This document shows positions 1 to 64,000 of a DNA stretch of 64,000 nucleotides, piece by piece. The stretch's first letter is position 1, and every line of letters begins with the position of its first letter. Origin of the DNA: an uncultured virus (IMG/VR IMGVR_UViG_3300005098_000230) (taxonomy: Duplodnaviria; Heunggongvirae; Uroviricota; Caudoviricetes). The notes under the pieces are model-generated. The model saw only the letters and a list, made by a program, of their open reading frames with translations. It did not search any database and had not been told where the DNA came from. The DNA is taken from IMG/VR virus record IMGVR_UViG_3300005098_000230; one strand, given 5' to 3'. The position numbers were made by a program, and so were the translations under genes.

Positions 1-1
1 A

Positions 2-277
2 GTCCGGCAGGCCGTCGCGGGGGTCGGCGGAGCGGAGCCGCTTCCCGGCCAGGGAGTACGGCTGGCAAGGCGGACCGCCAATGATAGCATCAGTGTCTGG
101 GATGTCGGCGGCCGTCAGCTCCCGCACATCAGCCAGTTTCGCCTCAGCCCCGACCAGGCAGTGATAGACCTCCACTGCCAGGGGGTCGTTGTCAAAAGCA
201 GCGGCGATCTCCCAGCCAGCTCGCTTGAAGCCGAGGGAGAAACCGCCAGCGCCGCAAAACAAGTCCACTGCTCTCAT
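2..277 (-). CDS. DNA (cytosine-5)-methyltransferase, N-terminal part (runs off the left edge)
   Basis: Manual translation MRAVDLFCGAGGFSLG...DAIIGGPPCQPYSLAG: motif I FxGxG and catalytic motif IV PCQ; not in the ORF track. Confidence 0.93.
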   Translation of the reverse strand, partial: MRAVDLFCGAGGFSLGFKRAGWEIAAAFDNDPLAVEVYHCLVGAEAKLADVRELTAADIPDTDAIIGGPPCQPYSLAGKRLRSADPRDGLPD

Positions 278-829
278 TCCACCAGTTCCAAGCTGCGTTG
301 ACGATCTGCTAGCGGAGGTGGACGGGGATGTGCCTGCTTTCAACTACCGTGCCTCGCGCATGGCGGTGATCAGCCGTTGCTCCATGCCTGCATCGTGGTA
401 TCAGGCCGTTAAGTCTCCCGACATCCCCAGCCCGTTCCTATTTCCTCCTTAGCCTGCCCACAGCACCCCGTCCGGGTCGGCGGTTTTCCTCCGCGCTCAG
501 GTTACGGCCTCACTTTCGGGTTTACCTGTTAGTTTTGGGAGAGTTTCGCTCCGCTCCCCCTGACTTCCGGCAGCTCCACTCTTCGCAGAGCCCTTCTACG
601 CCCTTTCTTGTCAGGTCTTTAGGACGATGGCCGGCGATTGACAAGCCCCTGGCGGGTGCATCGCAGGCTTGGCCCGGTCACTACCTCCCCCGCTTCCCAA
701 ACCAGCGGGGGAGGTTAATTTCCCCGTCTCTTTTTTTAGCCCATCGTTTACTCCCTTCTCTTTCCTATTGTCTCCCAGCAATGCAGGCCAACTCGTGATT
801 ATACGGAGTCCTCTTGCACTTGCAACACT

Positions 830-858
830 ATAATACCATATTACTGTACACCTGTCAA
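830..858 (-). promoter_or_regulatory. Sigma70-type promoter facing left
   Basis: TTGACA-17 bp-TATTAT with extended -10 TG. Confidence 0.7.
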
Positions 859-897
859 GTGAGCAATCTGTGGAAAGCGTGCTTTCCACACGGGAAC

Positions 898-1131
898 TTA
901 CCTATGCTCAGAGGGATCGGGGAGTTCGTGGCCTGGCTTGAGGGAATGGCCCACACCTACCTCTGTTGCCCGGCCTGAGACAATGGAGAAGGTAATCTGG
1001 CCAAAAGAGACAGCACTAAGCCACTCATCCGCCAGAGGAATGAGCAGTATCATGCTTTTGGACTGGGGACTGAGCCCAGACCAAATCTCTTGGGTTATTG
1101 GGCAGGATCGGGGGGTGTCTTGCTCTGCCAT
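898..1131 (-). CDS. Small hypothetical protein (DUF2292/YezD-like)
   Basis: FGQITFSIVSGRATEV segment; overlaps the 3' end of the upstream GT gene. Confidence 0.4.
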   Translation of the reverse strand: MAEQDTPRSCPITQEIWSGLSPQSKSMILLIPLADEWLSAVSFGQITFSIVSGRATEVGVGHSLKPGHELPDPSEHR

Positions 1132-4100
1132 GTGTACCACGTCTCTCCTACCAGATCGGCGAGGCGGGCAGTGGTTGGCCCCCAGCGCCATTTAGCGGCG
1201 TGAGCGCGGCCTAGCTCTGAGAGGCTCCGCCTCAGCTCCTCGTCGTCCCGCACCTGCTGTATCACACCAGCGATTGTGGCGGGGTTGACCAGGTGTAGGT
1301 CTACGCCAGTGCCCCGCTTGTCGCACTCTTTGGCCTCCATGAGGATCGCCGCCTCACCTGCCAGCGTGCTCATGGCCCGGCCCACATCGTTTGTAACCGC
1401 AACTGGCACGCCGCAGGCCATCGCTTCCAAAACGGGTAGCCCCGCACCCTCAACCTCATGGGGTAAGACTAGGAGATCGAGGAGATTGTACCGTTCCACC
1501 ATCGAGAGACTGACCAGTTGCATCATCTGGGTCACCAAGTCGAGGGCCACATCCTCTTGGAGCTGCGGGAGAGCCTCACGAATGTACTCCGTTGCTACTG
1601 TGGGAATCAACACCTCGCGGCTGCGATCATAGGCCACCCACTGGCGCGGGTTGGCTCTCATCATAGGCGCGAGGGGTGCGAGAAGGGTGATGGTCTCGGG
1701 CTGAAGGTCGGGGGCGAAGCGGACCAGGTCAGCAATGCCCAGACGCGCCACCTCGTCTATCAAGTCAAAGCCCTCCCACATGCCGCCATTCTCGGCCTGC
1801 ATGTGAAGGTAACACTGGAGGCCCTGGGCTTGTCCTGCTTTCCTCAACAGGGCCAGCGCATAGAGCAACCGCCACGGTGCTTTCACCCGCCTGTTGGTGG
1901 CCACCTGGCCGACTACAAAGCCGGTGAAGCCCGTTACCCCTCTCAGCCGCTCTCGCTCAAAGGGCGGTAGGGGGGCAAAGGGTGCATGGTCAGCGCCTGG
2001 GGGGAGGGCCAGCACATCGCGCCCCACCACCCGCTTGATCTCCCTGGCGGCAAAGGGCAGCCACGTCGCTGCGCCGTCTAGCTCAGCGATGATGTGGGCA
2101 TGACCTCGCCACAGAGGAAGGCCCTCCAGGGGAAAGTAACCCACCACAGGGCCAGTGAAGCCGGCAGCGCGGAGGGCTTGCAGGTAGCCCCCCACTCCAC
2201 CAATGTCACGGATGATCAACGCAATGTCGGGTCGCTCCACCAAGAGCAGCTCGCGCAAGCAGGCCCCGCCATCCGGGTCTTGGGTCGTTCCCTTCCACAC
2301 TGACCACGGCACGGTGGTCTGGAAGTAGGGGTTGTGGGCGGGCACGCCGCCAGAGCCTAACTGCACGACGGCGTGCCCACTTGCTTGGATGCCCTGACCG
2401 ACCATGCGAGCAGCAATGCCCCAACCTGTAGGCAAGTCGGGATGGTCAGAAACGAGAAGCACGCGCAGTGGTCGGTGGAGAGAACGGACGGGAAGAGGGC
2501 GCTCATCTCGGGCGAGGTAGACGACTTGGCGGATGATTTGGGTCAGGCGCTCCACATACTCAGCAGGATCGGGGCGGAAGGTGAGCAGGTCTTGTGCCTG
2601 GGATGAATGCTGCTCAGTACAAAGCTCTTGGAGCAGCCTGATAAGGTGCTCCTCCGTGCTCCAGCGGAAGTGGTCAGGTACAGTTTCTCGGTGCCCGCCC
2701 TTGTCACAAGCCAGAGGGATGCACCCGTGGGCCTGCGCCTCGACTACGGTGTAGCCGTAGTGCTCCCAGAAGTCGGGGCGCTGCTCATAGATGCCCCGTG
2801 GGGCAATGAGAATAGTAGCCCGCTGGTAGAACTCCGCGAGTTCTACGTCCGTCAAATCACGAGTCCAAGCAACATTGGGGAGGGTCTCAGCTACCGTCTC
2901 CACGAATTCAGCGTAAGCCTCGTGCCCAGGTGTGCGATCACCTACCAGCAGCAGTCGCCATCCTTGCTCCGCCAATCCAGATTGACGGAAAGCGTGGATG
3001 GCTACGATGGGGGCTTTGGCAGGGTCGAAACGACCAACGAAGAGGATCAGCTTCTCTCGTCCCATGTAGGGAGGAAGGGACACGGGCGGACTGCCTGCAC
3101 AAGGGATCGGTCGCTGTACATCGCTCTCTTGGGGGCGAGGTACGGGCGGATACAGCACCTCGGCCTCACGGTGCCAGCGGGCCTTAATGTGCTCAGCCGT
3201 GAACTTGGAGATGGCCAGTACTACCTCAAAGGGACTGACTGCCTCAGTTGCAATAGGGAAAAGGCAATAATTGATCAGATGATCGCAGGGATACGGGGGG
3301 AGGGGGCCTTCGTGGGAGGCGCAGATACCAACATCAAAGCGGTCGGGCCACTCCTCGCCAGCTCGGTCATCGTAGCGGAAGCCGAAGGCAGACTCACACT
3401 TGTCGGGGGTGAGGATTGCAACGTCGGGCTTGAGGAACAAGGGATACACGTCCAGGCCGTCCACTTGCTGGAGCAGGTGGACGGTATGCAGGAAGAGCCG
3501 CTCAGCCCCACCAATGACCTCGCCGTGGTTGGAGTAAACCAGGACTCGGATCGGGCGCTCGAAATCCAGCGCGTCCAGTTGTGGTTTGCGGGCCAGCCAT
3601 AGGAAGTAATCAGTATCATACCGCTCTTGCCATACTGGATCAGAGCGGATACCGCCGGCAGCAAAGAGGTGCTGGCCTGTGGCGCGGGGTTCAACCAGCA
3701 ATCCGTACCCGGCTAGGTGGAGCTTGTATGTGCCTTCCGTCTCCTCGCCCCGGGCCACGCCCACGGAGTAGACCTCCGGCCATCCACCCACCGCCCGCAT
3801 CGCCTCAGCGCGGTAGAGGCAGCAGGAATAGAGGTGTTGCACCCGAAAGCACGTCCCCTCTGAGGGATACGTGATTTGCGCTCCCCATGAGGGAATAGTG
3901 TGTCCCTCATTAGCCCACTCTGGCTCCCATCCCTCCACCACTGACCGTCCAGCGAAGGTGGGAAACCATAGTCCCCCTACCGCGCCGATGTCGGGGGAAA
4001 GGTAGAAGTGGTGCATCATGCCCTGCAAGGCATAGGCATTGAGCAACACATCATCGTCAAGGCGCAGGATAAACGGGGCCTCGGAGTTGTAGAGCACCCA

Positions 4101-4331
4101 GTTGTGGGCCTTGACCTGTCCCCACCCGCCTGCCTCGATCACCCGCACCCGATGGTTGCGCCTGATGCAGTCCAACCAATGCTCAGTGATGGGGTCAAAG
4201 GGAACATCGGGCGAGTCGTTGATGATGGTGAGGTCCCAGTCCTGGAAGGTCTGCGCCAGAAGCGCGGCGAGACAGCGCCCCAGAACGCGGGGACGGTTCT
4301 TGGTAGGAATGCCAATCTCTACCTGTGCCAC
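1095..4331 (-). CDS. Tri-domain glycosyltransferase (GT2 + GT4 + GT4)
   Basis: N-term IPTKNR..LRLDDD (GT-A DxD); middle FVGRF..EHYGYTVVEA; C-term EGAGLPVLEAMACGVPV (GT-B ExxxxxxxE). Confidence 0.9.
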   Translation of the reverse strand: MAQVEIGIPTKNRPRVLGRCLAALLAQTFQDWDLTIINDSPDVPFDPITEHWLDCIRRNHRVRVIEAGGWGQVKAHNWVLYNSEAPFILRLDDDVLLNAYALQGMMHHFYLSPDIGAVGGLWFPTFAGRSVVEGWEPEWANEGHTIPSWGAQITYPSEGTCFRVQHLYSCCLYRAEAMRAVGGWPEVYSVGVARGEETEGTYKLHLAGYGLLVEPRATGQHLFAAGGIRSDPVWQERYDTDYFLWLARKPQLDALDFERPIRVLVYSNHGEVIGGAERLFLHTVHLLQQVDGLDVYPLFLKPDVAILTPDKCESAFGFRYDDRAGEEWPDRFDVGICASHEGPLPPYPCDHLINYCLFPIATEAVSPFEVVLAISKFTAEHIKARWHREAEVLYPPVPRPQESDVQRPIPCAGSPPVSLPPYMGREKLILFVGRFDPAKAPIVAIHAFRQSGLAEQGWRLLLVGDRTPGHEAYAEFVETVAETLPNVAWTRDLTDVELAEFYQRATILIAPRGIYEQRPDFWEHYGYTVVEAQAHGCIPLACDKGGHRETVPDHFRWSTEEHLIRLLQELCTEQHSSQAQDLLTFRPDPAEYVERLTQIIRQVVYLARDERPLPVRSLHRPLRVLLVSDHPDLPTGWGIAARMVGQGIQASGHAVVQLGSGGVPAHNPYFQTTVPWSVWKGTTQDPDGGACLRELLLVERPDIALIIRDIGGVGGYLQALRAAGFTGPVVGYFPLEGLPLWRGHAHIIAELDGAATWLPFAAREIKRVVGRDVLALPPGADHAPFAPLPPFERERLRGVTGFTGFVVGQVATNRRVKAPWRLLYALALLRKAGQAQGLQCYLHMQAENGGMWEGFDLIDEVARLGIADLVRFAPDLQPETITLLAPLAPMMRANPRQWVAYDRSREVLIPTVATEYIREALPQLQEDVALDLVTQMMQLVSLSMVERYNLLDLLVLPHEVEGAGLPVLEAMACGVPVAVTNDVGRAMSTLAGEAAILMEAKECDKRGTGVDLHLVNPATIAGVIQQVRDDEELRRSLSELGRAHAAKWRWGPTTARLADLVGETWYTWQSKTPPDPAQ

Positions 4332-4537
4332 TTGTCCAACTCCTCAATAGTGATGAGCCCCCGCGCAACTGCATTCTTCTCATAACACCGCTGGCAGCAA
4401 TAAGGCCAGTCAAGCTCCTGCGTGGGGTCTATGCCTTTGCCGTCGGGATTTTCGGCATAGTTCAATCGCTTACCACAGTGGCGGCAATGGGTGCGTCTCA
4501 GCGGTTGGTTCAGCTCTACCAGTTCTACCTGTGCCAC
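4319..4537 (-). CDS. Small Zn-finger protein
   Basis: CRHC...YCCQRC; translationally coupled to both neighbours. Confidence 0.6.
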   Translation of the reverse strand: MAQVELVELNQPLRRTHCRHCGKRLNYAENPDGKGIDPTQELDWPYCCQRCYEKNAVARGLITIEELDKWHR

Positions 4538-4608
4538 TTTTTCAACTCTTCCCTCATCTTGGAAGGCTTCACGGGCTTCTTGCGTTTCTTAGACTTTTTA
4601 GCTGTCAT
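4525..4608 (-). CDS. 27-aa Lys-rich peptide MTAKKSKKRKKPVKPSKMREELKKWHR
   Basis: ATGA overlap with the upstream stop; fills the gap exactly; not in the ORF track. Confidence 0.5.
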   Translation of the reverse strand: MTAKKSKKRKKPVKPSKMREELKKWHR

Positions 4609-5105
4609 TGGCTGCTCCTCATAATCAATGGTAGATAGGCACGATATTCGGCAGCGAAGGAACGAATGTACCAGAAATGGCGGTCGTCTTGATACGTCTG
4701 CTCACCCTCATTGGGGATGTATATGCCGTAGTATACCTCGTCCCACCCCTCGGCAGACCAGGTGAGGCGGTAGAAAACATCGTACTCGCCTGGGTCATAG
4801 TCGGCAGGGTCTATTTCGACATCAAACGGCCCACACGCCAGCCCCTCTCCTGGACGCTCTGCTGCTTGGCAATCGTTGGCAATGGTGAAAACGTCTACCA
4901 CCGCCCCGTTTGAATCTCGCACCTCCACCTCGAAAGTGGCAAACCACTCCTCGGCCGGAACTGTGCTGACCACCTCGATATAGCCCTGGGGAACACTGGG
5001 GTCGTCCCAGTATATCCCAACCTGATGGACAAGGGGGGCAGCGCTGGCGACCGTGACCAGCATGACCAGCATTGCTACTAGCGATATGGTTCTCAATGCT
5101 TTCAT
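4605..5105 (-). CDS. Secreted/surface protein with signal peptide and C-terminal YLPLIMR motif
   Basis: MKALRTISLVAMLVMLVTVASA signal peptide; ends YRAYLPLIMRSSQ. Confidence 0.75.
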   Translation of the reverse strand: MKALRTISLVAMLVMLVTVASAAPLVHQVGIYWDDPSVPQGYIEVVSTVPAEEWFATFEVEVRDSNGAVVDVFTIANDCQAAERPGEGLACGPFDVEIDPADYDPGEYDVFYRLTWSAEGWDEVYYGIYIPNEGEQTYQDDRHFWYIRSFAAEYRAYLPLIMRSSQ

Positions 5106-5107
5106 CG

Positions 5108-5482
5108 CTACACCTCCTGGGAATTTTCCATTTCACCACTTGTGGCAGAGTCGGCGCTCACTGTGATAGAAGTGGACGGACTACTCCATGTGCCCTGATC
5201 ACGCCACGTTTGAAGCCACTGCTCAGCCCACTGGCTAATCCTGTCACAAAGAGGCCACGGCACTGTAGGCATGGAGTCTTGAGAATCCTCATTGCCGCCC
5301 TCGATCCCGCAGAACTCCATGATCTCATCCTCACAGTCTGAGCAGAAGAAGTACAGGTCGCCTTCTTCGGTCATCACTGCAAGGCGGGCATCTTGATCTA
5401 CCACCTGATCGTAGACCTCGCTGTAACCCAGTTGGGCTTCAAACGGACTACCACACCGTTGACATACAATTTCGTTCTTCAT
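5108..5482 (-). CDS. Hypothetical Zn-binding protein
   Basis: CQRC...CSDC; start at MKNEIV. Confidence 0.55.
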   Translation of the reverse strand: MKNEIVCQRCGSPFEAQLGYSEVYDQVVDQDARLAVMTEEGDLYFFCSDCEDEIMEFCGIEGGNEDSQDSMPTVPWPLCDRISQWAEQWLQTWRDQGTWSSPSTSITVSADSATSGEMENSQEV

Positions 5483-5607
5483 AGCCTCTTTCTTGACTCC
5501 TTTCGGTAAAGCCACCAGGCCAGGCCAATCCAGAAAGCTGTCACCAACAGTCCTCCGAGGCAAAAGCCTGACCAGTTAGGGGTTGGTACAGAAACCGTGA
5601 ACCACAT
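5479..5607 (-). CDS. 42-aa single-TM membrane protein
   Basis: MWFTVSVPTPNWSGFCLGGLLVTAFWIGLAWWLYRKESRKRL; AGGAGGT RBS; ATGA overlap downstream; not in the ORF track. Confidence 0.55.
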   Translation of the reverse strand: MWFTVSVPTPNWSGFCLGGLLVTAFWIGLAWWLYRKESRKRL

Positions 5608-5623
5608 CAGCTCATCACCTCCT

Positions 5624-5917
5624 TTAATAGCGAACTGTAAAACCTATGCCTCCGAGTTCTTTTCCCACACGGCTTGCGAGCCGCAAGCCGTTCAGCATCT
5701 CAACATCGCTCATCTCGGCGATAGAACGCTCCGATCCGTCTTCCATGATGAATCTGTCAAGAATGGTCACAACACCGAGAGGGGCGGAGGGAAGGCGACG
5801 CATGTGTCCATGTATCACCCTGGCTGTTTCTGGGTCCACAGCTCCAACACTCGTATTTCCCCACTCCACTACCCTAATCGGCTCAGGGAGTGCGATGTAG
5901 ACCTGGCGCACTTTCAT
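5624..5917 (-). CDS. Hypothetical protein
   Basis: Coupled ORF (ATGA overlap) starting MKVRQV. Confidence 0.55.
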   Translation of the reverse strand: MKVRQVYIALPEPIRVVEWGNTSVGAVDPETARVIHGHMRRLPSAPLGVVTILDRFIMEDGSERSIAEMSDVEMLNGLRLASRVGKELGGIGFTVRY

Positions 5918-6885
5918 CGCAAGACCTCTTTCCATTCTCTCAAGAAATGGGCCAAAGTACAGTTGGCCAACACCCAAGCGCGGGGCATGAACTCCCTACC
6001 ATGCAACACTCGATCTAGCGCCCGCTCAAAAGCGATCTCGTGGTAGTCATCCACCACGATGCCGCATTCAAGGGGCAAGTCAGCGGCGAGACCAGTGCGG
6101 TAGGCCACGATGGGCAGATTGCAGGCCATCGCCTCGATCAGCGCGTAGGAGTTGCCCTCGTAGTGTGAGGGGAAGAAAGCAGCGCATCCCTCTTGCCAGC
6201 GGGCAGCCTCATCGTTCTCGTTGGCAGTGTGTACCCCCAGATATTCCAAGTTCACCGCCGGCCCATCCCATCGCGCCAAGCGATCAGCAACCAGCGGAAT
6301 CATAGCCTTGCCCTTACGGGGATCGTGGGCAACGTGGAGGACTACCTTGTCCTCTGGCGGTTCGAGAGCGGGGGCAAAAACCTCAGTGCCTACACCATTG
6401 AGAATGATCTTCACCTTAGCAGACTCAATACCACACAAGCGAAGCTCGCAAGCTGACTGAGGAGCGACGGCCACCACCAGGTCGGCAGCACGGTACGCTT
6501 CATCCTGCATCTGAGCATGAGGCACAATGTCCTCCGTGCGCATCCAGGGATTGATCTCGTTCTGTATGGCCATGCCCCAGTAGGTGCCGTGACAGACCAC
6601 GATCAGCCGAGCCACCTTCCCTACCACGCCGAGGCCCCAGTAACCGTCAGCTATAACAGTGGTGTCCTGCCCAACCAGTCCCTCATCAAGGAGCCAGTGA
6701 CCGAGAGCCTCCGCTTTTTCCCAATCTGGAGCACTTTCCATGTGGGAATTTTCGGGGTAGTCAGACCACGAGTAAATCGCCAGATCAGGCACGGCGAGGG
6801 CGAGATGGGAAGCAAACTTCTCCACTCCGCCCGTGTACCCATCAGACCGCTTGCGCAGACTTAGATGCACATAATGCTTGCTCAC
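5914..6885 (-). CDS. GT4 family glycosyltransferase
   Basis: GGVEK, ILNGV, PSHYEGNSYALIEAMACNLPIV. Confidence 0.9.
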   Translation of the reverse strand: MSKHYVHLSLRKRSDGYTGGVEKFASHLALAVPDLAIYSWSDYPENSHMESAPDWEKAEALGHWLLDEGLVGQDTTVIADGYWGLGVVGKVARLIVVCHGTYWGMAIQNEINPWMRTEDIVPHAQMQDEAYRAADLVVAVAPQSACELRLCGIESAKVKIILNGVGTEVFAPALEPPEDKVVLHVAHDPRKGKAMIPLVADRLARWDGPAVNLEYLGVHTANENDEAARWQEGCAAFFPSHYEGNSYALIEAMACNLPIVAYRTGLAADLPLECGIVVDDYHEIAFERALDRVLHGREFMPRAWVLANCTLAHFLREWKEVLR

Positions 6886-7195
6886 GTGTCAATCTCCCTC
6901 TTGCGTGGTAGTGAACATGGCCTTTGTTTTTGCGGGGCGTAGGGTCTAACCACCAGTTCAGATTGCCCCAATCGTCTTGGGGATTCATGCCGAAGTACTG
7001 GTTGGCCACCTTCCACAGTGTACAGAGCAAGTGTATGGCTTCTGGTAGAGTGGGGTGTTCTGTGTGACGCTTGAGCACCACCATCGGCACATGGCAGTGT
7101 CTACAGAGGGCGCACCAACATATCTCGTCCTCGTAGAACCACTCTGTAATCCCTTCCGCCCGGCAGAGTTCGCAACTCGGATCGTATTCACTCAT
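6842..7195 (-). CDS. HIT-family (histidine triad) protein
   Basis: CELC near N-term, CRHC, C-terminal HVHYH triad. Confidence 0.65.
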   Translation of the reverse strand: MSEYDPSCELCRAEGITEWFYEDEICWCALCRHCHVPMVVLKRHTEHPTLPEAIHLLCTLWKVANQYFGMNPQDDWGNLNWWLDPTPRKNKGHVHYHARGRLTREQALCASKSAQAV

Positions 7196-7733
7196 TACCT
7201 GCTCCTACCTTCTCCAGCACCCACCTGATCTCCATTGGCCAGCGGGGATGCACAACCTGATCGCCGATCTGGTAGGGCGCGAACCGGACCTCCTGCTCGA
7301 TGATTTTGAAGTAGCCCTTGATGCCATAATCGCCAAACCTGTCCACAAAGCCTGGGGTGAAGTAGAGCATCGAGACCTCGGACAGCGCAAGCCTATGCGT
7401 CGGGTCTCCCCAAGCATAGGGACTGAGATAATGCGGACTGATAATCTCCACTTGTCCGCCAAGAATGAGAACGCGGTGTATCTCGCCCATTATCTCGACC
7501 AGATCGTCGAGGTGCTCGATCAAGTTGTGGGCCAGGATGCGTTCAGCACACTCATCGGGCAAAGGTATCCCCCTGTTGAGGTCATACACAATGTCAACAC
7601 AGGGGAAGGGCTCTTTGTCTATCCCGATATAGCCCTCAGTTTTGCATTTTCCGCAGCCCAGCTCAACTCTGAGCGGTTTCTCAAATCTGCGCTTGTCAAT
7701 CCAAACGATTTCAGCAACGTCGTCACCTGTCAT
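7188..7733 (-). CDS. Class I SAM-dependent methyltransferase
   Basis: VELGCG, IGID, LIEHL, GDPTH; type often found beside GTs. Confidence 0.85.
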   Translation of the reverse strand: MTGDDVAEIVWIDKRRFEKPLRVELGCGKCKTEGYIGIDKEPFPCVDIVYDLNRGIPLPDECAERILAHNLIEHLDDLVEIMGEIHRVLILGGQVEIISPHYLSPYAWGDPTHRLALSEVSMLYFTPGFVDRFGDYGIKGYFKIIEQEVRFAPYQIGDQVVHPRWPMEIRWVLEKVGAGNE

Positions 7734-8904
7734 ATTTCACCACCTTCCCATCTAACCCCTCTGGCACAGGCTCGCCCAGCCAGTCCAAGAGGGTGGGCAA
7801 GATGTCATACACTGTTGCCCCCTCGATCCTCTGCCCTGCGGTCACACCTGGGCCACGCATGATAAGCACGCCATCAGGATGATGGCAACCCGTCTTGGTG
7901 ATGCAGGGCACGAAGAACTCGCTGAGTATTCCCCGGGCACTCGCCAGGGTGTAAGACAAGCCCAACTCACGGCGAGGCCAGACTCGGAGGTCCCACATAT
8001 TTACGCCAGTGTAGGGGCCGTGGTAAATCTCCGCCGGCGTCCAGGTATCTATCGCCTTTCGGCCTTGCCACTCCAGTGCCTCCAACAATTCGCGGGCGCG
8101 ATCTCGCTCCGCTTCGTCCTCGAAGTACCAGTCGCCCCATCCGCCGATCTTGGCACGAATGCCGTGGTAAGCAGCGAATCGCTGGGCCACGAAGTCATGG
8201 GTCACGGGACAAGCCCCGTGGTCAGAGATGACCATGATGCCCACATCGCCCTGCCAGCGAAGAAGAATCTCCTGTAGAATGGAATCGAACGCTTGATACA
8301 GGAGGTGCCGCTGGTCGTAGTGGAAGTGAGCGCAGTGGTCAAATTCTGGCCAGACGATAAAAGCTACACGCCAGGGATACGACTCCAGCAAGTGGAAGAA
8401 GAGGTCTGCCGAGCGGCGCATGGTGTCTACCATCACCGTAGGCGGTCGGCCTGTGAATGTGGCAGGATGCCAGCCCCACTTCTTGAGATCGCGCAGGACG
8501 GACGAAGGCCAGACAGCACGGGCGTCTAGCTTCTGAGGCGCGAGATGCCCAGAAAGGAACACTCCCCCGTGGGGCATGGGTCTCACAGGGTAGGTGAAAG
8601 GAATGCCCTGGGCAATGACGGGGCCAATGTAGTCCCATAGCTCTGGTGCAGCCTTGTCGAACGCCGTGGTGAGCCTGTTATCCCGTTTCACGAAGGTGAA
8701 AACGTTGTGGCGACCCGGGTTCACACCTGATAGAATACTAGACCATGATGGCGGTGTAGATGGTGGTGTAGTGCTACGGAGGTGACCTGATGCCCCGTCC
8801 CGGATCAGGCGCTGAACTGTGGCGAGCTTCGGGTTGGACAGGTCTTCGAGCGTGCCGGCGTCCAAGCCCAGAATGATCACCTTATTCGGTTTCCTCGATG
8901 ACAC
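7723..8904 (-). CDS. Alkaline-phosphatase superfamily nucleotide pyrophosphatase/phosphodiesterase
   Basis: LGLDAG, STTPPSTPPSW..SGVNPGRH, DHCAH, SDHG, YDILPTLL. Confidence 0.85.
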   Translation of the reverse strand: MSSRKPNKVIILGLDAGTLEDLSNPKLATVQRLIRDGASGHLRSTTPPSTPPSWSSILSGVNPGRHNVFTFVKRDNRLTTAFDKAAPELWDYIGPVIAQGIPFTYPVRPMPHGGVFLSGHLAPQKLDARAVWPSSVLRDLKKWGWHPATFTGRPPTVMVDTMRRSADLFFHLLESYPWRVAFIVWPEFDHCAHFHYDQRHLLYQAFDSILQEILLRWQGDVGIMVISDHGACPVTHDFVAQRFAAYHGIRAKIGGWGDWYFEDEAERDRARELLEALEWQGRKAIDTWTPAEIYHGPYTGVNMWDLRVWPRRELGLSYTLASARGILSEFFVPCITKTGCHHPDGVLIMRGPGVTAGQRIEGATVYDILPTLLDWLGEPVPEGLDGKVVKYDR

Positions 8905-9086
8905 TGTTTCTCCCCCTTGTTCTTCTCGAAGGAACACATGATAATCTGCCCACCCTCCGTACCCTCGCAGTAAGGGCAGAGGAGCAGACAGCCCTTTGGG
9001 TCACGGATGTTTACCGCTTTGCCATAAAGAGGACATTGGACAAGCTGCTTGTGTCCTTCCCTGGTCGTTGGCAGACGATGGATCAT
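8877..9086 (-). CDS. Small Cys-rich protein (possible immunity partner of the MuF toxin)
   Basis: ATGA-coupled immediately downstream of the MuF-ART gene. Confidence 0.45.
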   Translation of the reverse strand: MIHRLPTTREGHKQLVQCPLYGKAVNIRDPKGCLLLCPYCEGTEGGQIIMCSFEKNKGEKQCHRGNRIR

Positions 9087-11164
9087 GCCCTCTCTCCTGA
9101 TTTCGTGAACGCCACAGCTATCGGCACTACTCGCCCCGAATCAAAGATCAACCACTCCTCGTTTTTGAAATTCAGTTTGCTAGAAGCTGCGATATAAGCG
9201 AAGGGATCACGAGTACGCGGTGGAGTATAGCGAACGGTATCATATCCCTCAGAGAGAGCGTAGATCGCAAGTTTATCTCTGTTACCTATGCTCCAATTCC
9301 ATACTTCTAGCAGGCGCTGGACTCTCAGCGGGAGTTCAGCCCCCGCTTTGGGGATTATGGTTCCAGGCTTCTTACCACGCCGTGGCTCAATCCGCACTTG
9401 TCCAGCAACACCTAATTTTTGGACGAACATCTGCGCCCGGCGAACGTGTATCTTCAGAGTTTCCGTATCCCAAAACGCAAAAAGAGCTTTCTCTACTTCT
9501 TGCTTTGTCTCTTTTGTGTAATCCAAAACACGCCCTGGTCGCACTTTGACACGAACCATCGCGTTCACCCCTCGCCCATCACGCCCGTAGGCCAGAGATT
9601 TATTAGCCCCAGGAGCTATGTACACACCTGGGCAAAAAGCCCCGCTCTTAGACGGTTTTAACCGTTCACCCTGGAGCATTAAAAAGCCAACATTGGTATC
9701 AGTACCATGCCACCCCTCCCACACCTCTCCCTCGCCTGCTAGTTCGTGCTGGACCTCAACGCGCCTTACAGAAGAAACGCGAACAGGATAGCTATCTGCC
9801 TCTGCGTGGTTCTCAATGGCCTGTTGAATCAACTCTGGATCATCACCAGTCACAACGCCCTGATCATGTATAAAGGGAGGCTTCCACTCCCCCTGAAACT
9901 CCACATTCAAATCGCGTTTCAGAATGGTCAAGAGTTCTTGGGGGGAATCTGCCTCTATCCCATCGTCGGTGTACAGGGGGGTATGCTGAGACATGGGCAT
10001 ACCCCGATCATCCCACTTGTCCAAAACGCGAGTAGCTTGGAGTATGTACTTTTGTCTTTGAGCGTTATACCGAATCTCTACCTGAATCCGGGAAGCTCTG
10101 TAGTGAGGATCGTCATACTCACCTTCTATATCATAAAAACTGAATCCAATTCGCTTTGCTCGTCCATCCACGCTGAGGTAGTATCGGTCGGCACTACCCC
10201 ACCCCCCTGCTTCTCTGCCAGCTTTTGACCAATCAGGCTGGATAGTGTTAGCTCCCCACCGCAACCGCCCCACGGTTTTGTAGCTCGTCCACTGTCCACC
10301 GCCAGGCTGCCCCTTCGGGATGCGCGGTTGGTTCGGGTCGTAGAGCGCGACCACCACGCCCATCCGCACCTCTCTCAGCGTTTGCAAGGTGACATGCCGT
10401 AGCAGGTGCCCGCCCGACCATTGCCCTATCTGCAACTCCTCTGGCGTTGCAGGTCTCCCGAAAGTAAGGAAGCACTTGCAATTGCGCATACACTGCACGT
10501 CGTGACCTGGAAGCGTGGGCAAGGTCTTGGGAGTGTAGGGGTTGCCGGCAGCTATGCGGATACAATCGGGGCAGTGGTGCGCGGGGGGAAACAGGTTCCA
10601 GTAGATTTGCGTGAGCGGACCGACCTGGCTGACCTGCCCCTGAAACCACAGAGTTCGCAACGCCTCAGCATAGAGGCTGGTGCGGTACTCAAGGTGCTCA
10701 GCCAGCTCAGGGAGCGGCTTCTTCGCGTAAGCGCCGCCTGTCTTGGCCTTGATCTGCTCCACGAAGCGCCGGAGAAAGCCCTTCTCGCGGTCAATCTGCG
10801 CTCTAACCGCCGCGAGGTCTTCGGGAGTGAGGCCCAACTGAACGGACTGGATGTGCTCTTTGCCATACTCATACGCAAGAACAAACGCCTCACGGATAAG
10901 AGACTGCCAACCACGTTCAAAGTGGTAAGCGCTGATCTTCCCCTCGGCCAGCCGATGGGTGTAGTCCATCAGCGCCTCCAAGAACACACCCCGCAGGTTC
11001 TCATAGCGCATCTGGGGCGTGGATCCGCCGAAATACGGCAGGGCGAGGGCAAGATCGCCAAGTGCAACTTTGAATTTGAGCGCGGGTGATGTGGTAGTTT
11101 CCATGTGGGAAGTCCTATAATTCGTGGTAGGTTTCCCATTCCTCGCCATAGGCTTCCTCATCAA
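9083..11164 (-). CDS. MuF-like head morphogenesis protein with C-terminal PARP-like ADP-ribosyltransferase
   Basis: Follows portal; HCPDC..LPGHDVQCMRNCKC MuF Cys motif; C-term WHGT..GAFCPGVY..GYD..EEWLIFD (H-Y-E). Confidence 0.8.
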   Translation of the reverse strand: MMRKPMARNGKPTTNYRTSHMETTTSPALKFKVALGDLALALPYFGGSTPQMRYENLRGVFLEALMDYTHRLAEGKISAYHFERGWQSLIREAFVLAYEYGKEHIQSVQLGLTPEDLAAVRAQIDREKGFLRRFVEQIKAKTGGAYAKKPLPELAEHLEYRTSLYAEALRTLWFQGQVSQVGPLTQIYWNLFPPAHHCPDCIRIAAGNPYTPKTLPTLPGHDVQCMRNCKCFLTFGRPATPEELQIGQWSGGHLLRHVTLQTLREVRMGVVVALYDPNQPRIPKGQPGGGQWTSYKTVGRLRWGANTIQPDWSKAGREAGGWGSADRYYLSVDGRAKRIGFSFYDIEGEYDDPHYRASRIQVEIRYNAQRQKYILQATRVLDKWDDRGMPMSQHTPLYTDDGIEADSPQELLTILKRDLNVEFQGEWKPPFIHDQGVVTGDDPELIQQAIENHAEADSYPVRVSSVRRVEVQHELAGEGEVWEGWHGTDTNVGFLMLQGERLKPSKSGAFCPGVYIAPGANKSLAYGRDGRGVNAMVRVKVRPGRVLDYTKETKQEVEKALFAFWDTETLKIHVRRAQMFVQKLGVAGQVRIEPRRGKKPGTIIPKAGAELPLRVQRLLEVWNWSIGNRDKLAIYALSEGYDTVRYTPPRTRDPFAYIAASSKLNFKNEEWLIFDSGRVVPIAVAFTKSGERA

Positions 11165-13133
11165 GCCAAGCCCGTCCAGCCTCCTCCGTGGGCGTTATAT
11201 CCACCTCAACTCGCAACCAGCCCTTGCCACGATCCACGTTCTTGACCTCAATGTCTTCAATGTCTTCCGGTTTCTTGATTTTGGAGACAAGGCCAGCGCG
11301 GGGCAGTTTGGCTTTGAGAAATGCTCTAAGGTTGTCTTTGGTAACACTTTTGGTGTCGAAATCGTCTGGGGTCTCGATGATTACCTCACCAGCGATGGTG
11401 TCCTCTGCCTTCCAAACAAGGTCTGATCCAGACCTGTTGATTGATCCTGCACCAGACAGCGCCCCGCCCCCGCTTGTCCACTGTCCACCACCAGGCTGCC
11501 CGGCGGGGATGCGCGGTTGGGAAGGATCGTAGAGAACGATCTCTGTGTCGGCCGGCCACCCCGCTTCCAAGAGTACTTGCGCGTGCTCTACTGCCTCCCC
11601 GAAGGAGTAGACGGTAGGGTCTAGGGCAAGCTGGGGAGTCGGAGTGGGGGGCGCTTTCTCTGGTTGGGGCTGGGGCTGGGTGGTAGGCTGGGGCGATTGG
11701 CTTGGGGCTTGTTGCGCCTGAGCTTCCCTATCCTCCTGCTCCTTGACGGGGATGCCTTCCTCCTCTGCCCACTTCACCAGGTCGAGGCGACCAGTATCAG
11801 GATGGGCACCAAGCACCTTCTCGAAGATAGCAGCGGCCCGGGCTCTCTGCGCATCCGTCAGCTTCACTACCAGACTGGTGCGGGGGGCAGTTGCTCCAAA
11901 GTGCTCCACATCGGATGGGCGAAGGATTTGCTCTTCCACCTGCTTAACCCAGGCGTCCAAGATGCCGGCCATGCGCTCCTCGAACGCATCGAAGAGTGTC
12001 TGCACGGCTGTACGTGAGCCGTAAGGCCGGTCTCCAATGTGGAGTACGTCCTCCGGGACTAGGAGCGTGACGAAGATGGCTTTCTTCAAAAACTCAACCA
12101 TCTTGAGGAAAATGGTAGACTTCTCGGAGAGCGACATCTCCTGGAGGTTCCACTTTAGCTGGCCTGTTTGTACGTCCACCTCGAAGGGGAAGATGGCCAC
12201 GAAATGCTCCTGGAGCTGGCTGGCAAGGTCGGCCAGGTATCTCAGGTTGTCTACTTCCTCAGTGCCCCCATTAGCATCCTCCACTGTGCTTGTGCCGATG
12301 GGAGCATGGCCGATCATTGCGCCCGATCCCTCGCGTTCGGCTCGGCGCATGGCTTGGGCCATAAAGAGGGTTATCCAGTAGGCCAGCTCGTAGATTACTT
12401 TCAGCTCGGCCTCGCCCCAAACGGGGTTTTCCTCATCGTTGATCGAGTAAATCCACGCCCATGAGAGGTTGAACGAGGGATCAGGCTGTCCCTCCTGTGG
12501 CTCAATGCCAGGGCAGTAGACGGTTGCCTTGCCGTCCTGGGTGAAGCCGGCAGGTTTTTCCCGCTCCGTCTTCCACACGTCCGTTATCGTGGTCACGACG
12601 GCGTGGATGATCTGATCTATGACCAGGGCCGTGCCGCTGTAGGCCGTGGTTTTCTCGCCCGTTTCCTCATCCTCCCGTTTGACCTCCACCTGCTCAGCGA
12701 TGCGGACGATCTCGTTGAAGGACACGCCATCCCGGAAGGCGTACTTGAACGAGACAGAGGCCAGTTTGCGCAACCACGGCTTTGTCAGCTCCTCGTGGAA
12801 AGCGGCGATGTCGGGGTTGTCGTTCTTGAAGTGGGCGTTGCGGACTGCGGCCAGGAGAGTGGTGATTAGGAAGAGAAAGGCGGGGCGAGAGGCGAAAAAC
12901 TCAGAGAGCCATTTGAGCGTGTCGTAAGACACGCTTGACGGGTCATACTCTTTCAGAAAGCGGAGAGCATCGAGGGCACGAAATGTGCCAGGGTAGATAT
13001 GCTGCTGCTGCCAGGGAAGGCGCTCGCCTTCTCTGTTATCCGTGCGGGTGAGGCTATCTATAGCCCGCTGTATCATATTTCGGCGGCGCTTTCTCTCTTG
13101 CAACTCCACAGGCGTAAGCATCAGGTCGGTCAT
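11115..13133 (-). CDS. Portal protein with C-terminal extension
   Basis: Position between TerL and MuF; size; Pro/Gln linker then extra domain. Confidence 0.7.
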   Translation of the reverse strand: MTDLMLTPVELQERKRRRNMIQRAIDSLTRTDNREGERLPWQQQHIYPGTFRALDALRFLKEYDPSSVSYDTLKWLSEFFASRPAFLFLITTLLAAVRNAHFKNDNPDIAAFHEELTKPWLRKLASVSFKYAFRDGVSFNEIVRIAEQVEVKREDEETGEKTTAYSGTALVIDQIIHAVVTTITDVWKTEREKPAGFTQDGKATVYCPGIEPQEGQPDPSFNLSWAWIYSINDEENPVWGEAELKVIYELAYWITLFMAQAMRRAEREGSGAMIGHAPIGTSTVEDANGGTEEVDNLRYLADLASQLQEHFVAIFPFEVDVQTGQLKWNLQEMSLSEKSTIFLKMVEFLKKAIFVTLLVPEDVLHIGDRPYGSRTAVQTLFDAFEERMAGILDAWVKQVEEQILRPSDVEHFGATAPRTSLVVKLTDAQRARAAAIFEKVLGAHPDTGRLDLVKWAEEEGIPVKEQEDREAQAQQAPSQSPQPTTQPQPQPEKAPPTPTPQLALDPTVYSFGEAVEHAQVLLEAGWPADTEIVLYDPSQPRIPAGQPGGGQWTSGGGALSGAGSINRSGSDLVWKAEDTIAGEVIIETPDDFDTKSVTKDNLRAFLKAKLPRAGLVSKIKKPEDIEDIEVKNVDRGKGWLRVEVDITPTEEAGRAWLDEEAYGEEWETYHEL

Positions 13134-13144
13134 ACTTGCGACTC

Positions 13145-13636
13145 CTACCCCCCGCTATCTGCCAGCCCGTAGCGATACGGGCGTTTCTTGTTCTTCTCCA
13201 TCTTGGCGGCGATGGCAGCTTCCAGGTTGATGCCTGCTGATTGAGCCAGCCGGAAGCAAGCACCAATTACACCAATGAGATGGAAGGTGTATACCTTTCC
13301 CATTTTGCGGAACTCACGCATGGTACGAGCAATGAGCCAGATCATGTCAGGCAGCGAGCGTGCGCTCTTTACATCCCACGTCCAATCTGCCTCCTCCCCC
13401 AGGTAGCCTAGCAGGTCGGCGGTCACAATGACCACATCGGCCAGTTCCTCAGCGATCAGGGCCTCATCGCCTGTGGCGATGGCCTCCTGCGCCTCACACG
13501 CCACCTCGCTGAGCAAATGACACAGTTGTCGCCAGACAATGGCGTCATCCTCTGGCACTGGCCTGGCATAGAACCCGCGATCCACGGCGATAGCGTGGCA
13601 CTCGTTGACCAATTCTTGCAAATCTATCTCGGGCAT
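13145..13636 (-). CDS. MazG-like nucleotide pyrophosphohydrolase
   Basis: SEVACEAQEA..EELADVVI..AIAAKMEKNKKRPYRYG. Confidence 0.85.
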   Translation of the reverse strand: MPEIDLQELVNECHAIAVDRGFYARPVPEDDAIVWRQLCHLLSEVACEAQEAIATGDEALIAEELADVVIVTADLLGYLGEEADWTWDVKSARSLPDMIWLIARTMREFRKMGKVYTFHLIGVIGACFRLAQSAGINLEAAIAAKMEKNKKRPYRYGLADSGG

Positions 13637-13637
13637 C

Positions 13638-15350
13638 TCACTTCCTAAATATTCGGCGTCTCTCAGGCGGGCGCTTCGGTTCTGGAAGCCCTCGCCCCTG
13701 CGGTGTGATCTTGCTGGTGAAGGCGCGGGGGCCGGCGACGGCCTGGTCTGCGCTGGGTAGCTTGACGGGGCCTTTCCACTTGAGAGCAGCGATGGCGCAG
13801 TAGTTATCAGCGTGCGCCCAGTGGTCAGGACCGACAGAGCGCCACTCTTCATGTGGCTGGTCGTCCCGCGTCTCCTCCGGCGAGAGGTAGACCCAACGCA
13901 TATTTTCCCAGTGTTGAATCCATCCCTCGCCGCCCTGAACATCGTCGATCACCCCATCGGGCGGACCGTAGAGCTGAGTGTACCCTTTCAGGATGTAGTC
14001 GGCGGTCATGTTGAGCGTTTGGGTACGCTCGGCCAGGATGAAATACGGCTCTTTGCCCCTCCAGCGGACAGGCTCGGAGATGTTGCCGTAGTCACAGCAG
14101 AAGACCCTCCCAGGAAACTGCCGGGCGAAATTGCGGGCCTCGTCACGCATGGGCATGGCGTCCACCACGCAGACCTCCACGCCGTAGGTGTGCATGAGCT
14201 GTCCTAGACGCTGCCAGCTTGGAGTCGTCTCCAGGTGGATGATGTCGCGGCGGATGACTTCTACACCGTCAGCGTCTACCATTCCTGTGCGCTGGACGTA
14301 GGCGATCTCAGCGTGCTTGACATTGCCTACATCCACCCCCATTACCGTGCCCACGGCAGCTTCTTGGTGAGGGTAGCCTTTGACAAAGCACTTTTGGAGG
14401 ATCAACTCGCGGCTGATCTGTCCCACGCCCTCCGCTGAGGGGAGACCCAGAGTGAAGTTGAGAAAGTTGCGCTTGAGGCGCGTGTTCTTCTCTTTCCACA
14501 TCAGCGAGCCGCGCAGGTGGTCGGGGCCTACGGGGATGAAGGGGGCAAAGGCTTGGGAAATACGGTAGCCCCTGGTCAAGCGGTCGGGGTACTTGGCCAC
14601 CCAGCGCCCGTTGGAGCGGATGAGCTTCTTCCCGCACTTGGGACAACGGAAACAGCCGGCCTTCCTGTCCAGGTGCTGGTAGTAGTCAATCGGCCCCTCC
14701 CAAGAGCAGCCCGTGCAGGAGACCAACCACTCGTGCTGGTCGGTCTGCTCGAAGAGCTTGGCGATCCCCCAGTTGGGGATCGTGGGCGTGGAGATGTCAC
14801 GGGTGCGCTTGAACTGAGAGGCACCGAGACGCTCGTCGTAGACCTCACGCACGTCGGGCTTCGACTTATCCAGCTCGTCGTGAGTGTTCTGGTCAGAGTC
14901 TATCGTGTAGGCTTCCTTCTCCACCCAGGTGCCGCGAAAGTGGATGATGGACGGGTTGGGACGACCCACACGCCGTACCTCCACCCCGCCCTCCCAGCGC
15001 GTAGCTAGGTACTCTGAGGCGGCGATGATAGGAGCGACGCGGGTAGAGGAGAATTTGTGTGCGTCGTCTGACGTGGGCTGGGTGAAAATGACGGTGACGG
15101 CCGGGTCCCGATGCACCATGCAGAAGCGCAGGGCATCGAGAATGGCCCATGTACTCACGCCAATCTGGGCACCCTTCATCACAACGATGTTCGGGCTATC
15201 ATCTTGGTAAAGAGCAACCAGATAGGGGCGGCGGACAAACTCTAATGGCTGCCCCTTTGGTGTTTTGACCCTGTGGTAAACCACCCAGGCGAGGAGATCA
15301 GACCGAGCGGCGGCAGCGAGTATGTCTTGCTGCTGAGCGTAGTCTGCCAC
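13638..15350 (-). CDS. terL: Terminase large subunit, lambda GpA-like
   Basis: KGAQIGVST, DELDK, ISTPT, CxxC..CxxC, GVDVG, VVDA, DHWAHA. Confidence 0.92.
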   Translation of the reverse strand: MADYAQQQDILAAAARSDLLAWVVYHRVKTPKGQPLEFVRRPYLVALYQDDSPNIVVMKGAQIGVSTWAILDALRFCMVHRDPAVTVIFTQPTSDDAHKFSSTRVAPIIAASEYLATRWEGGVEVRRVGRPNPSIIHFRGTWVEKEAYTIDSDQNTHDELDKSKPDVREVYDERLGASQFKRTRDISTPTIPNWGIAKLFEQTDQHEWLVSCTGCSWEGPIDYYQHLDRKAGCFRCPKCGKKLIRSNGRWVAKYPDRLTRGYRISQAFAPFIPVGPDHLRGSLMWKEKNTRLKRNFLNFTLGLPSAEGVGQISRELILQKCFVKGYPHQEAAVGTVMGVDVGNVKHAEIAYVQRTGMVDADGVEVIRRDIIHLETTPSWQRLGQLMHTYGVEVCVVDAMPMRDEARNFARQFPGRVFCCDYGNISEPVRWRGKEPYFILAERTQTLNMTADYILKGYTQLYGPPDGVIDDVQGGEGWIQHWENMRWVYLSPEETRDDQPHEEWRSVGPDHWAHADNYCAIAALKWKGPVKLPSADQAVAGPRAFTSKITPQGRGLPEPKRPPERRRIFRK

Positions 15351-15352
15351 AT

Positions 15353-16066
15353 CTAACTTTCCTCACCCTGGTCTTCTTCCAACTCTTGCTGGATGGCCAG
15401 TTGCTGGTAGCCGATTGCAAGAGCGGCGGAGAACTGTTTGACCACTTCCTCTGGCACAGAGGGCACACCCCCTTCTACCGTCAGTTCGCCAGAGACCTGC
15501 TGCTCCACTTGTGCCTCGACCTGTGCGGCGACTTTGAGCTGCTTGGGGATGGGTTGGGGTTCGAGGCCGGCCTCCTGCTTCATCTGGCGAAGCATCTTGA
15601 TAGCCTGCATTGCACGGTCTACCTCCGACCCTATCGCGGGAATGACGGTATCGGCTTCGTGCTCCTCTTGGACACCCCGCTGGACGCGGGCAAGTTGAGC
15701 AGCGGTAAGCTGCTCCATCGCAGCGAGGGTGTCAAGGGAAATGTGGTACTGGTGAAGGAACTTGGTGAGGTACTTGTCGCCCAAGATTTCATTGGGGGGG
15801 ATGTACTTGGTGCGGTAGTAGGAGAGCATCCGCGCGGTGATATGCGGATAGCCCATCTGAGTCAACCAGCGCCGCACATCTTCCAAGCGGTAACGGGCGG
15901 CCAGGCGCGAGCGCACTTCCATGTAGATATGCTCGGGAAGCTGGTCTATCGCCGTGTTTCCACGTGGGAACTCGGTGGGCAGTTCGGGTAGGGACGGCGG
16001 TGCTTCCTCGCCTCTCTGCCCCTCCTCGTCTTCCGGGAGACCATCAAGCACCTCTTCCTCACTCAT
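15353..16066 (-). CDS. Probable terminase small subunit (DUF3486-like)
   Basis: IDQLP..L..GY..IT...LSYY HTH-like motif; directly upstream of terL. Confidence 0.65.
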   Translation of the reverse strand: MSEEEVLDGLPEDEEGQRGEEAPPSLPELPTEFPRGNTAIDQLPEHIYMEVRSRLAARYRLEDVRRWLTQMGYPHITARMLSYYRTKYIPPNEILGDKYLTKFLHQYHISLDTLAAMEQLTAAQLARVQRGVQEEHEADTVIPAIGSEVDRAMQAIKMLRQMKQEAGLEPQPIPKQLKVAAQVEAQVEQQVSGELTVEGGVPSVPEEVVKQFSAALAIGYQQLAIQQELEEDQGEES

Positions 16067-16107
16067 TGTCGGATTTGCCTTCTATGGATGATTGTAGATT
16101 AGGACGG

Positions 16108-16141
16108 GCAATGCCCGACCGATCTCCTGATCGGGCATTGC
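16108..16141 (-). other. Strong RNA hairpin after the peptide gene (no U-tract; stabiliser or processing site)
   Basis: GCAATGCCCGA..TCGGGCATTGC. Confidence 0.6.
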
Positions 16142-16153
16142 TGTGGGGGGAGA

Positions 16154-16285
16154 TCAGCACCCACCGCCACCAACACGGATCGGCGAGCGAGCTCTTTGCT
16201 GTCCCCTGCCACGCAGGGCCGCCTGGCGACGGCGGTTGTACCGGAACTGCTGATTGGCAGTCCGCAAGAAACCTGGTTGACGCAT
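16154..16285 (-). CDS. 43-aa Arg/Gln-rich peptide ending GGGGC
   Basis: GAGGAGGTG RBS; MRQPGFLRTANQQFRYNRRRQAALRGRGQQRARSPIRVGGGGC; not in the ORF track. Confidence 0.75.
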   Translation of the reverse strand: MRQPGFLRTANQQFRYNRRRQAALRGRGQQRARSPIRVGGGGC

Positions 16286-16307
16286 TATGTATTCACCTCC
16301 TCGGGTG

Positions 16308-17963
16308 TTAACCCTCTTTCGCCTGCCGCCTCAGCTTACGAGCGGCCTTTACCCGTTTTTGCCACCACGGGTGCTTTGGCTCTAAGTAGAACCAGGGGAT
16401 AAAGTCTTCGTCGAGCGTGTAGAAGCCGCCCCAAGCCCTATCGCGTTGGGGCGACCATTCCTCGTCCAAGTTGGGGTAATAGACCACGCCAAGAAAACCA
16501 CGCTCATCGTAGTCTGCAATGTCCTCGGGAAGAGTATACTCATCAGGGACTCGGAAGGTAGACGGCCAGAAGAAGGGGGGTTCGAGGAGAAAGCCCTCCT
16601 CCCACATAGCGTCCTTGATGTCATACATTGAGGTCGTCTCGCTAATCCCTCTCCTGGGAATGTTCGCCGTCTCTGGAGCCCAAATCTTGTCCAGATCGAC
16701 ACGCTGGACAAGAACGGGCTTATGGTACTTCTCAAAGACCTGAGCCGCTCTGTACCACAATTCCTGATAAGTGCCCTTGTAGTAATTCTGGAAAGCATCA
16801 TCCCCTACTTCTAGGGGGTTGTAGCAACAATTGGGATGATGGAAGAAACGGCGCACACTGAGGACGCGGAGAGCGGTCGGGTGCGTGCCGTAGTCGAGGC
16901 CCACCTCTTCCATTGCCTTGATGAAAGTCGCCGCTGCTTTCTCGTAGTCTTCGAGCGGATAAGATAGGTGCGTGCCCTCATAGAGATCAGGCGTGAACTT
17001 CTCCACCTCAATCCCCAACTCAGGCGATGCCTCAGCCAAAAGTTGGACTCCGTAGCCCTGGCGGGCATGGAGGGGTTCAAAGCTCACGAACTGCGCACCT
17101 GCCTCTTTCACTGTTCGAGCGTAATTGAGCGCCTCTTCGGGTGAGTCTTCCTCCCCGTTGCAAATAAAGGGCGCTCGGCGCACCACAACGTAGACACCTG
17201 CATCTGCCAGCTTGCGAATGTACTCCAAGCGCTGGGTAGCGGAGATGATGGGCGACTCGTACTTCTCCACCACCTCGTCATGTACGGAAGCGAGGCTAAT
17301 CTGCACAACCTTGTGGGGCAGAGCGACGATCTTGTTAAAGTACGCCTCGAAGACGGGACCACCCTTCGTGCTGATCACAACGGGGTACTGGTAGCGTCGA
17401 AGCTGGGTCAAAATGTCCCAAGTAACCTTGCACTGCTTCTCCAGAGCCATAAAGGGGTCGGTTGTTGAGGACATGTGGACGGGAACACGGTGAGCGAAGA
17501 ACTCAGCGATGAAGCGATCCCCTTGCTTCTCCGAGAAGTGAGAGAGAGGTCGAGCGCCCACGCTGGCCTGAAAGTACTTCTCCAGCTTCCCGGCCTCGCC
17601 GACAGCGTAGGCCGAGCGATCCCGGAAGCTCACCTCGCGCCCAATGCGCGATTTTATGAAGTGGTTGATGTAACACATCTTGCAACCATTGGCACAGCCC
17701 CTATAGGGGTTGATGGAAAGGGGTACGGAACATTGCCACAGCCTAGCGAGGTTGATCATACCCCCGTATCCCTTGCGGACGTTGTACGTCCGCAGGTCTT
17801 GTAGTCGCTTCTCCATCTCCTCCGCTCCGGGCGGGGGCGAGGCGCGGGTGATCATGTCCTGGTAGTGCGCTTTCAGCCTCTTGTTCCGCGCTTCGAGTTT
17901 CTTCTTTCGCTCGGCCAGTCTCCTCTTTCGCTCGGTCAGCTTCTCTTTCCTAGTTTTGGCCAT
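16308..17963 (-). CDS. Radical SAM protein, spore-photoproduct-lyase-like (SplB/Rv2578c-type)
   Basis: INPYRGCANGCKMCY (CxxxCxxC), SSTTDPF, ISTK, QRLEYIRKL; very basic termini. Confidence 0.88.
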   Translation of the reverse strand: MAKTRKEKLTERKRRLAERKKKLEARNKRLKAHYQDMITRASPPPGAEEMEKRLQDLRTYNVRKGYGGMINLARLWQCSVPLSINPYRGCANGCKMCYINHFIKSRIGREVSFRDRSAYAVGEAGKLEKYFQASVGARPLSHFSEKQGDRFIAEFFAHRVPVHMSSTTDPFMALEKQCKVTWDILTQLRRYQYPVVISTKGGPVFEAYFNKIVALPHKVVQISLASVHDEVVEKYESPIISATQRLEYIRKLADAGVYVVVRRAPFICNGEEDSPEEALNYARTVKEAGAQFVSFEPLHARQGYGVQLLAEASPELGIEVEKFTPDLYEGTHLSYPLEDYEKAAATFIKAMEEVGLDYGTHPTALRVLSVRRFFHHPNCCYNPLEVGDDAFQNYYKGTYQELWYRAAQVFEKYHKPVLVQRVDLDKIWAPETANIPRRGISETTSMYDIKDAMWEEGFLLEPPFFWPSTFRVPDEYTLPEDIADYDERGFLGVVYYPNLDEEWSPQRDRAWGGFYTLDEDFIPWFYLEPKHPWWQKRVKAARKLRRQAKEG

Positions 17964-17978
17964 TGCTCCCCCTTATGC

Positions 17979-18021
17979 AAAAGAAAAAGCCGTTAGCAGC
18001 GTAAAACGCTTGCTAACGGCT
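17979..18021 (-). terminator. Intrinsic terminator in the late-operon leader
   Basis: AGCCGTTAGCA..TGCTAACGGCT followed by TTTTCTTTT on the minus strand. Confidence 0.75.
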
Positions 18022-18062
18022 GTGAGCTACCCGTAGGCCCCACCGGGCCGTGCGCTAGTGCC

Positions 18063-18092
18063 ATTATACCACATAGTGAGGGTAAATGTCAA
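18063..18092 (-). promoter_or_regulatory. Promoter for the late/packaging operon
   Basis: TTGACA-18 bp-TATAAT with TG extension. Confidence 0.75.
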
Positions 18093-18269
18093 CTCACTTG
18101 TCAGGGGCAATACTAGTGGAACGGGCAGGGAACAAGGCGGTACAAAGCGCAGGTGCGGAGCTGGGGAAAGGTCAAGCGTTCCGAGCCTGTTCCGGCTTCT
18201 AGGCGGGTTGTAACGCCCGTTCCGCCCGTTCCGCCGTTCCGCCTGGGGCGGCTTTCTCGCTTTGCTGGC

Positions 18270-18750
18270 CAGGAGCCAGACGGATGAACGGGCAGACGGC
18301 CAGACGAACGAACGGGCAGAGCCAGACGGACGGACGGACGGACGGGCAGACGGCCAGACGGACGAACGAACGGGCAGAGCCAGACGGACGGACGGACGGA
18401 CGGGCAGACGGCCAGACGGACGGACGAACGGGCAGACGGCCAGACGGACGAACGAACGGGCAGCCGAACGGACATGATCATAAATGCTATCACGAAACGC
18501 CAGACAAAACAGACGGACNNNNNNNNNNNNNNNNNNNNNNNNNNNNNNNNNNNNNNNNNNNNNNNNNNNNNNNNNNNNNNNNNNNNNNNNNNNNNNNNNN
18601 NNNNNNNNNNNNNNNNNNNNNNNNNNNNNNNNNNNNNNNNNNNCAGCCGAACGGACATGATCATAAATGCTATCACGAAACGCCAGACAAAACAGACGGA
18701 CAGCCGAACGGACGGGCAGGGCCAGCCAGACGGACGAACGGAGCCAGCCG
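18270..18750. repeat. Low-complexity GACG/GAAC tandem repeat array spanning an N gap (18519-18643)
   Basis: Repeated GGGCAGACGGCCAGACGGACG/GAACG units; 58 bp identical on both sides of the gap. Confidence 0.9.
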
Positions 18751-18879
18751 AACGCTATATATGAAGGAAACGCGCCTACACTGCGCTATAATAATATGAA
18801 GGATTGCACTTGCAACGGAAACTAACCTTAAAATATCGCAATTGCACACGCTTTAAGATTTCTATACGAAGAAAAACAC

Positions 18880-18907
18880 TTGACACACACGAAAAACACG
18901 CTATAAT
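18880..18907 (+). promoter_or_regulatory. Candidate rightward early promoter
   Basis: TTGACA-16 bp-TATAAT. Confidence 0.6.
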
Positions 18908-19515
18908 GATACATGAAGCACACGAACAAGCCAGACGGCTCACGCAGCCGAACAGGAGCCAGCAAACGGGCAATAGCACGACAACGGAAACCACAACGCG
19001 CTCGATTTGCTGGGGAGCGAAAAAAAGGGATAGACAAGATACTCCGATCTCCAACTCCGATCACTACCACCTAAACTCCGACTACCACCACAACTACCAC
19101 CTTCCAGCCAGAGAGCCGCTTGATTGCCCAGCTCAGAGACCTCACCACCTAAACTCCGACTTCACTCTGGGCCGGCCCTAGAAAGCGGAATAGAACGAAC
19201 CCCAGCCCTTTCCCCCGGAACGAACGAGGGGGCGCTCTAGGAAAGACGGACTTTCCGAACCTGGCACTACCCGAACAAAAAGCGGAATCTGCGAATCTCC
19301 GAGATACCAGCCAGACACCCGAGACTTAAACACCGCCTGAACAAACCGGACCCTGCGAACCGGGCAAGAATGGGCCAGGGAAACAGGGGAAGCTGAGGGA
19401 AGGCAACCAGAACCGGGCAAAGCGGGATTAGCAGGCATAAGGGGGAAAGCCTCAGAAATGAGAAACTATCCTCTCGGAGAGGGCCAGAGGCCAGATATAG
19501 CAGAACGCACAACTA

Positions 19516-19733
19516 GGCAAAGGCGATTATTACACTACACATATAACACTACACACATATATGAAGGATTGCCCTTGCACTTGCAAGAACGGCGCATTTT
19601 CATATATCACCATTGCCAGAATCGCCCACAGCCTGGGCAAAGGCGATTATTACACTACACATATATATGAAGGATTGCCCTTGCACTTGCAAGAACGGCG
19701 CATTTTCATATATCACCATTGCCAGAATCGCCC
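19516..19733 (+). repeat. Tandem direct repeat, about 100-110 bp x2
   Basis: 19516-19627 and 19636-19733 (GGCAAAGGCGATTATTACACTACAC..GCCAGAATCGCCC). Confidence 0.9.
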
Positions 19734-19859
19734 CCCCGCCTAGTGTGTGCTTCCCCGCTTGGCGGGGGATGGATACACTCTCGCCAAGTGGAGCGTGCAT
19801 TCTGCTATGTCTGGCCACTGCTTTGACAAGAGCTGGGGGTGGGCGATCCCGGGAGGTGA

Positions 19860-20336
19860 ATGATGGCGACTTTTGTGTATGGCCAGGTTTACGACCTGGG
19901 CGCAGATTACGATGACGACTATCCGGGTTATCGCTATGCTGTGCCCACCGAGTACGCGGCGGGCAAAGTAGTGAGCGACTGCTGGATCGTGAACGCCGAT
20001 GGTGAGATATGCCCAGGCTATTGCAACCACCCTGTTCTTCTCTGCGTGGACGCCCTTACCCCTGCTCCCGGGGTGACAATACCAATTACACGGCATTTCA
20101 CAGGCTTGGAACTGACCGAGGAGCAACGGTACATCCTCGAACAAAACCGGCACCTCGTCCCCGTCGAGCGTCTCGGTGATGGGGACTGGCTGGTGCTGGA
20201 CAATGTACCACCTCAGAGTGACGTGTTCCCTGACGGGCACTTCGGACCGTATATCCTCACCATCGATGGTAAGCTCCACGATGTGAACTACCACTACAGC
20301 GAATGCCACGGTATCTACGTACCGTGGAAGATATAG
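19860..20336 (+). CDS. Hypothetical protein
   Basis: GGAGGT RBS, 158-aa ORF. Confidence 0.7.
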   Translation: MMATFVYGQVYDLGADYDDDYPGYRYAVPTEYAAGKVVSDCWIVNADGEICPGYCNHPVLLCVDALTPAPGVTIPITRHFTGLELTEEQRYILEQNRHLVPVERLGDGDWLVLDNVPPQSDVFPDGHFGPYILTIDGKLHDVNYHYSECHGIYVPWKI

Positions 20337-20499
20337 CTAACCTTTACTTACACAATTTACTTACACGATTATGGGTTGATCGCCCTTCCCCAGCTCTTGT
20401 CAAGGTGGAACTATCCGCTTAGCCGCACTTGGCGGGGGATGGGGGCGGGCGATTTGCTCTGACATCCCGGAAGGAGAGTGAAAAAAGGAGAGAGAGAAA

Positions 20500-20718
20500 A
20501 TGGGATACTTTTCTGATCTTCACATCCGAATGGTTGAAAGCGGCGTCAAGCCCGAGCGGTTAACCCTGCCGCGCTGCCCGATCTGCGGATCGGAGCAGAT
20601 AGAGCTGGACATCAGCGCCGGCGGCACGATGGTGCAGGTGTTTTGCTCTGATCGGACTTGTCCGGGGTTTGACAACCCGCACTGGATCACCATCCCCCGT
20701 AGCAACAAAAGGAGGTAG
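20500..20718 (+). CDS. Zn-ribbon protein
   Basis: CPIC...CSDRTC. Confidence 0.7.
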   Translation: MGYFSDLHIRMVESGVKPERLTLPRCPICGSEQIELDISAGGTMVQVFCSDRTCPGFDNPHWITIPRSNKRR

Positions 20719-20720
20719 CG

Positions 20721-20969
20721 ATGTTTGCAGTATTACTAGACAGTGTGGTTTACACCGCAGTCGCAGAGATCGAAGGACGCTGGATTGATGGCAACAGCGG
20801 GTACGATGTAACGGGCGGTAAGCTCCTCGGCACATTCTACAAGGCCATTTACGCCAACGGTCGCAGGTTTGAATACTACCGTCAAGGACGGGATGTTTAC
20901 CAACTCTGCCCCGATGGCAGGCTGATGTGGTTTTGCGCCTGGGAAGTCGTAGACACACTGCTGCCATGA
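20721..20969 (+). CDS. Hypothetical protein
   Basis: AGGAGGT RBS. Confidence 0.7.
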   Translation: MFAVLLDSVVYTAVAEIEGRWIDGNSGYDVTGGKLLGTFYKAIYANGRRFEYYRQGRDVYQLCPDGRLMWFCAWEVVDTLLP

Positions 20970-21132
20970 TTCATATCCCCCCCACCTGGGGCGGGAAGGG
21001 CCGGACAGTAACAACGTCACGAGCGCCCGCCCCAGGTTTGCCAAATCGCCCCTCCCCATCCCCTGCCAAGTGCAAAGGACGCACGCTTGTCCGTTCCTCC
21101 TAGCCCCCAGCGGGGATGAAAGGAGGACGGAA

Positions 21133-21657
21133 ATGTCTAAGAAGCGAGTATGCAACCTGTACGATGAGATTCTTGCAAGGGTCGCCGAGGTTGAGGGCGA
21201 GCCTGACAGCCGCTTTCGGCACTGGGTCAAGCGAGTGGACAGCGTTGACCAAAACAAGACCAGCGGTTACGCCTTCGCGGGCGAGTTCATCAACGAGGGC
21301 ACGGTCGAGGTTGAAATCAAGCCGTCTGTTTACCTGGTCAAGACGGTACGCGGGTCTCGCAAGTACCAGACCGCCACGTACAATGTGGTGGTCATGGATC
21401 AGGATGGCAACCTCACCTTGACTGACATCCGCACTACTGACACTGAGCGGGGCTGGGCCTTGCGCATCCGCGACAAAGTGGCTGAGATGGTAAACCAGCA
21501 GGCCAACGCACCACAAACGGTGACAGTGGAACTGACTGGCCCGGCGCTAGAGTTCCTCACGACACTACGGGCGCGGATCGGCGGGAACATCAGTGACGCC
21601 GAGATCATCGGTGCGGCGTTAAGCCTGTACGAGATGCACACCTCAGACCGCGCTTAG
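21133..21657 (+). CDS. Hypothetical protein, possible C-terminal RHH
   Basis: AGGAGG RBS; C-term VTVEL..SDAEIIGAAL. Confidence 0.7.
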   Translation: MSKKRVCNLYDEILARVAEVEGEPDSRFRHWVKRVDSVDQNKTSGYAFAGEFINEGTVEVEIKPSVYLVKTVRGSRKYQTATYNVVVMDQDGNLTLTDIRTTDTERGWALRIRDKVAEMVNQQANAPQTVTVELTGPALEFLTTLRARIGGNISDAEIIGAALSLYEMHTSDRA

Positions 21658-21680
21658 CTCGCCACGAACGAGGTGCAGTC

Positions 21681-21932
21681 ATGGCCAAGAAGAAACCCCT
21701 TATCCCCATCGCCACCCGCAACCCGCGACGGCCATACACCATCCGCAAGATCAGCACAACGGTAAAATACAGCCGCGAGCTCCCCACTGGCGATTGGAAG
21801 AGCGTCGAGCTCTTCGCCAGCGCCACGGTTGGGGAGCACGAGGACCCGCAGGTGGCTCACCTCCTCTTATACGAGGAGCTGGCAGACACCTTGCGGAGAG
21901 TGTTCTTTCAACCGCCAAATGGACAAGAGTAG
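21681..21932 (+). CDS. Hypothetical protein
   Basis: GAGGT RBS. Confidence 0.65.
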   Translation: MAKKKPLIPIATRNPRRPYTIRKISTTVKYSRELPTGDWKSVELFASATVGEHEDPQVAHLLLYEELADTLRRVFFQPPNGQE

Positions 21933-22018
21933 CCCCGCCGCTGGGGGCTGAGAGGAGCGGACAAGTACAGCGTCTGGTATGGCCTCTGCGAGCTGGGCTG
22001 GAGAGAGGAGGAGGAAAC

Positions 22019-22237
22019 ATGCCACGGGGAATTAAGATTACCTCGCTGCATGGCCTAAAATCCGCTGGTCAGTACGACTACGCTCACAACATTGCCGAAT
22101 GCACACACTACTACTTCCGCTTTGTGGAATATGTAGATGGCAACCCTGGACGAGAATGGAGCGGTGTTGTCAAGAATGAGCAACTGTGGAATCTCCTACT
22201 GGAAGCCGGTTGCATCGCAGAGGAGGGCGAACGATGA
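22019..22237 (+). CDS. Hypothetical protein
   Basis: GGAGGAGG RBS. Confidence 0.65.
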   Translation: MPRGIKITSLHGLKSAGQYDYAHNIAECTHYYFRFVEYVDGNPGREWSGVVKNEQLWNLLLEAGCIAEEGER

Positions 22238-22665
22238 AAACCACTAAGTCGATGATGAAGATCATCACCAAGATCACGGAGAAGCATGGCGTGAAGCTGG
22301 ATCGCATCGGCGACCATATCCGCCTCGAAATGGACTGCTACGAGCCGCTGGTAATCGAGGTGGTGGGCCCGAACCAAGTAAGCGTCGCTCACTATTGCTA
22401 CAACGACTTTGGCGACGCGATGGCCGATCCCGACCTCGTTTTCTACACTGGCTTTGGGGAAGACGGCTGGGTACCAGTGGAAGCCACACTGCTCATGGGT
22501 TACACCCGTGCTGGCAGGGTATCCCCGAGAGGGGAGCTCACCCACATCAACTCCCATGCAGTGACCGATCTGGTGCGCCTCGCCAATATGTGGGCGCGGA
22601 ACATCAAGCACCAGGGCTGGCTGGAGAACGGGCGACCGCCCAGCGAGACGGAGATGGTGAAATGA
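22234..22665 (+). CDS. DUF6908-like protein
   Basis: YEPLVIE..VSVAHY..GDAMADPDLVF..WVP. Confidence 0.6.
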   Translation: MKTTKSMMKIITKITEKHGVKLDRIGDHIRLEMDCYEPLVIEVVGPNQVSVAHYCYNDFGDAMADPDLVFYTGFGEDGWVPVEATLLMGYTRAGRVSPRGELTHINSHAVTDLVRLANMWARNIKHQGWLENGRPPSETEMVK

Positions 22666-22928
22666 GCACATGCCCACGAGGAGGAGGACACCACAAGGTG
22701 CCCGAGGTCGGCGACCTCGTCTACTTCATTGAGGGCATTGACTTTGATTGGTACAAGCTCGCTGTCCCCGATGAGGTGGATGAGGTGAAAATGACGCGGC
22801 GTGGGCCGATGGTACACTTGTCAGACCTTGACCGATGGTACGCACCCAATCAGATTGTCGCCCACGGCCCGGAGGAAGGCGCATCTTTCCATGACGCGCC
22901 TTCCTACGGAGAGCTGCTTTGGGATTGA
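22662..22928 (+). CDS. Hypothetical protein
   Basis: ORF overlapping the previous stop. Confidence 0.55.
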   Translation: MSTCPRGGGHHKVPEVGDLVYFIEGIDFDWYKLAVPDEVDEVKMTRRGPMVHLSDLDRWYAPNQIVAHGPEEGASFHDAPSYGELLWD

Positions 22929-23017
22929 GCAAACTTCAGCCCAGCCCAGCTCGGAGGGGCCATACACGGCCAAAGCAAAGCGGAAAACCGCAAATATCAC
23001 ACAGAAGGAGGAAAACG

Positions 23018-24418
23018 ATGGACACCCTCAATGTATCCCAAATCTTCCCCAATCCCGATCAGCCCCGGCAGACGTTCGATCCCGACAGCCTGCGGGAGCT
23101 GGCCGAGGACATCGCCGCCCACGGCCTCATTGAGCCGTTGGTGGTTGTCAACCGCAAGCTGGACTCTGCCTACTACATCCGCCGCCTCCCAGCAGAGGTA
23201 CGGGAGTTGGTGGACGAACAGCACGCCACACACATGATCGTGGCCGGCGAGAGGCGGTGGAGGGCCTGTCACATAGCTGGCCTGACCGAGGTACCAGTGC
23301 GGGAGCTGAACCTCCACGACTCAGAGGTCTTCGAGATCGCCCTGGCAGAAAACATCACCAGGGCAGACATGAAGCCTACCGAGGAAGGGCGGGCGCTCAA
23401 TCGGTTGCGGGATAAGTACGGCTTGACCATCGCCGAAATCGCCCGCAGGTACGGCAAGAGCGAGGGCTGGGTCCGCGACCGGATCAAGCTCCTCAGCCTC
23501 GATCCCGAAATCGCCATCCTAGTGGACAGCGGGCAGGTGCCGATCAGCGTCGGCGTGGCCATCTCCAAGCTGACTCCCGACCGCCAGCATCGCGTCATCA
23601 AGCTGATGAACGAAGAGGGTCTGAATGCGATGGAAGCCTGCTTCCTCGCAGATCAGCTCTTCAACGAACAAGAACAGGGCACTCTCTTCGACCTGAGCGC
23701 GTACATGGCAGAGAGGGCAGCGGAAGCAGCGGCCAAGTGGCTGGAGAAAGGAAAGCAGACTACGGAGAAAATCCGTGACGCTCTAGTCACTGCCGTTCAG
23801 CAGTTGCCGCTGGAGGAACTGGAGGCACACATCGAGACCTGCCGCGAACTCTTGGAAGCGCGGACGCTGGTACTGGCCGGAGCCGATGAGCCTGGGCCGG
23901 GGCAGTTCGAGGTTTGTCCGCGCTGTCGGCACTATGCTGATGGCGTGTGTCTCCTGCTCCTGGAGCAGGACAACGACCCCGTTGGACTGGACGGCGAGGA
24001 GTGCTTTGAAGAGCAGCTCCCCACCCTTGAGGAATTGGAGCAAGAGATAGCCAACGACGCCAAGCTCATCCTGGCACATCCTGCTCCGGTCCACGAGATC
24101 ACGCCGAGAGTCAGCATCAAGGTCTGTCGCTTCGACACTGACCATAAGGCCCTGGCTGCTGGGGGGATCACTGGCGAGGCCGATCATCACTTAGTGGTAG
24201 CCGTGCTGATAGATGGACAAGTTGCCTTCACCCTCACTGGCGTGGAGAATGTGGACGCGGGCCGCGTGGACTTCGGCCTCGACTTCGATTATCTAGACAA
24301 CGCCACCGCCAACTTCGGGTTCGACATCAAGATGGCCGGCACAGTGTTCTCTGGCGCAGACTGGCCGCAGGTGCTGGCTCAAAGCGGGAAGGGGGAACGG
24401 CTCTATCGGGAGGACTAG
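23018..24418 (+). CDS. parB: ParB/Spo0J-family CTPase with long C-terminal extension
   Basis: PNPDQPRQTF, IVAGERRWRA, ALAENITRADM, HTH; Cys-containing C-terminal region. Confidence 0.9.
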   Translation: MDTLNVSQIFPNPDQPRQTFDPDSLRELAEDIAAHGLIEPLVVVNRKLDSAYYIRRLPAEVRELVDEQHATHMIVAGERRWRACHIAGLTEVPVRELNLHDSEVFEIALAENITRADMKPTEEGRALNRLRDKYGLTIAEIARRYGKSEGWVRDRIKLLSLDPEIAILVDSGQVPISVGVAISKLTPDRQHRVIKLMNEEGLNAMEACFLADQLFNEQEQGTLFDLSAYMAERAAEAAAKWLEKGKQTTEKIRDALVTAVQQLPLEELEAHIETCRELLEARTLVLAGADEPGPGQFEVCPRCRHYADGVCLLLLEQDNDPVGLDGEECFEEQLPTLEELEQEIANDAKLILAHPAPVHEITPRVSIKVCRFDTDHKALAAGGITGEADHHLVVAVLIDGQVAFTLTGVENVDAGRVDFGLDFDYLDNATANFGFDIKMAGTVFSGADWPQVLAQSGKGERLYRED

Positions 24419-24490
24419 CCATCCTCAACAAAGGTGGGGGACTGATGGGCAGTCCCCCACCTATCACTACCTCACTACGGAGGCAAACAC

Positions 24491-25021
24491 ATGTCTGCCA
24501 AAGACTTCATTGAGGGGGATACCATCATCCAGTTGGGCAAGATTCACCTTGCCCCAACCTGGGAATGGTGCGCCATGCCCTATCCAGGACATCCCCACGG
24601 GTGCCCCAACATCGGCAAGGGCTACCCTGACTGCCCTCCGCTGGCCCCACGGGTTGACGAGGTGATTGACCTGGATCGTGGTGTGTGGTGGATCGGTTCA
24701 GTTTTTGACCTAGCCGGGCACCGCCGCCAGATGATGGAAAAACACCCCAACTGGAGCGAGCGCAAGGCTGGCTGTGTGTACTACTGGCAACCAACCGTGC
24801 GAGCACACAACAGGCGCTTGCTGCGCCAATTCCTAGCTGAGCACCCTGATATGGTAGCTTTCAGCCCAGAGGGGTTGGGGGTTAACGTCACCCTCACCCT
24901 GCGGGAGGTGGGCGTTCACCTGAGATGGAAGTATCCCCTGGAGCGCGTCATTAAGGGCTGGATGGTGGGCTACCCACGACTTGGGTGCGAAAACCATCCC
25001 GCTCTAAGAACGCTCCCCTAG
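24491..25021 (+). CDS. DUF2284-like metal-binding protein
   Basis: C..GCPNIGK..CPP..PEGLGVNV. Confidence 0.6.
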   Translation: MSAKDFIEGDTIIQLGKIHLAPTWEWCAMPYPGHPHGCPNIGKGYPDCPPLAPRVDEVIDLDRGVWWIGSVFDLAGHRRQMMEKHPNWSERKAGCVYYWQPTVRAHNRRLLRQFLAEHPDMVAFSPEGLGVNVTLTLREVGVHLRWKYPLERVIKGWMVGYPRLGCENHPALRTLP

Positions 25022-25139
25022 CAAGATGGGGGGAGTTCCCGTGTGGGAACTCCCCCCGAAGGGTCAAAATGTTGCGTTTCCGTCGCCACCCTATGGTATA
25101 ATGGAAGCGCTCAAAGAACACGGAAAGGAGGTGACAAGC

Positions 25140-25499
25140 ATGAGGCGGCTCTGGGTTTGCAAGTACGTTGGCGGGCAGGTTCCCTCCCCTGAGTTTTTCC
25201 CCGACTTTGAGGAGCTCGGCGACGTGATCGCTGCCGACCAGTTCTTCACCCTGATCGAGGCGGAGTACGACACTCTCAATGCTGAACTTCAGCACTATCC
25301 GTACGTCCGCTTGGCGGGACACCCCGCCGACGGGCGTTGGATCAGCGAGGGTGGTGATGAGGTCTACATCCTCAATGCCACAGTTGTAACCCGCGAGGAA
25401 TTGGCCGAGGGCCTGGGATTGAAGCCGGCAGATTTCGGCGGCGAGGCGTGGGACGATGTGGACTGGGACATAGTCTGGGACCACATCCCCTCTTTCTAG
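25140..25499 (+). CDS. Acidic hypothetical protein
   Basis: AGGAGGTG RBS; upstream TGGTATAAT. Confidence 0.65.
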   Translation: MRRLWVCKYVGGQVPSPEFFPDFEELGDVIAADQFFTLIEAEYDTLNAELQHYPYVRLAGHPADGRWISEGGDEVYILNATVVTREELAEGLGLKPADFGGEAWDDVDWDIVWDHIPSF

Positions 25500-25576
25500 C
25501 CAACTCTGGGGCGACTTCCCGCGCGGGAAGTCGCCCCAAACACGCAAAGAACACGGACAGAAGGGAGAAAGAAAAA

Positions 25577-26206
25577 ATGGAGAAAAACGATGTTACCAGC
25601 TTGGTTGGAATCCCCGTCAGGTTGGAAGAGTTTTCCTGTGGTTGCTGGGGCAAGCACCAACCTCCCTACATCGAGGAAAACCAAATTGTCATCAAGGTGG
25701 GGCTGGGCTATCGCAGTAACAAGCACCTCCACGGCCAAAACCTCTATGTGCTGGAAGTAGACGCTGAGAACCGTATTGCGCTAATCGAAATGCGCAAGTA
25801 CGGCGATTTCTACAGCGCGGGCCTCTGGCACTACCTGATCGGCGTGGATGAAGTGCCCTTCATCGCCCAAGTACCGTCTACCATTGACGCGCTGGCCGAG
25901 GCGCTGGAGTATTTGAAGCCTGCAGCGGTAAAGCGAGCTGAACAGGCGGGACTAAGCGTGAAGCGTCAAGGCGACTGGTTCTTCATCCCCGTTGCTCGCG
26001 CTCCACGCGGCGAGGTCGAGCACAACGTTCCGCTGGACGATGACCATGTTGCTGCAAACATCATCCGCAAGCGAAGCGTGATCTACGTTCAAGGAGCAGT
26101 CGCGCACAGCCAACACGCAATGGTATACCTGGACACCTGGCACAAAGCGATTCGCAACAAGGCGATCCGCACTGGACGGCTGGCCCGAGGAAGCGGTGCC
26201 GACTAA
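25577..26206 (+). CDS. Hypothetical protein with RQGD motif
   Basis: RQGDWFFIP..H..HSQH. Confidence 0.65.
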   Translation: MEKNDVTSLVGIPVRLEEFSCGCWGKHQPPYIEENQIVIKVGLGYRSNKHLHGQNLYVLEVDAENRIALIEMRKYGDFYSAGLWHYLIGVDEVPFIAQVPSTIDALAEALEYLKPAAVKRAEQAGLSVKRQGDWFFIPVARAPRGEVEHNVPLDDDHVAANIIRKRSVIYVQGAVAHSQHAMVYLDTWHKAIRNKAIRTGRLARGSGAD

Positions 26207-26248
26207 AGTAATGGGGGCGGCTTTCCATGTGGAAAGCCGCCCCCAGCC

Positions 26249-26277
26249 TTGACTTTTCTCTGTGTGCATGATATAAT
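26249..26277 (+). promoter_or_regulatory. Internal promoter
   Basis: TTGACT-17 bp-TATAAT directly after a hairpin carrying a parS-like site. Confidence 0.65.
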
Positions 26278-26364
26278 AAACACGGAGAACACGAAATGCA
26301 CAAGGGGGCACTGGCCCAGCCCACGGAGGCGGGCGTGATAAAATCTGCTGATAGGAGTAAGAAG

Positions 26365-26694
26365 ATGTACAGAGAACGAACACCAGAAGAAATCTCCAGA
26401 ATGACCGAGGTCGAAATCGCTGATCTTCGAGAAGCCAGGCGGCGCAACATGGAAGCTTGGTATGCTGCCTTCTCTGGCGAGTATGACGACCCACCATTCC
26501 AGGCCCTCGCCAACAGGGGAAAGTTTCTCTTGTGGTATGACAATGGCACTGGCTGGTTTGACTGCGCGTCCCAGCACGACGACCTGGACGCCGCGATTAG
26601 GGCAGCCAAGTCGGACTGGCAGGAGACTCGCCAGTACATCACCACCGCCGATGAGAATGAAATCGTTTGGCGAAACTATGAGGAGGAAAAATGA
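26365..26694 (+). CDS. Hypothetical protein
   Basis: AGGAG RBS. Confidence 0.6.
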   Translation: MYRERTPEEISRMTEVEIADLREARRRNMEAWYAAFSGEYDDPPFQALANRGKFLLWYDNGTGWFDCASQHDDLDAAIRAAKSDWQETRQYITTADENEIVWRNYEEEK

Positions 26695-27196
26695 TCGTAA
26701 ATCTGACCCCGCATACCCTGAACATCGCCGACCGCGATGGCAACGTCATCGTAGTCATTCCCCCGTCCGGCACCGTGGCTCGCATTGCCGTCACCCGACG
26801 GCAATGCGGCGTGACTGAAGAGGGAATCCCCCTCTTCGTCCCCTCTTCGTTGCCGAGTCGGGCGAGCCGGAGGGGTTGCCTGAGCCTCGACCGGACACGA
26901 TTTACGTCGTGTCTGGCATGTTCCTCAGCCACGTTTCCCGCCCTGACTTGTACCAGCCTGGCGAACTAGTGCGCGATGAGGCCGGCCGTCCCATCGCGTG
27001 CATCGGTCTGAGCAAGCCGATGCCCCCGATGCGGCGAGCAATCGAGGAGGCCGAGGTCTGCGGGTACGTGCCCACAGAGGGGGTATACAAGTTGTGCCCC
27101 TTCTGCGAGAGGCACGTGCGTGAGTCTGAACTCGCAGATCACATCGCCACGCAACACTACGGCTTGGCAAAGGAGGTGATCTTCACTGAATGCTGA
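26691..27196 (+). pseudogene. NLTPH-motif phage protein frameshifted by an 11-bp tandem duplication
   Basis: CCCCTCTTCGT x2 at 26829-26850; removing one copy joins MIVNLTPH.. to ..LPEPRPDTIYVVS..VRDEAGRPIAC. Confidence 0.75.
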
Positions 27197-27707
27197 AGCT
27201 CTAGCTGAGAAGTTTCGACCCCTCGCAGAGGCCACTGCTCCCCGCGAGGCAGTGGCCCTCTGCGGGCTATGCCATGACCGCCACTGGATAGTGAGAACCC
27301 TGGAGAACTGCGCCAAGAGCACCCGCGCCTTCGACACGCGACCTGGCGAGTTCGAACTCGCGGTGCGCGAGCTGGCCGGCCTGGGAGTGACTAGGTTGGT
27401 ATTAGCTCACTCGCACACTAAGGCGCAGTCGAGGGGGGGCATCACCCCCTCAAATCGCGGGGACGGGAGGGGTGACGTGAACCTGCTGGGAGACCCGCAG
27501 TTCATCCAGCAGGTGAACGCGCTCCTCAAAGCCGCTGGTATCGAGCCCCCGCTTCTGCATCTTATTTACTCCGTGAGCACACGGGAGTGGGGACTGTACG
27601 AGATAAACCAGCAGCTCGGCGAGATCATCACCCGCCGGAGGAGAGGCCGTAAGGTTTACCTCCGACGCGGGTATCGGACAATTGAGAAGGGGCGACTTTC
27701 CGCATAA
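27186..27707 (+). CDS. JAB/MPN-like metalloprotease, probable CTG start
   Basis: PREAVAL, LAHSH..PS..D; AAGGAGGTGAT RBS 5 nt before an in-frame CTG. Confidence 0.55.
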   Translation: MNAEALAEKFRPLAEATAPREAVALCGLCHDRHWIVRTLENCAKSTRAFDTRPGEFELAVRELAGLGVTRLVLAHSHTKAQSRGGITPSNRGDGRGDVNLLGDPQFIQQVNALLKAAGIEPPLLHLIYSVSTREWGLYEINQQLGEIITRRRRGRKVYLRRGYRTIEKGRLSA

Positions 27708-27762
27708 GTTTCCATGTGGAAAGTCGCCCCTGTCAAGACGAAATAGGAAGGGAGAAAGAGCT

Positions 27763-28128
27763 ATGAATCCAGCCTATCCAGCCATTGATCCCAACGGCCT
27801 CAAGGTGTTTGACTGCCCTGAATGTAACACTCCGAACGCCGTGATCGAGGACGACGTTGGCTTCACCTGCCGCGAATGCGGCGCAGAGTTTCCCGAGGGT
27901 GCCTTCGATGACCACACTGACGACCTCTACACATACATCACCCCGCGGGAGGCCGTGGAGTATCTGCGGGAGCAAGGCGTACCCCTACCCCAGCGCCTCG
28001 CCTCGGCACGCGAGGCACTGAACCGCCTGCGGAAGTGGGGCAAGATCAAGTATGTCCGCACTTTGGGCGGACACCATCGCTACATTCTGGAAAGCCTAGA
28101 GGATTTTGTCAAGCAAAGAGGAAAATGA
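27763..28128 (+). CDS. Zn-ribbon + excisionase/MerR-type HTH (possible RDF)
   Basis: CPEC..CREC; YITPREAVEYL..RTLGGHHRY. Confidence 0.7.
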   Translation: MNPAYPAIDPNGLKVFDCPECNTPNAVIEDDVGFTCRECGAEFPEGAFDDHTDDLYTYITPREAVEYLREQGVPLPQRLASAREALNRLRKWGKIKYVRTLGGHHRYILESLEDFVKQRGK

Positions 28129-28131
28129 GAC

Positions 28132-28167
28132 AAAGCCCCCCAAGTATCAACTTGGGGGGCTTTTTTT
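28132..28167. terminator. Intrinsic terminator between convergent genes
   Basis: AAAGCCCCCCAAG..CTTGGGGGGCTTTTTT. Confidence 0.85.
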
Positions 28168-28371
28168 ATCTAGCTTTATGTCCTGGCTCATGGTAGGCGA
28201 TATATATGTCAGCTTGCCATTCTTGAAATCCAGCCGGATGGTCAACTGGCCATTCGCCTTATTCTCATACACTGAGTTAAGAAACTCCTGAACATATCTG
28301 CTCAGGAGGACTTCCAGCATCGGTTGGGCAATCCTGCCCAGTCTCGGATCCGCGATGCACTGTGACACCAT
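28147..28371 (-). CDS. Small hypothetical protein (DUF2292-like)
   Basis: GQLTIRLDFKNGKL; GGGGAGG upstream. Confidence 0.35.
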   Translation of the reverse strand: MVSQCIADPRLGRIAQPMLEVLLSRYVQEFLNSVYENKANGQLTIRLDFKNGKLTYISPTMSQDIKLDKKSPPS

Positions 28372-28789
28372 CGCCTCCCCGTTGAGAAATTTGAATTTGA
28401 AACACCCCCTCCCCTGCACGCAAAACATTATACACAAATGTTGCAAAGATTGCAAACCCCCTGTCTCGACACCTCTGCTCCACATTCTGAGGTGTGAGAC
28501 CGGGGCCGAGATGAAGAAGAGTAGTCTGACCCACGAGCCAGACCATCACTCTGGAGCCGTCAATTCCAACACAGACTTGCATCGTGTTTCCTCAATAGTT
28601 TCCTCAATAAGAGAAAGTGGTGGGGGCGACTCGGCCTCGCCCCCACCCCCAGCAGGAAGGAAAGAAGGAGGAAAGCGGCCTGGTCGGGAGGAGCGCAAAC
28701 GTACTTGGTCTAGTATTTCGCCCACATTAAGCAGTCTTTGGAGTTGGAGTGAGTCGTCCATGCTCCCCCCAGTAACTTTGTGCCACTCT

Positions 28790-28869
28790 TAGTGACATTA
28801 TACCACACTTGCCTTGCACTTGTCAAGCAAGGGTGGACAAGCAATTGGAACTATGGTATAATGTCACTA
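28790..28869. promoter_or_regulatory. Divergent promoter pair forming a 16-bp perfect inverted repeat
   Basis: TAGTGACATTATACCA / TGGTATAATGTCACTA; TTGACA-18-TATAAT (-) and TGGACA-17-TATAAT (+). Confidence 0.7.
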
Positions 28870-28898
28870 GGGAGCAAGGCGCAACGAATGGGGGCAGT

Positions 28899-29141
28899 AT
28901 GCCAAGAAAAGGACAGCGACGAGGAGGGCGGCTGAGCACAATAGTCGCCCTGTCCCACGCACTGGGAGTACCGATCAGCACGCTGGCGATCACCCCAGAG
29001 GAAGACCAATCGCTACAGCCTGCAAAAACGGTGGTACTAGCGCGAATTGTTCGCAAGCTGGAGGCGCTTCCCCTGGAACAACTGAAGGTGTGCGAGGATT
29101 ACCTCGATTATCTACTCGCCAAGTCGCCAGAAGTCAAATAG
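28899..29141 (+). CDS. Small protein resembling the C-terminal half of an XRE HTH
   Basis: LSTIVALSHALGVPISTL. Confidence 0.45.
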   Translation: MPRKGQRRGGRLSTIVALSHALGVPISTLAITPEEDQSLQPAKTVVLARIVRKLEALPLEQLKVCEDYLDYLLAKSPEVK

Positions 29142-29205
29142 AATGCCGTCAACACCAGTCCATCACTGTGGATTGGTGTTTCTTCTTGGGGATCAGGAGT
29201 TGGTC

Positions 29206-30825
29206 ATGTGGGGAATCTACCTTCGGGTGAGTGATGAAGACGCGCAGAGGCCGGAGCTATCTATTCCCGCGCAACGGCAGGCGATCATGGAAACCCTCAT
29301 TAAGCCCTCTGGTGAGGGGGTATGGGGGGAATATACCGATCTGATCACTGGTCGTTCAGTGAGCAAGCGGCAACAGTTTCAGCAGATGTTGGTTGACGCG
29401 AAGGCCGGCCTGTTCAACAAGCTGGCCATTCACAAATGGGACCGCTTCGGTCGCAATTTGCTGGAAGCTCTCCAAACAGAAGAGGTGCTGACTGAGGCGG
29501 GGGTGCAGGTGATCGCCGCAGACATGGCTGGTCTGGACACCACCACTGCTGCCGGCTGGATGAGCAAAATATCGCTGCAAATGGTAGCTGAATTCCTCTC
29601 CCGTAACTTGGGGGAGGAAGCCCTCAAGGGAATGCGGGAGAAATTCCGGCGTGGCGGCTGGCCCTGGAGGGCCCCAGATGGATACATCAATAAGCGCGAG
29701 GGTGAACGAGGTGGTCGCGCGTGGGTGGAACTAGACCCAGAGAGAGCGCCGCTCATCGCCACCATCTTTCGACGGTGGGCTACAGGGCGGTATGACTCAC
29801 TGCGAGAGCTGGCTGAGGAACTCAACTCAGAGGGATACCGCCGACCTGATGGGGGGCTTTGGGACAAACAGACGTTGGCCCGACGCCTCCGTAATCCCTT
29901 TTACAAGGGGACTATCCGCTCCAGGCAGTGGGCAATGACCAATCAAGGCACCCACGAGCCGTTGGTGGACGAGGAGACCTGGTCATGTTGCCAATTGATT
30001 CTCGACCAGCACGGCGCAGGCAGGACTCGCCAGCGAAAACACACATATATCTTGGGGGGGATACTCTGGTGGGGGGACGACGAAACGGGCTGCCGTTTCC
30101 GGGGCACGACCAATCGGGGCAATCGGGGTAAGGGTAAGTGGATCCGCTACTACCGCACCCACCGACAGATAGGGGAACGGCGTCTCTACTTGCGGTGCGA
30201 GATGGTGGACTCGCAGATACCCACATTGCTCCGTTTGCTCGAAGTGCCTCCAGATGTGGAAGCAGCGTTGAGGCAAACCTATGCCGAAACGCTGGAGAGA
30301 GAAGCCCAGAGGGAGGGTCCCACTGAGAGATGGGAGCGGCAGGTACGCAAGTTGGAGCAGGAACGGCGCAACCTGCTCAGGCTGGCCCTGAAAGGCGCAG
30401 TCCCCGACGACTTATATGTTGAAGAAATGAACAGGCTCGAGGCGGCGCTAACCCACGCCCAGGCGCAACTGGAGGTTAGCCGGCGAGCGGTGTACCACGC
30501 AATGAACGCCCTGGATAAGGCGCTACTGTTACTGAGACAGGCAGCGGATTTGTGGGAGGTTGCTACAAACGAGGAGCGGAAGAAGCTGGTCGGGCTGATT
30601 TTCCAGAGGATACGGGTGGACAATGAGGGGACAATCATCGAGGCCGTACTGCACCAGCCCTTCGGCTGGATACAAAAAACTACCGCTGATGGCGGTAGTT
30701 CGATTAAGGATAAGTTAAGTACCCCTAATGCGACCTTAATCGAACTTTCCTCTACCTCCCTCCTGCTCCCGCAGGAGCATGAAAGTATACATCTCCTCGA
30801 CGATCTTGCGCCCCTCGTCCGATAG
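29206..30825 (+). CDS. Large serine recombinase (integrase)
   Basis: YLRVS catalytic Ser, DRFGRN, PDGY, LRNPFYKG, HEPLVD, coiled coil. Confidence 0.95.
   Translation: MWGIYLRVSDEDAQRPELSIPAQRQAIMETLIKPSGEGVWGEYTDLITGRSVSKRQQFQQMLVDAKAGLFNKLAIHKWDRFGRNLLEALQTEEVLTEAGVQVIAADMAGLDTTTAAGWMSKISLQMVAEFLSRNLGEEALKGMREKFRRGGWPWRAPDGYINKREGERGGRAWVELDPERAPLIATIFRRWATGRYDSLRELAEELNSEGYRRPDGGLWDKQTLARRLRNPFYKGTIRSRQWAMTNQGTHEPLVDEETWSCCQLILDQHGAGRTRQRKHTYILGGILWWGDDETGCRFRGTTNRGNRGKGKWIRYYRTHRQIGERRLYLRCEMVDSQIPTLLRLLEVPPDVEAALRQTYAETLEREAQREGPTERWERQVRKLEQERRNLLRLALKGAVPDDLYVEEMNRLEAALTHAQAQLEVSRRAVYHAMNALDKALLLLRQAADLWEVATNEERKKLVGLIFQRIRVDNEGTIIEAVLHQPFGWIQKTTADGGSSIKDKLSTPNATLIELSSTSLLLPQEHESIHLLDDLAPLVR
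30697..30746. other. Candidate attP in the 3' end of the integrase gene
   Basis: 50-bp site with perfect 13-bp arms AGTTCGATTAAGG / CCTTAATCGAACT. Confidence 0.65.
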
Positions 30826-31194
30826 CTTGTCCAAGCGAGGGCCGAGGCAATCCTCCTCCCGCATCCATCCCTCGTACCCCTCCAACTCCAAGAACTCCCC
30901 TATGTCGCCTGGTTGGAGGTATTCTGCCTCGATGAAAAAACGGACTACTGAGGCTCGTCTGGCCAGGTCTGGAGCCACTGACTCCAAAGCACGGCGAGTG
31001 GCTTGGGCCAGGGGGCGCAGCGTCTCAGGCAGTGGAGCTCCCCGATGCCCCGTCAGGAACGCCGATACCAGCGATCCCGACAAGCCCGCTTCCTTTGCCA
31101 CCTCAAAAGCGGTAGGACGCCCCTCTTGCCTCTTGCCGTAGAGGCTACGCATGAAATCGCGCAGCCTCTCTCCTGTCTGCTTGCGTGGTGCCAT
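30736..31194 (-). CDS. CI-like XRE-family repressor
   Basis: EVAKEAGLSGSLVSAFLTG..PLPETLRPLA; divergent from the replication gene. Confidence 0.8.
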   Translation of the reverse strand: MAPRKQTGERLRDFMRSLYGKRQEGRPTAFEVAKEAGLSGSLVSAFLTGHRGAPLPETLRPLAQATRRALESVAPDLARRASVVRFFIEAEYLQPGDIGEFLELEGYEGWMREEDCLGPRLDKLSDEGRKIVEEMYTFMLLREQEGGRGKFD

Positions 31195-31238
31195 AAAACC
31201 TCCTTTCGCCCTTTCGCTTGCAATATTTATCAAGTACC

Positions 31239-31304
31239 ATTATAGCCTATCCCGTTTCAGTTGTCAAGTTAAGGCTTGACAACCGCAATGCGATATGATA
31301 TAAT
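31239..31304. promoter_or_regulatory. Back-to-back consensus promoters (genetic switch)
   Basis: TTGACA-17-TATAAT on both strands (31239-31267 minus; 31276-31304 plus). Confidence 0.85.
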
Positions 31305-31349
31305 TGTCTTGCAGGTGAAACATAACCGCGTACACGAAGAGGCAACAAT

Positions 31350-32171
31350 ATGGCAGAAGAGCGCACCTTTTGGCCCAACTCGACACAGTATCCCAACCTT
31401 CTGACCGACCAACTGATGTACCTGCTCACTTCCGATGAGTGGAAAGTAGTGAGCTACGTTTGTCGGCGCACCTTTGGCTTCCAGAAGTGGAAGGACCCAA
31501 TCAGTTACGACCAGCTCATGCACGGCCTGCGTAGCCGTGCAACTGGCAAAATGCTGGACGGGGGTACGGGACTGACAGAATATGCTCTCAAAAAAGCCCT
31601 GCGTGGGTTGTGCAAGCGTGGGGCTAACCTGCTCCTGAGAGAGAAACGGGAAGGTCAAGAAAGCATCTTCTCCCTCAATCTCGACATCAACACGGTTAGG
31701 GTTGATTGGCTGCTAGAGCGCCGCAGGCGCAAGGAGGAACAAGACCGCCAGCGCACGAGCAAGGCCCGTCAAGCTCGTGGCGAGGACAACCCCGGTTGTC
31801 CCACAACCGGGGTTGTCCCACAACCGGACACCCCGGTTGTCCCACAACCGGACACCCCGGTTGTCCCACAACCGACACAAAATAAAGGAAACAAAGGAAA
31901 TAATGGAGATATAGATAGTATCTGGACTTGTTTCCTTACTGAGGTCGAAAGGCAAATGACCAAAGCAACTTTTCACAGTTGGGTTGCTCCTTGCTCCCTC
32001 ATTGCCATCACTGAGGACAATGGCACGGGTGTGAACATCCGCATCCGTTGCAAAACCGTATACGCTCAGGAATGGCTTACCAACCGTCTGCGCCCCATTT
32101 TCCTCCGCACCTTCGAGGGGCTGTTGGGCAAGCCGGTAACCACCATCAGTTTCGAGACGGAGAAAGCATGA
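31350..32171 (+). CDS. Replication initiator (lambda O-like N-term, DnaA_N C-term)
   Basis: RRTFGFQK..ISYDQL..GTGL; C-term W..MTKATFHSWV..YAQEWLTNRL. Confidence 0.85.
   Translation: MAEERTFWPNSTQYPNLLTDQLMYLLTSDEWKVVSYVCRRTFGFQKWKDPISYDQLMHGLRSRATGKMLDGGTGLTEYALKKALRGLCKRGANLLLREKREGQESIFSLNLDINTVRVDWLLERRRRKEEQDRQRTSKARQARGEDNPGCPTTGVVPQPDTPVVPQPDTPVVPQPTQNKGNKGNNGDIDSIWTCFLTEVERQMTKATFHSWVAPCSLIAITEDNGTGVNIRIRCKTVYAQEWLTNRLRPIFLRTFEGLLGKPVTTISFETEKA
31785..31878 (+). repeat. Iterons / probable origin inside the rep gene
   Basis: Four copies of near-palindromic GGTTGTCCCACAACC. Confidence 0.8.
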
Positions 32172-32599
32172 CACCACAAAATCGTCTCACTGTCACCCTG
32201 AACCTCCCCAACTCAGTCAATGGCTTATACTTCGTGCCCCCGTGTCCCAAGTGTGGGTATCGGGGGAACCGACTGCGGAAGAATTATCAGGCCCGCAGTT
32301 ACACCCAGCGTGAGGGCGAGGTGGTGATTTGGGAAGCACGACAGCAGAACTTTCAACCCAGGAACAAGAGACCTTATCGGGTGCGAGCCAACGTTTGGTT
32401 GGTCGATAAGAGATCAGACATGCCCAACAGGATTAAGCATTTACTAGACACCGTACTGGGAGCGTTGGGCATTGATGATCGGTATGTCGCGGAGGTGCAT
32501 ATTGTCGCGTGTTATGACCGGGGTCGGCCCCGGGTGGAAATCGAGGTATCAGAGATGGGCGAGTGGCCCTCGCCCCAAGAATTCACACAGGAGGACTAA
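32168..32599 (+). CDS. rusA: RusA-like Holliday junction resolvase
   Basis: PNSVN..DMPNRIKHLLD..IDDRYV..PRVEIEV. Confidence 0.8.
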   Translation: MTPQNRLTVTLNLPNSVNGLYFVPPCPKCGYRGNRLRKNYQARSYTQREGEVVIWEARQQNFQPRNKRPYRVRANVWLVDKRSDMPNRIKHLLDTVLGALGIDDRYVAEVHIVACYDRGRPRVEIEVSEMGEWPSPQEFTQED

Positions 32600-32600
32600 A

Positions 32601-33596
32601 ATGATCACTGCTGGTGCTGACATTGGGTACGGTTTCAGCAAGGCCCAGGCTGTCAGCCCTCGGATCTCGAGGGTGAGCTTCCCCAGTGCGGTGGGCAATG
32701 TAGAGCGCATCGCTTTTCAGAACGAACTCATCACAGACGGCGGGGGGAAGGTGGTCAAGCTCAACGGACGGGCGTACTTCTATGGTGACATGGCTCTGCT
32801 CCAGAGCAGGATCGTCTCCACCTTGCTGGACCGCAGTCGGGTGGACGATCCAATGAACCAACAGCTTTTCGTCGCCCTGCTATACGAGCTGATCCAAGAG
32901 GTGGGGCAAAACCAGCCCATGCGGGTAGTGACGGGTCTGCCCGTCGAGTATTTCGCTGATCGCGCGAAACTAATAGAACAATGGCAGGGTGTCCACCATG
33001 TTGAGGTTGGCGGCGAGATGCAGCATTTCCATGTGGAAAGGGTTTTCGTCGTGCCCCAGCCGTTCGGATCCCTCTTCGCTACCATCCTCGACCATGAAGG
33101 CAGAATCGCCAATACCACTCTCGCCGGCGGGCGCGTGGGCATTATGGACGTTGGCACTTACACCTGCGACTTTGTGGTCGCCGACGCTCTCCGCTACATC
33201 GAAAAGATGAGCGGGTCAGTACCAGTTGGTATGAGCCGTGCTTTACAGTTCGTCCAGCGTGACATCCTAGCCGAGTATGGGCGTGAACTGACTTTGCACG
33301 AAGCAGACCGCGCCATTCGATCAGGGGTTGTGCGGATCAAGGGCGAAGTTGTGGACGTTCGGCCAATGGCTGACGCATACATAGAAGAACTCGCCGCTTA
33401 CCTGATCGCAAAGGCCCGCGATCTGTGGGGTGAGGGGGTGGACTTGGACACCATCCTCGTCACGGGTGGCGGTGCAGCCTGGATCGGCGAGGCCGTGAGG
33501 GAAGTGTATCCCCAGGCCATTGTGCTGGAGCAGCCCTTCTGGGCCAATGTCACTGGCTTTGCCCTGTACGGCCTGCGCCCCGCTACCTGGCGGTAG
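32601..33596 (+). CDS. parM: ParM/StbA actin-like partition ATPase
   Basis: DIGYGFSK, VTGLPV, PQPFGS, DVGTYTCD, VTGGGA, ANVTG. Confidence 0.9.
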   Translation: MITAGADIGYGFSKAQAVSPRISRVSFPSAVGNVERIAFQNELITDGGGKVVKLNGRAYFYGDMALLQSRIVSTLLDRSRVDDPMNQQLFVALLYELIQEVGQNQPMRVVTGLPVEYFADRAKLIEQWQGVHHVEVGGEMQHFHVERVFVVPQPFGSLFATILDHEGRIANTTLAGGRVGIMDVGTYTCDFVVADALRYIEKMSGSVPVGMSRALQFVQRDILAEYGRELTLHEADRAIRSGVVRIKGEVVDVRPMADAYIEELAAYLIAKARDLWGEGVDLDTILVTGGGAAWIGEAVREVYPQAIVLEQPFWANVTGFALYGLRPATWR

Positions 33597-33662
33597 TTGT
33601 ACTACACTTGTACTACAATTTTGGGGGCGGGCGAGCGGATTTGTACTACACTTGTACTACAA
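33597..33662 (+). repeat. Centromere-like repeats (parC-like)
   Basis: TTGTACTACACTTGTACTACAA x2 with a 22-bp spacer. Confidence 0.75.
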
Positions 33663-33669
33663 GGGAGCA

Positions 33670-33945
33670 TTGGCGGTGCGAGTCCAAGCACGGTTGGGAA
33701 GGGAGGATCAGGAACTCATCGACTACCTTCGCGGTCAAGCAAACAGAAGCGAGGCCGCGAGGGAGCTCATGCGGGCAGGGTTGCGGGCAATACGTCAGTC
33801 TACAAGCCCCGATACCGAACCGCTGGAGCAGGTGCTCCGCCGCGTGCTCCGTGAGGAACTGGCGAGTTTGCAGATCAAGTCGCTTGGCTCCACCGAGGAG
33901 GAGGACTCCGAGCTTGCCGACAATCTGGATTCGCTTTTCAGGTAA
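33670..33945 (+). CDS. Ribbon-helix-helix adaptor (ParR-like)
   Basis: VRVQARL-REDQELIDYL-NRSEAARELMRAGL; acidic C-terminal tail; TTG start after AAGGGAG. Confidence 0.7.
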   Translation: MAVRVQARLGREDQELIDYLRGQANRSEAARELMRAGLRAIRQSTSPDTEPLEQVLRRVLREELASLQIKSLGSTEEEDSELADNLDSLFR

Positions 33946-34006
33946 CTTTTCAGGTAAGATGAGATTACGACTGTGGTTGCTTTGGTATAGAATTCGGGAG
34001 AGCGTG

Positions 34007-34084
34007 ATGAAAACCATCGCGGTCTTACTGCCCCTGACCATTGCTCTCTATACCCTATGTCGTTACCTCAAGGAGGGGCGATGA
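34007..34084 (+). CDS. 25-aa hydrophobic peptide
   Basis: MKTIAVLLPLTIALYTLCRYLKEGR, ATGA-coupled to the next gene. Confidence 0.4.
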   Translation: MKTIAVLLPLTIALYTLCRYLKEGR

Positions 34085-34662
34085 AGGAAACAGTTTGGCG
34101 CAAGCACTGGTGGGTGCTGGTCAAAGCCCTGTGGGGGCCAGTGTGCTGGATGGGGCGGATGCTCCTCTTTGATCTGCTCCTCGCCCTCATTGCCTGGGTG
34201 GTAGTCGGGATGGAAGTACAGGTCTCGCCTGGGAGCTGGATCGTCTTGGGAGCTTCGGCTGTGGGTCTTTGGGTTCCCCTCATCGCGTGGGGAGCGTGGG
34301 AGGTGATAGACTGGTGGAACGACCGCTACATTCTCACGCCCACCCACGCTGTTGACGAGCAGAAAAAGCCATTTTTGGGAGGCACCAAGAGAATCGCCGT
34401 AGACCTCCAAAATATCCAATCGGTCAGCTTTGTGATGGCTGATCGAATGGACGAACTTTTGAAAATCGGGAATGTTGTCATTGAGTCAGCGGGGAAACGA
34501 ACGGTGTATTGGAATGGTATTCCGAAGCCCAAGAAGGTTGCCGCCAAGATCGAGGAGGCAGCCCTAGCGCGTCAGCAAGCCGTGCGACAAGAGGAAATCA
34601 TGGTCATCACCGACGCCATCACTGGCGGGTTCGAGGAGGTGAGGCAATGTCGAGTTTCGTAA
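34081..34662 (+). CDS. Membrane protein with bacterial PH (bPH_2-like) domain
   Basis: 2 TM then DWWNDRYILT..IQSVSF..IGNVVIESAG. Confidence 0.7.
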   Translation: MKETVWRKHWWVLVKALWGPVCWMGRMLLFDLLLALIAWVVVGMEVQVSPGSWIVLGASAVGLWVPLIAWGAWEVIDWWNDRYILTPTHAVDEQKKPFLGGTKRIAVDLQNIQSVSFVMADRMDELLKIGNVVIESAGKRTVYWNGIPKPKKVAAKIEEAALARQQAVRQEEIMVITDAITGGFEEVRQCRVS

Positions 34663-35162
34663 CCACTGGACTTGTCTGCAACACCGTTTTTATCCTCACT
34701 GTTGGGGCGGCAGTCATTGGTCTCCTATGGCTGGGCGGACGGGTCTATGTAGACTTGCGCAAACGGGCACAGACCATTGGCGACTTCACAGTCACCTCTA
34801 ATGGACGGGTTGTGCCTCGCAAGATAAAGGCGCAGAATGGCCAAGAGGTTATAGTGGACTTGGAGAAAGCGCCGAGTCCGCAGGTCGCCCCGGGCGACGT
34901 GGAGATGCACGCAGAGGTGCCTGAGCAGCGCAAAGCCACCGCTTTGCAAGGTCATTACTTTGCGGAAATGGCGAGGGCGACAGCCAGCAAACCCCCAGCG
35001 GGCGGGGGCGGTAATGTTATGACCTTGCTCCAAGCGGGGAGGCGGGTAATACCAGAACAGGTACGGGTAGCCTTGCCCCCCGAGGCGAGGACTGCTAAGG
35101 GGGAGTTTATAGAGGGGGAGCTCGATGGGGGAGATCGAGGTTCAGTTCCTGCCGCCGACTGA
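34647..35162 (+). CDS. Single-TM hypothetical protein
   Basis: N-terminal hydrophobic helix; GAGGAGGT RBS. Confidence 0.65.
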   Translation: MSSFVTTGLVCNTVFILTVGAAVIGLLWLGGRVYVDLRKRAQTIGDFTVTSNGRVVPRKIKAQNGQEVIVDLEKAPSPQVAPGDVEMHAEVPEQRKATALQGHYFAEMARATASKPPAGGGGNVMTLLQAGRRVIPEQVRVALPPEARTAKGEFIEGELDGGDRGSVPAAD

Positions 35163-36627
35163 TCCAGTCGTGGCGGAGATGCAAATATTGGCCCACGCAA
35201 CGCTGGACGCCTTACGTGACCTCAACCTCTACCGGCGAGAAGGGGGAATACCTCAGGAGGTCGGGGTCAAGGAACTGGTCGTCACGAACGATAGGGCAAT
35301 TGGTATGGTGGTGTTGGATGTGCTGAACCTGCCCAATGATGGTGTGGGGCGGCAGCTTTCCTTCGCCACCATGAGCAGCGCCCGCGTCCTTGACCAGGTA
35401 CAGGTACGGGCCAGCGCAGCTTTGGGCCGGCCTGTACCTGTGCGGGTGCAGAACTCGTACCGCCTGACCTATCTCTTCCAACTCAAGTCACCCGAGGAAG
35501 TCACGTATCCCTTCCCTGCCCTGTTCACTGAGTATATTGGACAGCAACCGGGGCCATACTACGTTCCGCTCGGGCACAATGGGCGGAAAGTGGTGTGGAG
35601 GGATGTCCGAAAGGACACCCACTATCTCATTACTGGTCAGTCAGGAGCGGGGAAGAGCAATCTCTTCCACACCATGATCTGCGCTCTGGCCGAAACGCCA
35701 CCAGAGCAGGTGCGATTTGTACTGTGTGATGCGCAAGCCGTGACCTTTTCCCTCTACCAAGACCTGGGCGCTCGGCTGTGGCAGCCCGTGGCCACCACGC
35801 CAGAGGCGATTGCCCGGGTGCTCACTGAGGCGGTGGGTGAGCATGAACGTCGGCTACGAATGCTCCAAGATACCCGGGTGGAGAGCGTAGAGCAGTTGGC
35901 TGAGGAAACGGGCCAGCGCCTTCCGTATATCATTGTGGTGTGCGAGGAGATCATGGTCCTCAAGGCCCTGGCCGATAAGTCCACTGGTGAGAAGGTGGAC
36001 CAGACGCTGATCACGCTGCTGGCTGGGGCCAGGAAGACGGGGTTTCGCGTCTGGTTGGGCCTCCAGTACCTTTTGGCACAGTATGTCCCCACAGCAGGCG
36101 AGGCACAGGCATGTGTCTCGGTCGGCTTTCGGAACTCCAAGCCGGGGAGCATCCGCACCTTTGGCGACGACATTGCCGCCAAGCTCCCCAGTCCAGCAGG
36201 GCCGAATGGTCGGCCTGGGCGGTTCGTCATGGCACACGGCAACCGCCGTCAGATACTCCAAGCTCTCTACATTGACCGTGCCACCATCCTCGAACGGGTG
36301 GCACGGTTGGCAGAGGCGGTGAAGTATGAGCCAGACCCGATCATCGTAGCCCTCTTGGAGAGAGCTGAGGAACGGGGGGATTTTGCTCTACACCGCATGT
36401 ATAGCGAATATGTCGCTGAACAATGGCCTGGACTCTCCCACCGCCAGTTGCGGCGGTGCGCCGAAGCGTTGGAGCGCATTGGCGTCCTGCGCCGGCGGGC
36501 GCTGGAGACCGGCCCCGAGGTGCGGGAACTGGCTGGGCCGCTTGACCAAATGGTGAATCGGCTATCTCGCTACCCCTTCCGCTTTGAGCGGGTGGGAGAG
36601 CGATGGCAGTTTATCTCACCCCCATAG
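35125..36627 (+). CDS. FtsK/SpoIIIE-like ATPase
   Basis: HYLITGQSGAGKS Walker A; IIVVCEE variant Walker B; GARKTG. Confidence 0.8.
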   Translation: MGEIEVQFLPPTDPVVAEMQILAHATLDALRDLNLYRREGGIPQEVGVKELVVTNDRAIGMVVLDVLNLPNDGVGRQLSFATMSSARVLDQVQVRASAALGRPVPVRVQNSYRLTYLFQLKSPEEVTYPFPALFTEYIGQQPGPYYVPLGHNGRKVVWRDVRKDTHYLITGQSGAGKSNLFHTMICALAETPPEQVRFVLCDAQAVTFSLYQDLGARLWQPVATTPEAIARVLTEAVGEHERRLRMLQDTRVESVEQLAEETGQRLPYIIVVCEEIMVLKALADKSTGEKVDQTLITLLAGARKTGFRVWLGLQYLLAQYVPTAGEAQACVSVGFRNSKPGSIRTFGDDIAAKLPSPAGPNGRPGRFVMAHGNRRQILQALYIDRATILERVARLAEAVKYEPDPIIVALLERAEERGDFALHRMYSEYVAEQWPGLSHRQLRRCAEALERIGVLRRRALETGPEVRELAGPLDQMVNRLSRYPFRFERVGERWQFISPP

Positions 36628-36772
36628 TGTTCATAAGGAGAAGGAGGTGGTGCCTATCACCAATCACCAAAGCCTGAGCGGGGACTGTCGGGCACAATGT
36701 TGGGGATAAACAACCAGTGAGGAGGGAGACCCCCGCCTCCCTCCTCACCATTTCGCAGGATGGGAGGAGCAG

Positions 36773-37048
36773 ATGGGACTGGATATTTGGTTCCGCGAGG
36801 ATATTCTCCACGCGCTCAAGGCCGCTGAACAGGCATCGTCTACCACTGTGGCGGCGATGGAGCACGCCCTGAGCAGAGTCGGAGGGTCGGTGGTAGAGGA
36901 CGCCCGCTACCTGCGGGCGTATCGAGAGGGATACAAAGCTGCGCTGGTCACTGTGGCGATGGCGTTTGGCATTACGTCAAACAACACCTCAGTGAGCCAA
37001 ACCAGCGAGTTCACTGATGAAGAGAGATTCACCTTTCTTCTCAGCTAG
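36773..37048 (+). CDS. Hypothetical protein
   Basis: GGAGGAG RBS. Confidence 0.65.
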   Translation: MGLDIWFREDILHALKAAEQASSTTVAAMEHALSRVGGSVVEDARYLRAYREGYKAALVTVAMAFGITSNNTSVSQTSEFTDEERFTFLLS

Positions 37049-37057
37049 GAGGATGTT

Positions 37058-37765
37058 ATGGACTACGTGATAAGATTTACTGAACAGGCTCAAATCGAGG
37101 ACCCGCGTTTCACTGAGCGTGTTACAGAAGGTGATGTTCGCGCAGTGATTGATGTGCCCCTTCTCTGGATAACCCGCAACTGTCCGCAGCCACGGGAGCT
37201 GGTCCCGACAGCGGCGGTCTCTGGGATCGCACGCGAGCACATAGATTGTGCAATACAGACGGCACTCCAAATTCCAATGGAGAGTATTGTCCCCAAGAGG
37301 CACGTCCAGCGGGTTTTTGAGTTCGATGTTACGCTCATGCCATATGGGTATAGGAGTAGGAGACACTCATTCTTCGATGATCTCGACCTCGTTGACCTCG
37401 ACCCACCGATCCCTATAGTACTCTGCGCACCGCCCGCAATGCAGGCAGCCCTTCAGGCACTCGCTAATCTTGTGTCTGACTATTTGCATTTGCCAAACCT
37501 ACCATACAACCCTCAGAACACGGAGTGGGCCAACCGAGCAGGGCGATTGATCCCAGTGCTGGCCGAGGCGTCGGTGGGGCATCTCTCACGTGCGGAGTTG
37601 GCGTTTCTACTCCACCTGCTAGACAGCATGAGAAACAAGGCAATGCAGGGCCGGATTTGGCCTGAGCCTTCGCCTTTGCGCAGATATGCCCCCGTGATTG
37701 CTTGCGGCCTTTTGCTTCTCGCCTTTGGACTCGCTCTTATCTGGGGAGCGATGGTTCTTCCGTGA
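37058..37765 (+). CDS. Hypothetical protein with C-terminal TM
   Basis: AGGAGG RBS; hydrophobic C-terminus. Confidence 0.65.
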   Translation: MDYVIRFTEQAQIEDPRFTERVTEGDVRAVIDVPLLWITRNCPQPRELVPTAAVSGIAREHIDCAIQTALQIPMESIVPKRHVQRVFEFDVTLMPYGYRSRRHSFFDDLDLVDLDPPIPIVLCAPPAMQAALQALANLVSDYLHLPNLPYNPQNTEWANRAGRLIPVLAEASVGHLSRAELAFLLHLLDSMRNKAMQGRIWPEPSPLRRYAPVIACGLLLLAFGLALIWGAMVLP

Positions 37766-37912
37766 CGATGATAGACGACAAACCTTAAAATTTTCCCGCA
37801 CCCCTTGACAGGTGCGGTTTTTTATGATAAGATTGTATTGCAGATGCAATACAGCTTCTCTCTTTTTGCCAATAAAAGAGACAAAACACCACAGGAAGGA
37901 GGAAAACGGCAC

Positions 37913-38845
37913 ATGGAGGCAACAGTAGTTAGGGTGCCCATCGCGGAACTGGTCTTCGACAACATCCGAGAAGACTACGGTGATCTCGAAGCGCTGGGCG
38001 ACTCTTACGGCCCAGTAGGACCGGAGGAATTGCCCACCGTGTACCCCAACGGCGACGGGCATTACCATGTTCTACACGGAAACCGGCGCATTCGGGCAGC
38101 TCTGGCACGGGGCGCGACCGAAATCGAGGTTGTGGTACGACCGCGACCTGAGAACCTGCGCTTGGCCCAACTTCTGGCCAACACTCACCATAAGGATTTA
38201 ACCCCCATTGAGGAAGCACGGGCACTGCGGGAGGTTGTAGATGGGGGAGTATCTCAGAAGGAACTTGCCCAGCGGTTGAGCAAAAGTCCATCGTACATCT
38301 CCCAGGCTTTGGCCCGCCTTAAATGGCATCCCGTCCTACAAGACCTCGTACATCGTGGTACCCTCTCCGCCTCGGCCGGCGAGGAGCTCGGGCGGCTCTC
38401 GCTTGACCAGCAAGCACTGTACGCCCCCAAGTGCGAAGGAAAGAGCGTACAGTACATTGCCCGCCTGGTCAATACCCTCTTGACAGCCGATGGGATAGCT
38501 CGGTTGCGGGAAGGGCGCGAGGCGGAAGGGGCGAGGGTGGTAGAGCAGGCGGTGGAGGAAATCGTCCAGGGGACTACACCAGCTTACGGGTATGATCCCG
38601 ACACCATCAGAAACATTGTGTCTCAGGGCAATGACCCCGCTGTACTCTACGATGCGCGACGGCTGGTAGCGCGGCTCTCTGAGTCCCTGCTGATCGCTCA
38701 GCGATTGGCACGGGCGGAGGTATACGGCGAGGCGCTACGCCTCGCTTGTGAAGCGGAAATTGACGAGGCGTGTTGCCTTGCCACCAGAATCATGCGGTTA
38801 CTGAATGGCGAGAAGGAGGAAGGAAATGGTACACCTGCACATTGA
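37913..38845 (+). CDS. Second ParB-like protein
   Basis: HVLHGNRRIRA, LANTHHKDLTPIEEARA, HTH SQKELAQRLSKSPSYIS; upstream TTGACA promoter at 37805. Confidence 0.85.
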   Translation: MEATVVRVPIAELVFDNIREDYGDLEALGDSYGPVGPEELPTVYPNGDGHYHVLHGNRRIRAALARGATEIEVVVRPRPENLRLAQLLANTHHKDLTPIEEARALREVVDGGVSQKELAQRLSKSPSYISQALARLKWHPVLQDLVHRGTLSASAGEELGRLSLDQQALYAPKCEGKSVQYIARLVNTLLTADGIARLREGREAEGARVVEQAVEEIVQGTTPAYGYDPDTIRNIVSQGNDPAVLYDARRLVARLSESLLIAQRLARAEVYGEALRLACEAEIDEACCLATRIMRLLNGEKEEGNGTPAH

Positions 38846-39830
38846 GCGCCGGCGCGGTTGCGGATGGCGCAAAAAGGGCGGGCTGTACGCAGTCGGCCCC
38901 GGCATGTCGGTTGGTGGAGATATTCCGGTTCGCTGCGAGTTCGCCGCATTGGACGAGTACATAGCTGTGCCGGAGGGGTTCGGGAACCGGCGCGGTTACG
39001 TCTACATCAATGGTGACGCGCTGGAAGCGAGAGTAGACCCCTCTTACTGGATCATCTCCGCCAAACTCGCTGAGGCGTGGCGGTGGATTTGGCTCACCTG
39101 GGGATGCACTTACGGGGAGCGCTCGGAACTCGGCCCCCGGGCCGATACGTTCGAGGAGCGTACCAAGCTCCTCAGCGATACCCTGCACCTGATCGGCACG
39201 GCTGACGTTCACGGCCTGTCCATAGCTGTGCGGAACAAGGTGGAATTGATGCGGAAGAGGCGAGAGTGCGCGATGGTGCCCGCTGTGCTTTGCTCGCACC
39301 AGCTTGTGAAGGCGGCTGAGCACTTGGATGGGAACCTGCTGCACCCACTGTCCACGGCCTGGCGCACGGCCTCAGCGGTAGCCTGGGGAATGGGGCAGTC
39401 CTGTCCCAAAACCAACGAACTGTTGGGGAAGATCATGGTGCAATTGTGCGCCGTTTCTGATGCGGCGTACCTGCGAGAGCGGATCCGCCCTCCTCGGCAG
39501 GTCGCCGACATACTCATGTGGATCGGGGCGCAGTATTACCCCACGCCCAACAGCTTCATCTGCGAAGCGCGGGCTATGGGAGCGAGCAAGCGGTTGCCCT
39601 CACTTCCACGAGGAGCAGTGCCTGGGGTAACGCGAATCTGGCTCGTTCACCCCAAAGCGATAGACGGCACAGAGCCCGGCGTGATCGGGTACTACTACTT
39701 GGCACAGCTCCAACAGGTGGTGGCAAACGTGGATGACGCCATCCTGCCCGAGCTGGAAGCTATGGGAGTGAAGGCTGTCGCAGTACAGAGAGAGGAGGAA
39801 GGCGATGAACCAACCAATAATGACCTATGA
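38826..39830 (+). CDS. Hypothetical protein
   Basis: RRGCGWRKKGGLY N-terminus; coupled ORF. Confidence 0.7.
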   Translation: MVHLHIERRRGCGWRKKGGLYAVGPGMSVGGDIPVRCEFAALDEYIAVPEGFGNRRGYVYINGDALEARVDPSYWIISAKLAEAWRWIWLTWGCTYGERSELGPRADTFEERTKLLSDTLHLIGTADVHGLSIAVRNKVELMRKRRECAMVPAVLCSHQLVKAAEHLDGNLLHPLSTAWRTASAVAWGMGQSCPKTNELLGKIMVQLCAVSDAAYLRERIRPPRQVADILMWIGAQYYPTPNSFICEARAMGASKRLPSLPRGAVPGVTRIWLVHPKAIDGTEPGVIGYYYLAQLQQVVANVDDAILPELEAMGVKAVAVQREEEGDEPTNNDL

Positions 39831-40548
39831 GGAACAGCTTGAGGCCCTGGCTACGCTGATCGAGGACATACACGTTCGGAGGTCTCCGCGTGTAAAAGGG
39901 CCATACGCCTCCAGCGACTACGTGACTTGGAAGCTCAATCAGATATTCACACCAGCGTGCTGGTCTTTCACTATCCTTTCTGGGCCCGAGCTGGTGCGGC
40001 TGAATGACACCGCCGCGTATGTCCAGGTCACAGGGCGCTTGACCGTCACCTTTGCTAACAGTGCCACTGTCACCCGCGATGAGACGGGAGCTTGGCCGTT
40101 GGTGGCCACCAAAAACGGCGGCACTCTCGACAACACCGCCCCTGAGCGGTACGAGACCGCGCTCAAGGCCGCCGTCTCAGATACGCTTAAGGCGTGTGCG
40201 GAGCGGTTGGGGGTATGCTTCCGACCCCTGATTGACCAGGAGTTTCACGAATACCTGCGCCGCGAGCAGTATCGTCGTTCCTGCCCCCCATCACCTCCCC
40301 AATCGGCACAGTCGGCAATCGCCGACCTGTACGGGGACGATGAACAACTAGGGGGTGGTGACAAAGCGAAGGAGAAAGCGAGAGCCAATGCTGAGGCCCG
40401 AGACCAGTTCTATGTCCTTTCCAGTCAGGCAATCCGCGATGGGCATGTAGAATCACCTGCGGTGAACGAGCTGATCAAAAACGCCAACAGTCATGGTGAC
40501 TGGACTATTGCCCTACAAGCCCTCCATGACCTTATCAATGGCAATTAG
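39805..40548 (+). CDS. Rad52/Sak-like single-strand annealing protein
   Basis: V..KLNQIF...WSF..KAAVSDTLKACAERLGV. Confidence 0.8.
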   Translation: MNQPIMTYEEQLEALATLIEDIHVRRSPRVKGPYASSDYVTWKLNQIFTPACWSFTILSGPELVRLNDTAAYVQVTGRLTVTFANSATVTRDETGAWPLVATKNGGTLDNTAPERYETALKAAVSDTLKACAERLGVCFRPLIDQEFHEYLRREQYRRSCPPSPPQSAQSAIADLYGDDEQLGGGDKAKEKARANAEARDQFYVLSSQAIRDGHVESPAVNELIKNANSHGDWTIALQALHDLINGN

Positions 40549-40572
40549 CTAAGTTGCCGCATCCCCTCCACT

Positions 40573-40609
40573 AAAAGCCCCCGATGGGAGACCATCGGGG
40601 GCTTTTTTT
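40573..40609. terminator. Bidirectional terminator between convergent arms
   Basis: AAAAGCCCCCGATGG..CCATCGGGGGCTTTTTTT. Confidence 0.9.
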
Positions 40610-40629
40610 GTTTCTGGCGGGCGAGGACC

Positions 40630-41001
40630 CTATTTCAGTTGCTGGATGGCGGGCAGTGCATGAACTTCCTGCTCCACGGCCAAGTACTTCTGCCACCACT
40701 CCCACGCTTTGGTCTGGGCAGTTTCCAATGGAAGGACAAGTTTGAGAAATGCACCCCATCCGCCCTCAGGAATGTAGTACTTGTAGGCCACAGCAACCAC
40801 GAGGTAGACCTGCTCTCGAGTGACCTTCGCCCGCGCCTCCTCAGAGAGGCCAACGAAGAAGCGCAGGATCGCTCCCAGGAGTTGGTCTGTTGCCTTTTCT
40901 CGCCACGCGAACACGAAGGCCAAGACAAGGCCAATGATAGTGACGGTGGCGAACGTGATGGTAGGCCAGTAGGCTTGGAACAACTCGATCCACTTTTCCA
41001 T
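40630..41001 (-). CDS. Membrane protein, possible holin
   Basis: N-terminal TM; last gene of the virion arm. Confidence 0.5.
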   Translation of the reverse strand: MEKWIELFQAYWPTITFATVTIIGLVLAFVFAWREKATDQLLGAILRFFVGLSEEARAKVTREQVYLVVAVAYKYYIPEGGWGAFLKLVLPLETAQTKAWEWWQKYLAVEQEVHALPAIQQLK

Positions 41002-41044
41002 GATTGAACCTCCTTTTGATAGTATGGTTTGGGAAAATCCTCAG

Positions 41045-42406
41045 TTACCATTCCCACTCAGGCCAAGCGACCTGAATTTCTTGCAATCTGTCTCGCGCTG
41101 TGAACAGTCGCCCGCTCCACATGGCCCGACCGTCTTCTATTACGATTGGATGAATTGAGTACATGGTGCCATCTACCTCATAATCTACAATGGCGCACCC
41201 ATTTTGCCATTGCTGGCGACTGGTTTTGGCTGGAACTCGCCCATCTGTATGACACACACACCCAGGGCAGAAACCCGCAATGACACTCCGCTTGTTGCGT
41301 TCGTGCTTTGTACGACTGACCCACTCAATTCGGTGAGCGTGTCCGAATATCTCTGTTACGTCTGCTTCACTGACTACTGCCTTTGCCGTGCTCCCTGGAA
41401 CTCGCACCTTGTCACCATGCGCTAACCGGACCCTATCATTCAGCCAGTCTTCGTCGTTGGGGTAGTCATCCACCCAGCGAATTCCCAACTGGTGTAGCGC
41501 GAGCAACTTTGGCACACTGAGCGCGGGGGGCAGGTCTAGCTCATCAGCAGCTCGCAAGTCATAAGCTGCTCGCAGGTGTTTCACTACGGCATCATCCAGC
41601 CGGCGGTCATGGTTGCCCTCGTGCAGCGTAATAACTGCATTCGGGGCCACCAACCGCAACTGGGCCAACCACCAATGTGCTTCCAAGAGAGCAGGTTGTG
41701 TGTTCCAGTAGAACTCTGGTGACTGCAAATACTTGTCTGTCCATTCAGGCAGGTCAAGAAAGTCTCCCAGGCAATCGATACGGTCGGGCTTCACTACCCG
41801 TGCGATTTGTAAGATCACATCGAGGACTCGACGGTCGTGGAATTCGGTCAAGCGACCAGTGCGCAGGTCGCGGGTAAAGCCAAACTGCGGGTCTGCCCAG
41901 ATCAACGCGCGGCAGATACCCTCTTGCACTGGCTTAGGAAAGTCGCAAACCGTGATGTTACTCGTCACGGGTTGTAGGGCGGGAAAGACTGGCTCTGGCT
42001 CAACCCGAACCAACCACGCCTTGACTTGGAAAAGTTCGATGCGGACACCGCCACTGGGGGTTTTTGTTCCCACCTCCCACTTGTTCACTATATAACGGCT
42101 TACTCGCCATACACTTAGGTCTACATTGCACGCCTCCAGTAGTTGCTCCAGGGTCGTGATCCTGAACGACCTGCTCTCCAGCGTGGCGGTATTGTGGTGC
42201 TCATCGCGTAAGATTTGCTCCTTGCCATTTATAGGCTCTATCTTACTCTTTTCCTTTGCCCTCAATTTGCGCAGTTGGCGGGACAAGCTGCTGGACTTGA
42301 GACCGTAACGAGCGGCTATTGCGTCAACGTCCTCGCCCGCCGCTGCCGCCGCCAATATGTTAGAGCGATCTTCGTCTGTCAGTTGAGACCACGTTGTAGT
42401 GCTCAT
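41045..42406 (-). CDS. Calcineurin-like metallophosphoesterase with N-terminal HTH
   Basis: ADPQFG, GDFLD, GNHD, HGD, GHAHR. Confidence 0.85.
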   Translation of the reverse strand: MSTTTWSQLTDEDRSNILAAAAAGEDVDAIAARYGLKSSSLSRQLRKLRAKEKSKIEPINGKEQILRDEHHNTATLESRSFRITTLEQLLEACNVDLSVWRVSRYIVNKWEVGTKTPSGGVRIELFQVKAWLVRVEPEPVFPALQPVTSNITVCDFPKPVQEGICRALIWADPQFGFTRDLRTGRLTEFHDRRVLDVILQIARVVKPDRIDCLGDFLDLPEWTDKYLQSPEFYWNTQPALLEAHWWLAQLRLVAPNAVITLHEGNHDRRLDDAVVKHLRAAYDLRAADELDLPPALSVPKLLALHQLGIRWVDDYPNDEDWLNDRVRLAHGDKVRVPGSTAKAVVSEADVTEIFGHAHRIEWVSRTKHERNKRSVIAGFCPGCVCHTDGRVPAKTSRQQWQNGCAIVDYEVDGTMYSIHPIVIEDGRAMWSGRLFTARDRLQEIQVAWPEWEW

Positions 42407-42672
42407 TTCGTTGCGAGGACGCGCACAGTTCCATCGTCAAACTTGACAACGTACTGGGTTACTCCTCCGGCATTACGGGCGTAAGCTCGCACCTTGCCCG
42501 AGGCGGGCGCGTCCGGTTCAGTACTCACCTCCTCGAACTGTATCCACGCCTCAGTGGAAAGCTGCCCCTCCATGTGCCCCCCCGCCTGGCTGAGCAGGCA
42601 TTCCATGCGTTTCCTTAGACGCTGGAGCTCAGCCCATATCCGCTCGATCTCCTTAGTTGTTGCTGCATCCAT
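42403..42672 (-). CDS. Small tail-associated hypothetical protein
   Basis: Follows the large tail protein; ATGA coupling to the next gene. Confidence 0.55.
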   Translation of the reverse strand: MDAATTKEIERIWAELQRLRKRMECLLSQAGGHMEGQLSTEAWIQFEEVSTEPDAPASGKVRAYARNAGGVTQYVVKFDDGTVRVLATK

Positions 42673-42710
42673 CTTTTTCCTCTCACGGAAATTCCCACGT
42701 GGAAACTCAG

Positions 42711-45700
42711 TTATTCCTCCCTCATGGCCGCCAAGCGAGCCATATACCGTTCAAAAGTACCTCGGTCGCCTGCGGGGATCAGACGAGCCTCCTGGCGGTC
42801 GGCGTCTATCTCCGCGCCCACGAGCATAAAAGTCGTGTGGCTGTCACGGAAGTCATTGGTCGAGAGGGTAGCCTCTCGTGCTCTGAACTCCCGTACCCGC
42901 GTTAGGCCACCCGCCTTGATCTCATCCACGGGCAGGCGTTTGAGATTGGCGTCGTAGATGTGTCCACGGGCCTTGAATGAGGAGGAAACGACAGGCTTCC
43001 CCTTCTCGGCGAGAGCGAGGGCGACGGCATAGAGGGCCTGCGTCTCATCAGTAGCCCCATCCACGCGAAGAGCGGTGCGACGATAGTACCCACCTAGCTC
43101 GTCTATCGCCTCCTGATTATAGGCATCAGCAGTGCGCTGTTCTTGTCCCTCTGTATCTGTATACACGGCGTACATCCGCTGGTGGCTTTGGGTCCAATCA
43201 CCTGTGACCTGCCCCTGAATAGGGGCGGAGCGGCGCACAACGTAACGGATGGTAGTCAGGTCTTGAGTCTCCAGGAAAGCACGGCGTAGGTCGTTCATCT
43301 CCACGCCCCAGGCTAGAGGGCGGCCCTGATTGTCCCCAAACTGGCAGAGCCACCTCATAATCTCTGCCGGCGTTTGGTCACTCTCGAAAACGGCGGGAGA
43401 GAGGGCACGGTTGGGTGGTTTCAGCTTCGAGGTATCTGAGGATAAACCGTGTACAGATGAAGCAAGCACGGCTACAAGGTCGGCGGCGACAACGGAGCCG
43501 TCTACCACCTCATCCTCTGCGCCCAAGACCTCCACATCGGTCAGCTCGCCGTAGACGGTATCCCCTGTTGCTGTGTTCTCACCATTAGCGGTGCAGTAGA
43601 AACGTATCTCTACATATGAAGGATCGCCCGTGGTCAGTTTGTCCAGGGTGCCCGATCCCGTTGCTGTCTCAGAGAGAAGGACCTCGCCAGTACTGGTGAG
43701 CACCTCTAGCTTACCCGGCCAGGAGTAGGGGAGCTCTAGCTTCCACGATGCACGGAACCGCTTGACTGCCTCACCAGTGGGCATAGTGTAGCGGACGTGG
43801 GTGTAATCGTTCGCGGTGTAATCCATGCCTCGGCGAGGCTTGAGGCGGATACGGTCTTGCAGATCGTAGTCGAAGGCGTCAGGGCGGAATGACCCACTAG
43901 GCTCCTCGCTTCCCTCCCAGCGGTTTAGACGTGTGTCGGAGTACACAGCGTTGTACACATCATCCTCAAAGAGAACGTTCCAGCCCAGAGCCGTAATCTC
44001 GATTTTGTCTCGGTCGGCCTGGTTCTCTGTGATTTTGCGGATTTGCCCATCAAAGAGGATGGTCGAGAGATACTTGCGCAGGATCACGCGGTAGCCGAAG
44101 TTGATGTCGGGGTAGTCATGGCCGAGCTTGCGATCAAGAGAGAACATGAGATAGCCGAAACCTGACCCCTCTGCTCCATAGTGATTTGACCAGCGCAGAT
44201 TCTGAACTTTGGTCATGCGATAAAGCCGCCCGTTGTGGTCGTAAATCTCCAATACGGGACGCACACGGCGACGCGGGCGACGCACCAATGCAGGCGGGAG
44301 TGTGGTCGTGCTTGTAGATGTACTGGTCGAAGTGGTCGAGGTGCTCGTCGAAGTAGACGTTGACGTTGAGGTGCTTGTCGAGGTCGAGGTAAGGGTTGTC
44401 GAAGTTGAGGTTGACGTGGACGTGCTCGTGGTCGAGGTTGACGTGGACGTGCTCGTGGTCGAGGTGCTGGTGCTCGTGGTGGTCGAAGTCGAGGTCGAGG
44501 TAGATGTGGATGTGGTGGTAGCCTCTGAGCAGGCGACGAAAATTCCCACGTGGAAACTGACGCCGGCAGCGTAGGTCGTGCCTGCCGGAGAGGGCAAACC
44601 GGTATCATAGTCAACCGTGTTATAGCGGGCTTGATCCCCCGCGTATGGGCTGGATGTATCCGCCGTAAGCGCGTTGGAGCCATCTCCCAGGGAAAACTGA
44701 ACGGCGATCCAGTAGTCCGTGTTGGCGGTGATGGCGTGAGATGGGACGGGCAGGGCAATGGTGCAATACCCCGCTGCAGAGATAGCCCCCTCCGCCTGCG
44801 CCAGCAAGTTGCCCGGCACCCCATTGTTGTCCGAGTAGAGGCCAACCCGCACTGCCTCCTCAATGCCATAGGTGGCAAAGTGCAAACGAAGATATATCGC
44901 CCACCCATTCGCAGTGCACCGGATCGGCTGGTACCATGTCACCTCAGCACTAGGACTGGCCGAATCTGTGAAGTTGACCAGGTCATCATTGTAGACCCAA
45001 TTATCACAAGCTAGAGTCGTCGTCGTTGACGTGGAGGTGCTGGTGGTAGTGATTGTCGTTGATGTGCTCGTCGATGTTGAAGTCGAGGTGGTACTCGTCG
45101 ACGTAGAAGTTGTCGACGTAGAGGTCGAAGTTGTAGAAGTCGACGTGCTCGTAGAAGTCGTTGTTGATGTAGAGGTAGAAGTAGAAGTCGTCGTCGAAGT
45201 AGACGTAGACGTGGAAGTTGTCGACGTACTCGTCGAGGTCGAAGTCGATGTTGATGTCGAGGTTGTCGTTGACGTGCTGGTAGAAGTCGAAGTTGATGTA
45301 GTAGATGTAGAGGTAGAAGTTGAGGTCGAGGTTGAGGTACTGGTAGAAGTTGAAGTTGTTGTAGAAGTAGACGTAGATGTGGAGGTCGTTGATGTGCTCG
45401 TCGACGTTGAAGTTGAGGTAGTGGTAGATGTCGAGGTCGAAGTAGTCGTAGACGTTGAAGTTGAGGTGGTGGTGAAATCCACGTACAAGACGGCCTTGTA
45501 CGAGCCATCACCATATTCGATTGCTCGTATCGAGCGTGTATAGCCGCTGCCACGTCCCTCCAGCGTGATGCCAATAGCATTCCCGCTGTTCCAGCCCTCC
45601 CTATCGATTATCTCCTGAACAATGTCTTTAATATCGACCGTATCATACCATTGGCCGGCGGCACCAAAAGCCGGTATGCTCCACGACTCAGTAGCCGTCG

Positions 45701-47564
45701 TTCGTGGTCGGTTTGCGTAATCAGCATGTGTAGTCCAGGTTGCAGTATCGTCCTCGTCAATCCCGTAAATATCCACCGTGCAAGAGCCACTATAAGCTCC
45801 ATATGACCACACACGGATGATGGCTTTGGTGATACCAGCCTGGGGCGGAATATCTACGTTGTCAAAGCGAAGGGCAATGTCGTAATAGATAATTTCAACA
45901 AGGCTAAAGCCACAGGTCAAAGACTGAGACGTTGTATTAAGGCTGGCCTGATCGCCATAGGCATCATCGCTGCCGGTGACGACGGGATACGCATGTGGCA
46001 ACGTCGTTGTGCTGGTCGAAGTCGAGGTACTCGTAGTCGAGGTCGAAGTTGATGTCGAGGTCGAGGTACTGGTAGAGGTAGAAGTCGTCGAAGTCGAGGT
46101 GCTGGTAGAAGTTGAAGTCGATGTAGTAGATGTCGAGGTGGAGGTTGAAGTCGTCGTCGATGTCGAGGTGGTGGTAGGATCAGTAGTATCATCGAATATA
46201 CGGCAGTGATCAAAGTACATACTGCCTGAGCTTGGCGGGCTGGTGATGGCGCAGACCCCAAAACGAGCCTCGTCAGGCGAGTAATTGGTATTGGTAATGA
46301 GACCTCCGCCCGTGAAACCAGAACCACCCTCAGAATCGTACTCTACACCTACTTGAACATCGGTTCCTATTGGCAACCTTAGCTCAAAATAATATGGGTC
46401 ATAGTTGTTGAGCGGAAATCCAGAGCCAGAATTGTTCCAGTTGCCATCATTGTCTCTGTACCAGACCCTAAGACCAAATTGTGTTGAGTCATAGTCGTAT
46501 ATCTCAACAGCGGCAATTTCAACGCCGCCATCAAAAACACGGATGGGATAGAATGACATCCCAGAGCCAACGAAATTGGAGTCTGTGAAATCTATCCAGC
46601 AGGTAAAGGCAAATGTGGTGGAAGAGGACGAGAAGTTTTTGTACCCATAGCCATCCACCGAGGAAGAACTTAATTGATAGCGTGCCCCATAAAAACCGTG
46701 GATGGCTGCATCAGCGCTTGCATCAGCCGTTACACCATTTGTCGTGACGCCATCATAGTCAGAGAGATCACCCTCTTCGTGGTCTGCAAGCCAATAAAGA
46801 GTTGTGGTCGAGGTAGAAGTAGAAGTACTGGTCGAGGTCGTGGTGGATGTGGTAGTCGAGGTCGAAGTCGAGGTGCTCGTGGAGGTGGATGTAGTAGTAG
46901 TTGGCGGGTCTTGGATACCGTTGTTGTAAATATCTGATACTTCGGATGCTGTAAGGGCACGGCTAAAGACAAATGCCTCGTCTAGTAACCCGTCCCAGTA
47001 GTAAGCGGCATTGTATCGCGTGCCGATAATGAAATCGGCTGTGTTGTTATAAATCGTCCCGCTAAACGAATCGCTATCAACCTGAGAACCGTTCTTGTAA
47101 GTGATAATATTTGAACCATCGTATACAATGACTACATGTACCCAAGTGCCAGCGCCAAAAACCCCGCTCGTATTTGTATTGGATAATGCGGATCCATCTG
47201 TGCTGTAATAGAAGCGCATAGCACCCGTGCCCAGCACGAAGACATACCAGCCATAGTTCCCAGCACCCCCCGACTTACCGACTGGAATCTCGTAGTTAAC
47301 CAGTGTCTCCGGCTTCGCCCAAAATCCTACAGACCACGCGCTGCCATCTAGGTCTAATCCTGTTTGGCTGGTATCGGCGATACTGGCATATTCCGAATTG
47401 TCCCGCTCCAGATCGAGGCTGTAGCTGCCCTGCTTATAGTCCGTATTGGAATACCCGACTGTATTGTTATCAGTCAGGTCGTTCCCATTTGCGGATGTAT
47501 CCAGCAGGTTGTTCTCAAAGCGCCACAGACCCTCAAGATCGGGATCGTTAGTGTAGATAGCCAT
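42711..47564 (-). CDS. Large tail/receptor-binding protein: LamG-like and other beta domains joined by four Thr/Ser tracts
   Basis: N-term LWRFE..WVHVVIVYDG..GLLDEAFVFSRAL (LamG); TSTS tracts; C-terminal tail-hub-like region. Confidence 0.8.
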   Translation of the reverse strand: MAIYTNDPDLEGLWRFENNLLDTSANGNDLTDNNTVGYSNTDYKQGSYSLDLERDNSEYASIADTSQTGLDLDGSAWSVGFWAKPETLVNYEIPVGKSGGAGNYGWYVFVLGTGAMRFYYSTDGSALSNTNTSGVFGAGTWVHVVIVYDGSNIITYKNGSQVDSDSFSGTIYNNTADFIIGTRYNAAYYWDGLLDEAFVFSRALTASEVSDIYNNGIQDPPTTTTSTSTSTSTSTSTTTSTTTSTSTSTSTSTTTLYWLADHEEGDLSDYDGVTTNGVTADASADAAIHGFYGARYQLSSSSVDGYGYKNFSSSSTTFAFTCWIDFTDSNFVGSGMSFYPIRVFDGGVEIAAVEIYDYDSTQFGLRVWYRDNDGNWNNSGSGFPLNNYDPYYFELRLPIGTDVQVGVEYDSEGGSGFTGGGLITNTNYSPDEARFGVCAITSPPSSGSMYFDHCRIFDDTTDPTTTSTSTTTSTSTSTSTTSTSTSTSTSTSTTSTSTSTSTSTSTSTSTTSTSTSTSTTTLPHAYPVVTGSDDAYGDQASLNTTSQSLTCGFSLVEIIYYDIALRFDNVDIPPQAGITKAIIRVWSYGAYSGSCTVDIYGIDEDDTATWTTHADYANRPRTTATESWSIPAFGAAGQWYDTVDIKDIVQEIIDREGWNSGNAIGITLEGRGSGYTRSIRAIEYGDGSYKAVLYVDFTTTSTSTSTTTSTSTSTTTSTSTSTSTSTTSTSTSTSTTTSTSTSTSTSTSTSTSTSTTSTSTSTSTSTTTSTSTSTSTSTSTSTTSTSTSTSTTTSTSTSTSTTTSTSTSTSTTSTSTSTTSTSTSTTSTSTSTSTSTTITTTSTSTSTTTTLACDNWVYNDDLVNFTDSASPSAEVTWYQPIRCTANGWAIYLRLHFATYGIEEAVRVGLYSDNNGVPGNLLAQAEGAISAAGYCTIALPVPSHAITANTDYWIAVQFSLGDGSNALTADTSSPYAGDQARYNTVDYDTGLPSPAGTTYAAGVSFHVGIFVACSEATTTSTSTSTSTSTTTSTSTSTTSTSTSTSTTSTSTSTSTSTTLTSTSTSTSTSTSTSTSTSTTSTSTSTSTTTLPPALVRRPRRRVRPVLEIYDHNGRLYRMTKVQNLRWSNHYGAEGSGFGYLMFSLDRKLGHDYPDINFGYRVILRKYLSTILFDGQIRKITENQADRDKIEITALGWNVLFEDDVYNAVYSDTRLNRWEGSEEPSGSFRPDAFDYDLQDRIRLKPRRGMDYTANDYTHVRYTMPTGEAVKRFRASWKLELPYSWPGKLEVLTSTGEVLLSETATGSGTLDKLTTGDPSYVEIRFYCTANGENTATGDTVYGELTDVEVLGAEDEVVDGSVVAADLVAVLASSVHGLSSDTSKLKPPNRALSPAVFESDQTPAEIMRWLCQFGDNQGRPLAWGVEMNDLRRAFLETQDLTTIRYVVRRSAPIQGQVTGDWTQSHQRMYAVYTDTEGQEQRTADAYNQEAIDELGGYYRRTALRVDGATDETQALYAVALALAEKGKPVVSSSFKARGHIYDANLKRLPVDEIKAGGLTRVREFRAREATLSTNDFRDSHTTFMLVGAEIDADRQEARLIPAGDRGTFERYMARLAAMREE

Positions 47565-47582
47565 CTGTCATCCTTCGTTCAT

Positions 47583-48386
47583 TCATAATGGCATCCTTGC
47601 AATTTCCTCAACTCTATTTAGGGCCTTTCCGTTCTTTCTCCCCCACACATCAAACCCGTCAGGCCACAATTCGCCCAGCTTGTTCCATGATGCAGGCCGT
47701 GCATCGGGGAGTGCCTGCTCGCGCCCATCCTTGCTGCGTGACCACCAATGCCAGACCCATGAGCGGGACGTGGCCAGCATCCTGTACCCCGCAACGTAGG
47801 CTCGACCGTTCAGGTCGTAGTCCTCCCCACTACCAGGGAAGAAGCGTTCATCGAAAAGGCCAACCTCGTCTAGCAAATCGGCGCGGAAGACGGTACACCA
47901 TGTGGTGATCCCGTCCACTACCTGCCAGTTGCGCTCCTCTTTAAGTCGCTCGATGGTCTCGGGATTCCTGGCTTCTTGTAAAGTACAATGTTGTATGTAT
48001 CCCTCTTTCCCGTACCCCCATCCGGGCTCTCTTGGGGACATTGGGTTCACCGCCAGCGCGGTTGGGAAACGCTCATAGGTCTCCATGATACCTTCCCACC
48101 ACCCCGGCAGGAACTCTACATCACAGTTGGATACAGTGATGTATTGTGTCGGCGCAAGGCGGATACCGAAATTGCTGGCCTGGGCAAATCCATAGTTCTT
48201 CTTCGTTTTGATATGCAGGTCGCAGAGTTGCCGGAGCTCATGCTCGAACACACCGCTGGGGCGTGTCTGGTCTACCACGATCACCTTGAAGTTCGGCGGT
48301 GTATACTCGTGCAAAGTCTGCAATGCTCGCAGGATGTAGTCTGTTCTGATGATCGGAAACACTACCGTATTGACAATCTCAGCCAA
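47583..48386 (-). CDS. GT2 glycosyltransferase
   Basis: VIVVDQ, GFAQASN, SNCDVE, FDERFFPGSGEDYD. Confidence 0.9.
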   Translation of the reverse strand: MAEIVNTVVFPIIRTDYILRALQTLHEYTPPNFKVIVVDQTRPSGVFEHELRQLCDLHIKTKKNYGFAQASNFGIRLAPTQYITVSNCDVEFLPGWWEGIMETYERFPTALAVNPMSPREPGWGYGKEGYIQHCTLQEARNPETIERLKEERNWQVVDGITTWCTVFRADLLDEVGLFDERFFPGSGEDYDLNGRAYVAGYRMLATSRSWVWHWWSRSKDGREQALPDARPASWNKLGELWPDGFDVWGRKNGKALNRVEEIARMPL

Positions 48387-49269
48387 AGCACACCTCGTTG
48401 ATCTTTTGCATCATTCGCTCCAGCGAGTAATGGTCGGCGATATAGGCGCGGTACTCCGCTGGGTTATAATCCCCGCCTTTGATCATCCGCTTCGCCTCAC
48501 ATAATACACGCCAACGGTACTTATTAGGCCAGATGTCAGCCGCCCCGTAGAAGTCGTGGATCACCGGCTTGAGACCCTTCGCCATCCCCTCGGCGGCGGC
48601 GTAGGAAAAAGCCTCCTTTTTGCTAGTCACGAGGATCACGGACTTATCCTCGTACCATGCGTTAATGTCATCCACGTGTGCCGTGCGGATCAGGTTGGGC
48701 GGGGCCATGTGCTGGTAATAGGCTCGGTACCAGTTCTCCATGCCGTCTTTCCCCAAGACGTGGAACTCGTAGTCAGGCATCATCAGCGCCAGTTGTAGCA
48801 GGTAGTCTATCCCCTTCCCATGCCACAGCCTCATCACCACCGCAACCTTGTTGTTCCTCACTGGATTTTGGCGCATGGTGAACCGCTGGAGGTCTACACC
48901 GCAGGGGATGTGATGAATGCGTAGCTCTTCAGGGAACTTGTAACGGCTCATGGCGTTTTCTCTGATATGCCTGGCGATGAAAATGAGGTCGCCGACGACC
49001 GACCAGTCTACCCGGCAAAAATAACCAACCCAGATGTCAATATCTATTCCTCGTGCAACAACTCGCTTATTTTTCAATAGGTCATAATATTGCGTAGACG
49101 CAAGAACTAGGTTGCCATCCACGCAGTCGAACCACAAAAGATCGGCCCACTCCGCGTCAGGGCGATGGAATGTATAGCGGTTTCTCACTTCATGCCCCTG
49201 CGCCCGCCAGCAGTCCATCATGTCGCGGGTGAACTTGAAGAGGTTTGAGTCGAAAACGGCTATCTTCAT
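48379..49269 (-). CDS. GT4 glycosyltransferase
   Basis: PCGVDL, KGID, SKKEAFSYAAAEGMAKG. Confidence 0.85.
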   Translation of the reverse strand: MKIAVFDSNLFKFTRDMMDCWRAQGHEVRNRYTFHRPDAEWADLLWFDCVDGNLVLASTQYYDLLKNKRVVARGIDIDIWVGYFCRVDWSVVGDLIFIARHIRENAMSRYKFPEELRIHHIPCGVDLQRFTMRQNPVRNNKVAVVMRLWHGKGIDYLLQLALMMPDYEFHVLGKDGMENWYRAYYQHMAPPNLIRTAHVDDINAWYEDKSVILVTSKKEAFSYAAAEGMAKGLKPVIHDFYGAADIWPNKYRWRVLCEAKRMIKGGDYNPAEYRAYIADHYSLERMMQKINEVCFG

Positions 49270-49991
49270 GGTAGCGGCTCCCATGTGTCAGGATCGCACT
49301 CGATCTCGTCGTAATGTTCTGGCAGTGGCCAGATGGGACGATGGCCGTGTTCCTCTGGTTGCATGTCGGCGGGATACCCCCAATTCTCCCCGAACATGTG
49401 CCAGCAACGGACGTCACGGGCATAGCCGACAGAGAGACCAACCTGGTGCAACCTATCGGCGATCCACCGCTCCTCGTTGTCTCGGCCTGGGATTTTCTCG
49501 TGCCGCCAGCCCCCCACCATGCGCACCGCATCGGTACGCATAATCCGCAATGAGGCCCCCACCCACGGCCTGCACACTACCCGATCAGCTCCCTCGAACA
49601 AGTCCCCTCTCTCACCCACCAAAACCTGCGGACGGCAAGCTATCGCCCCGTAACTCGGAAAATCCTTCATCAAGCCAATTAGCTGCGCCACCCAATCAGG
49701 TGTAAGGTTGGGGGCAAGAATATCGTTGTCGGTGTCTATGAAAAACGGCTCGGACTCCACCAGCGAGAGGGCAATGTTTTTGGCATAGTGGATACCACAG
49801 TTAGCGTCAAGAGCCACCAAAATTCCCACATGGGAACTCTGCGCTAACCACTCCCGCGTCCCATCGGTGGACCCATTATCCACCACGATCAGGCGATAGG
49901 GCACTCGGGTGCGCTCTGCGATATGCTGGATGGCTTTCTTGGTGTACTCCAGGCGCTGGAATGTGACCATCGTGATGTCTATACCGTTCAC
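49266..49991 (-). CDS. GT2 glycosyltransferase
   Basis: VVDNGSTDGT, DTDND. Confidence 0.9.
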   Translation of the reverse strand: MNGIDITMVTFQRLEYTKKAIQHIAERTRVPYRLIVVDNGSTDGTREWLAQSSHVGILVALDANCGIHYAKNIALSLVESEPFFIDTDNDILAPNLTPDWVAQLIGLMKDFPSYGAIACRPQVLVGERGDLFEGADRVVCRPWVGASLRIMRTDAVRMVGGWRHEKIPGRDNEERWIADRLHQVGLSVGYARDVRCWHMFGENWGYPADMQPEEHGHRPIWPLPEHYDEIECDPDTWEPLP

Positions 49992-50000
49992 CGTTCATCC

Positions 50001-50768
50001 TCACCTCACGTGCTGGATGTAGAGCAGAAGATCAAGCGGGATGCTCTGAAACTTGCGCGTAATCCGGTAGAACATGAGCCAATCATCGCCCCAGGGGTTG
50101 CCCAGCGACCCAGCGTGCCCCAATTTCTTCTGCGGCGGGTATGGGTACAGGTGATGCACATCTGTGGCCAGCTCGTGCAGCTTGTATGGGCTGGACGCAA
50201 AGGGGAGACTGCCTATCTCCTCATACACTTCGCGGTGAAAAACGAACGAGCCTGTGCCTATGTGTCCTGACTTGAATTCCTCATGTCTTCCCTCGGACAC
50301 AATCCACTTGGGGCGAAACGTCGGTCGGATGCTGGTGCGGTAGATCACGCGCTGCCCATCGTAGTTGATCCATTTGCGATGGTAGAGGATCGCGCCGAAG
50401 TTGAAGCACTTAGCGTTGGGATAGACCCACATGGCGTGCTCCAGCGCCTCCAAGTACACGCTGACGTACTCGTCGTCGTCATCCAACCAGCAAATCCACT
50501 CGCCCACGGCGGCGGTCATGCCTACATTCCGGGCCGCGCATCGCCCTGGGCTATTTTCCAAGTGGATCACGTAGAAACGGTTATCGCGGAGTTTTGCTAC
50601 CACCTGGTCTACTGAGCCATGTTCAGGCGTGGTGTGGTCATCCACTATGATCACCTCGAATCCACCGAACGTCTGCTTTTGCAAGCTCAGCAGAGCGCGG
50701 GGTAGGGTAGTATCTGCCCTGTTATGGGTGGGCACCACTATGCTGAATTTAGGATACCTTCCCATCAC
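50001..50768 (-). CDS. GT2 glycosyltransferase
   Basis: VVPTHNR, IIVDD, ARNVG, WLDDDD. Confidence 0.9.
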   Translation of the reverse strand: MMGRYPKFSIVVPTHNRADTTLPRALLSLQKQTFGGFEVIIVDDHTTPEHGSVDQVVAKLRDNRFYVIHLENSPGRCAARNVGMTAAVGEWICWLDDDDEYVSVYLEALEHAMWVYPNAKCFNFGAILYHRKWINYDGQRVIYRTSIRPTFRPKWIVSEGRHEEFKSGHIGTGSFVFHREVYEEIGSLPFASSPYKLHELATDVHHLYPYPPQKKLGHAGSLGNPWGDDWLMFYRITRKFQSIPLDLLLYIQHVR

Positions 50769-50917
50769 TCACTCCTTTTCCAAACCTTCTCCACCTGGGC
50801 CCCTGGGGGGAGAGGCCCAGGCGAGGTAGGTGGAGCCGGCCCGACTCGAACGGGCTTCCTGGAGGGGTTGACCGAGTTTGGCATTGCCTCCAGTCGAACA
50901 CCAGTCGCGGCCCCACA

Positions 50918-52183
50918 TCATGGCACCTCTGCGTAGAGCAGAGGCTCAAGATAATCCCTGAACACAGCGTGGGGATTGCGAGTGCGCCTGATGCGGTTGC
51001 GTTGGGCGAGGGTAAGGTTGGTGGACAACTCGTAGAGAATACGCCCCGCAACCTCCCGCATGTATGCCCCCTCGTTGGCGTACTCAGTGCGCGTTTCACC
51101 GTCATTGCCAGTCATAGCGTCTATGTTCGATGAGAACTTGCGATAGATCGCCTTCTCGCCATACACCGAGCGAATCGGTGGGAAGTCAAAGTTGAGGACC
51201 AGGAGATTGCCGCACAGGGCGGCCTCCTGCGCCACCAGGCTGTACGTCTCAGAGCGTGATGGCAAGATGAACACATCGGCTACCAGCATGAGATCGCGCA
51301 CCATCTGGCGCGGACAGCCGACGTGAAGATCAGGGTGTAACTGAGAGGTGAAGAGTACTTCTTCCCCGACTCCCATCCTCCGCGCGAGGCTGCCCAGCTC
51401 CTCACGGTACACCACCTTGTCTCCGCCTGTGGAATGGAAGTCCATTACCAGTAGGCGGCAGGAGCGCCCCAGCCGTTTGATTTCGGCGAAAATCTTGATG
51501 CACACCTCCACCTGTTTACCCCGGTCTAGGCGGCAGGGGTAGACTCCAATTACCTCGGCTCCCAAGAATGCACCATTGGAGAATAGCTCCCTTGTCAGCG
51601 GATGCCAGTCCAGGAAAGCCGCAGGGTCGGTGACGTGAGGCACGCACACAATCCTGTCCTCAGCATAGCCAAAGTTACGGGATAAGCGCGGGTGCTCGTA
51701 CTCGTTGGGATAGACCAGCAAGCTATGAGGGAACACTCGCTTGATGTGTTTGAGCTGGGGATAATCGCGTTGGAGGATGCTGGGCGCGGTCGCAGAGTGG
51801 ACCCAGTGCAACCACACCATGTCCGGCCTATCCTCAGCGATGCGACGGGCGGCGAAGTTCTCGGGCAGGCTGGCGGGCTGGTAGATCAAATCATGAGTGA
51901 GGACGGCCTTGACGCCCTCCAGCGCGGGCCGGAGCGCGGCCTCAACTTGGGCAACGTGTTCCTCTTTGGGCGGCCTGGGGTTGTTAGACCTCGGCACATT
52001 GGGGATGAAAGCAAGGTCAACGTCGGGGTGCGCGTACATCCCCGCTGGACGGAACCCCTCGCAGACGATCACGCGAGGGGTGTACCCCCCACTGATCAGC
52101 ATGGAGATTTGCGTCTCCACGACGTTGTTGAGAGAATAACATTCATCTCTCTGGGTGAAGTTGGTGAGAATTGCTACTTTCAT
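50918..52183 (-). CDS. GT4 glycosyltransferase
   Basis: CRLDRGK, PSRSETYSLVAQEA. Confidence 0.85.
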   Translation of the reverse strand: MKVAILTNFTQRDECYSLNNVVETQISMLISGGYTPRVIVCEGFRPAGMYAHPDVDLAFIPNVPRSNNPRPPKEEHVAQVEAALRPALEGVKAVLTHDLIYQPASLPENFAARRIAEDRPDMVWLHWVHSATAPSILQRDYPQLKHIKRVFPHSLLVYPNEYEHPRLSRNFGYAEDRIVCVPHVTDPAAFLDWHPLTRELFSNGAFLGAEVIGVYPCRLDRGKQVEVCIKIFAEIKRLGRSCRLLVMDFHSTGGDKVVYREELGSLARRMGVGEEVLFTSQLHPDLHVGCPRQMVRDLMLVADVFILPSRSETYSLVAQEAALCGNLLVLNFDFPPIRSVYGEKAIYRKFSSNIDAMTGNDGETRTEYANEGAYMREVAGRILYELSTNLTLAQRNRIRRTRNPHAVFRDYLEPLLYAEVP

Positions 52184-52190
52184 CAGCTAA

Positions 52191-55112
52191 CTACTCCCTG
52201 AATGGAAAGATGGTACGGTAAAGAGCGCGAAGCTCCACGCCTATCTGATCACTGGGCACATGCTCTCCTGCCAGATTGGTGATAGTGACATCGGTAAATC
52301 GTGGTTTGAGATCGCAGCCGCTATCGGCGATGGAGATAAGGCCGGCGTAACCAGAGCTGTGTGTCGTATCAGTTACATGGAACACGCGCGAGCCAATGCT
52401 GAACAAGTCATCTTCTGCATCACTGACAAAGCCAGAGATGGTGGAACCGCTGACCCGCACACCGAGCCAGTATTCGGTGTTTAGATCAACTGTCATGTTC
52501 ACGGGAGCCGCAACGTTCAACCGGCTCCCACTTACCCACTTCACCAGTCGCACTTGGTTGGCACCAGTGGCCAGCATCAGCGCATACATATTCTCTGCCC
52601 CAGGTGTCCCATCGCTGCACCGGAAAACGATGCCCAGCTCACCCTCTGAGCCGGTGGTCTGGGTGTAGTGCTCCAGGGCTTTTACGCGGGCTTTGATTTC
52701 CACATCATCAGTAGGCTGCGTAGCGTATAGAGCAACCTTCTCCACGCCATTCTCAGCGTCTATCTGGGCCAACCGCTTTGTTGCTCCTCCCTGCTCCTCG
52801 ATGTGCCAATGACCAGAGGGAAAGTCCCAATCGTCCCCTGTCTCGTTGAAGGTGGTGGCATCGTCTGGGTCGGCTTTGGAGATGCGCAGATCATCAACAA
52901 GGAGTCGGGGTCGCGCGGCTGTAGGATCAACGTTGGTTGTCGTTGCTCCCGCGCTCACCACCACGCCGTAGACATGACCGTAGTGGGTGTTACCATCATA
53001 CGTGTCCAGCACAAACACGTGGTATGTGCCTGCTGCCAGATTGCTGAAACTGTACGTGCCGTTAGCTGCATCAGACGTTGTGCTTGCGTAGACTGTACTT
53101 TTGTCCCCTGAGAGCAGATACACGGTCGCATTAGTCCACGGGATGAGATTCGCTCCGCTCCAGATCATGGCCACGCCTGAGATTCCACCCGTGCCCGTAG
53201 GCGGGCTTGTTACGCTGGGCGTAGGTGTTGACCAGGAAACGCGGATAGCACTGATGCTAGACCAGTTGACGCCGTTGTCCACAGCGTCTGATAGCTTCAT
53301 AGATTGGGGCACGAAACCGCCGTACTGGCCGCGATAGGGGACGCCGTTGAAATCAAACCGGGCGTAGGCGCTGTTGTAGACCGTGTCCAGGTAGACATCA
53401 ACGTCAATGTCTATCAGTAGAGGATTGGATAAGGCAATGCAGAGGAAGTCGCTGGTGGTGAACATACCGCCACCCGTGACATCTTTAGGTTTAGGTGTGG
53501 TGAATTGCTTGTATGCTGTGAGGTCTGGATACAGACTATTAGCATTCACACCATCCTGATCGGCGGAGTTCCATTCTACGAAGTCGTCTGTTTCTCTGCT
53601 TGCATTAGTCATTACCTCATCAAATGCGAAGACCGGCATCCAGTTATAGTCTTCGTAGCCATCAAACCCCTCATCATCCAGCAGTGTACTGCCCCCAATG
53701 CGCTCCCACAGCAAGTCAACGCGGTTAGTGAAGCGAGGGTCGAGTGTGAGAAAGTCAGTGCCCAGGGGCGTTGCCAGTCTTAGGAATTGGAGAGTGTCCT
53801 GGCTCACGATATGACAGACCTCCCCAGAGAAACTCTCCAAAAGAAGTTTCTCGTTGTTATCCACTCCCTCACTACCGCAATCTATCTGGAGCACATGCTC
53901 ATCCACTGGTAGGAGCATGAGGAAGTCAATGTCGAAAGAGGAGTTGTCAGTGGTAGAGTCACCAGCAGCCCGGGTAACACGAACATCTATGTAGGCAGCG
54001 ATAGATTCGCTATCGGACACCTCAGTGGGCGGCATCTCGACCTCACCAATGATGAAAACCATGAAAGTCCCAGTGCCAGAGAGGTAATTCACCCCTGGGG
54101 TGATGGACTGAATTACCTCACCGGCGCGGTATTGGGCATCTATCGTCCAGTTGGCGCGGTCGGCGTCGTTGACGCGGGCGACGATAGCGAGGGCCATACG
54201 CCCCCGATGGTAGGCTTCATTGGCGATGGTGAACCGCAGAGCTTGGGCAACACCGTTCCACCCGCTTCCAAACGAGGCACGCTTGTAGTAACCCCTGTTG
54301 CGGCTGGCGTCGGACACATCTGACCAGACAGCGCCAGTAGATACATCGGCGGCATCGCGAGCATCGTAGATGCTCACGAACTGGTCGAGGCCGGCAGTGC
54401 GGCGGGCAAGCCAGAGCGTACCGATTGCCTCACTAGCCCCCGTTTGGAGGTTGCGGATCCGAAGCTGGCATAGGGCAGGACTATCGCCCCCAATCTCAGA
54501 TGAGGCAACAGTGAAATAGTTATATCTTCCAGCACTGGGGTCGTAACCGTTGTGCAGAATGGTGCGGTTGAGGGTGAGGGAAACAGGATTGTCAGGGTCG
54601 GAGGTCGCGTAGGGCTGGGTGTTGAGCGTCACATCCACGTTGAGAGCATAGACGTAGTTGGGACAGGTTTGGACAGGCGCAGCATCCCAGTTGTTTCCGC
54701 TGGCACGAGCAAGGCGTGGGACAGGACTCATCAAGTAATGGTAGTAGGTGCTACGGACACTGGCGTCCAAGTCGTCGGGTTTGTACTCCAGGGTGCCGCC
54801 GTCTGGATTGGTCACGGCCTGGCGCAGGGCATGGACTCGCTGTATCAGACTGGCTCGCGCTGCCGCAGCAGTAGCGCCGACACCGTGAACCACCACTCGA
54901 AAACTCACCTCCACCAGTGGGCCGTGGTAGCTGGACAGATCACCGCCGTCCATCCTCGGTCCCTCGGACAAGGCAATCTCCAGTCGCTTCTCCTCATTGA
55001 GGGTGAGGGTGGCAAGGTTTACCACGTAGTCCTCTACAGTCGGGTCGGCTCCAGATGCAGGAAGCAGGTCAATGTCAGACAGACCTTCAGGGTGAAGGAT
55101 CAGGATTGTCAT
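52191..55112 (-). CDS. Minor tail protein (distal-tail-like with inserted beta/carbohydrate-binding domains)
   Basis: Directly follows TMP; beta-rich; GTYSFSNLAAGTYHV module. Confidence 0.7.
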   Translation of the reverse strand: MTILILHPEGLSDIDLLPASGADPTVEDYVVNLATLTLNEEKRLEIALSEGPRMDGGDLSSYHGPLVEVSFRVVVHGVGATAAAARASLIQRVHALRQAVTNPDGGTLEYKPDDLDASVRSTYYHYLMSPVPRLARASGNNWDAAPVQTCPNYVYALNVDVTLNTQPYATSDPDNPVSLTLNRTILHNGYDPSAGRYNYFTVASSEIGGDSPALCQLRIRNLQTGASEAIGTLWLARRTAGLDQFVSIYDARDAADVSTGAVWSDVSDASRNRGYYKRASFGSGWNGVAQALRFTIANEAYHRGRMALAIVARVNDADRANWTIDAQYRAGEVIQSITPGVNYLSGTGTFMVFIIGEVEMPPTEVSDSESIAAYIDVRVTRAAGDSTTDNSSFDIDFLMLLPVDEHVLQIDCGSEGVDNNEKLLLESFSGEVCHIVSQDTLQFLRLATPLGTDFLTLDPRFTNRVDLLWERIGGSTLLDDEGFDGYEDYNWMPVFAFDEVMTNASRETDDFVEWNSADQDGVNANSLYPDLTAYKQFTTPKPKDVTGGGMFTTSDFLCIALSNPLLIDIDVDVYLDTVYNSAYARFDFNGVPYRGQYGGFVPQSMKLSDAVDNGVNWSSISAIRVSWSTPTPSVTSPPTGTGGISGVAMIWSGANLIPWTNATVYLLSGDKSTVYASTTSDAANGTYSFSNLAAGTYHVFVLDTYDGNTHYGHVYGVVVSAGATTTNVDPTAARPRLLVDDLRISKADPDDATTFNETGDDWDFPSGHWHIEEQGGATKRLAQIDAENGVEKVALYATQPTDDVEIKARVKALEHYTQTTGSEGELGIVFRCSDGTPGAENMYALMLATGANQVRLVKWVSGSRLNVAAPVNMTVDLNTEYWLGVRVSGSTISGFVSDAEDDLFSIGSRVFHVTDTTHSSGYAGLISIADSGCDLKPRFTDVTITNLAGEHVPSDQIGVELRALYRTIFPFRE

Positions 55113-58100
55113 GCAATACCTCCAGGAACAGCAGCGCGGGCAGTGGCCACGTCAACGCTGGCTTGAATCTCCGTCAAGAAATCGCGGGCATCGCGCCCAT
55201 CGCGCACGCCAGGGAACACTGGGTTTTGGATGTAGATAACAGTAGACGAACCTCCTGCTCCAGCCACAGCAGGAGCGAGGGCAGGCATGGCAGGCGTGAG
55301 ACTAGCATGGAAGCGTGACATGGCAGCCTCCAACCGGGGCACGGAAGTGCGGATGCTGGCAATAAGCGGGTCGGGTGCAAGAGACTCCCAGCGAATGGGG
55401 ACTGAGAGCGGACCCGTCTTCGCTGGCGAGTGAGGGAATCTGTCGGCCACCTGGCCCAATACATCAGCCAGAGGCCCAAGTCGGGATTTGATCCCCTCGA
55501 TGAGATTGTTGATCAGGTTTGCCCCCCAATCTTTCATCCGCCCCACGAGCTCGGCGAAGATTTTTTCGAGTTTGTCTCCCAAGCCCGCGAATATCGCCAG
55601 CATGTCGTCCACGAGGTCTGGGATGATGCTGCCCCCAACAAGGTCGTGGTAGAGGTTCTCGAAGAAGCCAATGATACCTTGAATGACTTGCTCAATGATG
55701 GTCAACACTATCGTCTTGAGCTGCATGAAGGTGGTCTCGATGTCTCGGCGCAGTTTGGTTATGACACCACCAGAGCCGGTGATGGCGATCCATAATCCCT
55801 CCAACAGGCCCAGCAGGGTACCACATAGCGCCTCGATCAGGCCGAGCACGACCCGTGATGCGCCTTCCAGCATGTCACTCAAACCTTGCCAGAGTTCATC
55901 CCATAGTTGGTGAGCGCGTGCTTTGGCCCCCTCTAAATCCCCAGTCAGAACTTTGTAGAGGATTTCAAGAGCACCGACAAACCCTCCAACCATGACTGCA
56001 ACAAGTCCACCCAGATATTGCACCAGTCCACCCAGCGCCTCACCGAGACCAGGCAGGGCAGCACCGATGGCGTTGAGCGCAGCAAGGAGAGTACCAGCCA
56101 GCAGAAGCGCGAGATACCCTAAGAGTTTGAGCAGATCGCGCAGGGCGTTATCCCACGACCGCAAGCTCTCAACGTGCAGGTTGGAGACGAAGCCCTTAGC
56201 CCCCTCAACAAGTGTGTTGAAAACGAGCGTGAGCCGGTCGCCAGCAGCCTCCAGTTGGTCAAGGTAGGGGATTTTCCTCTTGAGATCGTCGAGCCAGTTG
56301 GTAAGCCTCTCGGCCAGAGTGGTGGGCAGGGATTGGAGTGCTGCTTTCCACTCCGCGATCATCTCCCGCGCTTTCTGCCTGGCTTCCTCGAACCGTTCAG
56401 AAAGCGTGCTGGAGATGGAGAGAAGTGAACCCATCTCCTCCGTTCCTGTGACCTCGGGTTTGATGGCGGGTCGAGCCTTCACCTCTTCTGGTAGCTCCAG
56501 ATCAATTTTGAGAGGGGTTTTGGAAATCTTTTTAAGGGCCTTCTCGATGCCCTCCAGCGTGTGTAGGAGTTCCAACTGGAGATCAAGGCCGGCCTGCCGC
56601 TGTTGTAGGAACTTCTCTTGTAGTGCCAGTTGCTCACCAGCAGCATCGGCCTCTTTCTGAGCAAGAGAGAGCTTCTTCTTGAGCTCAGCGGGTACGAAGC
56701 CTTTGGCCTCTGCCTCAGCTACTTCATCCTGCACGGCCTTGAGCTTGTCCTGTGCCTGGGTGAACTTCATTTGAAGTTCAAGGAGCTTGGCCAGCTCATC
56801 GCCGCCTTCGCCCAGCGCCTCAGCAAACTTGCGCAGGGACTCAGTGGGTATTTGCCCTGTGCGCCTGAATTCGTCTATTAGGGCGGCCACCTGAGCACGG
56901 GTCTCAGCGATCTTGCCGGGGAGCTTCTCAATGGGGATTTCGTGCATCTGAGCCAGACCACGCAGGTACCGCTCAATAGGTTGCAGTGACCTCTCTAGGA
57001 TGCTATAGTCAGCCAGAGAGAAGCCCCGCAGATAGGTCTCCATCAAGTTCTGCGCCCAAATGATGATGTCCTTTAGCGGACCTTCTTTGGGCGGGGAGAA
57101 AGAGGCCAGGAAGTTGGAGATGGTTTGGCCAACGTAGTTCATCGCAGCCTGAATCGCATCAGCCACACCATTGATGATCCCTTGTGCGTAGCTGGCGATC
57201 AGGTTGTAGCCCCAAGTGAGAGCACGGGATACCCAGTCCTCCCAGATAATAATGATCATAGCCAGAGCGTTTTCCATGACCTGCTGGAGGTTGGCAGTAG
57301 CGGCAGGGAAATCGCCCTGTAGGGCATGGATGACAGCGTTGATCACCAAGAGCACATTGCTCAACCCTACACGAACGAGCTCCAGGAAGCGTTGCCACGT
57401 TTCTGCGAGACTGGGCAAGCCAGATTGAGCCTGCATCATCATTCCAAAGCCAGTCGCAGCCTCTTTTACCCGTTGGATGACACCACCAATAGCAGTCCCC
57501 AGGGTAGACAGAAGCCGTTTCAGCGCATCCAGAATCTGGGGTAGCTTGAAGCCCAAGACAGAGCGCAGCTGGTCAAGGTAGGGCTGGGCCTGAGTCCATC
57601 CAGATTGGATTGTGGAGACAATGCCGCCGAAGAACTCCTTGAACTTGCCCCATCCTCCCATCACCGCTGATTTGATACCCTCAGTGAATTTGCGGATCGA
57701 GGGGCCAATCTTGTCGAAGAGCTTTTTGATGGACTTCAACACATCAGTGAGGATCAGCACCGCAGTAGACAGCAAGGGGATGAAACCGCGACCGATGGCG
57801 AGCTGCGCCTCCTCGATGTACCGGGGGAGAGAGCCTAGCTGCTTACCCACCGACCCCATCGCTTTCTCGTAAGCGCCGGCGTAGGGGGCGGCCTTCTCCA
57901 AGATAGCATTCATCATGGCCTGCTGGCGCTCGCTTGCCGTCAGTGCATCGGCAGTTTTGCCTATGGACTTAGCGTACTTATCCGCTATCTCAGAGGCATA
58001 GATATTGATGCCAATGGCACGGAGAAGCTCTGTGTTGCCGCTCAGAATAGCGTATGTGAACCGCTGGAAAACTTCTGAGGAGTTGCGCCCGAAAACGACG

Positions 58101-58645
58101 GCCATGTCCTGGCCGGCGCGAGCCAACTTCTCAATGTTCTCGATGGGCAGATTGTTGGTGAGGAACTGGGAGATAGACGCGATAGACTGGCGGGTGGTGA
58201 TACCAGTGTGCTTGAGCGTTTCGACCTTCTCTCGCACAAAGTCAACACTGTACCCCGCGTTGGTCGCCATGACGCTCAGGGTTTCCTCTAGCTTCTCCAC
58301 CTCAGCAGCAATGCGGGTGGGCTGAGCGATCATCTGGGCGAGAGACTGGGAGACTGTACCGATGGCCTGGCCCATAGCCACGCCAAAGGCCATGCGCATG
58401 ACACCGCCGAGGTTGCCGAAAGCACCAGTGAGTTTGCCCACAATCCCGCCGAGCATGTTGAGGGGATTAGCAAGACGGAATGCCTGTCCAACGAGTCCAC
58501 GAAAGACAGAGAGTAATCCCCCTACCCCCTTGACTCCAGACAGTTTACCCAGAGATTCGACGCCCGCTTTGGCCTGTTCGAGACCTTTGGGCTCGAACTC
58601 CGAGAGTATCTTTAGCAGAACATCACGCGACATTCCGGGTGGCAT
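55109..58645 (-). CDS. Tape measure protein
   Basis: 1178 aa, helical Ala/Gly/Leu-rich, follows the tail chaperones. Confidence 0.9.
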   Translation of the reverse strand: MPPGMSRDVLLKILSEFEPKGLEQAKAGVESLGKLSGVKGVGGLLSVFRGLVGQAFRLANPLNMLGGIVGKLTGAFGNLGGVMRMAFGVAMGQAIGTVSQSLAQMIAQPTRIAAEVEKLEETLSVMATNAGYSVDFVREKVETLKHTGITTRQSIASISQFLTNNLPIENIEKLARAGQDMAVVFGRNSSEVFQRFTYAILSGNTELLRAIGINIYASEIADKYAKSIGKTADALTASERQQAMMNAILEKAAPYAGAYEKAMGSVGKQLGSLPRYIEEAQLAIGRGFIPLLSTAVLILTDVLKSIKKLFDKIGPSIRKFTEGIKSAVMGGWGKFKEFFGGIVSTIQSGWTQAQPYLDQLRSVLGFKLPQILDALKRLLSTLGTAIGGVIQRVKEAATGFGMMMQAQSGLPSLAETWQRFLELVRVGLSNVLLVINAVIHALQGDFPAATANLQQVMENALAMIIIIWEDWVSRALTWGYNLIASYAQGIINGVADAIQAAMNYVGQTISNFLASFSPPKEGPLKDIIIWAQNLMETYLRGFSLADYSILERSLQPIERYLRGLAQMHEIPIEKLPGKIAETRAQVAALIDEFRRTGQIPTESLRKFAEALGEGGDELAKLLELQMKFTQAQDKLKAVQDEVAEAEAKGFVPAELKKKLSLAQKEADAAGEQLALQEKFLQQRQAGLDLQLELLHTLEGIEKALKKISKTPLKIDLELPEEVKARPAIKPEVTGTEEMGSLLSISSTLSERFEEARQKAREMIAEWKAALQSLPTTLAERLTNWLDDLKRKIPYLDQLEAAGDRLTLVFNTLVEGAKGFVSNLHVESLRSWDNALRDLLKLLGYLALLLAGTLLAALNAIGAALPGLGEALGGLVQYLGGLVAVMVGGFVGALEILYKVLTGDLEGAKARAHQLWDELWQGLSDMLEGASRVVLGLIEALCGTLLGLLEGLWIAITGSGGVITKLRRDIETTFMQLKTIVLTIIEQVIQGIIGFFENLYHDLVGGSIIPDLVDDMLAIFAGLGDKLEKIFAELVGRMKDWGANLINNLIEGIKSRLGPLADVLGQVADRFPHSPAKTGPLSVPIRWESLAPDPLIASIRTSVPRLEAAMSRFHASLTPAMPALAPAVAGAGGSSTVIYIQNPVFPGVRDGRDARDFLTEIQASVDVATARAAVPGGIA

Positions 58646-58695
58646 GACTACCCCTTAAGGGACGCCCCGCCGGGAGCGGGGCTGGACAATGGGTA

Positions 58696-58724
58696 TTGAC
58701 AATGCACGTGCAATGTGGTATGAT
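58696..58724 (+). promoter_or_regulatory. Promoter of an antisense moron gene
   Basis: TTGACA-17-TATGAT with TG extension. Confidence 0.75.
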
Positions 58725-58752
58725 GAGACTAAACGCCACAAGGAGGAACATC

Positions 58753-58932
58753 ATGGCTATGATTAACCGCTGCCCGCATTGCGGGAACACCGACATCAAG
58801 TGTCGCAAGAAGCACGCAGGTCTAGTTTTCTGGATTTTCGTGCTTATCTCGATGGGGTTGGCACTGATCATGTACCCCTTCCTCCCCGTCGAGTGCGTGT
58901 GCAAGAAGTGCGGCACACGCTGGCGGCCTTAA
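58753..58932 (+). CDS. LITAF-like Zn-ribbon membrane protein (moron)
   Basis: CPHC-hydrophobic-CKKC; AGGAGG RBS; opposite strand to the tail operon. Confidence 0.7.
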   Translation: MAMINRCPHCGNTDIKCRKKHAGLVFWIFVLISMGLALIMYPFLPVECVCKKCGTRWRP

Positions 58933-59357
58933 TCCTCTTCTAGCAGGTGCTTATACTGCTCCCAGCGGGAGCCGAACATCATCCTCAGCTTAGCCTCCGA
59001 GAACTTGGGCGACTGTGGTCGCTCGCCCAAGTTGAAAAGGTGCTCGATCAGGTCGTCCAGGGCCTTGCTTGCTTTCTTGGCCGGACCTTTGGCGGCTAGT
59101 GCGCTGCTCAGCACCAAACGCATTCCAGCGAGGTGCAGGGCGGCAAGGCGGGCTGGATGCTGTCTCTGCTCCCGCTGGTACTCCAGGGCAGAAATGGCCA
59201 TGTAGAGCACCTGGGGATAGGTGTACTCCCGCAGAGCTACGGGCGGGGGCACACAGAAGGGTGGGTACGCGCACAAGGAAACGAGGTAATCCTCGTCCGT
59301 TACCCACTCGTCTCCCCAGATGCTTCTGCTTCCATCTCCCTCGCCTTCTTCTCCCCC
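58929..59357 (-). CDS. Tail assembly chaperone -1 frameshift extension (gpT-like)
   Basis: Open -1 frame overlapping the chaperone end; no good independent start. Confidence 0.55.
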   Translation of the reverse strand, partial: GGEEGEGDGSRSIWGDEWVTDEDYLVSLCAYPPFCVPPPVALREYTYPQVLYMAISALEYQREQRQHPARLAALHLAGMRLVLSSALAAKGPAKKASKALDDLIEHLFNLGERPQSPKFSEAKLRMMFGSRWEQYKHLLEED

Positions 59358-59806
59358 TCCACCCTGGCTTGCAATGCCACCAGGCCCAGGCGGAGCAGGC
59401 TGGGTAGTAAAGGGAGAAGGTACTCCTTCGCCAACTCTTGAGCCCATTTGAGGCCGTTTAGCTCGATGAGGACCTGGAAGTTGTGCCAGATTTGTGGCCA
59501 CGGTGCAGTTTTCACGTCCTCTTCCTCAAGGTCGGGAACCAGCACTTTCAGCAGCCTGTATGGTGCATCCACGAGGCTCTCGAAAGCGGACTTGGCATCA
59601 TCGGCTGTGACTTCTTCTTTGTCCTCAAAGCCCTGAACTCCTGCGAAGAGATCATCAAACAGGTCTTTGAAAAGCAACGTCCGCTCGGCGGTGGCAGGTT
59701 CTACGATGTACCGCTGAGTGCCGAATTCAAGGATCACCCTCTCCCTTCGCCAAACGCGGCTTTTTACACCTTTGGGAACTTTCTCGTCTGCCCCCAGTTT
59801 AGCCAT
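59300..59806 (-). CDS. Tail assembly chaperone (gpG-like)
   Basis: Position between tail tube and TMP. Confidence 0.65.
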   Translation of the reverse strand: MAKLGADEKVPKGVKSRVWRRERVILEFGTQRYIVEPATAERTLLFKDLFDDLFAGVQGFEDKEEVTADDAKSAFESLVDAPYRLLKVLVPDLEEEDVKTAPWPQIWHNFQVLIELNGLKWAQELAKEYLLPLLPSLLRLGLVALQARVEGEKKAREMEAEASGETSG

Positions 59807-59824
59807 TACACCCCCCTATTCGGA

Positions 59825-60436
59825 TTAGTACTGCCAGATGTCGTAGGCGGCTACCTCGTTGCCATCCGAGTCTAGAATCTGCGGATCGGTGTAGACCTTG
59901 AGCGTCACACCAAACTCCATCGGATTGTCCTTGTCCCACACCCGTTGGGTTTCGTCGCCTGACCGCTTCGTGTAAGGAAAGATAGTGGCTGAAATCTTGT
60001 TGTTCTCATCGAAGTCGAGAACAGCCACGCGATAGACCGTCTCATCCTTGCGGTTGGTGTAGAACAAGCGATACTCGCTATTGACAGCATCATCGTTGAA
60101 GTCCACACCCTGCTTCACGAACTCCAAGACGGTCCGCGACCACTCTGCCGGCGTGATCTCAACCGTGCGGTTGTAGTCTGACTTGCGGGTGTTGATGACT
60201 CCGAACTGCTGGGTGTCAATCTCGGTCACATCGAAGCCCTCGCTCTCAGTGACGGGCTGAGTGGTGATCCCAATGTCGAACCACCCATTAGCCGCCACAG
60301 GATCGTAGGTGGTCAAGCTGATGATGTCTGAGAGCTGCAAGGGATAGGACGTGAGGTAGCTCGACCGCTTCTGCAACAGAACGCGGGCGATCTTGATTTT
60401 GACATTCGCTTTGGTGCCACGATACTGACCAGCCAT
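59825..60436 (-). CDS. Major tail tube protein
   Basis: About 200 aa, WFDIGIT, beta-rich; strong RBS; synteny. Confidence 0.7.
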   Translation of the reverse strand: MAGQYRGTKANVKIKIARVLLQKRSSYLTSYPLQLSDIISLTTYDPVAANGWFDIGITTQPVTESEGFDVTEIDTQQFGVINTRKSDYNRTVEITPAEWSRTVLEFVKQGVDFNDDAVNSEYRLFYTNRKDETVYRVAVLDFDENNKISATIFPYTKRSGDETQRVWDKDNPMEFGVTLKVYTDPQILDSDGNEVAAYDIWQY

Positions 60437-60454
60437 AGTAGGCACACCTCCTTG

Positions 60455-60946
60455 TTAGATACTTTGCTTACGATCCCGCTTGTTTGCGGGCCAGAAACGG
60501 AGCCAGCTATAGCGCCCTGCCCATTCCGGTGGACTGCCGCACAGGATACGAGCGTCGGGCTTGGGAATTGCCTGCGGTTTGCCTTTGACAAAGTAATAGA
60601 CCATATAGGGTCGGCCCTCAACAGTGCATGAGTACGGGTTCTCCTCGAGGTCGCGGAGCACAATCTTGATCGTCTCCTCTTCAGGAAGTGGCTCGGCCCT
60701 TTTCTCCACCCTTTCCACCAGCCTCTGGATTACGCCCTCGTAGTACTCCGCATCGGGGTTGAATTGCTCATACTCCAACTCAGTCATGCCGTGCAAGGCT
60801 ATATGTACTGGCGAGATGGGGTGAGGGAACTCCCGACCACAGACCTTGCATCGCACAGTTTCCACGTGGGAAGTTTCTTCGGGTGCAGTCTCCTCCGCAG
60901 GCTGATTTTCCACAGTTTCCACGTGGGAAGTTTCTGCCTTTTTCAT
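60455..60946 (-). CDS. Protein with a MucR/ROS-like Zn finger
   Basis: CKVCG..HIALHGMT..Y. Confidence 0.6.
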   Translation of the reverse strand: MKKAETSHVETVENQPAEETAPEETSHVETVRCKVCGREFPHPISPVHIALHGMTELEYEQFNPDAEYYEGVIQRLVERVEKRAEPLPEEETIKIVLRDLEENPYSCTVEGRPYMVYYFVKGKPQAIPKPDARILCGSPPEWAGRYSWLRFWPANKRDRKQSI

Positions 60947-60956
60947 AATGCCCCCT

Positions 60957-61514
60957 CTAACTGACAATGATTTCGGCGACTTGCCCAGCGACTCTCTGCA
61001 AATCGCGGACCAGGTCTTCTTCCAGTTCTTCGATCACGCGCTCGTGGACGGGATTGCCTTTGGTGCCTGGATGCCAGACGGCCCAGGCACGGCAGGGCTC
61101 TCCTGTGTCACGGTCGTACCACAGCAACGGGTATCCCTTAGCTTTCTGCACCGCCGCCGCGACCTCATAGGAGGTATTGCCTCCCACGGGAATACGGTGA
61201 GGCTTTGTTGGGTAGAGTACATAGTCACGGATGGGCGAGCGGTTGTCGAGGGTGATGGTGCCTCGATAGTCGCCCTCATCATCCACCACAGCGTACCACT
61301 GCTGGTAGAAATGCTGGCGCGGCTCGGCCTTGCGCGGGTCTCGGTGGAGCGTGTCTTTGGGCGACTCATCCCGTGCAAGCTGCACCATGCGCTCAGCCCA
61401 CTCCTCAGCGTACTGCCGGCGCATGTGCGCCGCGTGGTCAAGAGCGCGAGTAAAACGGCCCGCTGCGTCGCGGTGCCCCTCAACCACTATGCGGATCAGG
61501 TCAGCCATACTCAC
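60957..61514 (-). CDS. Neck/tail-completion protein (HK97 gp10-like)
   Basis: YPTKPHRI..VWHPGTKGNP. Confidence 0.7.
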   Translation of the reverse strand: MSMADLIRIVVEGHRDAAGRFTRALDHAAHMRRQYAEEWAERMVQLARDESPKDTLHRDPRKAEPRQHFYQQWYAVVDDEGDYRGTITLDNRSPIRDYVLYPTKPHRIPVGGNTSYEVAAAVQKAKGYPLLWYDRDTGEPCRAWAVWHPGTKGNPVHERVIEELEEDLVRDLQRVAGQVAEIIVS

Positions 61515-61993
61515 ATCCTGTGTATTACTCCGAAGCGGAAGAGACGGCCTCGGAATCGTTCCTCTGGCGGAGCCACCCGTGTCACAGCCGTGCGGAATGT
61601 GGAAGCCACATACCCGCGTGGGCAGGCTCCCCCCAGTGTGGGGTCGGCTTGGAGCATCCTCCAGAATGCCTCCAAGTGACGGTCTACTGTCTTAGCCAAC
61701 CGCTCGGCGTCTGTGTCTCGAAACCGCATCTCAACCTGAATGGTGGTTTGCCAGAAAATAGTCGCGGATGGTTGCTGAGCGGTCACGAACGGGCGCGTTT
61801 CCACATCGTAGACCAGCAGGTAGGGATACTGGCGCGACTCGTTGAACACCCCCTCGTCGGCGTATATTCGGCTCTTAAAGTCCCCTAGCGTGATGGGATC
61901 AGCAGCGTGCGCCGTTTCTGTATCTATCAAGTAGGTCTCGTAGTTGGCCTCGAAATGGTCAAGAATGCCCTGCACGATGTCTTCAGGGTACAC
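61511..61993 (-). CDS. Probable tail terminator
   Basis: YPYLLV..LQADPTLGG; synteny. Confidence 0.55.
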   Translation of the reverse strand: MYPEDIVQGILDHFEANYETYLIDTETAHAADPITLGDFKSRIYADEGVFNESRQYPYLLVYDVETRPFVTAQQPSATIFWQTTIQVEMRFRDTDAERLAKTVDRHLEAFWRMLQADPTLGGACPRGYVASTFRTAVTRVAPPEERFRGRLFRFGVIHRM

Positions 61994-62378
61994 GCTTATG
62001 CTCCGTTTCACTCCAGAGGTCTGCGAGATCAACGCCCGTCAGGACATTGAGCCGCTGGAGGATCAATCGGTTGCTCTCGGCTACCCGCTGCTCCAACCTC
62101 TCCAGGGCTTGTGCGAGTTGCATGTTGCTTTCACGAGAGGCGGCTATTTGTTGCTCAAGCGCAGCAAGGAATTGTGTTGTGACCTCCTTGCGCTCCCTTG
62201 TCGCTTCCTCAGCCTGTTTGCAGAGCCGGTCTAGTTCTCGCTGTTGCTGGTCAATAAGGGCTTGATTTTTTCTCTCCAGCGCCGGCCAGAGCACTTTGTA
62301 GATTCCAAACAGACCAGCGATTAGGAAGGCAAAGGCTCCTATGTACTGTGCCAATGCTGTTATGATTTGCTCGGACAT
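61983..62378 (-). CDS. TM + coiled-coil protein (BhlA/UviB holin-like)
   Basis: N-terminal TM followed by a coiled coil. Confidence 0.5.
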   Translation of the reverse strand: MSEQIITALAQYIGAFAFLIAGLFGIYKVLWPALERKNQALIDQQQRELDRLCKQAEEATRERKEVTTQFLAALEQQIAASRESNMQLAQALERLEQRVAESNRLILQRLNVLTGVDLADLWSETEHKRVP

Positions 62379-62384
62379 ACTTCA

Positions 62385-62891
62385 TCATCCTGGCCAGTAC
62401 CTCGTTGTCCACGCATTGCGCTTGTGGCGCTTGCGCGTGAGCTGCCCAAAGGTCATGCGCCCCTCGATGGGCGTGGGATCAGCGACAACGGGGGCGGTGT
62501 TAGTCAAGTCGTCGGATGTGTCACGAACGGCGTCATAGAGCAGATCGCCTCCGTCGCGCACGATGGCCGACATGCGATCCTCGTAGGTCTTCTTCCAGCG
62601 AGCAGCGCGGGTGTCTTCCTCGCCCGAGGTCAGGGCGTTGATAGCTTCCAGGGTCAGCCAAGCCGCTCCCCACGCAGCGATGTCTTTGAGCTGGGCGTAA
62701 GACTTGGGGGAGGCAGCCTGAGTGATCGGCACAGTGAAGCCAAGCCGTTTGAGAGCAGCGTTCATCTCGGCCTCAATAGCCGTGATGAAACTGGTACCCT
62801 CCGTGGAGGACGGCTCTGAGGTAGCCGAAAACGAGAAGCCCTGGATTCTGGCTTCGATGTCCGACAGCTCGATATAGTCGCCCATGCGCAC
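62385..62891 (-). CDS. Head-tail adaptor
   Basis: YIELSDI..AEMNAAL..GFTVPI; follows the capsid gene. Confidence 0.7.
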   Translation of the reverse strand: MRMGDYIELSDIEARIQGFSFSATSEPSSTEGTSFITAIEAEMNAALKRLGFTVPITQAASPKSYAQLKDIAAWGAAWLTLEAINALTSGEEDTRAARWKKTYEDRMSAIVRDGGDLLYDAVRDTSDDLTNTAPVVADPTPIEGRMTFGQLTRKRHKRNAWTTRYWPG

Positions 62892-62988
62892 CCCCTCTCA
62901 GCCCGCACTGGAAGCGGGGGCCAGCGGGGGAGGAAGACCCCCGCCCCAGTTTGGGCAACGACTAGCTAGTCGGCGGGCGGATGATTAC

Positions 62989-63999
62989 CTACCACACGCT
63001 TGAGTTGAGCACACGGGCTGAGAGCACCCGCTTCGGCCACGTGAACTTCGGGAAGCAGTGCTCGCCCACACCAGTTTCGACGGTGTAGGGCGGCTTCAGG
63101 GCCTCATGTACCCAGGTGTAGCGGGCTCGCGGCGCAGGCGCACCACCCCTCGCGCTTCCAGGGGCCACGGCCATAGTACCCACAGTTGCGTCGCCTGGCA
63201 GGAGGACGATCTTCTTGTCGTCCACCATGTCAGTCTTGGTGATGGTTGGCTCGGTGGAAGTATCGGTGATGACCGAGTACTTGGCGCGGTAGAGGATCAC
63301 CTGCACATCATGGAGCTCTTGGATGAACTGCTGTACCTGCGTCATGGTCAGAGCAGTCGGCTGGTTGGCCGAGGCGATGCCCCGAGTCGAAGACCACAGG
63401 TTGAGGACAGCGCTGTTGCGGGATAGCACCCACAGCACATCGCGGCTCACGATCATGGCCCCGGGTCGCACACCACCAGTGTCCTCGACAGTGACGATCA
63501 TCTTGCCGATGTCCTGGATGGGGTCGGATCCGCTCTGATCCCAGTACTTGGTGCCGTACAGATTGGTGGCATCCGTCCACTTGGTCAGCCCTGGCCACGT
63601 GACCTTGATGCGCACCTTGCGGTCGGTGTCCCAGGAATTGTCCACCTCACCCTCGAAGAGGGCAGACATTCTCATCCACTCTTTGGTGGCGTCTATCGCA
63701 CCAGACAGGAGATTGGCGTAGTCGCGGATGTCCTCCAGGGCTTGGAGCTGGCGGGCAGCGATCTCCGAGTTGGGATTGGCCGCCACTTCGTGCCAGATGC
63801 GCAGTTCCTTCTCCGTCCAGATTTTGCGGAAGCGAATGTACGCCACAGCAGTGCGGATGCGCTGGTAGACGTTGTCGCCGATGATCGGGATTTCCGAATC
63901 CAGGGTCACGAACGGGGCCATCGGATTGCGGTCAAGGCGCAGGTCGTTGACCAGCTCATCGGCAGGCACGCCTTGATCGGGGAACCAACGAGCGCCGAT
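62989..63999 (-). CDS. Major capsid protein (lambda E-like), N-terminus off the right edge
   Basis: Frame open to the edge (IGARWFP..); EWMRMSAL..G..; WDQSGSDPIQDI. Confidence 0.85.
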   Translation of the reverse strand: MGARWFPDQGVPADELVNDLRLDRNPMAPFVTLDSEIPIIGDNVYQRIRTAVAYIRFRKIWTEKELRIWHEVAANPNSEIAARQLQALEDIRDYANLLSGAIDATKEWMRMSALFEGEVDNSWDTDRKVRIKVTWPGLTKWTDATNLYGTKYWDQSGSDPIQDIGKMIVTVEDTGGVRPGAMIVSRDVLWVLSRNSAVLNLWSSTRGIASANQPTALTMTQVQQFIQELHDVQVILYRAKYSVITDTSTEPTITKTDMVDDKKIVLLPGDATVGTMAVAPGSARGGAPAPRARYTWVHEALKPPYTVETGVGEHCFPKFTWPKRVLSARVLNSSVW

Positions 64000-64000
64000 A

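What the first reader, a model, noticed from the sequence alone, without database searches (positions are those of the whole stretch)
883..60929. Fourteen dispersed parS-like palindromes, two ParBs and no ParA in the window
Seen: TTYCCRYRYGGRAA at 883, 6735, 11098, 15957, 25036, 25516, 26222, 27709, 33026, 42692, 44543, 49823, 60859 and 60916. A uniform-composition estimate gives about 0.015 chance copies in 64 kb. Many lie inside genes and are read as SHMET/SHVET/FPRGN/FHVE; some sit just upstream of promoters. Established: the TTCCACGTGGAA core resembles Pseudomonas-type parS, and the plasmid RK2 ParB homologue KorB uses about a dozen dispersed operators for long-range silencing. Inference: a genome-wide ParB clamp network for gene silencing, genome coating, or hijacking of host ParA/SMC.
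Basis: partly seen in the sequence, partly recalled or inferred. Interest (0 to 1): 0.8.

Follow-up and report, generated by a model that had tools for sequence, protein, structure and literature searches.

The report
Phage-wide docking sites for orphan ParB
An uncultured tailed phage repeats one 14-letter parS-like DNA palindrome fourteen times across its genome, most likely as loading sites for its own partner-less ParB clamp protein, which would then act as a plasmid-style genome-wide gene switch and not as the DNA segregation machine.

Summary
All 14 copies of TTYCCRYRYGGRAA lie at the stated coordinates, against 0.06 expected, with no halo of degenerate copies.

The window is a novel temperate-type tailed phage. 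It has two ParB-like genes and no ParA. The ParBs are therefore orphans.

- **ParB1 (23018-24418)** keeps all three CTP-binding boxes and a ParB-type helix-turn-helix. It lacks the ParA-activating peptide, and its novel C-terminal domain is predicted to dimerise.
- **Site placement:** seven of 14 sites are not fully inside a gene, against 8% non-coding DNA.
- **Promoters:** three sites sit in helical phase upstream of promoters with a TG-extended -10.
- **Cluster after parB1:** four sites lie just downstream of parB1, at the tips of strong GC hairpins.

My best reading (0.45) is a KorB-like ParB1 clamp and operator network. No tool here could test which protein binds the motif, and the DNA of the five ParB1 relatives could not be reached. 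I class it as a new variant of a known kind.

The parts
883..896 (.). Site 1, TTTCCACACGGGAA. Intergenic. Its centre lies 54.5 bp upstream of the TG-extended -10 of the minus-strand promoter P858.
6735..6748 (.). Site 2, TTTCCATGTGGGAA. Inside the N-terminal part of a GT4 glycosyltransferase gene (5914-6885, minus strand); read as SHME.
11098..11111 (.). Site 3, TTTCCATGTGGGAA. At the junction of the portal stop codon (11115-11117) and the next gene. The ATG inside the motif may be that gene's start codon.
15957..15970 (.). Site 4, TTTCCACGTGGGAA. Inside the acidic N-terminal tail of the gene just upstream of the large terminase gene (15353-16066, minus strand; no family hit, taken to be the small terminase subunit from its position alone); read as EFPRGN.
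25036..25049 (.). Site 5, TTCCCGTGTGGGAA. Intergenic, at the tip of the 30-bp perfect palindrome 25028-25057. Its centre lies 54.5 bp upstream of the TG-extended -10 at 25097-25102.
25516..25529 (.). Site 6, TTCCCGCGCGGGAA. Intergenic, at the tip of the 30-bp perfect palindrome 25508-25537. It lies between a stop codon (25499) and the next start codon (25577).
26222..26235 (.). Site 7, TTTCCATGTGGAAA. Intergenic, at the tip of the 32-bp perfect palindrome 26213-26244, which ends 4 bp before the -35 of P26249. Its centre lies 43.5 bp upstream of the -10.
27709..27722 (.). Site 8, TTTCCATGTGGAAA. Intergenic. Its right half forms part of an 18-bp stem (27688-27731), upstream of the zinc-ribbon/HTH_17 gene that starts at 27763.
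33026..33039 (.). Site 9, TTTCCATGTGGAAA. Inside the actin-like ALP gene; read as FHVE.
42692..42705 (.). Site 10, TTCCCACGTGGAAA. In the 38-nt gap between the tail-fibre-like gene's stop codon (42711) and the next start codon (42672), next to the ribosome-binding site.
44543..44556 (.). Site 11, TTCCCACGTGGAAA. Inside the 1617-aa tail-fibre-like gene, next to a Thr/Ser-repeat linker.
49823..49836 (.). Site 12, TTCCCACATGGGAA. Inside a GT2 glycosyltransferase gene.
60859..60929 (.). Sites 13 and 14 (60859-60872 and 60916-60929). They lie in a tandem duplication of 24 nt that encodes ETSHVETV twice, in the N-terminal tail of the gene starting at ATG 60946 (minus strand).
23018..24418 (+). parB1 (466 aa), the favoured binder. 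It has the ParB N-terminal domain with PNPDQPR, GERRWRA and ENITRAD boxes, and a clade-specific insertion of about 22 aa. It has a ParB HTH with the divergent recognition helix GKSEGWVRDRIKLL, four conserved Cys, and a C-terminal domain predicted to dimerise. It has no ParA-binding peptide.
37913..38845 (+). parB2 (310 aa). It has the ParB fold and HTH, but its CTP boxes are degenerate: GNRRIRA, no QPR and no ENxxR. Its promoter (-35 at 37805) carries a TTGCAGATGCAA dyad at the transcription start.
830..858 (-). Promoter P858, TTGACA-17-TATTAT with TG. It reads toward a small ORF and a C5 DNA methylase gene (343 to beyond the window edge). A TTGCACTTGCAA dyad at 814-825 lies just downstream of the -10.
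26249..26277 (+). Promoter P26249, TTGACT-17-TATAAT with TG, directly after the site-7 palindrome.
32472..34084 (+). Separate actin-like partition cassette. It comprises the ALP gene (32472-33596), four TTGTACTACA iterons (33597-33662) and a downstream ORF from about 33677 whose N-terminus looks like a ribbon-helix-helix. That last reading is by eye; there is no Pfam hit.

Best explanation
The 14 palindromes are specific loading sites (operators of parS type) for the phage's own orphan ParB1.

**What ParB1 would do.** ParB1 would bind each site as a dimer through its ParB-type HTH. It would close its N-terminal gate on CTP and slide onto flanking DNA as a clamp held together by its C-terminal dimer domain.

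**Why regulation and not segregation.** Segregation is provided for by a separate actin-like cassette, and ParB1 has no ParA-activating peptide. The array therefore most likely works as a KorB-like, phage-wide transcription control. It would act directly at the three promoters that carry a site in helical phase upstream of an extended -10. It would act at intercistronic junctions and from within long late genes by clamps that slide or block.

**Shown here**
- The sites are real, sharply defined and biased to intergenic DNA.
- ParB1 has the clamp architecture in sequence.
- The model supports a C-terminal dimer.
- A separate partition cassette is present.

**Inferred**
- That ParB1 is the binder.
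- That ParB1 uses CTP.
- That the effect is repression, as opposed to activation or compaction.
For: **The motif**
1. There are 14 copies against 0.06 expected, with no degenerate halo. This fits a protein site under selection.
2. It is a 14-bp dyad of the ParB/Noc site type. Its half-sites TTTCCAC and TTCCCAC share the inner positions of chromosomal parS. The outer G is a T in all 28 half-sites. In Caulobacter ParB that G is read by R173 (PMC7383237, passages), and ParB1 has E at the R173 position.
3. The window holds no canonical parS; the best match has 3 mismatches. The nearest chromosomal ParBs, from Clostridia at about 40% identity over the N-terminal half, do use the canonical site. Among their loci, 52 of 80 hold GTTTCACGTGAAAC, often clustered just downstream of parB, and only 1 of 80 holds the phage motif.

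**ParB1**
4. ParB1 has PF02195 and PF17762 and the boxes QPR, GERRWRA and ENITRAD. It matches solved Spo0J, ParB and Noc structures at 4e-28 to 5e-18.
5. Four sites cluster 0.6-3.3 kb downstream of parB1. This is the layout seen at the chromosomal parB loci. The nearest sites to parB2 are 3.8 and 4.9 kb away.
6. The ParB1 C-terminal part (residues 215-466) as a homodimer scored a median ipSAE of 0.78 against a best control of 0.00. That mark was reached by 20 of 30 proteins solved as pairs of one chain and by 1 of 23 solved as single chains. The runs agree in at least 96% of contacts and the partner's pLDDT is at least 70. The model supports dimerisation but does not show it.

**Placement and context**
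7. Seven of 14 sites are not fully inside a gene, against 8.2% non-coding DNA (binomial P = 5e-5).
8. Three sites have a TG-extended -10 at 54.5, 54.5 and 43.5 bp from the dyad centre, which is one helical turn apart.
9. Neither ParB has the ParA-binding motif, and a complete ALP-iteron cassette exists.
10. An unrelated temperate phage with an orphan 771-aa ParB, VarioGold, has 6 dispersed copies of GTGCANNNNNNTGCAC against 0.07 expected.
11. KorB is a CTP clamp that loads at OB sites and silences promoters up to 1.5 kb away (PMC11790492, abstract and passages).
Against: - **No link to a binder.** No experiment or covariation ties any protein to the motif. The DNA of the five ParB1 relatives (44-49% identity, ENA/Logan contigs) could not be fetched.
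- **Recognition residues have diverged.** Five of the eight parS-contacting positions are changed in ParB1: Q162I, R173E, N178D, G201S and R204V, by alignment to solved ParBs. ParB1 is not predicted to read a parS-like core, so the likeness of the motif to parS is not explained by conserved contacts.
- **No autoregulatory site.** No site lies at or upstream of parB1 itself, even with 3 mismatches allowed.
- **Most promoters lack the motif.** Only 3 of 14 sites are promoter-proximal. Only 2 of the 10 strongest promoter-like sites have the motif; 18092, 18880, 28826, 28834, 31267, 31276, 37805 and 58696 lack it.
- **Four sites may act in RNA.** They sit in 14-18-bp GC stems (RNA -31 to -37 kcal/mol, z -4.8 to -9.4). 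The arms differ in sequence but keep pairing. This points to a hairpin function that ParB binding does not explain.
- **Other possible binders exist.** These are ParB2, a weak HTH_31 ORF (30736-31233) and a zinc-ribbon/HTH_17 protein (27763-28128).
- **The C-terminal fold is uncertain.** AlphaFold2 on the 6-row alignment left ParB1 residues 226-337 and 408-466 below pLDDT 50.
- **The pattern is not universal.** Two of the three other orphan-ParB phages examined showed no dyad above the null.
Confidence: 0.45

Rival explanations
1. ParB1 (or ParB1 with ParB2) binds the sites, but the array serves DNA organisation and not transcription. It could be a dispersed centromere or compaction array. Such an array might hold or fold the episome or the replicating phage DNA, recruit host SMC, or couple the DNA to the actin-like filament. 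The precedents are N15's dispersed SopB sites or Noc's scattered NBS sites.
For: - Seven of 14 sites are inside genes and 11 of 14 are far from any recognisable promoter.
- The sites are spread over every module of the genome.
- Canonical ParB-CTP bridges and condenses DNA, as PMC11790492 states of earlier work (passages).
- The N15 prophage-plasmid uses four separate IR sites for SopB (PMC7205306, passages). That these sites are scattered in late regions and aid late gene expression is my recollection and was not read here.
- The phage also encodes an FtsK-like translocase and an ALP filament protein.
Against: - The ALP cassette has its own iteron centromere and adaptor-like gene directly beside it.
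- ParB1 and ParB2 lack the ParA-binding motif, and no ParA was found in the window.
- ParB1 begins directly at the ParB N-terminal domain, so it has no N-terminal extension that could serve as a Noc-like membrane helix.
- The intergenic bias (P = 5e-5) and the helical phasing at three promoters are not expected for a purely architectural array.
Confidence: 0.2
2. The motif is a classical operator or 'stoperator' for a different phage DNA-binding protein, and ParB1 has another target or none. Candidates are ParB2 (static, with dead CTP boxes), the weak-HTH repressor-like ORF at 30736-31233, and the zinc-ribbon/HTH_17 protein at 27763-28128.
For: - The sites are biased to intergenic DNA, and several lie between a stop codon and the next start codon (25516, 27709, 42692, 11098). 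This resembles the stoperators of cluster A mycobacteriophages, which I recall and did not read here.
- ParB1's recognition residues are too diverged to assign a site to it.
- ParB2 also has a ParB HTH.
- Site 27709 lies 41 nt upstream of the HTH_17 gene's start codon.
Against: - A second dyad, TTGCANNTGCAA, has 5 exact copies (8 with 1 mismatch allowed, against 2.0 expected). It sits at the transcription start of P858 and of the parB2 promoter, and in near-match form at the repO promoter. It is the better candidate for the repressor or ParB2 operator, which leaves the 14-bp motif for ParB1.
- The orientation of the asymmetric sites does not follow the direction of transcription. Both orientations occur within the minus-strand late genes, unlike stoperators.
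- The sites cluster next to parB1 and not next to parB2.
Confidence: 0.22
3. The elements act as nucleic-acid structures with no dedicated binder for the 14-bp core. They could be RNA hairpins (terminator, attenuator, processing or stability elements) or DNA cruciforms.
For: - Sites 25036, 25516, 26222 and 27709 lie in 14-18-bp GC stems. The RNA folding energies are -30.8 to -37 kcal/mol, with 0 of 200 shuffles folding as well.
- The arm sequences differ among the four while pairing is kept.
- All four stand directly after stop codons.
Against: - The other sites tested do not fold better than shuffles. The z-scores are +0.41 for 42692 and +0.32 for 11098. For 883 the z-score is -2.1, and that comes from a neighbouring dyad.
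- The four hairpins have no U tract, whereas the phage's clear bidirectional terminator at 28132-28163 has one.
- A structure alone does not explain why the same 14 letters sit at every tip and recur inside seven coding regions.
- There is no Rfam match in the window.
Confidence: 0.05

Closest known systems
KorB and its OB operators on IncP-1 plasmid RK2, with KorA as clamp lock (PMC11790492, PMC13584720)
   Same: - Both have a ParB-fold CTPase with an HTH.
- Both have about a dozen copies of one short palindrome dispersed over the replicon. The figure of 12 OB sites is recalled.
- In both, some sites lie next to promoters and others far away. KorB-CTP slides from OB to silence promoters up to 1.5 kb away.
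- One promoter here (P858) carries both the 14-bp dyad upstream and a second dyad at its start. This is reminiscent of OB plus OA.
   Different: - ParB1 is not a KorB orthologue. It matches KorB 8qa8 at only 8.3e-05, against 4.4e-28 for Spo0J.
- The site sequence is of the parS type, not OB.
- There is no IncC/ParA partner.
- The replicon is a tailed phage and has a separate actin-like partition cassette.
- The C-terminal domain is novel, with four conserved Cys.
- No KorA homologue was identified.
- Binding and repression are untested.
Chromosomal ParB/Spo0J-parS, and the paralogue Noc with its dispersed NBS sites (PMC7383237, PMC8429893)
   Same: - These are ParB1's closest sequence relatives, at about 40% identity over the N domain and HTH.
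- The site is a palindrome of the same family. It has the central CACGTG of parS and TTTCC/GGAAA arms like NBS. The NBS sequence is recalled.
- Noc is likewise an orphan ParB with many scattered sites.
   Different: - The outer G of parS is T here, and the arms are shifted by one C.
- Five of the 8 contact residues differ.
- There is no ParA partner and no ParA-binding peptide.
- ParB1 has no N-terminal extension that could be Noc's membrane helix.
- The C-terminal domain is unrelated to PF23552.
Sop system of the linear phage-plasmid N15, with four separate IR centromere sites (PMC7205306, passages; Ravin and Lane 1999 cited there)
   Same: Both are temperate phages whose ParB-family protein has several separate palindromic sites in place of one tandem centromere. 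A reported influence on phage gene expression is recalled and was not read.
   Different: - N15 has SopA (a ParA), and its sites are true centromeres.
- N15 has four sites, against 14 here.
- N15 has no actin-like cassette.
- SopB is a type Ia ParB from a different subfamily.
Orphan ParB-CTPase-fold proteins of phages and other mobile elements (survey PMC12704722), and ParB activators of phage thymine dioxygenases (PMC13229309)
   Same: - ParB1 and ParB2 fit the survey's definition of orphan ParB. They are outside a parAB operon and lack the ParA-binding motif.
- This phage, like the dioxygenase phages, is rich in glycosyltransferases and has a C5 DNA methylase.
   Different: - The dioxygenase-associated ParBs lack an obvious DNA-binding domain (abstract). 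Both ParBs here have the HTH.
- No TET/JBP-type dioxygenase was found in the window.
- In the passages shown for the terms I searched, the survey assigns no DNA sites to phage orphan ParBs.
Stoperators of cluster A mycobacteriophages (recalled, not read here)
   Same: Both involve many copies of one 13-14-bp site spread through a temperate phage genome, enriched in short intergenic gaps within operons.
   Different: - Stoperators are asymmetric, are oriented with transcription, and are bound by the immunity repressor.
- Here the site is a near-palindrome of the parS type.
- Here both orientations occur within one transcription direction.
- Here half of the sites are intragenic.

Membership tests
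ParB/Spo0J CTPase clamp family (for ParB1) | ParB N-terminal domain with the three nucleotide-binding boxes (box I QPR, box II GERRxRA, box III ENxxR) | tested here: met
   PF02195 at 6.6e-21. QPR is at residue 15, GERRWRA at 77 and ENITRAD at 111. All three are invariant in the 6-sequence clade alignment.
ParB/Spo0J CTPase clamp family (for ParB1) | ParB-type helix-turn-helix DNA-binding domain | tested here: met
   PF17762 at 4e-12. It aligns through the HTH with the solved structures 1vz0, 6sdk and 6t1f. The recognition helix is diverged (R173E, N178D).
ParB/Spo0J CTPase clamp family (for ParB1) | C-terminal dimerisation that closes the clamp | tested here: inconclusive
   There is no PF23552 hit. 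The homodimer model of residues 215-466 scored 0.78 against a best control of 0.00. That mark was reached by 20 of 30 solved homodimers and 1 of 23 solved single chains, with at least 96% contact agreement and pLDDT of at least 70. This is a prediction only, and AlphaFold2 modelled this region poorly.
ParB/Spo0J CTPase clamp family (for ParB1) | CTP binding and hydrolysis, and site-stimulated clamp closure and sliding | not testable with these tools
   This needs purified protein.
ParB/Spo0J CTPase clamp family (for ParB1) | Specific binding to its palindromic site | not testable with these tools
   No protein-DNA prediction or assay was available. The relatives' DNA, needed for a covariation test, could not be reached.
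Type I ParABS partition system | Cognate ParA ATPase and a ParA-activating N-terminal peptide on ParB | tested here: not met
   There is no ParA-type Pfam hit in 119 ORF translations. There is no deviant Walker A. Neither ParB has [LFI]G[KR]G[LFI]. About 9.3 kb of the contig lies outside the window.
KorB-type global regulator network | Many copies of one operator palindrome dispersed over the replicon, both at promoters and remote from them | tested here: met
   There are 14 sites. Three are in phase upstream of extended -10 promoters and 11 are remote from promoters.
KorB-type global regulator network | Orthology to KorB | tested here: not met
   KorB 8qa8 matches ParB1 at 8.3e-05 and ParB2 at 0.002, far weaker than Spo0J.
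KorB-type global regulator network | Co-repressor (KorA or TrbA) with its own operator at target promoters that locks the clamp | tested here: inconclusive
   A second dyad, TTGCANNTGCAA, lies at the start of P858, which also has a 14-bp site, and at the start of the parB2 promoter. Its binder is unknown, and no KorA homologue was seen.
Type II (actin-like) partition cassette (separate from the finding) | Actin-like ATPase, adjacent iteron centromere and a small adaptor gene | tested here: met
   ALP_N at 6e-27, MreB-like_C at 4e-16 and phrog_691 'partition protein' at 8.4e-57. Four exact TTGTACTACA iterons start 1 nt after the ALP stop codon. The adaptor's ribbon-helix-helix is my reading of the sequence only; it has no Pfam hit.
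Intrinsic terminators (for the four hairpin-embedded sites) | GC-rich stem-loop followed by a U tract | tested here: not met
   The stems are strong, but none is followed by a T run in the direction of the local genes. For 26222 the scan lists the stem on the opposite strand only. The true terminator at 28132-28163 has T runs on both sides.

The most novel reading that the evidence does not exclude
This may be a two-ParB circuit.

- ParB1 would be a CTP-gated sliding clamp that loads at 14 site variants tuned to each genome module.
- ParB2 has lost its CTP boxes. It would sit statically on the TTGCANNTGCAA dyads at promoter start sites and act like KorA, catching and locking ParB1 clamps there.

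One duplicated protein family would then supply both the sliding and the locking part of a phage-wide lysis-lysogeny or early-late switch. The GC hairpins around the four sites next to parB1 would couple clamp loading to transcript ends.
Probability: 0.1. Interest if true: 0.85.

Novelty: new variant of a known kind. Interest (0 to 1): 0.6.

Why it matters
Sliding-clamp regulation by a ParB-family CTPase is established for one plasmid system (KorB on RK2) and for chromosome segregation. Orphan ParBs are common in phages, but the papers I searched name no DNA targets for them (survey PMC12704722, passages).

This phage gives an unusually clean case in which the partition role can be set aside. 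It has a separate actin-like cassette, no ParA and no ParA-binding peptide. The target sites are few, exact and partly promoter-linked. Simple binding, CTP and reporter assays could therefore show whether phages use ParB clamps as genome-wide gene switches.

An independent second example that I found (VarioGold), and several earlier unchecked notes of this scan, suggest that the layout recurs across unrelated phages.

Tried and rejected
**Searches for relatives**
- **Whole genome:** none is held for this window.
- **Close phage relatives:** megablast of 20 kb found no match.
- **TerL by tblastn against phages:** only hits of 27% identity or less.
- **ParB1 relatives with DNA:** none in IMG/VR or JGI metagenomes.
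- **GTDB genomes:** these gave only chromosomal ParBs matching roughly the first 160-290 residues of ParB1.
- **TerL in IMG/VR:** nothing.
- **TerL-profile scan of JGI metagenomes:** 16 loci totalling 148 kb, at 30-44% identity. Three of them (L204-L206) also share the gene upstream of TerL (37% identity), and two of those three (L204, L206) also share the serine recombinase (41-48% identity). None of the 16 has a ParB1 or ParB2 match at 1e-5, and none has a copy of the motif.
  - L205 and L206 have no dyad above the null. L213 (3 against 2) and L217 (3 against 3) are marginal.
  - This is too distant to count as covariation.
- **Clostridia sample:** 1 of 400 genomes has a distant TerL match (7e-75), so the host remains unknown.

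**Other checks**
- **Sequencing runs:** none was listed, and no RNA holder was listed.
- **AlphaFold2 of ParB1:** only residues 1-220 were confident, so I made no fold search of the C-terminal domain.
- **The 341-aa ORF after parB2:** no family, no solved relative and a poor Atlas model, so it is not shown to be a dioxygenase.
- **Half-site enrichment:** not clearly above chance.
- **Even spacing of sites:** the gaps range from 57 to 11,036 nt. By hand the coefficient of variation is about 0.76, and I make no claim from it.
- **Orientation of asymmetric sites as a replication or translocase polarity signal:** both 60859 and 60916 break a simple mirror about the origin at 31.8 kb, so I rejected it as stated. 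Only the clustering of variants by region is kept.
- **Rfam and tRNA scans:** empty.
- **Chance or coding artefact:** rejected.

Full report
**Observation.** One hundred dinucleotide-preserving shuffles gave a mean of 0.06 and never more than 1. The motif is crisp:
- 14 of the 17 YCCRYRYGGR decamers in the window carry the TT..AA flanks.
- Allowing 2 mismatches adds one match (15 against 2.1 expected).
- Allowing 3 mismatches gives 31 against 20.3 expected.
- Half-sites outside the full sites number 36, against a whole-window expectation of about 29.

The unit is therefore the whole 14-bp dyad, present in 14 clean copies. The window holds an N run at 18519-18643.

**What the window is.** It is a tailed phage with no close relative in the phage collection. 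Its source contig is 73,355 nt, so about 9.3 kb was not seen. Pfam and PHROGs give the following.
- On the minus strand:
  - large terminase (13638-15350)
  - portal (11115-13133)
  - major capsid (62989-63969)
  - tape measure (55109-58645)
  - a 1617-aa tail-fibre-like gene
  - eight glycosyltransferase genes
  - a radical SAM gene
  - a MazG-like gene
  - the start of a C5 DNA methylase at the left edge (343 to beyond base 2)
- On the plus strand, from about 22 to 40.5 kb:
  - ParB1
  - a large serine recombinase
  - a replication O-like gene with four GGTTGTCCCACAACC iterons inside it
  - an actin-like ALP gene
  - an FtsK-like ATPase
  - ParB2
  - a Rad52-like gene

No ParA-type hit appeared in 119 ORF translations. 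The only Walker A loop in an ORF identified as an NTPase is that of the FtsK-like gene.

The ALP gene (32472-33596) matches ALP_N at 6e-27 and phrog_691 'partition protein' at 8.4e-57. It is followed, from the first base after its stop codon, by four exact TTGTACTACA repeats in two pairs 44 bp apart. Next comes an ORF whose N-terminus reads like a ribbon-helix-helix. That reading is mine, from the sequence; there is no Pfam hit. This is the layout of a type II partition cassette with its own centromere. The absence of ParA is therefore not a gap in the phage's segregation equipment. It marks the two ParBs as orphans.

**The two ParBs.**

ParB1 (23018-24418, 466 aa):
- It has PNPDQPR, GERRWRA and ENITRAD boxes and a ParB HTH.
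- It matches solved Spo0J, ParB and Noc structures at 4e-28 to 5e-18, and KorB only at 8e-05.
- It has a clade-specific insertion of about 22 residues in the N domain, four invariant cysteines and an unclassified C-terminal part.
- Only five full-length relatives exist among 5.8 billion clusters, at 44-49% identity, all from ENA/Logan contigs. All other hits are chromosomal ParBs matching the N-terminal half.
- AlphaFold2 modelled residues 1-220 with confidence and the rest poorly.
- A homodimer job on residues 215-466 passed. The median score was 0.78 and the best control 0.00. That mark was reached by 20 of 30 proteins solved as pairs of one chain and by 1 of 23 solved as single chains. The runs agree in at least 96% of contacts, and the pLDDT is at least 70. 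The interface runs through strands 359-463. The model supports, but does not show, the C-terminal dimer that a clamp needs.

ParB2 (real start 37913, since the TTG at 37805 is the -35 of its promoter):
- It has the same fold and HTH, but GNRRIRA, no QPR and no ENxxR.
- It may therefore not use CTP.

Neither protein carries the ParA-binding motif [LFI]G[KR]G[LFI] as defined in PMC12704722.

**Relation of the motif to parS.** The half-sites are TTTCCAC/T and TTCCCAC/T, or G-containing variants at 883, 25036 and 25516.
- Aligned on the dyad centre, the inner six positions of TTTCCAC equal those of the TGTTCCAC half of the Pseudomonas-type parS. That string was found in P. aeruginosa parS papers (listing only).
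- The next position out is T in all 28 half-sites, where parS has G.
- In Caulobacter ParB that G is read by R173, which is invariant in parS-specific variants (PMC7383237, passages). ParB1 has E there. This fits.

The fit should not be over-read. By the same alignments Q162, N178, G201 and R204 are also changed (to I, D, S and V). ParB1's specificity therefore cannot be derived from sequence. ParB2 is equally diverged.

The window has no canonical parS; the best match has 3 mismatches. The loci of the nearest chromosomal ParBs do have it. Among them, 52 of 80 hold GTTTCACGTGAAAC, often in clusters just downstream of parB, and 1 of 80 holds the phage motif.

**Where the sites lie.**
- Six sites are fully intergenic: 883, 25036, 25516, 26222, 27709 and 42692.
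- Site 11098 bridges the portal stop codon and the next gene. That gene may start at the ATG inside the motif.
- Seven sites are intragenic:
  - 6735 (GT4)
  - 15957 (acidic N-terminal tail of the gene just upstream of the large terminase gene; no family hit)
  - 33026 (ALP)
  - 44543 (tail fibre, next to a Thr/Ser linker)
  - 49823 (GT2)
  - 60859 and 60916 (a 24-nt tandem duplication encoding ETSHVETV twice in an N-terminal tail)

With 8.2% of the window non-coding under my gene model, 7 of 14 sites not fully inside a gene gives a binomial P of 5e-5.

**Promoter link.** Three sites (883, 25036 and 26222) have a TG-extended -10 at 54.5, 54.5 and 43.5 bp from the dyad centre, in the direction of the local genes. 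No other site has such an element on the strand of the local genes within 25-90 bp. The 11-bp difference is one helical turn. Of the ten strongest promoter-like sites in the window, only P858 and P26249 have the motif.

**Hairpin subclass.** The four sites just downstream of parB1 lie at or next to the tips of 14-18-bp GC stems. As RNA these fold at -30.8 to -37 kcal/mol, with z-scores of -4.8 to -9.4 and 0 of 200 shuffles as good.
- The arms differ in sequence but stay complementary.
- Each hairpin follows a stop codon.
- None has a U tract in the direction of the local genes, unlike the clear terminator at 28132-28163.
- Sites 42692 and 11098 do not fold better than shuffles.

I cannot explain why a parS-like core should sit at the tip of a transcript-end hairpin. 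I keep this as an open point and as part of a rival reading.

**A second dyad.** TTGCANNTGCAA has five exact copies: 814, 18804, 19575, 19681 and 37838. With one mismatch allowed there are 8, against 2.0 expected.
- It lies just after the -10 of P858 and of the parB2 promoter, where it extends to TGTATTGCAGATGCAATACA.
- A one-mismatch copy follows the repO promoter.

This looks like the operator of a repressor, or of ParB2 itself. It leaves the 14-bp motif for ParB1, whose gene the motif also clusters beside. P858 carries both dyads, an arrangement that recalls OB plus OA on RK2.

**Variants cluster by region.** I classed each site by the third base of its two TTYCC half-sites. Going round the genome, the 14 sites read TC x4, CC x2, TT x3, CT x2, CC and TC x2. 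Nine of 14 neighbouring pairs are alike, a level reached by 123 of 200,000 shuffles. With the tandem pair collapsed the figure is 221 of 200,000. The classes follow the modules: head and packaging, early genes, then tail fibre and glycosyltransferases. Within the minus-strand late genes both orientations occur, so orientation does not follow transcription. The cause is unexplained.

**Comparative evidence.** It is thin.
- The DNA of the five ParB1 relatives was out of reach.
- Sixteen JGI loci with TerL relatives (30-44% identity, 148 kb in all) hold no ParB1 or ParB2 match and no copy of the motif. The two best of them show no enriched dyad.
- Among three complete phages whose ParB resembles ParB1's N-terminal half, Variovorax phage VarioGold has six dispersed copies of GTGCANNNNNNTGCAC against 0.07 expected. 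It is an integrating phage with a 771-aa orphan ParB, and one copy lies inside the parB gene. Its paper mentions no palindrome or parS (PMC9658991, term search).
- The other two phages show nothing above the null.
- Earlier notes of this scan list at least eight other phages with an orphan ParB and a dispersed palindrome. These are unchecked AI notes and I use them as leads only.

**Reading.** The sites are almost certainly protein-binding sites under selection. ParB1 is the best candidate by family type, by the clustering of sites beside its gene, by the plausible assignment of the other dyad to another factor, and by its intact clamp motifs.

Partition has its own cassette and ParB1 cannot address a ParA. 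I therefore favour a KorB-like regulatory network (0.45) over an architectural or centromere array (0.20), another binder (0.22) or a pure structure element (0.05). KorB's mechanism is taken from PMC11790492 (abstract and passages). The four N15 IR sites are taken from PMC7205306 (passages). The number of OB sites, the N15 late-gene effect, the NBS sequence and the stoperators are recalled, not read.

**Novelty.** I found no paper describing a ParB site array for a tailed phage without ParA. The searches were made, and passages of PMC12704722 and PMC13229309. Supplements of these papers were not opened and could hold such data. The kind of system (ParB-family clamp plus dispersed operators) is known from RK2, so I class this as a new variant of a known kind.

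Noticed in passing
window 32472-34084: A complete actin-like (type II) partition cassette. It comprises the ALP gene, four exact TTGTACTACA iterons in two pairs 44 bp apart that begin right after the stop codon, and an ORF with a ribbon-helix-helix-like N-terminus. It suggests that the phage can be kept, or moved, as an episome even though it also has a large serine recombinase.
   Followed up: partly
window 814-825, 18804-18815, 19575-19586, 19681-19692, 37838-37849 (near copies at 31309 and 58702): A second dyad, TTGCANNTGCAA, has 5 exact copies. It lies at the transcription start of P858 and of the parB2 promoter, and in near-match form at the repO promoter. It is a likely operator of a repressor or of ParB2.
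   Followed up: partly
window 31789-31875: Four 22-nt iterons (core GGTTGTCCCACAACC) lie inside the replication O-like gene, so the origin of replication is probably here. Divergent perfect-consensus promoters stand at 31267 (minus strand) and 31276 (plus strand) just upstream.
   Followed up: partly
window 2-343 (-), 1095-8937, 47583-52183, 13145-13942, 16308-17963: The window holds a C5 cytosine DNA methylase (N-terminal part, cut by the window edge) downstream of P858. It also holds eight glycosyltransferase genes, a methyltransferase, a phosphodiesterase, a MazG-like gene and a radical SAM gene. These may serve DNA hypermodification or virion glycosylation. No TET/JBP dioxygenase was found.
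   Followed up: partly
window 18113-19720: A mostly non-coding, A-rich stretch. It contains GACGG/GCCAGACGG tandem repeats (18275-18460), the withheld N run (18519-18643) and two direct repeats about 106 bp apart, each ending in the TTGCACTTGCAA dyad. Strong promoters stand at 18092 (minus strand) and 18880 (plus strand).
   Followed up: no
all 14 sites: Site variants (T or C at the third base of each half-site) cluster by genome region and module. Nine of 14 neighbouring pairs are alike, a level reached by 123 of 200,000 shuffles. Six of nine asymmetric sites share a kTTT flank after GGGAA. The cause is unknown.
   Followed up: partly
L201 (Variovorax phage VarioGold, OP296522.1) 5756, 15561, 21002, 29452, 31899, 37753: Six dispersed copies of the 16-bp palindrome GTGCANNNNNNTGCAC occur, against 0.07 expected, in an integrating phage with a 771-aa orphan ParB. 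One copy lies inside the parB gene. The phage's paper does not mention it.
   Followed up: partly
L213 2858, 7898, 18698, 21175: In a JGI contig with a distant TerL relative (33% identity), the dyads GTGCA-N6-TGCAC and TGCAA-N4-TTGCA each occur 3 times, against a null maximum of 2. Its genes were not examined.
   Followed up: no
window 35125-36627: An FtsK/SpoIIIE-type ATPase (PF01580 at 2.4e-23) lies in the early region of a phage that already has a terminase. Its role is unknown.
   Followed up: no
window 44377-46870: The 1617-aa tail-fibre-like gene holds many TCGACCTCGAC-type repeats that encode Thr/Ser linkers. It also has an N-terminal laminin-G/concanavalin-like domain.
   Followed up: no

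Follow-up and report, generated by a model that had tools for sequence, protein, structure and literature searches.

The window (the whole 64-kb stretch of DNA that was analysed) comes from an uncultured, temperate phage. At the start of one rightward operon it carries an array of five inverted-repeat pairs, which we number stems 0 to 4. A sigma-70 promoter upstream of the array is likely the start of the rightward transcript carrying all five helices. Stems 1-4 each enclose a cassette of complete open reading frames (ORFs), and the first gene after the array lies outside any long-range stem. The features of the locus are listed below, the fractions giving Watson-Crick pairs per stem length and the energies referring to the sense duplex.

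18880-18907 (+), sigma-70 promoter of perfect consensus (TTGACA, 16 nt, TATAAT; 12/12 matches)
19485-19510 (+), stem 0, 5' arm (23/26; -40.1 kcal/mol)
19542-19733 (+), loop 0 content, two 106-nt direct repeats, 98% alike
19795-19820 (+), stem 0, 3' arm, pairing with 19485-19510
19823-19848 (+), stem 1, 5' arm (24/26; -48.9 kcal/mol)
19863-20336 (+), cassette 1, one ORF of 157 aa, an orphan (no family)
20378-20403 (+), stem 1, 3' arm, pairing with 19823-19848
20425-20456 (+), stem 2, 5' arm (29/32; -64.4 kcal/mol)
20500-20969 (+), cassette 2, two ORFs
20500-20718 (+), cassette 2 ORF 1, 72 aa, zinc-ribbon-like, with a sub-threshold Lar match
20721-20969 (+), cassette 2 ORF 2, 82 aa, an orphan
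20984-21037 (+), local perfect 12-bp hairpin in loop 2, just 5' of the stem 2 3' arm
21042-21073 (+), stem 2, 3' arm, pairing with 20425-20456
21086-21113 (+), stem 3, 5' arm (25/28; -56.4 kcal/mol)
21133-21932 (+), cassette 3, two orphan ORFs, 21133-21657 (174 aa) and 21681-21932 (83 aa)
21938-21965 (+), stem 3, 3' arm, beginning 5 nt past a stop codon
21977-22001 (+), stem 4, 5' arm (23/25; -51.7 kcal/mol)
22019-22928 (+), cassette 4, three overlapping ORFs
22019-22237 (+), cassette 4 ORF 1, 72 aa
22234-22665 (+), cassette 4 ORF 2, 143 aa, DUF6908 (PF21849, E 4.4e-18)
22662-22928 (+), cassette 4 ORF 3, 88 aa
22941-22965 (+), stem 4, 3' arm, beginning 12 nt past a stop codon
23018-24418 (+), ParB-like gene, the first after the array
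24433-24462, local hairpin downstream of the ParB-like gene

Every ORF in loops 1-4 is preceded by a GGAGG-type ribosome-binding site. DUF6908 is the only family found above threshold among the eight cassette proteins, the matches to Lar and DUF7507 being below the Pfam cut-offs, and a comparison of these proteins with the Atlas gave no match of at least 0.8 and no TM of at least 0.5. A scan of the + strand within the array found no terminator-like site and a single promoter-like site, which is weak (9/12) and lies inside a gene. Each 106-nt repeat of loop 0 includes a weak motif resembling a promoter, together with a 6+6 palindrome, and we propose that this loop is a gene-free regulatory or leader domain. 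From its position alone, the operon may be expressed early. Among the genes elsewhere in the window are one for a Rad52-like annealing protein at 39805-40548 (25.3 bits, cut-off 20.3, E 1.6e-5) and one for a large serine recombinase at 29143-30825; a Pfam scan of 67 window ORFs found no RNase III, RNA ligase or tyrosine recombinase.

The five inverted-repeat pairs

The initial annotation had described four gene-enclosing pairs, and all of them were found again at the same positions and with the same scores (24/26, 29/32, 25/28 and 23/25). The ten non-Watson-Crick positions of these four pairs consist, as reported, of six G·U wobbles in the sense strand and one each of U·U, C·C, C·A and G·G. 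Consecutive pairs are separated by 21, 12 and 11 nt, and the loops of 529, 585, 824 and 939 nt enclose one, two, two and three complete ORFs. An additional fifth pair, stem 0, ends 2 nt before the first of these. Its three non-Watson-Crick positions are one A·A, one U·G and one C·A, and its 284-nt loop contains the two direct repeats and no convincing ORF. Since stem 0 encloses no gene, the term "gene cassette" does not fully describe the array.

The five stems are 25-32 bp long, with 88-92% Watson-Crick pairs, or 92-97% (24/26 to 31/32) when G·U is counted, and their longest uninterrupted perfect runs are 10-16 bp. All ten arms are intergenic. The distance from the end of a 5' arm to the first start codon is 14-43 nt, that from the last stop codon to the 3' arm is 5-72 nt, and the spacers across the whole array measure 2-21 nt. 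In the sense strand, but not in the antisense strand, two G-C and three G·U pairs prolong stem 1 outward to position 19818.

Such helices are present in the sequence far above chance, and exactly in the intergenic gaps. When the window was searched for pairs matching at 22/25 or better, with 51-4000 nt between the arms, exactly five came up, namely stems 0-4. By comparison, windows simulated from a first-order Markov model contained any such pair in 0 of 20 and then in 2 of 300 cases, and never more than one each. About 436 kb from 36 terminase loci, which are the surroundings of distantly related terminases and include some duplicated loci, held no pair of this quality except one perfect pair at the extreme end of a single contig (L114). 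A scan with 14-mers, allowing up to two mismatches, found the arms to be unique in the 64 kb apart from a paralog at 19755-19772; outside the array the matches were at background level only, with no dispersed repeat. A looser chain scan (17/18 including G·U) was too noisy, with about 20 matches for each simulated window and numerous chains arising by chance where loci are AT-rich. An 18/18 match (26211-26228/27716-27733) was considered as a further clamp and rejected, as it consists of two related local hairpins. Motifs common to stems 0, 3 and 4 and other hairpins (6-9-mers; 13/14 at 27221) are within chance expectation. No Rfam family reached its gathering score over the window, nor an E value of 1 or lower over 17900-24600.

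The window DNA matched none of the GenBank phages, and neither the ParB-like protein nor the first ORF of cassette 3 had a match among viral contigs. The ParB alignment had no match in JGI metagenomes and viral contigs, and recovered only generic ParB genes (Clostridia and others) from genome contigs. The terminase alignment yielded the 36 loci mentioned above, at identities of up to 44%, and no homolog of any of the eight cassette proteins was found in them. Closer relatives are present in Logan/ENA, with terminases 67-71% and ParB-like proteins 44-47% identical, and the terminases of GenBank phages and plasmids are at most 27% identical. Three of the eight cassette proteins were compared with GenBank phages, with no match. 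The DUF6908 family has 531 representatives; in the eight viral loci that encode a member, no long-range pair reaches 18/20, so the stems are not tied to this gene family.

Paralogous helices and strand preference

Stems 1 and 2 are paralogous, their arm alignments scoring 26 and 30 where the best of 2000 shuffles reached 22, with identities of 19/25 for the 5' arms and 20/25 for the 3' arms. Of the 25 aligned base pairs, 18 are unchanged, four have changed on both sides and stayed Watson-Crick, and none is broken. The remaining pairs are one A-U that became G·U, one conserved G·U, and one mismatch that changed from U·U to C·C, the conserved G·U adjoining this conserved pyrimidine mismatch. A gene-free mini-hairpin at 19755-19791 (+), with 14 bp and a 9-nt loop, is paralogous to the outer portion of stem 2. 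Nine of its 14 aligned pairs are unchanged, one shows a compensatory change, four are one-sided exchanges between Watson-Crick and G·U pairs, and again none is broken; all four one-sided changes are wobble-compatible in the sense strand. The paralogous helices together show 4 + 1 double changes, five wobble changes and no disruption. The perfect hairpin at 20984-21037 is tentatively regarded as a possible fourth paralog. An alternative local hairpin of -53.7 kcal/mol can form if the stem 1 3' arm pairs with the stem 2 5' arm.

The aligned arms show that complementarity has been kept through compensatory change between paralogous helices of one genome. Read in this way, paralog covariation indicates selection for complementarity, but a function at the DNA level would require the same. 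The occurrence of one helix type both empty, with a 9-nt loop, and filled with genes gives a hint toward swappable gene-loop modules. It is conceivable, if rather improbable, that the helix and not the gene is the unit, new early genes having been acquired in the loops of existing processing hairpins. The empty state would be represented by 19755-19791 and perhaps 20984-21037, and the filled state by the 529- and 585-nt loops with one and two genes. Newcomer genes would then come pre-fitted with signals for excising and stabilising their mRNA, and the array would be an RNA-level cassette platform, integron-like in function but working via transcript processing. The coexistence of empty and filled paralogous helices makes the acquisition of new early genes by phages a directly testable question.

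The minimum-energy fold of 19440-23020 contains all five helices, with 21/26, 25/26, 31/32, 27/28 and 24/25 pairs for stems 0-4. Four of the five stems are predicted to be more stable as sense than as antisense duplexes, and G·U outnumbers A·C by 7:2 over the five stems (one-sided binomial 0.09) and by 10:2 when the paralogous mini-hairpin is added (one-sided binomial 0.019). The flanks immediately beyond the stems hold four G·U and four A·C extensions. This wobble excess favours structure in the sense strand, as a modest and partly post hoc bias, which could also stem from strand-biased C-to-T mutation of the non-template strand. The initial annotation had favoured the sense transcript for the helices. 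The wobbles, the intergenic arms, the result of the + strand scan for terminator-like and promoter-like sites within the array, and the compensation between stems 1 and 2 lend this interpretation partial and indirect support; on the other hand, when both strands are folded the helices form about equally well on either one.

Possible processing of the transcript

At roughly even chances, we propose that the five sense-mRNA helices are rRNA-style RNase III substrates through which the operon is cut into end-paired units. The sense polycistronic RNA would form five successive long-range helices (-40 to -64 kcal/mol), each joining the sequence just 5' of a unit to the sequence just 3' of it. This would divide the RNA into five closed domains, four of them gene cassettes and one non-coding. 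The helices would serve like rRNA leader-trailer helices, as substrates of the double-strand-specific RNase III of the host, and cleavage would leave unit mRNAs whose 5' and 3' ends are still paired and shielded from exonucleases. From this arrangement we infer that the helices may form in vivo, that RNase III may cut them, and that expression of the operon's first genes may be stabilised or balanced. A study on Bacillus subtilis (bioRxiv 10.1101/2023.03.12.532304) describes intramolecular mRNA duplexes of 10-36 bp, with sides up to 505 nt apart, that are cut by RNase III. The loops of stems 3 and 4 (824-939 nt) exceed this B. subtilis maximum, which counts against the RNase III reading.

The same sequence evidence would fit helices that form in the mRNA and stay uncut, with a structural role only. 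They could protect the ends from 5'- and 3'-dependent decay, keep the untranslated spacers double-stranded against Rho and single-strand endonucleases, let each cassette fold apart from its neighbours, or place the last stop codon beside the first ribosome-binding site for re-initiation. The short distances from stop codon to arm (5-72 nt) and from arm to start codon (14-43 nt) are consistent with such roles, and the reported pairing of 5' and 3' UTRs in icaR (PMC3868564) offers a precedent. However, near-perfect duplexes of 25-32 bp are a generic substrate of bacterial RNase III, so escape from cleavage would need a special feature, and we consider a purely structural role unlikely. RNase III also takes part in the icaR case as described there, so the cut and uncut readings are not exclusive.

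A further possibility, quite unlikely in our judgement, is that the repeats act or once acted at the DNA level and that the RNA helices are a by-product. The repeats might support recombination or inversion that flips cassettes, form ssDNA hairpins or cruciforms, or be scars of gene insertion into hairpins. Complementarity and compensatory change fit a constraint on DNA equally well, helices both empty and gene-filled are expected if genes enter hairpin loops, and the phage encodes the Rad52-like annealing protein and the large serine recombinase. However, the five pairs have no common core, so there is nothing shared for a site-specific recombinase to recognise, and perfect runs of 10-16 bp at most are poor substrates for homologous recombination. 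No flanking target duplications are visible, the loops contain no transposase, and inversion would silence a cassette. All five one-sided differences between paralogs involve a sense G·U, which is a mismatch in DNA. Among sequencing runs matching 19400-23100 no RNA run was listed, and three DNA runs of low share gave nine short contigs with no joint in the stretches covered; contigs X2 (21882-22032) and X1 (21966-22209), from other runs, are colinear across the junction of stems 3 and 4, which carries little weight since contigs drop rare forms. DNA inversion or transposon ends, which the initial annotation had named as the finding that would speak against an RNA role, left no trace in the form of a shared core, target duplication or arm dispersal.

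Chance or an assembly artefact is extremely improbable: the contig is of metagenome type and has an internal N run (18520-18643), but the five pairs compare with one pair in only 2 of 300 simulations, each is imperfect and distinct from the others, which sets them apart from fold-back errors of assembly, their arms respect gene boundaries, and contig X2 matches two arms (stem 3, 3'; stem 4, 5') at every position, its run being possibly not independent of the sample behind the window.

If the helices are used as RNase III substrates in the way proposed, phages would have extended the rRNA-operon solution to protein-coding genes, via flank-to-flank loops and RNase III. Every orphan first gene of the operon would obtain its own end-protected message from a single promoter. 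This would add a control layer to phage gene expression that can be recognised from sequence alone, and would explain why some phage operons begin with intergenic regions full of pairwise-complementary sequence. It would also provide a natural design for gene insulation and stabilisation in synthetic operons.

Comparison with known systems

Integron arrays and shufflons resemble this locus in that small gene units, framed by imperfect inverted repeats, follow one another. The attC sites of integrons are local hairpins with conserved core boxes and require the IntI tyrosine recombinase, and shufflon repeats have one common core. Integron cassettes were rejected because the complementarity spans the cassettes and not their junctions, and no tyrosine recombinase is present among the 67 ORFs scanned. 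Invertible segments of the shufflon type were rejected as well; a core common to all repeats was not found, and the sequences differ, only stems 1 and 2 being alike. Transposons and MITEs do not fit arms that are unique save for the 19755-19772 paralog and that have no flanking direct repeats, with no transposase family in the loops. REP- or BIME-like dispersed palindromes were rejected on the 14-mer scan, which gave only background outside the array.

In the early region of phage T7, RNase III of the host cleaves the polycistronic mRNA at intergenic sites, and the duplex left behind makes the products more stable. The T7 sites are local intercistronic hairpins, whereas the strands of the array helices lie on opposite sides of genes, with arms 284-939 nt apart. 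The exceptions are the mini-hairpin and the alternative hairpin between stems 1 and 2.

In the icaR mRNA of Staphylococcus aureus, pairing between the 5' and 3' UTRs is reported to control the mRNA with the involvement of RNase III (PMC3868564). As in the array, the ends of one mRNA pair together. Unlike the array, the icaR case as described there concerns one gene of the chromosome, whose ribosome-binding site is masked by a short interaction, whereas the ribosome-binding sites of the array are outside the helices. The B. subtilis duplexes are cut with a 2-nt stagger, as stated in that study (bioRxiv 10.1101/2023.03.12.532304). They resemble the array in having sides hundreds of nucleotides apart, and the 25-32 bp of the stems fall within their 10-36 bp. 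They are isolated sites and are not reported to form a chain bracketing successive genes, and the array loops measure 284-939 nt. No description of such a stem-bracketed gene chain was found in the literature searched, which included few subscription journals.

The predicted helices of the array are flank-to-flank and long-range (loops of 284-939 nt), with at least about 20 bp that are mostly Watson-Crick, as in rRNA operons. In bacterial rrn operons, the leader-trailer helices around 16S and 23S rRNA are substrates of RNase III. Both arrangements have a long-range helix between the flanks of a whole functional RNA, several in succession per transcript, and duplexes of about two helical turns or more with few non-canonical pairs. 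The phage array differs in that its loops hold protein-coding cassettes and one non-coding stretch, and in that five such loops follow each other in a row with spacers of 2-21 nt.

The predicted helix array and its gene content

A repeat search of 19000–24000 reproduced exactly, in coordinates and scores, the four inverted-repeat pairs of the initial annotation (stems 1–4). There is an additional fifth pair (stem 0; 26 nt, 88%), whose 3′ arm stops 2 nt short of the 5′ arm of stem 1. The observation is confirmed, and it extends to five helices and paralogous local hairpins. The stems lie end to end as first described, with spacers of 21, 12 and 11 nt between stems 1–4 and of 2 nt between stems 0 and 1. 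Each of stems 1–4 does enclose one to three complete genes, and a GGAGG-type ribosome-binding site precedes every ORF of the four gene loops.

Table. The five stems: arms; loop size; ORFs in the loop; 5′ arm end to first start codon; last stop codon to 3′ arm; pairs in the + and − strand folds; arm-only RNA duplex energy, sense and antisense (kcal/mol)
Stem 0: 19485–19510/19795–19820; 284 nt; no convincing ORF; 21/26 and 24/26; −40.1 and −40.8
Stem 1: 19823–19848/20378–20403; 529 nt; 1; 14 nt; 41 nt; 25/26 and 24/26; −48.9 and −47.5
Stem 2: 20425–20456/21042–21073; 585 nt; 2; 43 nt; 72 nt; 31/32 and 29/32; −64.4 and −60.6
Stem 3: 21086–21113/21938–21965; 824 nt; 2; 19 nt; 5 nt; 27/28 and 25/28; −56.4 and −52.5
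Stem 4: 21977–22001/22941–22965; 939 nt; 3; 17 nt; 12 nt; 24/25 and 23/25; −51.7 and −45.2

Position by position, the 10 non-Watson-Crick positions of stems 1–4 are the claimed six sense G·U pairs plus U·U, C·C, C·A and G·G; those of stem 0 are A·A, U·G and C·A. In each gene-enclosing stem the non-canonical positions are bunched 8–13 bp from the inner end. This cluster is kept in stems 1 and 2 despite changed letters, which suggests a functional internal loop.

Across the whole 64-kb window, exactly five pairs with at least 22/25 matches lie 51–4000 nt apart, and these are stems 0–4. In first-order Markov simulations, any such pair appeared in 0/20 and 2/300 sequences, with a maximum of one pair each. 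Among the 25 longest of the 43 pairs found, those spaced by more than 50 nt are, stems 0–4 aside, 71–83% complementary. One exception, 62607–62626/62925–62944 (20 nt, 90%, 298 nt between the arms), lies close to the major capsid gene (− strand) and is plausibly a chance pair. When the arms were sought as a dispersed repeat (14-mer scan, up to 2 mismatches), only background matches were found beyond the array, and one genuine extra arm copy lies at 19755–19772. GGGCGAT is over-represented in the window, with 22 copies against 10.3 expected (0/100 shuffles reach 22). Six of the copies fall within 19621–21051 (1.4 kb), where they sit at the inner end of each of stems 1 and 2 and at the ends of the two 106-nt repeats of loop 0; common descent or a common recognition motif could account for the clustering.

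Genomic setting and the switch region

The window is a portion of a 73,355-bp contig from an uncultured tailed phage. Genes run leftward from ~18,000 and rightward from ~19,860, and two perfect sigma-70 promoters point in opposite directions, outward from the intervening non-coding DNA.

13638–15350, − strand: large terminase, gpA-type
18092–18063, − strand: sigma-70 consensus promoter, perfect 12/12, with extended TG, heading the radical-SAM/terminase/structural operon
18880–18907, + strand: sigma-70 consensus promoter, perfect 12/12
29143–30825: large serine integrase
Encoded in the window: Mu-type portal and E-type major capsid protein
Encoded in the window: replication O-like protein, actin-like segregation protein and two ParB-like proteins
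Encoded in the window: FtsK-like ATPase and Rad52-like annealing protein

A non-coding stretch of ~1.4 kb (18100–19484), lying between the divergent promoters, is strongly depleted in T on the + strand (T makes up 9.8% of 18100–18519 and 11.6% of 18914–19484, versus 21% window-wide). Within it are tandem repeats of period 58/28/4 (18279–18463) and an N run (18520–18643) with the same ~55-nt sequence on both sides; its candidate roles are origin, packaging site and long structured leader. Loop 0, the stretch between the arms of stem 0, contains a pair of 106-nt direct repeats, each with a 6+6 palindrome. Three copies of this palindrome occur (18803–18816, 19572–19585 and 19678–19691), the last two inside loop 0; its arms are CTTGCA/TGCAAG in the two 106-nt repeats, and the copy at 18803 varies. 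Each copy is followed by a conserved motif (TTGCAA, 16 nt, TATATC-like), and these units are candidate operators or promoters of the switch region.

Elsewhere, candidate origin elements are a 33-nt imperfect palindrome with a TTGACA...TATAAT-like promoter directly upstream of the replication O-like gene (31236–31307) and, inside that gene, a palindromic 22-nt unit with a near-exact repeat 38 nt downstream (31792–31851). A 21-nt inverted repeat (28788–28872; 90%, 38-nt spacer), each arm of which carries a TATAAT-like sequence, precedes the ORF pair ending in the serine integrase and is a candidate operator. Glycosyltransferase genes are unusually many for a phage, with at least seven ORFs carrying GT2/GT4 domains, one of which (1078 aa) has both; their regions (1095–4331, 5914–6885 and 47583–52183, − strand) are accompanied by a phosphodiesterase, a methyltransferase and a radical-SAM protein.

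Predicted folding, paralogous helices and rival readings

Folding of 19440–23020 placed all five helices in the minimum-energy fold of each strand (−1495.7 kcal/mol for the + strand and −1457.5 kcal/mol for the − strand). With the arms alone, the sense duplex is the more stable for stems 1–4; for stem 0 the two strands are about equal. The paralogy of stems 1 and 2 also allows a local hairpin between the 3′ arm of the former and the 5′ arm of the latter (20370–20465; −53.7 kcal/mol); the long-range stems prevail in the global fold. A sequence scan of 19,800–23,000 found no terminator-like site on the + strand and a sole promoter-like site, which is weak (9/12) and intragenic, so a single transcript across the array would be the simplest reading. 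At later gene boundaries of the same operon there are local GC-rich hairpins, not long-range stems (24433–24462, 26213–26245, 27219–27268 and 27690–27733). These have no U-run, those at 26213 and 27690 are mutual paralogs, and a promoter (TTGACT, 17 nt, TATAAT) comes after the 26213 hairpin.

The paralogy of stems 1 and 2 is seen in both the 5′ arms (19 identities over 25 nt, score 26) and the 3′ arms (20 identities, score 30), against a 99th percentile of 17 and a maximum of 22 in 2000 arm shuffles. Among the aligned pairs, 18 are unchanged, four are changed on both sides and still Watson-Crick (three from A-U to G-C, one from C-G to A-U), one has a one-sided change (A-U to G·U) and none is broken. 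One G·U is kept, and both bases of the adjacent mismatch are altered (U·U to C·C). The outer part of this helix recurs a third time as a mini-hairpin at 19755–19791 (14 bp, 9-nt loop); compared with stem 2, the mini-hairpin has nine unchanged pairs, one compensatory flip, four one-sided changes (all Watson-Crick versus G·U) and none broken. The hairpin 20984–21037, with weaker similarity, is tentatively a fourth copy, and with it included the 52 cells at 13 positions comprise 45 Watson-Crick pairs, six G·U, one mismatch and no A·C. These alignments within the window show complementarity preserved through sequence change, and each one-sided difference falls at a pair where a wobble exists in the sense RNA only.

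The proposed RNA helices are partly supported. G·U exceeds A·C by 7:2 when the five stems are counted together (one-sided binomial 0.09) and by 10:2 with the mini-hairpin added (0.019), a post hoc comparison that overlaps the paralog counts. The extensions immediately beyond the stems have four of each. A similar bias could arise from excess C-to-T change on the non-template strand. The strand evidence therefore suggests sense RNA without being decisive.

A historical role at the DNA level is a less likely possibility; the empty and gene-filled copies of one helix would fit the insertion of genes into hairpin loops. Decaying relics of a single inverted duplication are ruled out, since pairing has been kept between the paralogous helices. 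Site-specific invertases or shufflons (five different repeat sequences without a common core), homologous inversion (perfect runs of only 10–16 bp, a poor substrate), transposons (no target duplications, no transposase in the loops) and integron cassettes (no attC-like local sites, no tyrosine recombinase among the 67 ORFs scanned) are unlikely on these features. Two contigs from other runs are colinear across junction 3/4, which is weak evidence against inversion.

No DNA match to the window was found among GenBank phages. Closer family members occur in Logan/ENA records (ParB-like 44–47%, terminase 67–71% identity), and the JGI, IMG/VR and GTDB collections gave distant loci only (terminase at most 44% identity), with none of the eight cassette proteins and no comparable repeat pairs apart from one contig-end pair. 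DUF6908, the sole cassette gene with a Pfam family, has 531 representatives, and no repeats bracket it in eight other viral contigs examined. In a marine-sediment run, the second ORF of cassette 2 has a match (20822–20965; 22 differences/144 nt) on a contig of 203 nt, so a related variant exists; the piece is short and diverges straight after the gene, with the arms beyond its reach.

A proposed processing model and known systems

The most economical reading of the sequence is that the sense transcript would form five flank-to-flank helices. Duplexes of 25–32 bp are a generic substrate of bacterial RNase III, and we infer cleavage at the array helices. In B. subtilis, a preprint reports RNase III cutting of intramolecular mRNA duplexes of 10–36 bp with sides up to 505 nt apart (bioRxiv 10.1101/2023.03.12.532304). 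RNase III would cut both strands of every helix and release five units, leaving the short linkers between helices for decay. The unit ends would stay paired through the inner 8–13 bp, as the ends of pre-16S and pre-23S rRNA likewise remain paired after cutting. A Pfam scan of the 67 ORFs found no RNase III or RNA ligase, and circularisation of the released units, raised in the initial annotation, has no support.

Stem 0 surrounds repeated operator or promoter-like units, so the device would not be confined to genes. Both its arms would occur only in transcripts from the upstream promoter (18880), and we speculate that stem 0 might tell transcripts apart by origin.

In the literature searched, with most subscription journals outside its scope, no description was found of an abutting chain of gene-enclosing helices in a phage operon. 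Each element is known singly. The rRNA processing stalks are one, and another is RNase III cleavage of local hairpins in the early RNA of phage T7. The others are the long-range RNase III duplexes of B. subtilis mRNAs and the pairing of 5′ and 3′ UTRs, as reported for icaR (PMC3868564).

Follow-up and report, generated by a model that had tools for sequence, protein, structure and literature searches.

Why five glycosyltransferase (GT) genes should lie between two tail genes of an uncultured virus is the question raised by the locus described here. It lies in a window of 64,000 nucleotides, the whole stretch of DNA that we analysed, from a contig of 73,355 nt. In the direction of transcription the genes run GT4-GT2-GT2-GT4-GT2 (47583-52183, minus strand), with a 973-aa tail protein gene in the position of the distal tail protein (Dit; 52191..55112, minus strand) on one side and a reading frame that stays open over 1617 aa (42711-47564, minus strand) on the other. 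A preliminary description, made from the sequence alone, had placed these five enzymes in this order between two tail genes; all five pass the Pfam gathering scores, and the order is as it stated. The upstream edge of the tail-tip block is formed by the gene for a 1178-aa tape measure protein (TMP; 55109..58645, minus strand), for which 12 of the 15 matching PHROG families are annotated as tail length tape measure protein (best phrog_58, E 1.3e-25). The TMP gene and the 973-aa gene share a 4-nt overlap. From the latter through the GTs the spacing is -19 to +18 nt, with a single exception of 149 nt. The GT genes lie in the late tail operon, either adjoining tail genes of the same strand or overlapping them.

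Homologues of the 973-aa protein are encoded between TMP and tail-tip hub in two related phages (34% identity in G002, 26% in G310). The protein has carbohydrate-binding-like inserts and weak Pfam matches to SdrD_B and CarboxypepD_reg, below cut-off, and no Sipho_tail or SPP1_Dit match was obtained in Pfam at E up to 0.01. An Atlas feature search returned Dit families at 0.79-0.80, which we treat as a lead; it is this score and the position of the gene that point to a Dit role.

The 1617-aa protein contains four almost pure Ser/Thr (S/T) tracts, all encoded on the minus strand and delimited here from the translation. They span 34 aa (aa 222-255, 46800-46901; T22 S12), 58 aa (aa 464-521, 46002-46175; T34 S24), 153 aa (aa 698-850, 45015-45473; T90 S62 and one Ile) and 73 aa (aa 1016-1088, 44301-44519; T42 S30 and one Leu), the last running straight into the C-terminal hub domain, and together they hold 316 Ser or Thr in 318 residues. 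Their positions had already been given correctly to within 1-2 bases and the length of the longest as about 150 aa, and the claim that each ends in TTTL holds for all four (STTTL, STTTL, TTTTL and STTTL, from tract 1 to tract 4). All four Thr codons are present in every tract and all six Ser codons are used across the tracts. Apart from two exact repeats (27 nt x 2.2 and 6 nt x 2.5), Tandem Repeats Finder detected only short imperfect ones in the tract DNA (64-90% match). Because codon usage is varied and there are almost no exact repeats, the tracts were rightly described as using mixed synonymous codons. Even with a looser criterion (11 of 15 residues), S/T tracts within the window are confined to this reading frame.

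The remainder of the protein was assigned by fold and domain searches. Its C-terminal 529 aa (42711..44300, minus strand) gave an AF2 model with pLDDT 84.2, for which the top Foldseek matches in the PDB were the T5 tail tip, the diffocin baseplate, Mu gp44, the PVC spike and the lambda tip (E 8e-11 to 1e-8); by sequence, no Pfam or PHROG family matched this domain. The modelled fold identifies the 1617-aa protein as a tail-tip hub (Tal, gp27-like fold), predicted to form trimers, and the position of its gene after the TMP and Dit-position genes fits Tal. Both features are shared with T5 pb3, Mu gp44, lambda gpJ and the diffocin and PVC hubs. In classical Tal hub proteins the hub is N-terminal and the extensions are C-terminal, whereas here the hub is C-terminal and is preceded by an extension of 1088 aa, made up of lectin- or CBM-like modules joined by the four tracts. 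The first module (aa 1-221; 46902..47564, minus strand) is concanavalin A-like (PF13385 Laminin_G_3, E 1.2e-26), and the second (208 aa; 46176..46799, minus strand) matched no Pfam family at E up to 1. The third (176 aa; 45474..46001, minus strand) possibly is a CBM96-like carbohydrate-binding module; it had no Pfam match, and the lead comes from Atlas features at 0.95-0.97 with CBM96 clusters among the matches. The fourth (165 aa; 44520..45014, minus strand) matched PF18560 Lectin_like weakly, below cut-off (E 0.004), and is conserved in the sister phage G002, where a matching LACD...ACS module stands ahead of the last tract. The protein had been read as a multi-domain fibre. It is a multi-domain tail protein but not simply a fibre, since its C-terminus is a Tal/baseplate hub by fold and its tracts and lectin-like modules are N-terminal. 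The hub domain has 29 metagenome relatives, which bear zero, one or several N-terminal modules.

The five enzymes, all encoded on the minus strand and all assigned above the Pfam gathering score, are a 421-aa GT4 (50918..52183; PF00534, 32.0 bits, cut-off 26.4), a 255-aa GT2 (50001..50768; PF00535, 81.6 bits; DDDD at 96-99), a 241-aa GT2 (49266..49991; PF00535, 46.2 bits; DTDND at 86-90), a 301-aa GT4 (48379..49284; PF00534, 38.7 bits, cut-off 26.4; EX7E at 224-232) and a 267-aa GT2 (47583..48386; PF00535, 53.8 bits; only DYD at 189). Catalytic motifs were found in four of the five; two of the three GT2s carry DXD, and a motif scan found none at the usual place in the 267-aa enzyme. None of the five has a TM-like segment (maximum Kyte-Doolittle 19-residue mean 1.27), and by this prediction all are soluble glycosyltransferases. 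The 421-aa GT4 was modelled with pLDDT 92.8 as a two-Rossmann GT-B fold whose top Foldseek matches were BshA, MshA, SPS and WaaG, and its EX7E motif (E312-x7-E320) is invariant in 40 sequences. This fold is generic, and BshA and MshA, the solved structures closest to it, have small molecules rather than proteins as substrates; the GT folds, as modelled, leave the acceptor unspecified. Membership of the 301-aa GT4 in the GtfA/SdgA family was considered and rejected, as its NCBIfam scores were far under cut-off (22.3 bits against SdgA, NF047880, cut-off 800; 18.8 bits against GtfA, TIGR02918, cut-off 574.6).

One candidate acceptor is a polymer of the host cell surface, altered in lysogenic conversion or as a superinfection block and unrelated to the tail protein. 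PHROG labels the cassette GTs 'moron / host takeover', with weak matches that include GtrB-like O-antigen conversion families (N-terminal GT2 half only, E 1e-4 to 3e-6), and their best NCBIfam matches are polysaccharide GTs, all far below cut-off. The phage may also be temperate, because it has a serine recombinase. However, the GT genes share the late tail operon with structural genes and overlap them. GtrABC conversion employs a membrane-bound bactoprenol glucosyltransferase and a flippase, whereas TM segments are absent from the GTs here and a Pfam search found no flippase, polymerase or polyprenyl-phosphate transferase in the 64-kb window. Nor does such a role predict the strict pairing with S/T tracts described below, and we regard it as quite unlikely.

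The preliminary description had named co-occurrence of tract-bearing tail proteins and GT clusters across phages as a check, and among the relatives of the hub the two do occur together. Four loci have an S/T tract together with sufficient upstream sequence (the window, L002, L008 and L016); in all of them GT genes lie directly upstream of the hub gene, and each has there a full member of the family of the 421-aa GT4. Hub relatives that lack a tract (L001/L011, L010, L003/L004, L012 and L017) have upstream GT genes in 0/5 cases. The whole 58.7-kb G001 record contains no GT2 or GT4 match, against nine in G002 (73,811 nt), seven of them above the Pfam cut-off. The GTs of the window and of G002 share 42-53% identity, above TMP (31%) and the Dit-position protein (34%), and the cassette of G002 includes a sulfotransferase-like gene. 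The phage G310, complete at 77 kb, belongs to the same group as that of the window (TMP 32%, hub 42% and phosphoesterase 44% identity); its whole genome lacks the cassette, any member of the GT4 family and any S/T tract. These comparisons suggest that acceptor tracts and cassette behave as a single unit, gained and lost together.

A further group of GTs, absent from the preliminary description, lies in the head module of the window. The corresponding pair is kept in tract-less G310 and therefore has another target; the head-module group is not tied to the tracts. Its presence lends some weight to a different proposal, in which the cassette glycosylates other virion proteins and the tracts are bare flexible linkers travelling along. 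There is precedent in mycobacteriophages Che8, Corndog and Myrna, where phage GTs are reported to glycosylate capsid and tail tube subunits at their C-termini (Freeman et al. 2023, as related in PMC12619734 and PMC12363180). However, the C-termini of the capsid protein (62989-63969) and major tail protein (59825-60445) of the window are not S/T-rich, and G310 retains capsid, tail and head-module GTs yet has neither cassette nor tracts. Pairing of tract and GT4 also recurs across phages with unrelated structural proteins, as the survey below indicates, and we consider this proposal unlikely.

The 421-aa GT4 belongs to a large family of at least 533 clusters at 50% identity, with at least 98 relatives in IMG/VR; the 421-aa protein and two other members, used as tblastn queries, had no match in 50,697 GenBank phage records. 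We screened 80 IMG/VR loci encoding such relatives for tracts, defined as at least 17 S/T in 20 residues within a frame of at least 100 aa. A tract was present in 55/80 loci. The frame cut-off had been loosened once the data were known (at least 150 aa gave 42/80), and it was applied identically to both controls. Random IMG/VR loci carried one in 1/120 (GC 0.61) and 1/114 (GC 0.41) cases, or 2/234 over 2.24 Mb in total. Fisher's test against the first control gave p = 2e-28, a value that overstates independence, given the relatedness among the test loci. All 141 tracts at the GT4 loci are on the same strand as the GT, and the nearest lies at a median distance of 1273 nt. No tract was found within the DNA screened at the other 25/80 loci. 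In each of three long records without a nearby tract (G003, G004 and G007), S/T or poly-T tracts are present at other places in the genome, and two fragmentary ones (G005 and G006) still yielded none. In Planctomycetota genomes a tract stood beside the GT in 2/2 strong matches and 0/6 weak matches.

Where tract carriers could be named they were virion proteins, namely a cement protein, a minor tail protein/Sipho_Gp37 and lectin modules. The structural proteins of these phages are unrelated, with Tal hub in 2/80 of the loci, TMP in 6/80 and capsid in 0/80. Relatives of the other cassette enzymes occurred in the same 80 loci: the 255-aa GT2 in 46/80 (after the GT4), the 241-aa GT2 in 43/80, the 267-aa GT2 in 26/80 and the 301-aa GT4 in 18/80. 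Among 15 GT4 fusions selected for length, seven included a GT2, two a sulfotransferase and two a methyltransferase (one with both GT2 and methyltransferase).

It may be that tracts and GTs are both merely common in the variable tail-tip regions of some lineages, with no relation of enzyme to substrate. The controls were drawn from random viral loci rather than from tail modules, and many test loci are mutually related, both of which leave room for such a by-product. However, tail-tip regions of the same hub family that lack tracts also lack GTs (0/5, and G310). The pairing is kept in 25/29 GT4 clusters at 60% identity, which have at least one tract locus (4/29 have none), and it extends to cases in which a capsid cement protein, not a tail protein, carries the tract. 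A by-product is thus very improbable.

Glycosylation of phage DNA as a hypermodified base, evading restriction, is the classical role of phage GTs (as described in PMC12619734). However, the cassette lies in the tail module rather than the replication module, and a DNA target leaves the pairing with S/T tracts unexplained. Unlike phage DNA-glycosylation systems, the window has no gene for hydroxymethyl-pyrimidine synthesis, neither a hydroxymethylase nor a thymidylate-synthase-like gene, among its 76 ORFs by Pfam, about 9.3 kb of the contig being outside the window. We judge this role extremely unlikely.

We propose instead that the cassette O-glycosylates the tracts in the cytoplasm, which would leave the tail tip with a mucin-like brush, and we put the probability of this reading at roughly three in four. 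The evidence for it is entirely gene neighbourhood and co-occurrence. That phage GTs act on tail-protein tracts was the core of the preliminary description, and every comparative test that we ran supports it (4/4 against 0/5 hub relatives; G310 with neither; 55/80 against 2/234 loci). Since enzymes and S/T runs come and go as one, it is very probable that the phage decorates its own tail tip with sugar.

In the cytoplasm of the infected cell, the 421-aa GT4 would add the first sugar to Ser/Thr hydroxyls of the tracts. This enzyme is our candidate for the initiating peptide O-glycosyltransferase because of the family-wide pairing with S/T tracts. The other four enzymes of the cassette would then extend the glycan; the order of these genes is conserved, and extending GTs are fused with the GT4 in relatives. 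If densely glycosylated, the tracts would become extended, mucin-like rods, resistant to proteases, that keep the carbohydrate-binding modules at a distance from the tail tip. Mucins span about 0.25 nm per residue, at which the tracts could reach up to about 80 nm per chain. We infer that such a brush might stiffen or shield, as had been suggested.

Dense O-glycosylation is the usual fate of long S/T runs, as in eukaryotic mucins and the Pro/Thr linkers of bacterial cellulases. The tracts resemble such linkers in being long S/T runs between folded carbohydrate-binding modules. Mucin-type linkers receive their sugars in the secretory pathway or outside the cytoplasm, from enzymes of GT27, GT39 and other families, whereas the candidate enzymes here are phage-encoded soluble GT4 and GT2 proteins. 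The serine-rich-repeat and Ser-Asp-repeat adhesins of Gram-positive cocci are glycosylated in the cytoplasm, by GtfA/GtfB and SdgA/SdgB, with further GTs extending the glycans. These are likewise soluble GT4-type enzymes encoded beside a protein with long Ser-rich repeats, but their product is a secreted adhesin, whereas here it would be part of the virion; no accessory Sec genes were found in the window by Pfam. Streptococcal membrane proteins with S/T-rich disordered regions provide a further example of mucin-type O-glycosylated linkers, according to PMC12041528.

Virion glycosylation by phages is so far known from experiment for a few mycobacteriophages only, in which it is reported to shield the particles from antibodies (PMC12363180, PMC12619734). 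As described in these papers, Che8, Corndog and Myrna resemble the present phage in having GTs, here candidate ones, for their own structural proteins, with genes that travel with structural genes. They differ in the acceptor: the C-termini of capsid and tail tube there, and here, as a candidate, 318 residues of S/T tract in a tail-tip hub. Their glycans have been shown on virions, whereas the present system is predicted from genes. A cassette GT2 queried against the 50,697 GenBank phage records matched 44, with only generic partial matches and none under Mycobacterium, in a collection that may not include Che8 and Corndog. This locus and those related to it suggest a different form of virion glycosylation, apparently widespread, with mucin-like tracts on tail tip or capsid and a GT4 family that has no match in those records.

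We lean slightly towards a broader interpretation, that the 421-aa enzyme represents a large family specialized in peptide O-glycosylation, whose members initiate the mucin-type modification of S/T tracts in the bacterial cytoplasm. Tract and cassette would then form a mobile 'mucin cassette' that passes between unrelated phages and becomes joined to cement proteins of the capsid, to tail hubs, to fibres or to small tract proteins that stand alone. In that case, virions coated with glycan would be widespread in environmental phages and not a peculiarity of mycobacteriophages, and the surface chemistry, adsorption, stability and particle-particle or particle-mucus contacts of many such phages would depend on glycans that are invisible in genome annotation. 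Acceptor tag and enzymes would also make a compact toolkit for cytoplasmic O-glycosylation.

We additionally observed that the gene call in the source record had shortened the 1617-aa protein to 501 aa, a truncation that, if the proposed reading is right, would signal a systematic annotation error.

Pfam and PHROG annotation identify the window as phage DNA. Its minus strand carries genes for a lambda-E-type major capsid protein (62989-63969), a major tail protein (59825-60445), a tape measure protein (55109-58645), a terminase (13638-15350) and a portal protein (11115-13133), and its plus strand carries a serine recombinase, two ParB-like proteins, an actin-like segregation protein and an FtsK-like ATPase. 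No near DNA match was present among 50,697 GenBank phage records, in which the capsid protein retrieved only matches of 25-27%, in Streptococcus phages. The source contig is 73,355 nt long in the protein collection, and approximately 9.3 kb of it falls outside the window.

The tail-tip protein is encoded by an uninterrupted open reading frame of 1617 codons (42711-47564, minus strand). The C-terminal 529 residues have counterparts in 29 metagenome proteins (25-60% identity), and an AlphaFold model of this region (pLDDT 84.2, built on 25 of the 29 relatives) matched the tail-tip hubs of T5, Mu, lambda, diffocin, PVC and T4 (gp27) in Foldseek with E values of 8e-11 to 1e-4. Because the modeled C-terminus matches known tail-tip hubs, the 1617-aa protein is, on structural prediction, a Tal/baseplate hub and hence a virion protein. 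The hub is preceded by an extension of 1088 aa; in relatives, nothing, one module or several modules stand N-terminal to it. The extension contains a Laminin_G_3/concanavalin-like module (E 1e-26), a module that matched no family, a module placed near CBM96 carbohydrate-binding modules by a protein-language-model search (0.95-0.97; a lead only) and a module with a weak Lectin_like match (E 0.004), and these are separated from one another or from the hub by four tracts of Ser and Thr (S/T tracts). Between the tape measure and glycosyltransferase (GT) genes, a gene encoding 973 aa (52191-55112) occupies the Dit position and has homologs at the same position in sister phages, and a PDB sequence search with its product returned no match. 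Only this position and a weak Atlas lead hint that the protein may be Dit.

The preliminary description reported that the 1617-aa protein has four Thr/Ser tracts that each end in TTTL, and this was borne out. The tracts are 34, 58, 153 and 73 residues long, 316 of their 318 positions are Ser or Thr, and every one ends in TTT followed by Leu. All four Thr codons are present in each tract and all six Ser codons are used across them, while DNA repeats within the tracts are short and imperfect (64-90% match), with exact exceptions of 27 nt x 2.2 and 6 nt x 2.5. Because synonymous codons are mixed and the DNA repeats are mostly imperfect, the composition of the tracts appears to be maintained at the protein level, in agreement with the earlier proposal of selection on the protein rather than DNA slippage. 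TTT ends 67 of 107 dereplicated tracts from the window and 80 related IMG/VR loci (L022-L101, see below), and the tract is followed by Leu in 38 cases, by Val in 18 and by Ile in 8; TTT plus an aliphatic residue may be a boundary or recognition signal. The gene call in the protein collection (P0002, 42711-44213) covers just 501 aa of the 1617-aa frame. It starts at a Met within the first strands of the hub, which are conserved and modeled with confidence, and is therefore truncated. Gene callers seem to cut such proteins short because of their S/T tracts.

The five genes directly upstream of the hub gene (47583-52183, minus strand) exceed the Pfam cut-offs for GT4, GT2, GT2, GT4 and GT2 in order of transcription (421, 255, 241, 301 and 267 aa), and they abut or overlap one another and the flanking tail genes, exactly the wedge between two tail genes that had been described. 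No TM-like segment was found in any of the five, and they are soluble enzymes of the late operon. The model of the first enzyme, the 421-aa GT4 (50918-52183), has a GT-B fold (pLDDT 92.8), with BshA, MshA, sucrose-phosphate synthase and WaaG as its nearest structural matches, and the EX7E motif of the enzyme is invariant. It therefore looks like an active retaining GT4 by prediction, with a fold that is silent on the acceptor. The 301-aa GT4 (48379-49284) has its best NCBIfam matches to SdgA and GtfA, which are O-glycosyltransferases of repeat adhesins, but these fall far under the cut-off and indicate resemblance, not membership. PDB sequence searches returned one weak match for the 301-aa GT4 and none for the 421-aa GT4, and a profile of the family of the latter (the GT4 family) retrieved generic GT4 enzymes only. 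No hydroxymethylase, flippase, polymerase, polyprenyl-phosphate transferase or nucleotide-sugar synthesis gene was detected by Pfam in the 64-kb window; the sugar donors would be host nucleotide sugars.

Two sister phages, both with terminal repeats and rated complete, allowed the cassette and the tracts to be compared. G002 (73,811 nt) has the five GTs in the same order as the window at 42-53% pairwise identity, and its tape measure protein (31%), Dit-position protein (34%) and hub (42%) are also related. A second GT pair, in the head module, is common to both phages at 32-34% identity; beyond these genes they have little in common. G310 (77,079 nt) belongs to the same group as the window, as seen from its tape measure protein (32% identity), hub (42%), phosphoesterase (44%), head-module GT pair (32-35%) and capsid protein (22%). 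Its Dit-position gene leads straight into a hub gene encoding 749 aa. The G310 genome contains no five-GT cassette, no GT4-family member and, even at a relaxed threshold, zero S/T tracts. Because G310 keeps the head-module GTs, it is the tail cassette that goes with the tracts, gained or lost together with them, and the head-module enzymes do not.

In the window, this head-module group (1095-8937, minus strand) falls between the portal gene and the capsid gene, the latter following on the minus strand beyond the window start, where the portion of the contig outside the window lies. It comprises a GT2+GT4+GT4 fusion of 1078 aa (1095-4331), a GT4 (5914-6885), a methyltransferase (7188-7733) and a PF01663 phosphodiesterase (7723-8937). 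A pattern scan with the 1078-aa fusion retrieved G002 and G310 only. Since the GT pair of this module is kept in the tract-less G310, it must have a target other than the S/T tracts.

The distribution of tracts and GTs was also compared across relatives of the hub. A scan of IMG/VR with a single hub sequence found nothing, but the hub alignment, run against IMG/VR, JGI metagenomes and GTDB genomes, yielded 17 loci. Four hubs with an S/T or poly-Ser tract had enough upstream DNA (the window, L002, which is the hub locus of G002, L008 and L016), and GT genes lie immediately upstream in all four. The first of these GTs is in each case a full-length member of the GT4 family (51% identity for L002; hhalign E 9e-79 for L008 and 2e-88 for L016). 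In contrast, none of the five tract-less hubs (L001/L011, L010, L003/L004, L012 and L017) has upstream GTs, and the whole 58.7-kb record behind L001 has no PF00535 or PF00534 match, compared with nine in G002, seven of them over the Pfam cut-off. The tract loci L006 and L007 were left out of this score because upstream DNA was missing.

The co-occurrence of tract-bearing proteins and GTs, which had been suggested as a check on the initial proposal, was also found starting from the enzyme. A query alignment pairing the 421-aa GT4 with its G002 ortholog retrieved at least 98 relatives from IMG/VR, of which 80 loci with GT4s of 27-52% identity were kept. By a criterion of at least 17 Ser/Thr in 20 residues, applied to stop-to-stop frames of 100 aa or more, a tract was present at 55 of the 80 loci. 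All 141 tracts are on the same strand as the GT4, and the nearest is a median of 1273 nt from it (within 2 kb at 35 of the 55 loci). Two sets of random IMG/VR loci drawn by arbitrary 14-mers served as controls, and a tract was found at 1 of 120 (median GC 0.61) and 1 of 114 (median GC 0.41). The initial criterion, with frames of at least 150 aa, had given 42 of 80 and missed small tract-tailed proteins; the frame limit was lowered after the data had been seen, and both controls were scored by the final criterion. A looser criterion of 18 in 30 residues was rejected because 8 of 120 controls then yielded noise frames. Grouped by sequence identity (60%) rather than by phylogeny, the GT4s, including that of the window, form 29 clusters, and 25 of these have at least one tract locus. 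The remainder of the record was examined for five tract-negative loci with full flanks on both sides. S/T or poly-Thr tracts occur at distances above 10 kb in each of the three long records (82, 94 and 142 kb), and the two fragments (31 and 27 kb) contain none. The same system takes an extreme form in two viral records of 82-94 kb (G003 and G004; L033, L034 and L337-L344), each of which has 11 GT2 matches and encodes proteins of 900-1300 aa with S/T tracts as long as 418 residues.

The proteins that carry the tracts differ from locus to locus. Those that could be named are virion proteins: a capsid decoration protein (Phage_cement_2), minor tail proteins (phrog_538/Sipho_Gp37) and proteins with Laminin_G_3 or Kelch/galactose-binding modules. 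At many loci (L039, L041, L043-L045, L047-L053, L057, L059, L061 and L065), one to three small proteins immediately precede the GT4, approximately 0.4-5 kb upstream of it. Their frames are approximately 100-220 aa, with a short N-terminal domain that contains a D/N-G-x-x-W motif and a pure C-terminal S/T tail that reaches the stop codon or nearly so; five of them (from L041, L043, L044 and L053) were scanned without a Pfam or PHROG match. Related structural neighbors are rare among the 80 loci (hub in 2, Dit-position protein in 2, tape measure protein in 6, capsid protein in 0), which argues that the cassette is mobile among unrelated phages. Relatives of the 255- and 241-aa GT2s follow the GT4 at 46 and 43 of the 80 loci, and tblastn found relatives of the 301-aa GT4 at 18 and of the 267-aa GT2 at 26. 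A pattern scan with the 301-aa GT4 had found only G002, whereas tblastn found the 18, so the limit was the pattern method. Tracts are present at 19 of the 28 loci without a detectable relative of the other four GTs, which makes the 421-aa GT4 the best candidate for a tract-specific step.

We propose that cytoplasmic O-glycosylation of the Ser/Thr residues of the tracts is begun by the 421-aa GT4, and that the other cassette GTs would extend the glycan. The product would be a stiff brush, resistant to proteases, on which the lectin-like modules are displayed. It may instead be that the enzymes act on other virion acceptors, host surface polymers or DNA, or that tracts and GTs are merely co-located; the fold of the 421-aa GT4 does not point to any one acceptor and 25 of the 80 loci have no nearby tract, yet the loss of both features in G310 and the low control frequencies favor the tracts, and we consider these alternatives unlikely even when taken together. 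O-glycosylation of the tracts would be a variant on known phage virion glycosylation. Phage GTs are known to glycosylate mycobacteriophage virions (as summarized in PMC12619734 and PMC12363180), where the acceptors are the C-termini of capsid and tail tube proteins, whereas here the predicted acceptor is the S/T tracts of a tail-tip hub. We found no paper describing the pairing of S/T or poly-threonine tracts with phage glycosyltransferases.

The GT4 family is large: a search of 1.84 billion representatives at E up to 1e-30 gave 533 clusters at 50% identity. Three diverse members had no relative in GenBank phage records. Among 15 fused forms picked for length, the GT4 is joined to a GT2 in seven, a sulfotransferase domain (Sulfotransfer_2) in two and a methyltransferase in two, one of which has both GT2 and methyltransferase. 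The G002 cassette includes an extra gene of 228 aa (L002 4393-5079, equivalent to G002 49075-49761) with a weak Sulfotransfer_3 match (E 1e-5, below the cut-off). Together with the Sulfotransfer_2 fusions, this gene makes sulfated glycans possible in some family members.

Eight of 301 sampled Planctomycetota genomes matched the GT4 family (E up to 1e-20). A tract lies next to the gene in the two strong matches and is absent from the six weak matches (E 1e-29 to 1e-39). One Planctomycetota genome (G151) carries a GT4-plus-poly-Thr pair, and two hub loci (L016 and L017) are on short contigs binned into one Pirellulales MAG and one Planctomycetota MAG; these are a hint of a Planctomycetota/Pirellulales host for the window phage, not an assignment.

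The window also encodes a plasmid-like maintenance set of ParB, an actin-like ALP segregation protein, an FtsK/SpoIIIE-like ATPase and a second ParB-HTH protein, together with the serine recombinase (22919-24418, 32472-33596, 35125-36627, 37805-38845 and 29143-30825, plus strand), and the phage may be temperate or plasmid-like. A GACGG-rich tandem repeat (18279-18463, 58 nt x 3.2, 91% match) and a second repeat (19542-19733, 106 nt x 1.8, 97% match) lie in a stretch with an AT skew of 0.31 and reduced GC, and these may represent iterons or regulatory DNA close to the partition genes. Next to the terminase region, positions 16308-17963 encode a radical SAM protein of 551 aa with weak matches to PA0069/Rv2578c-type families.
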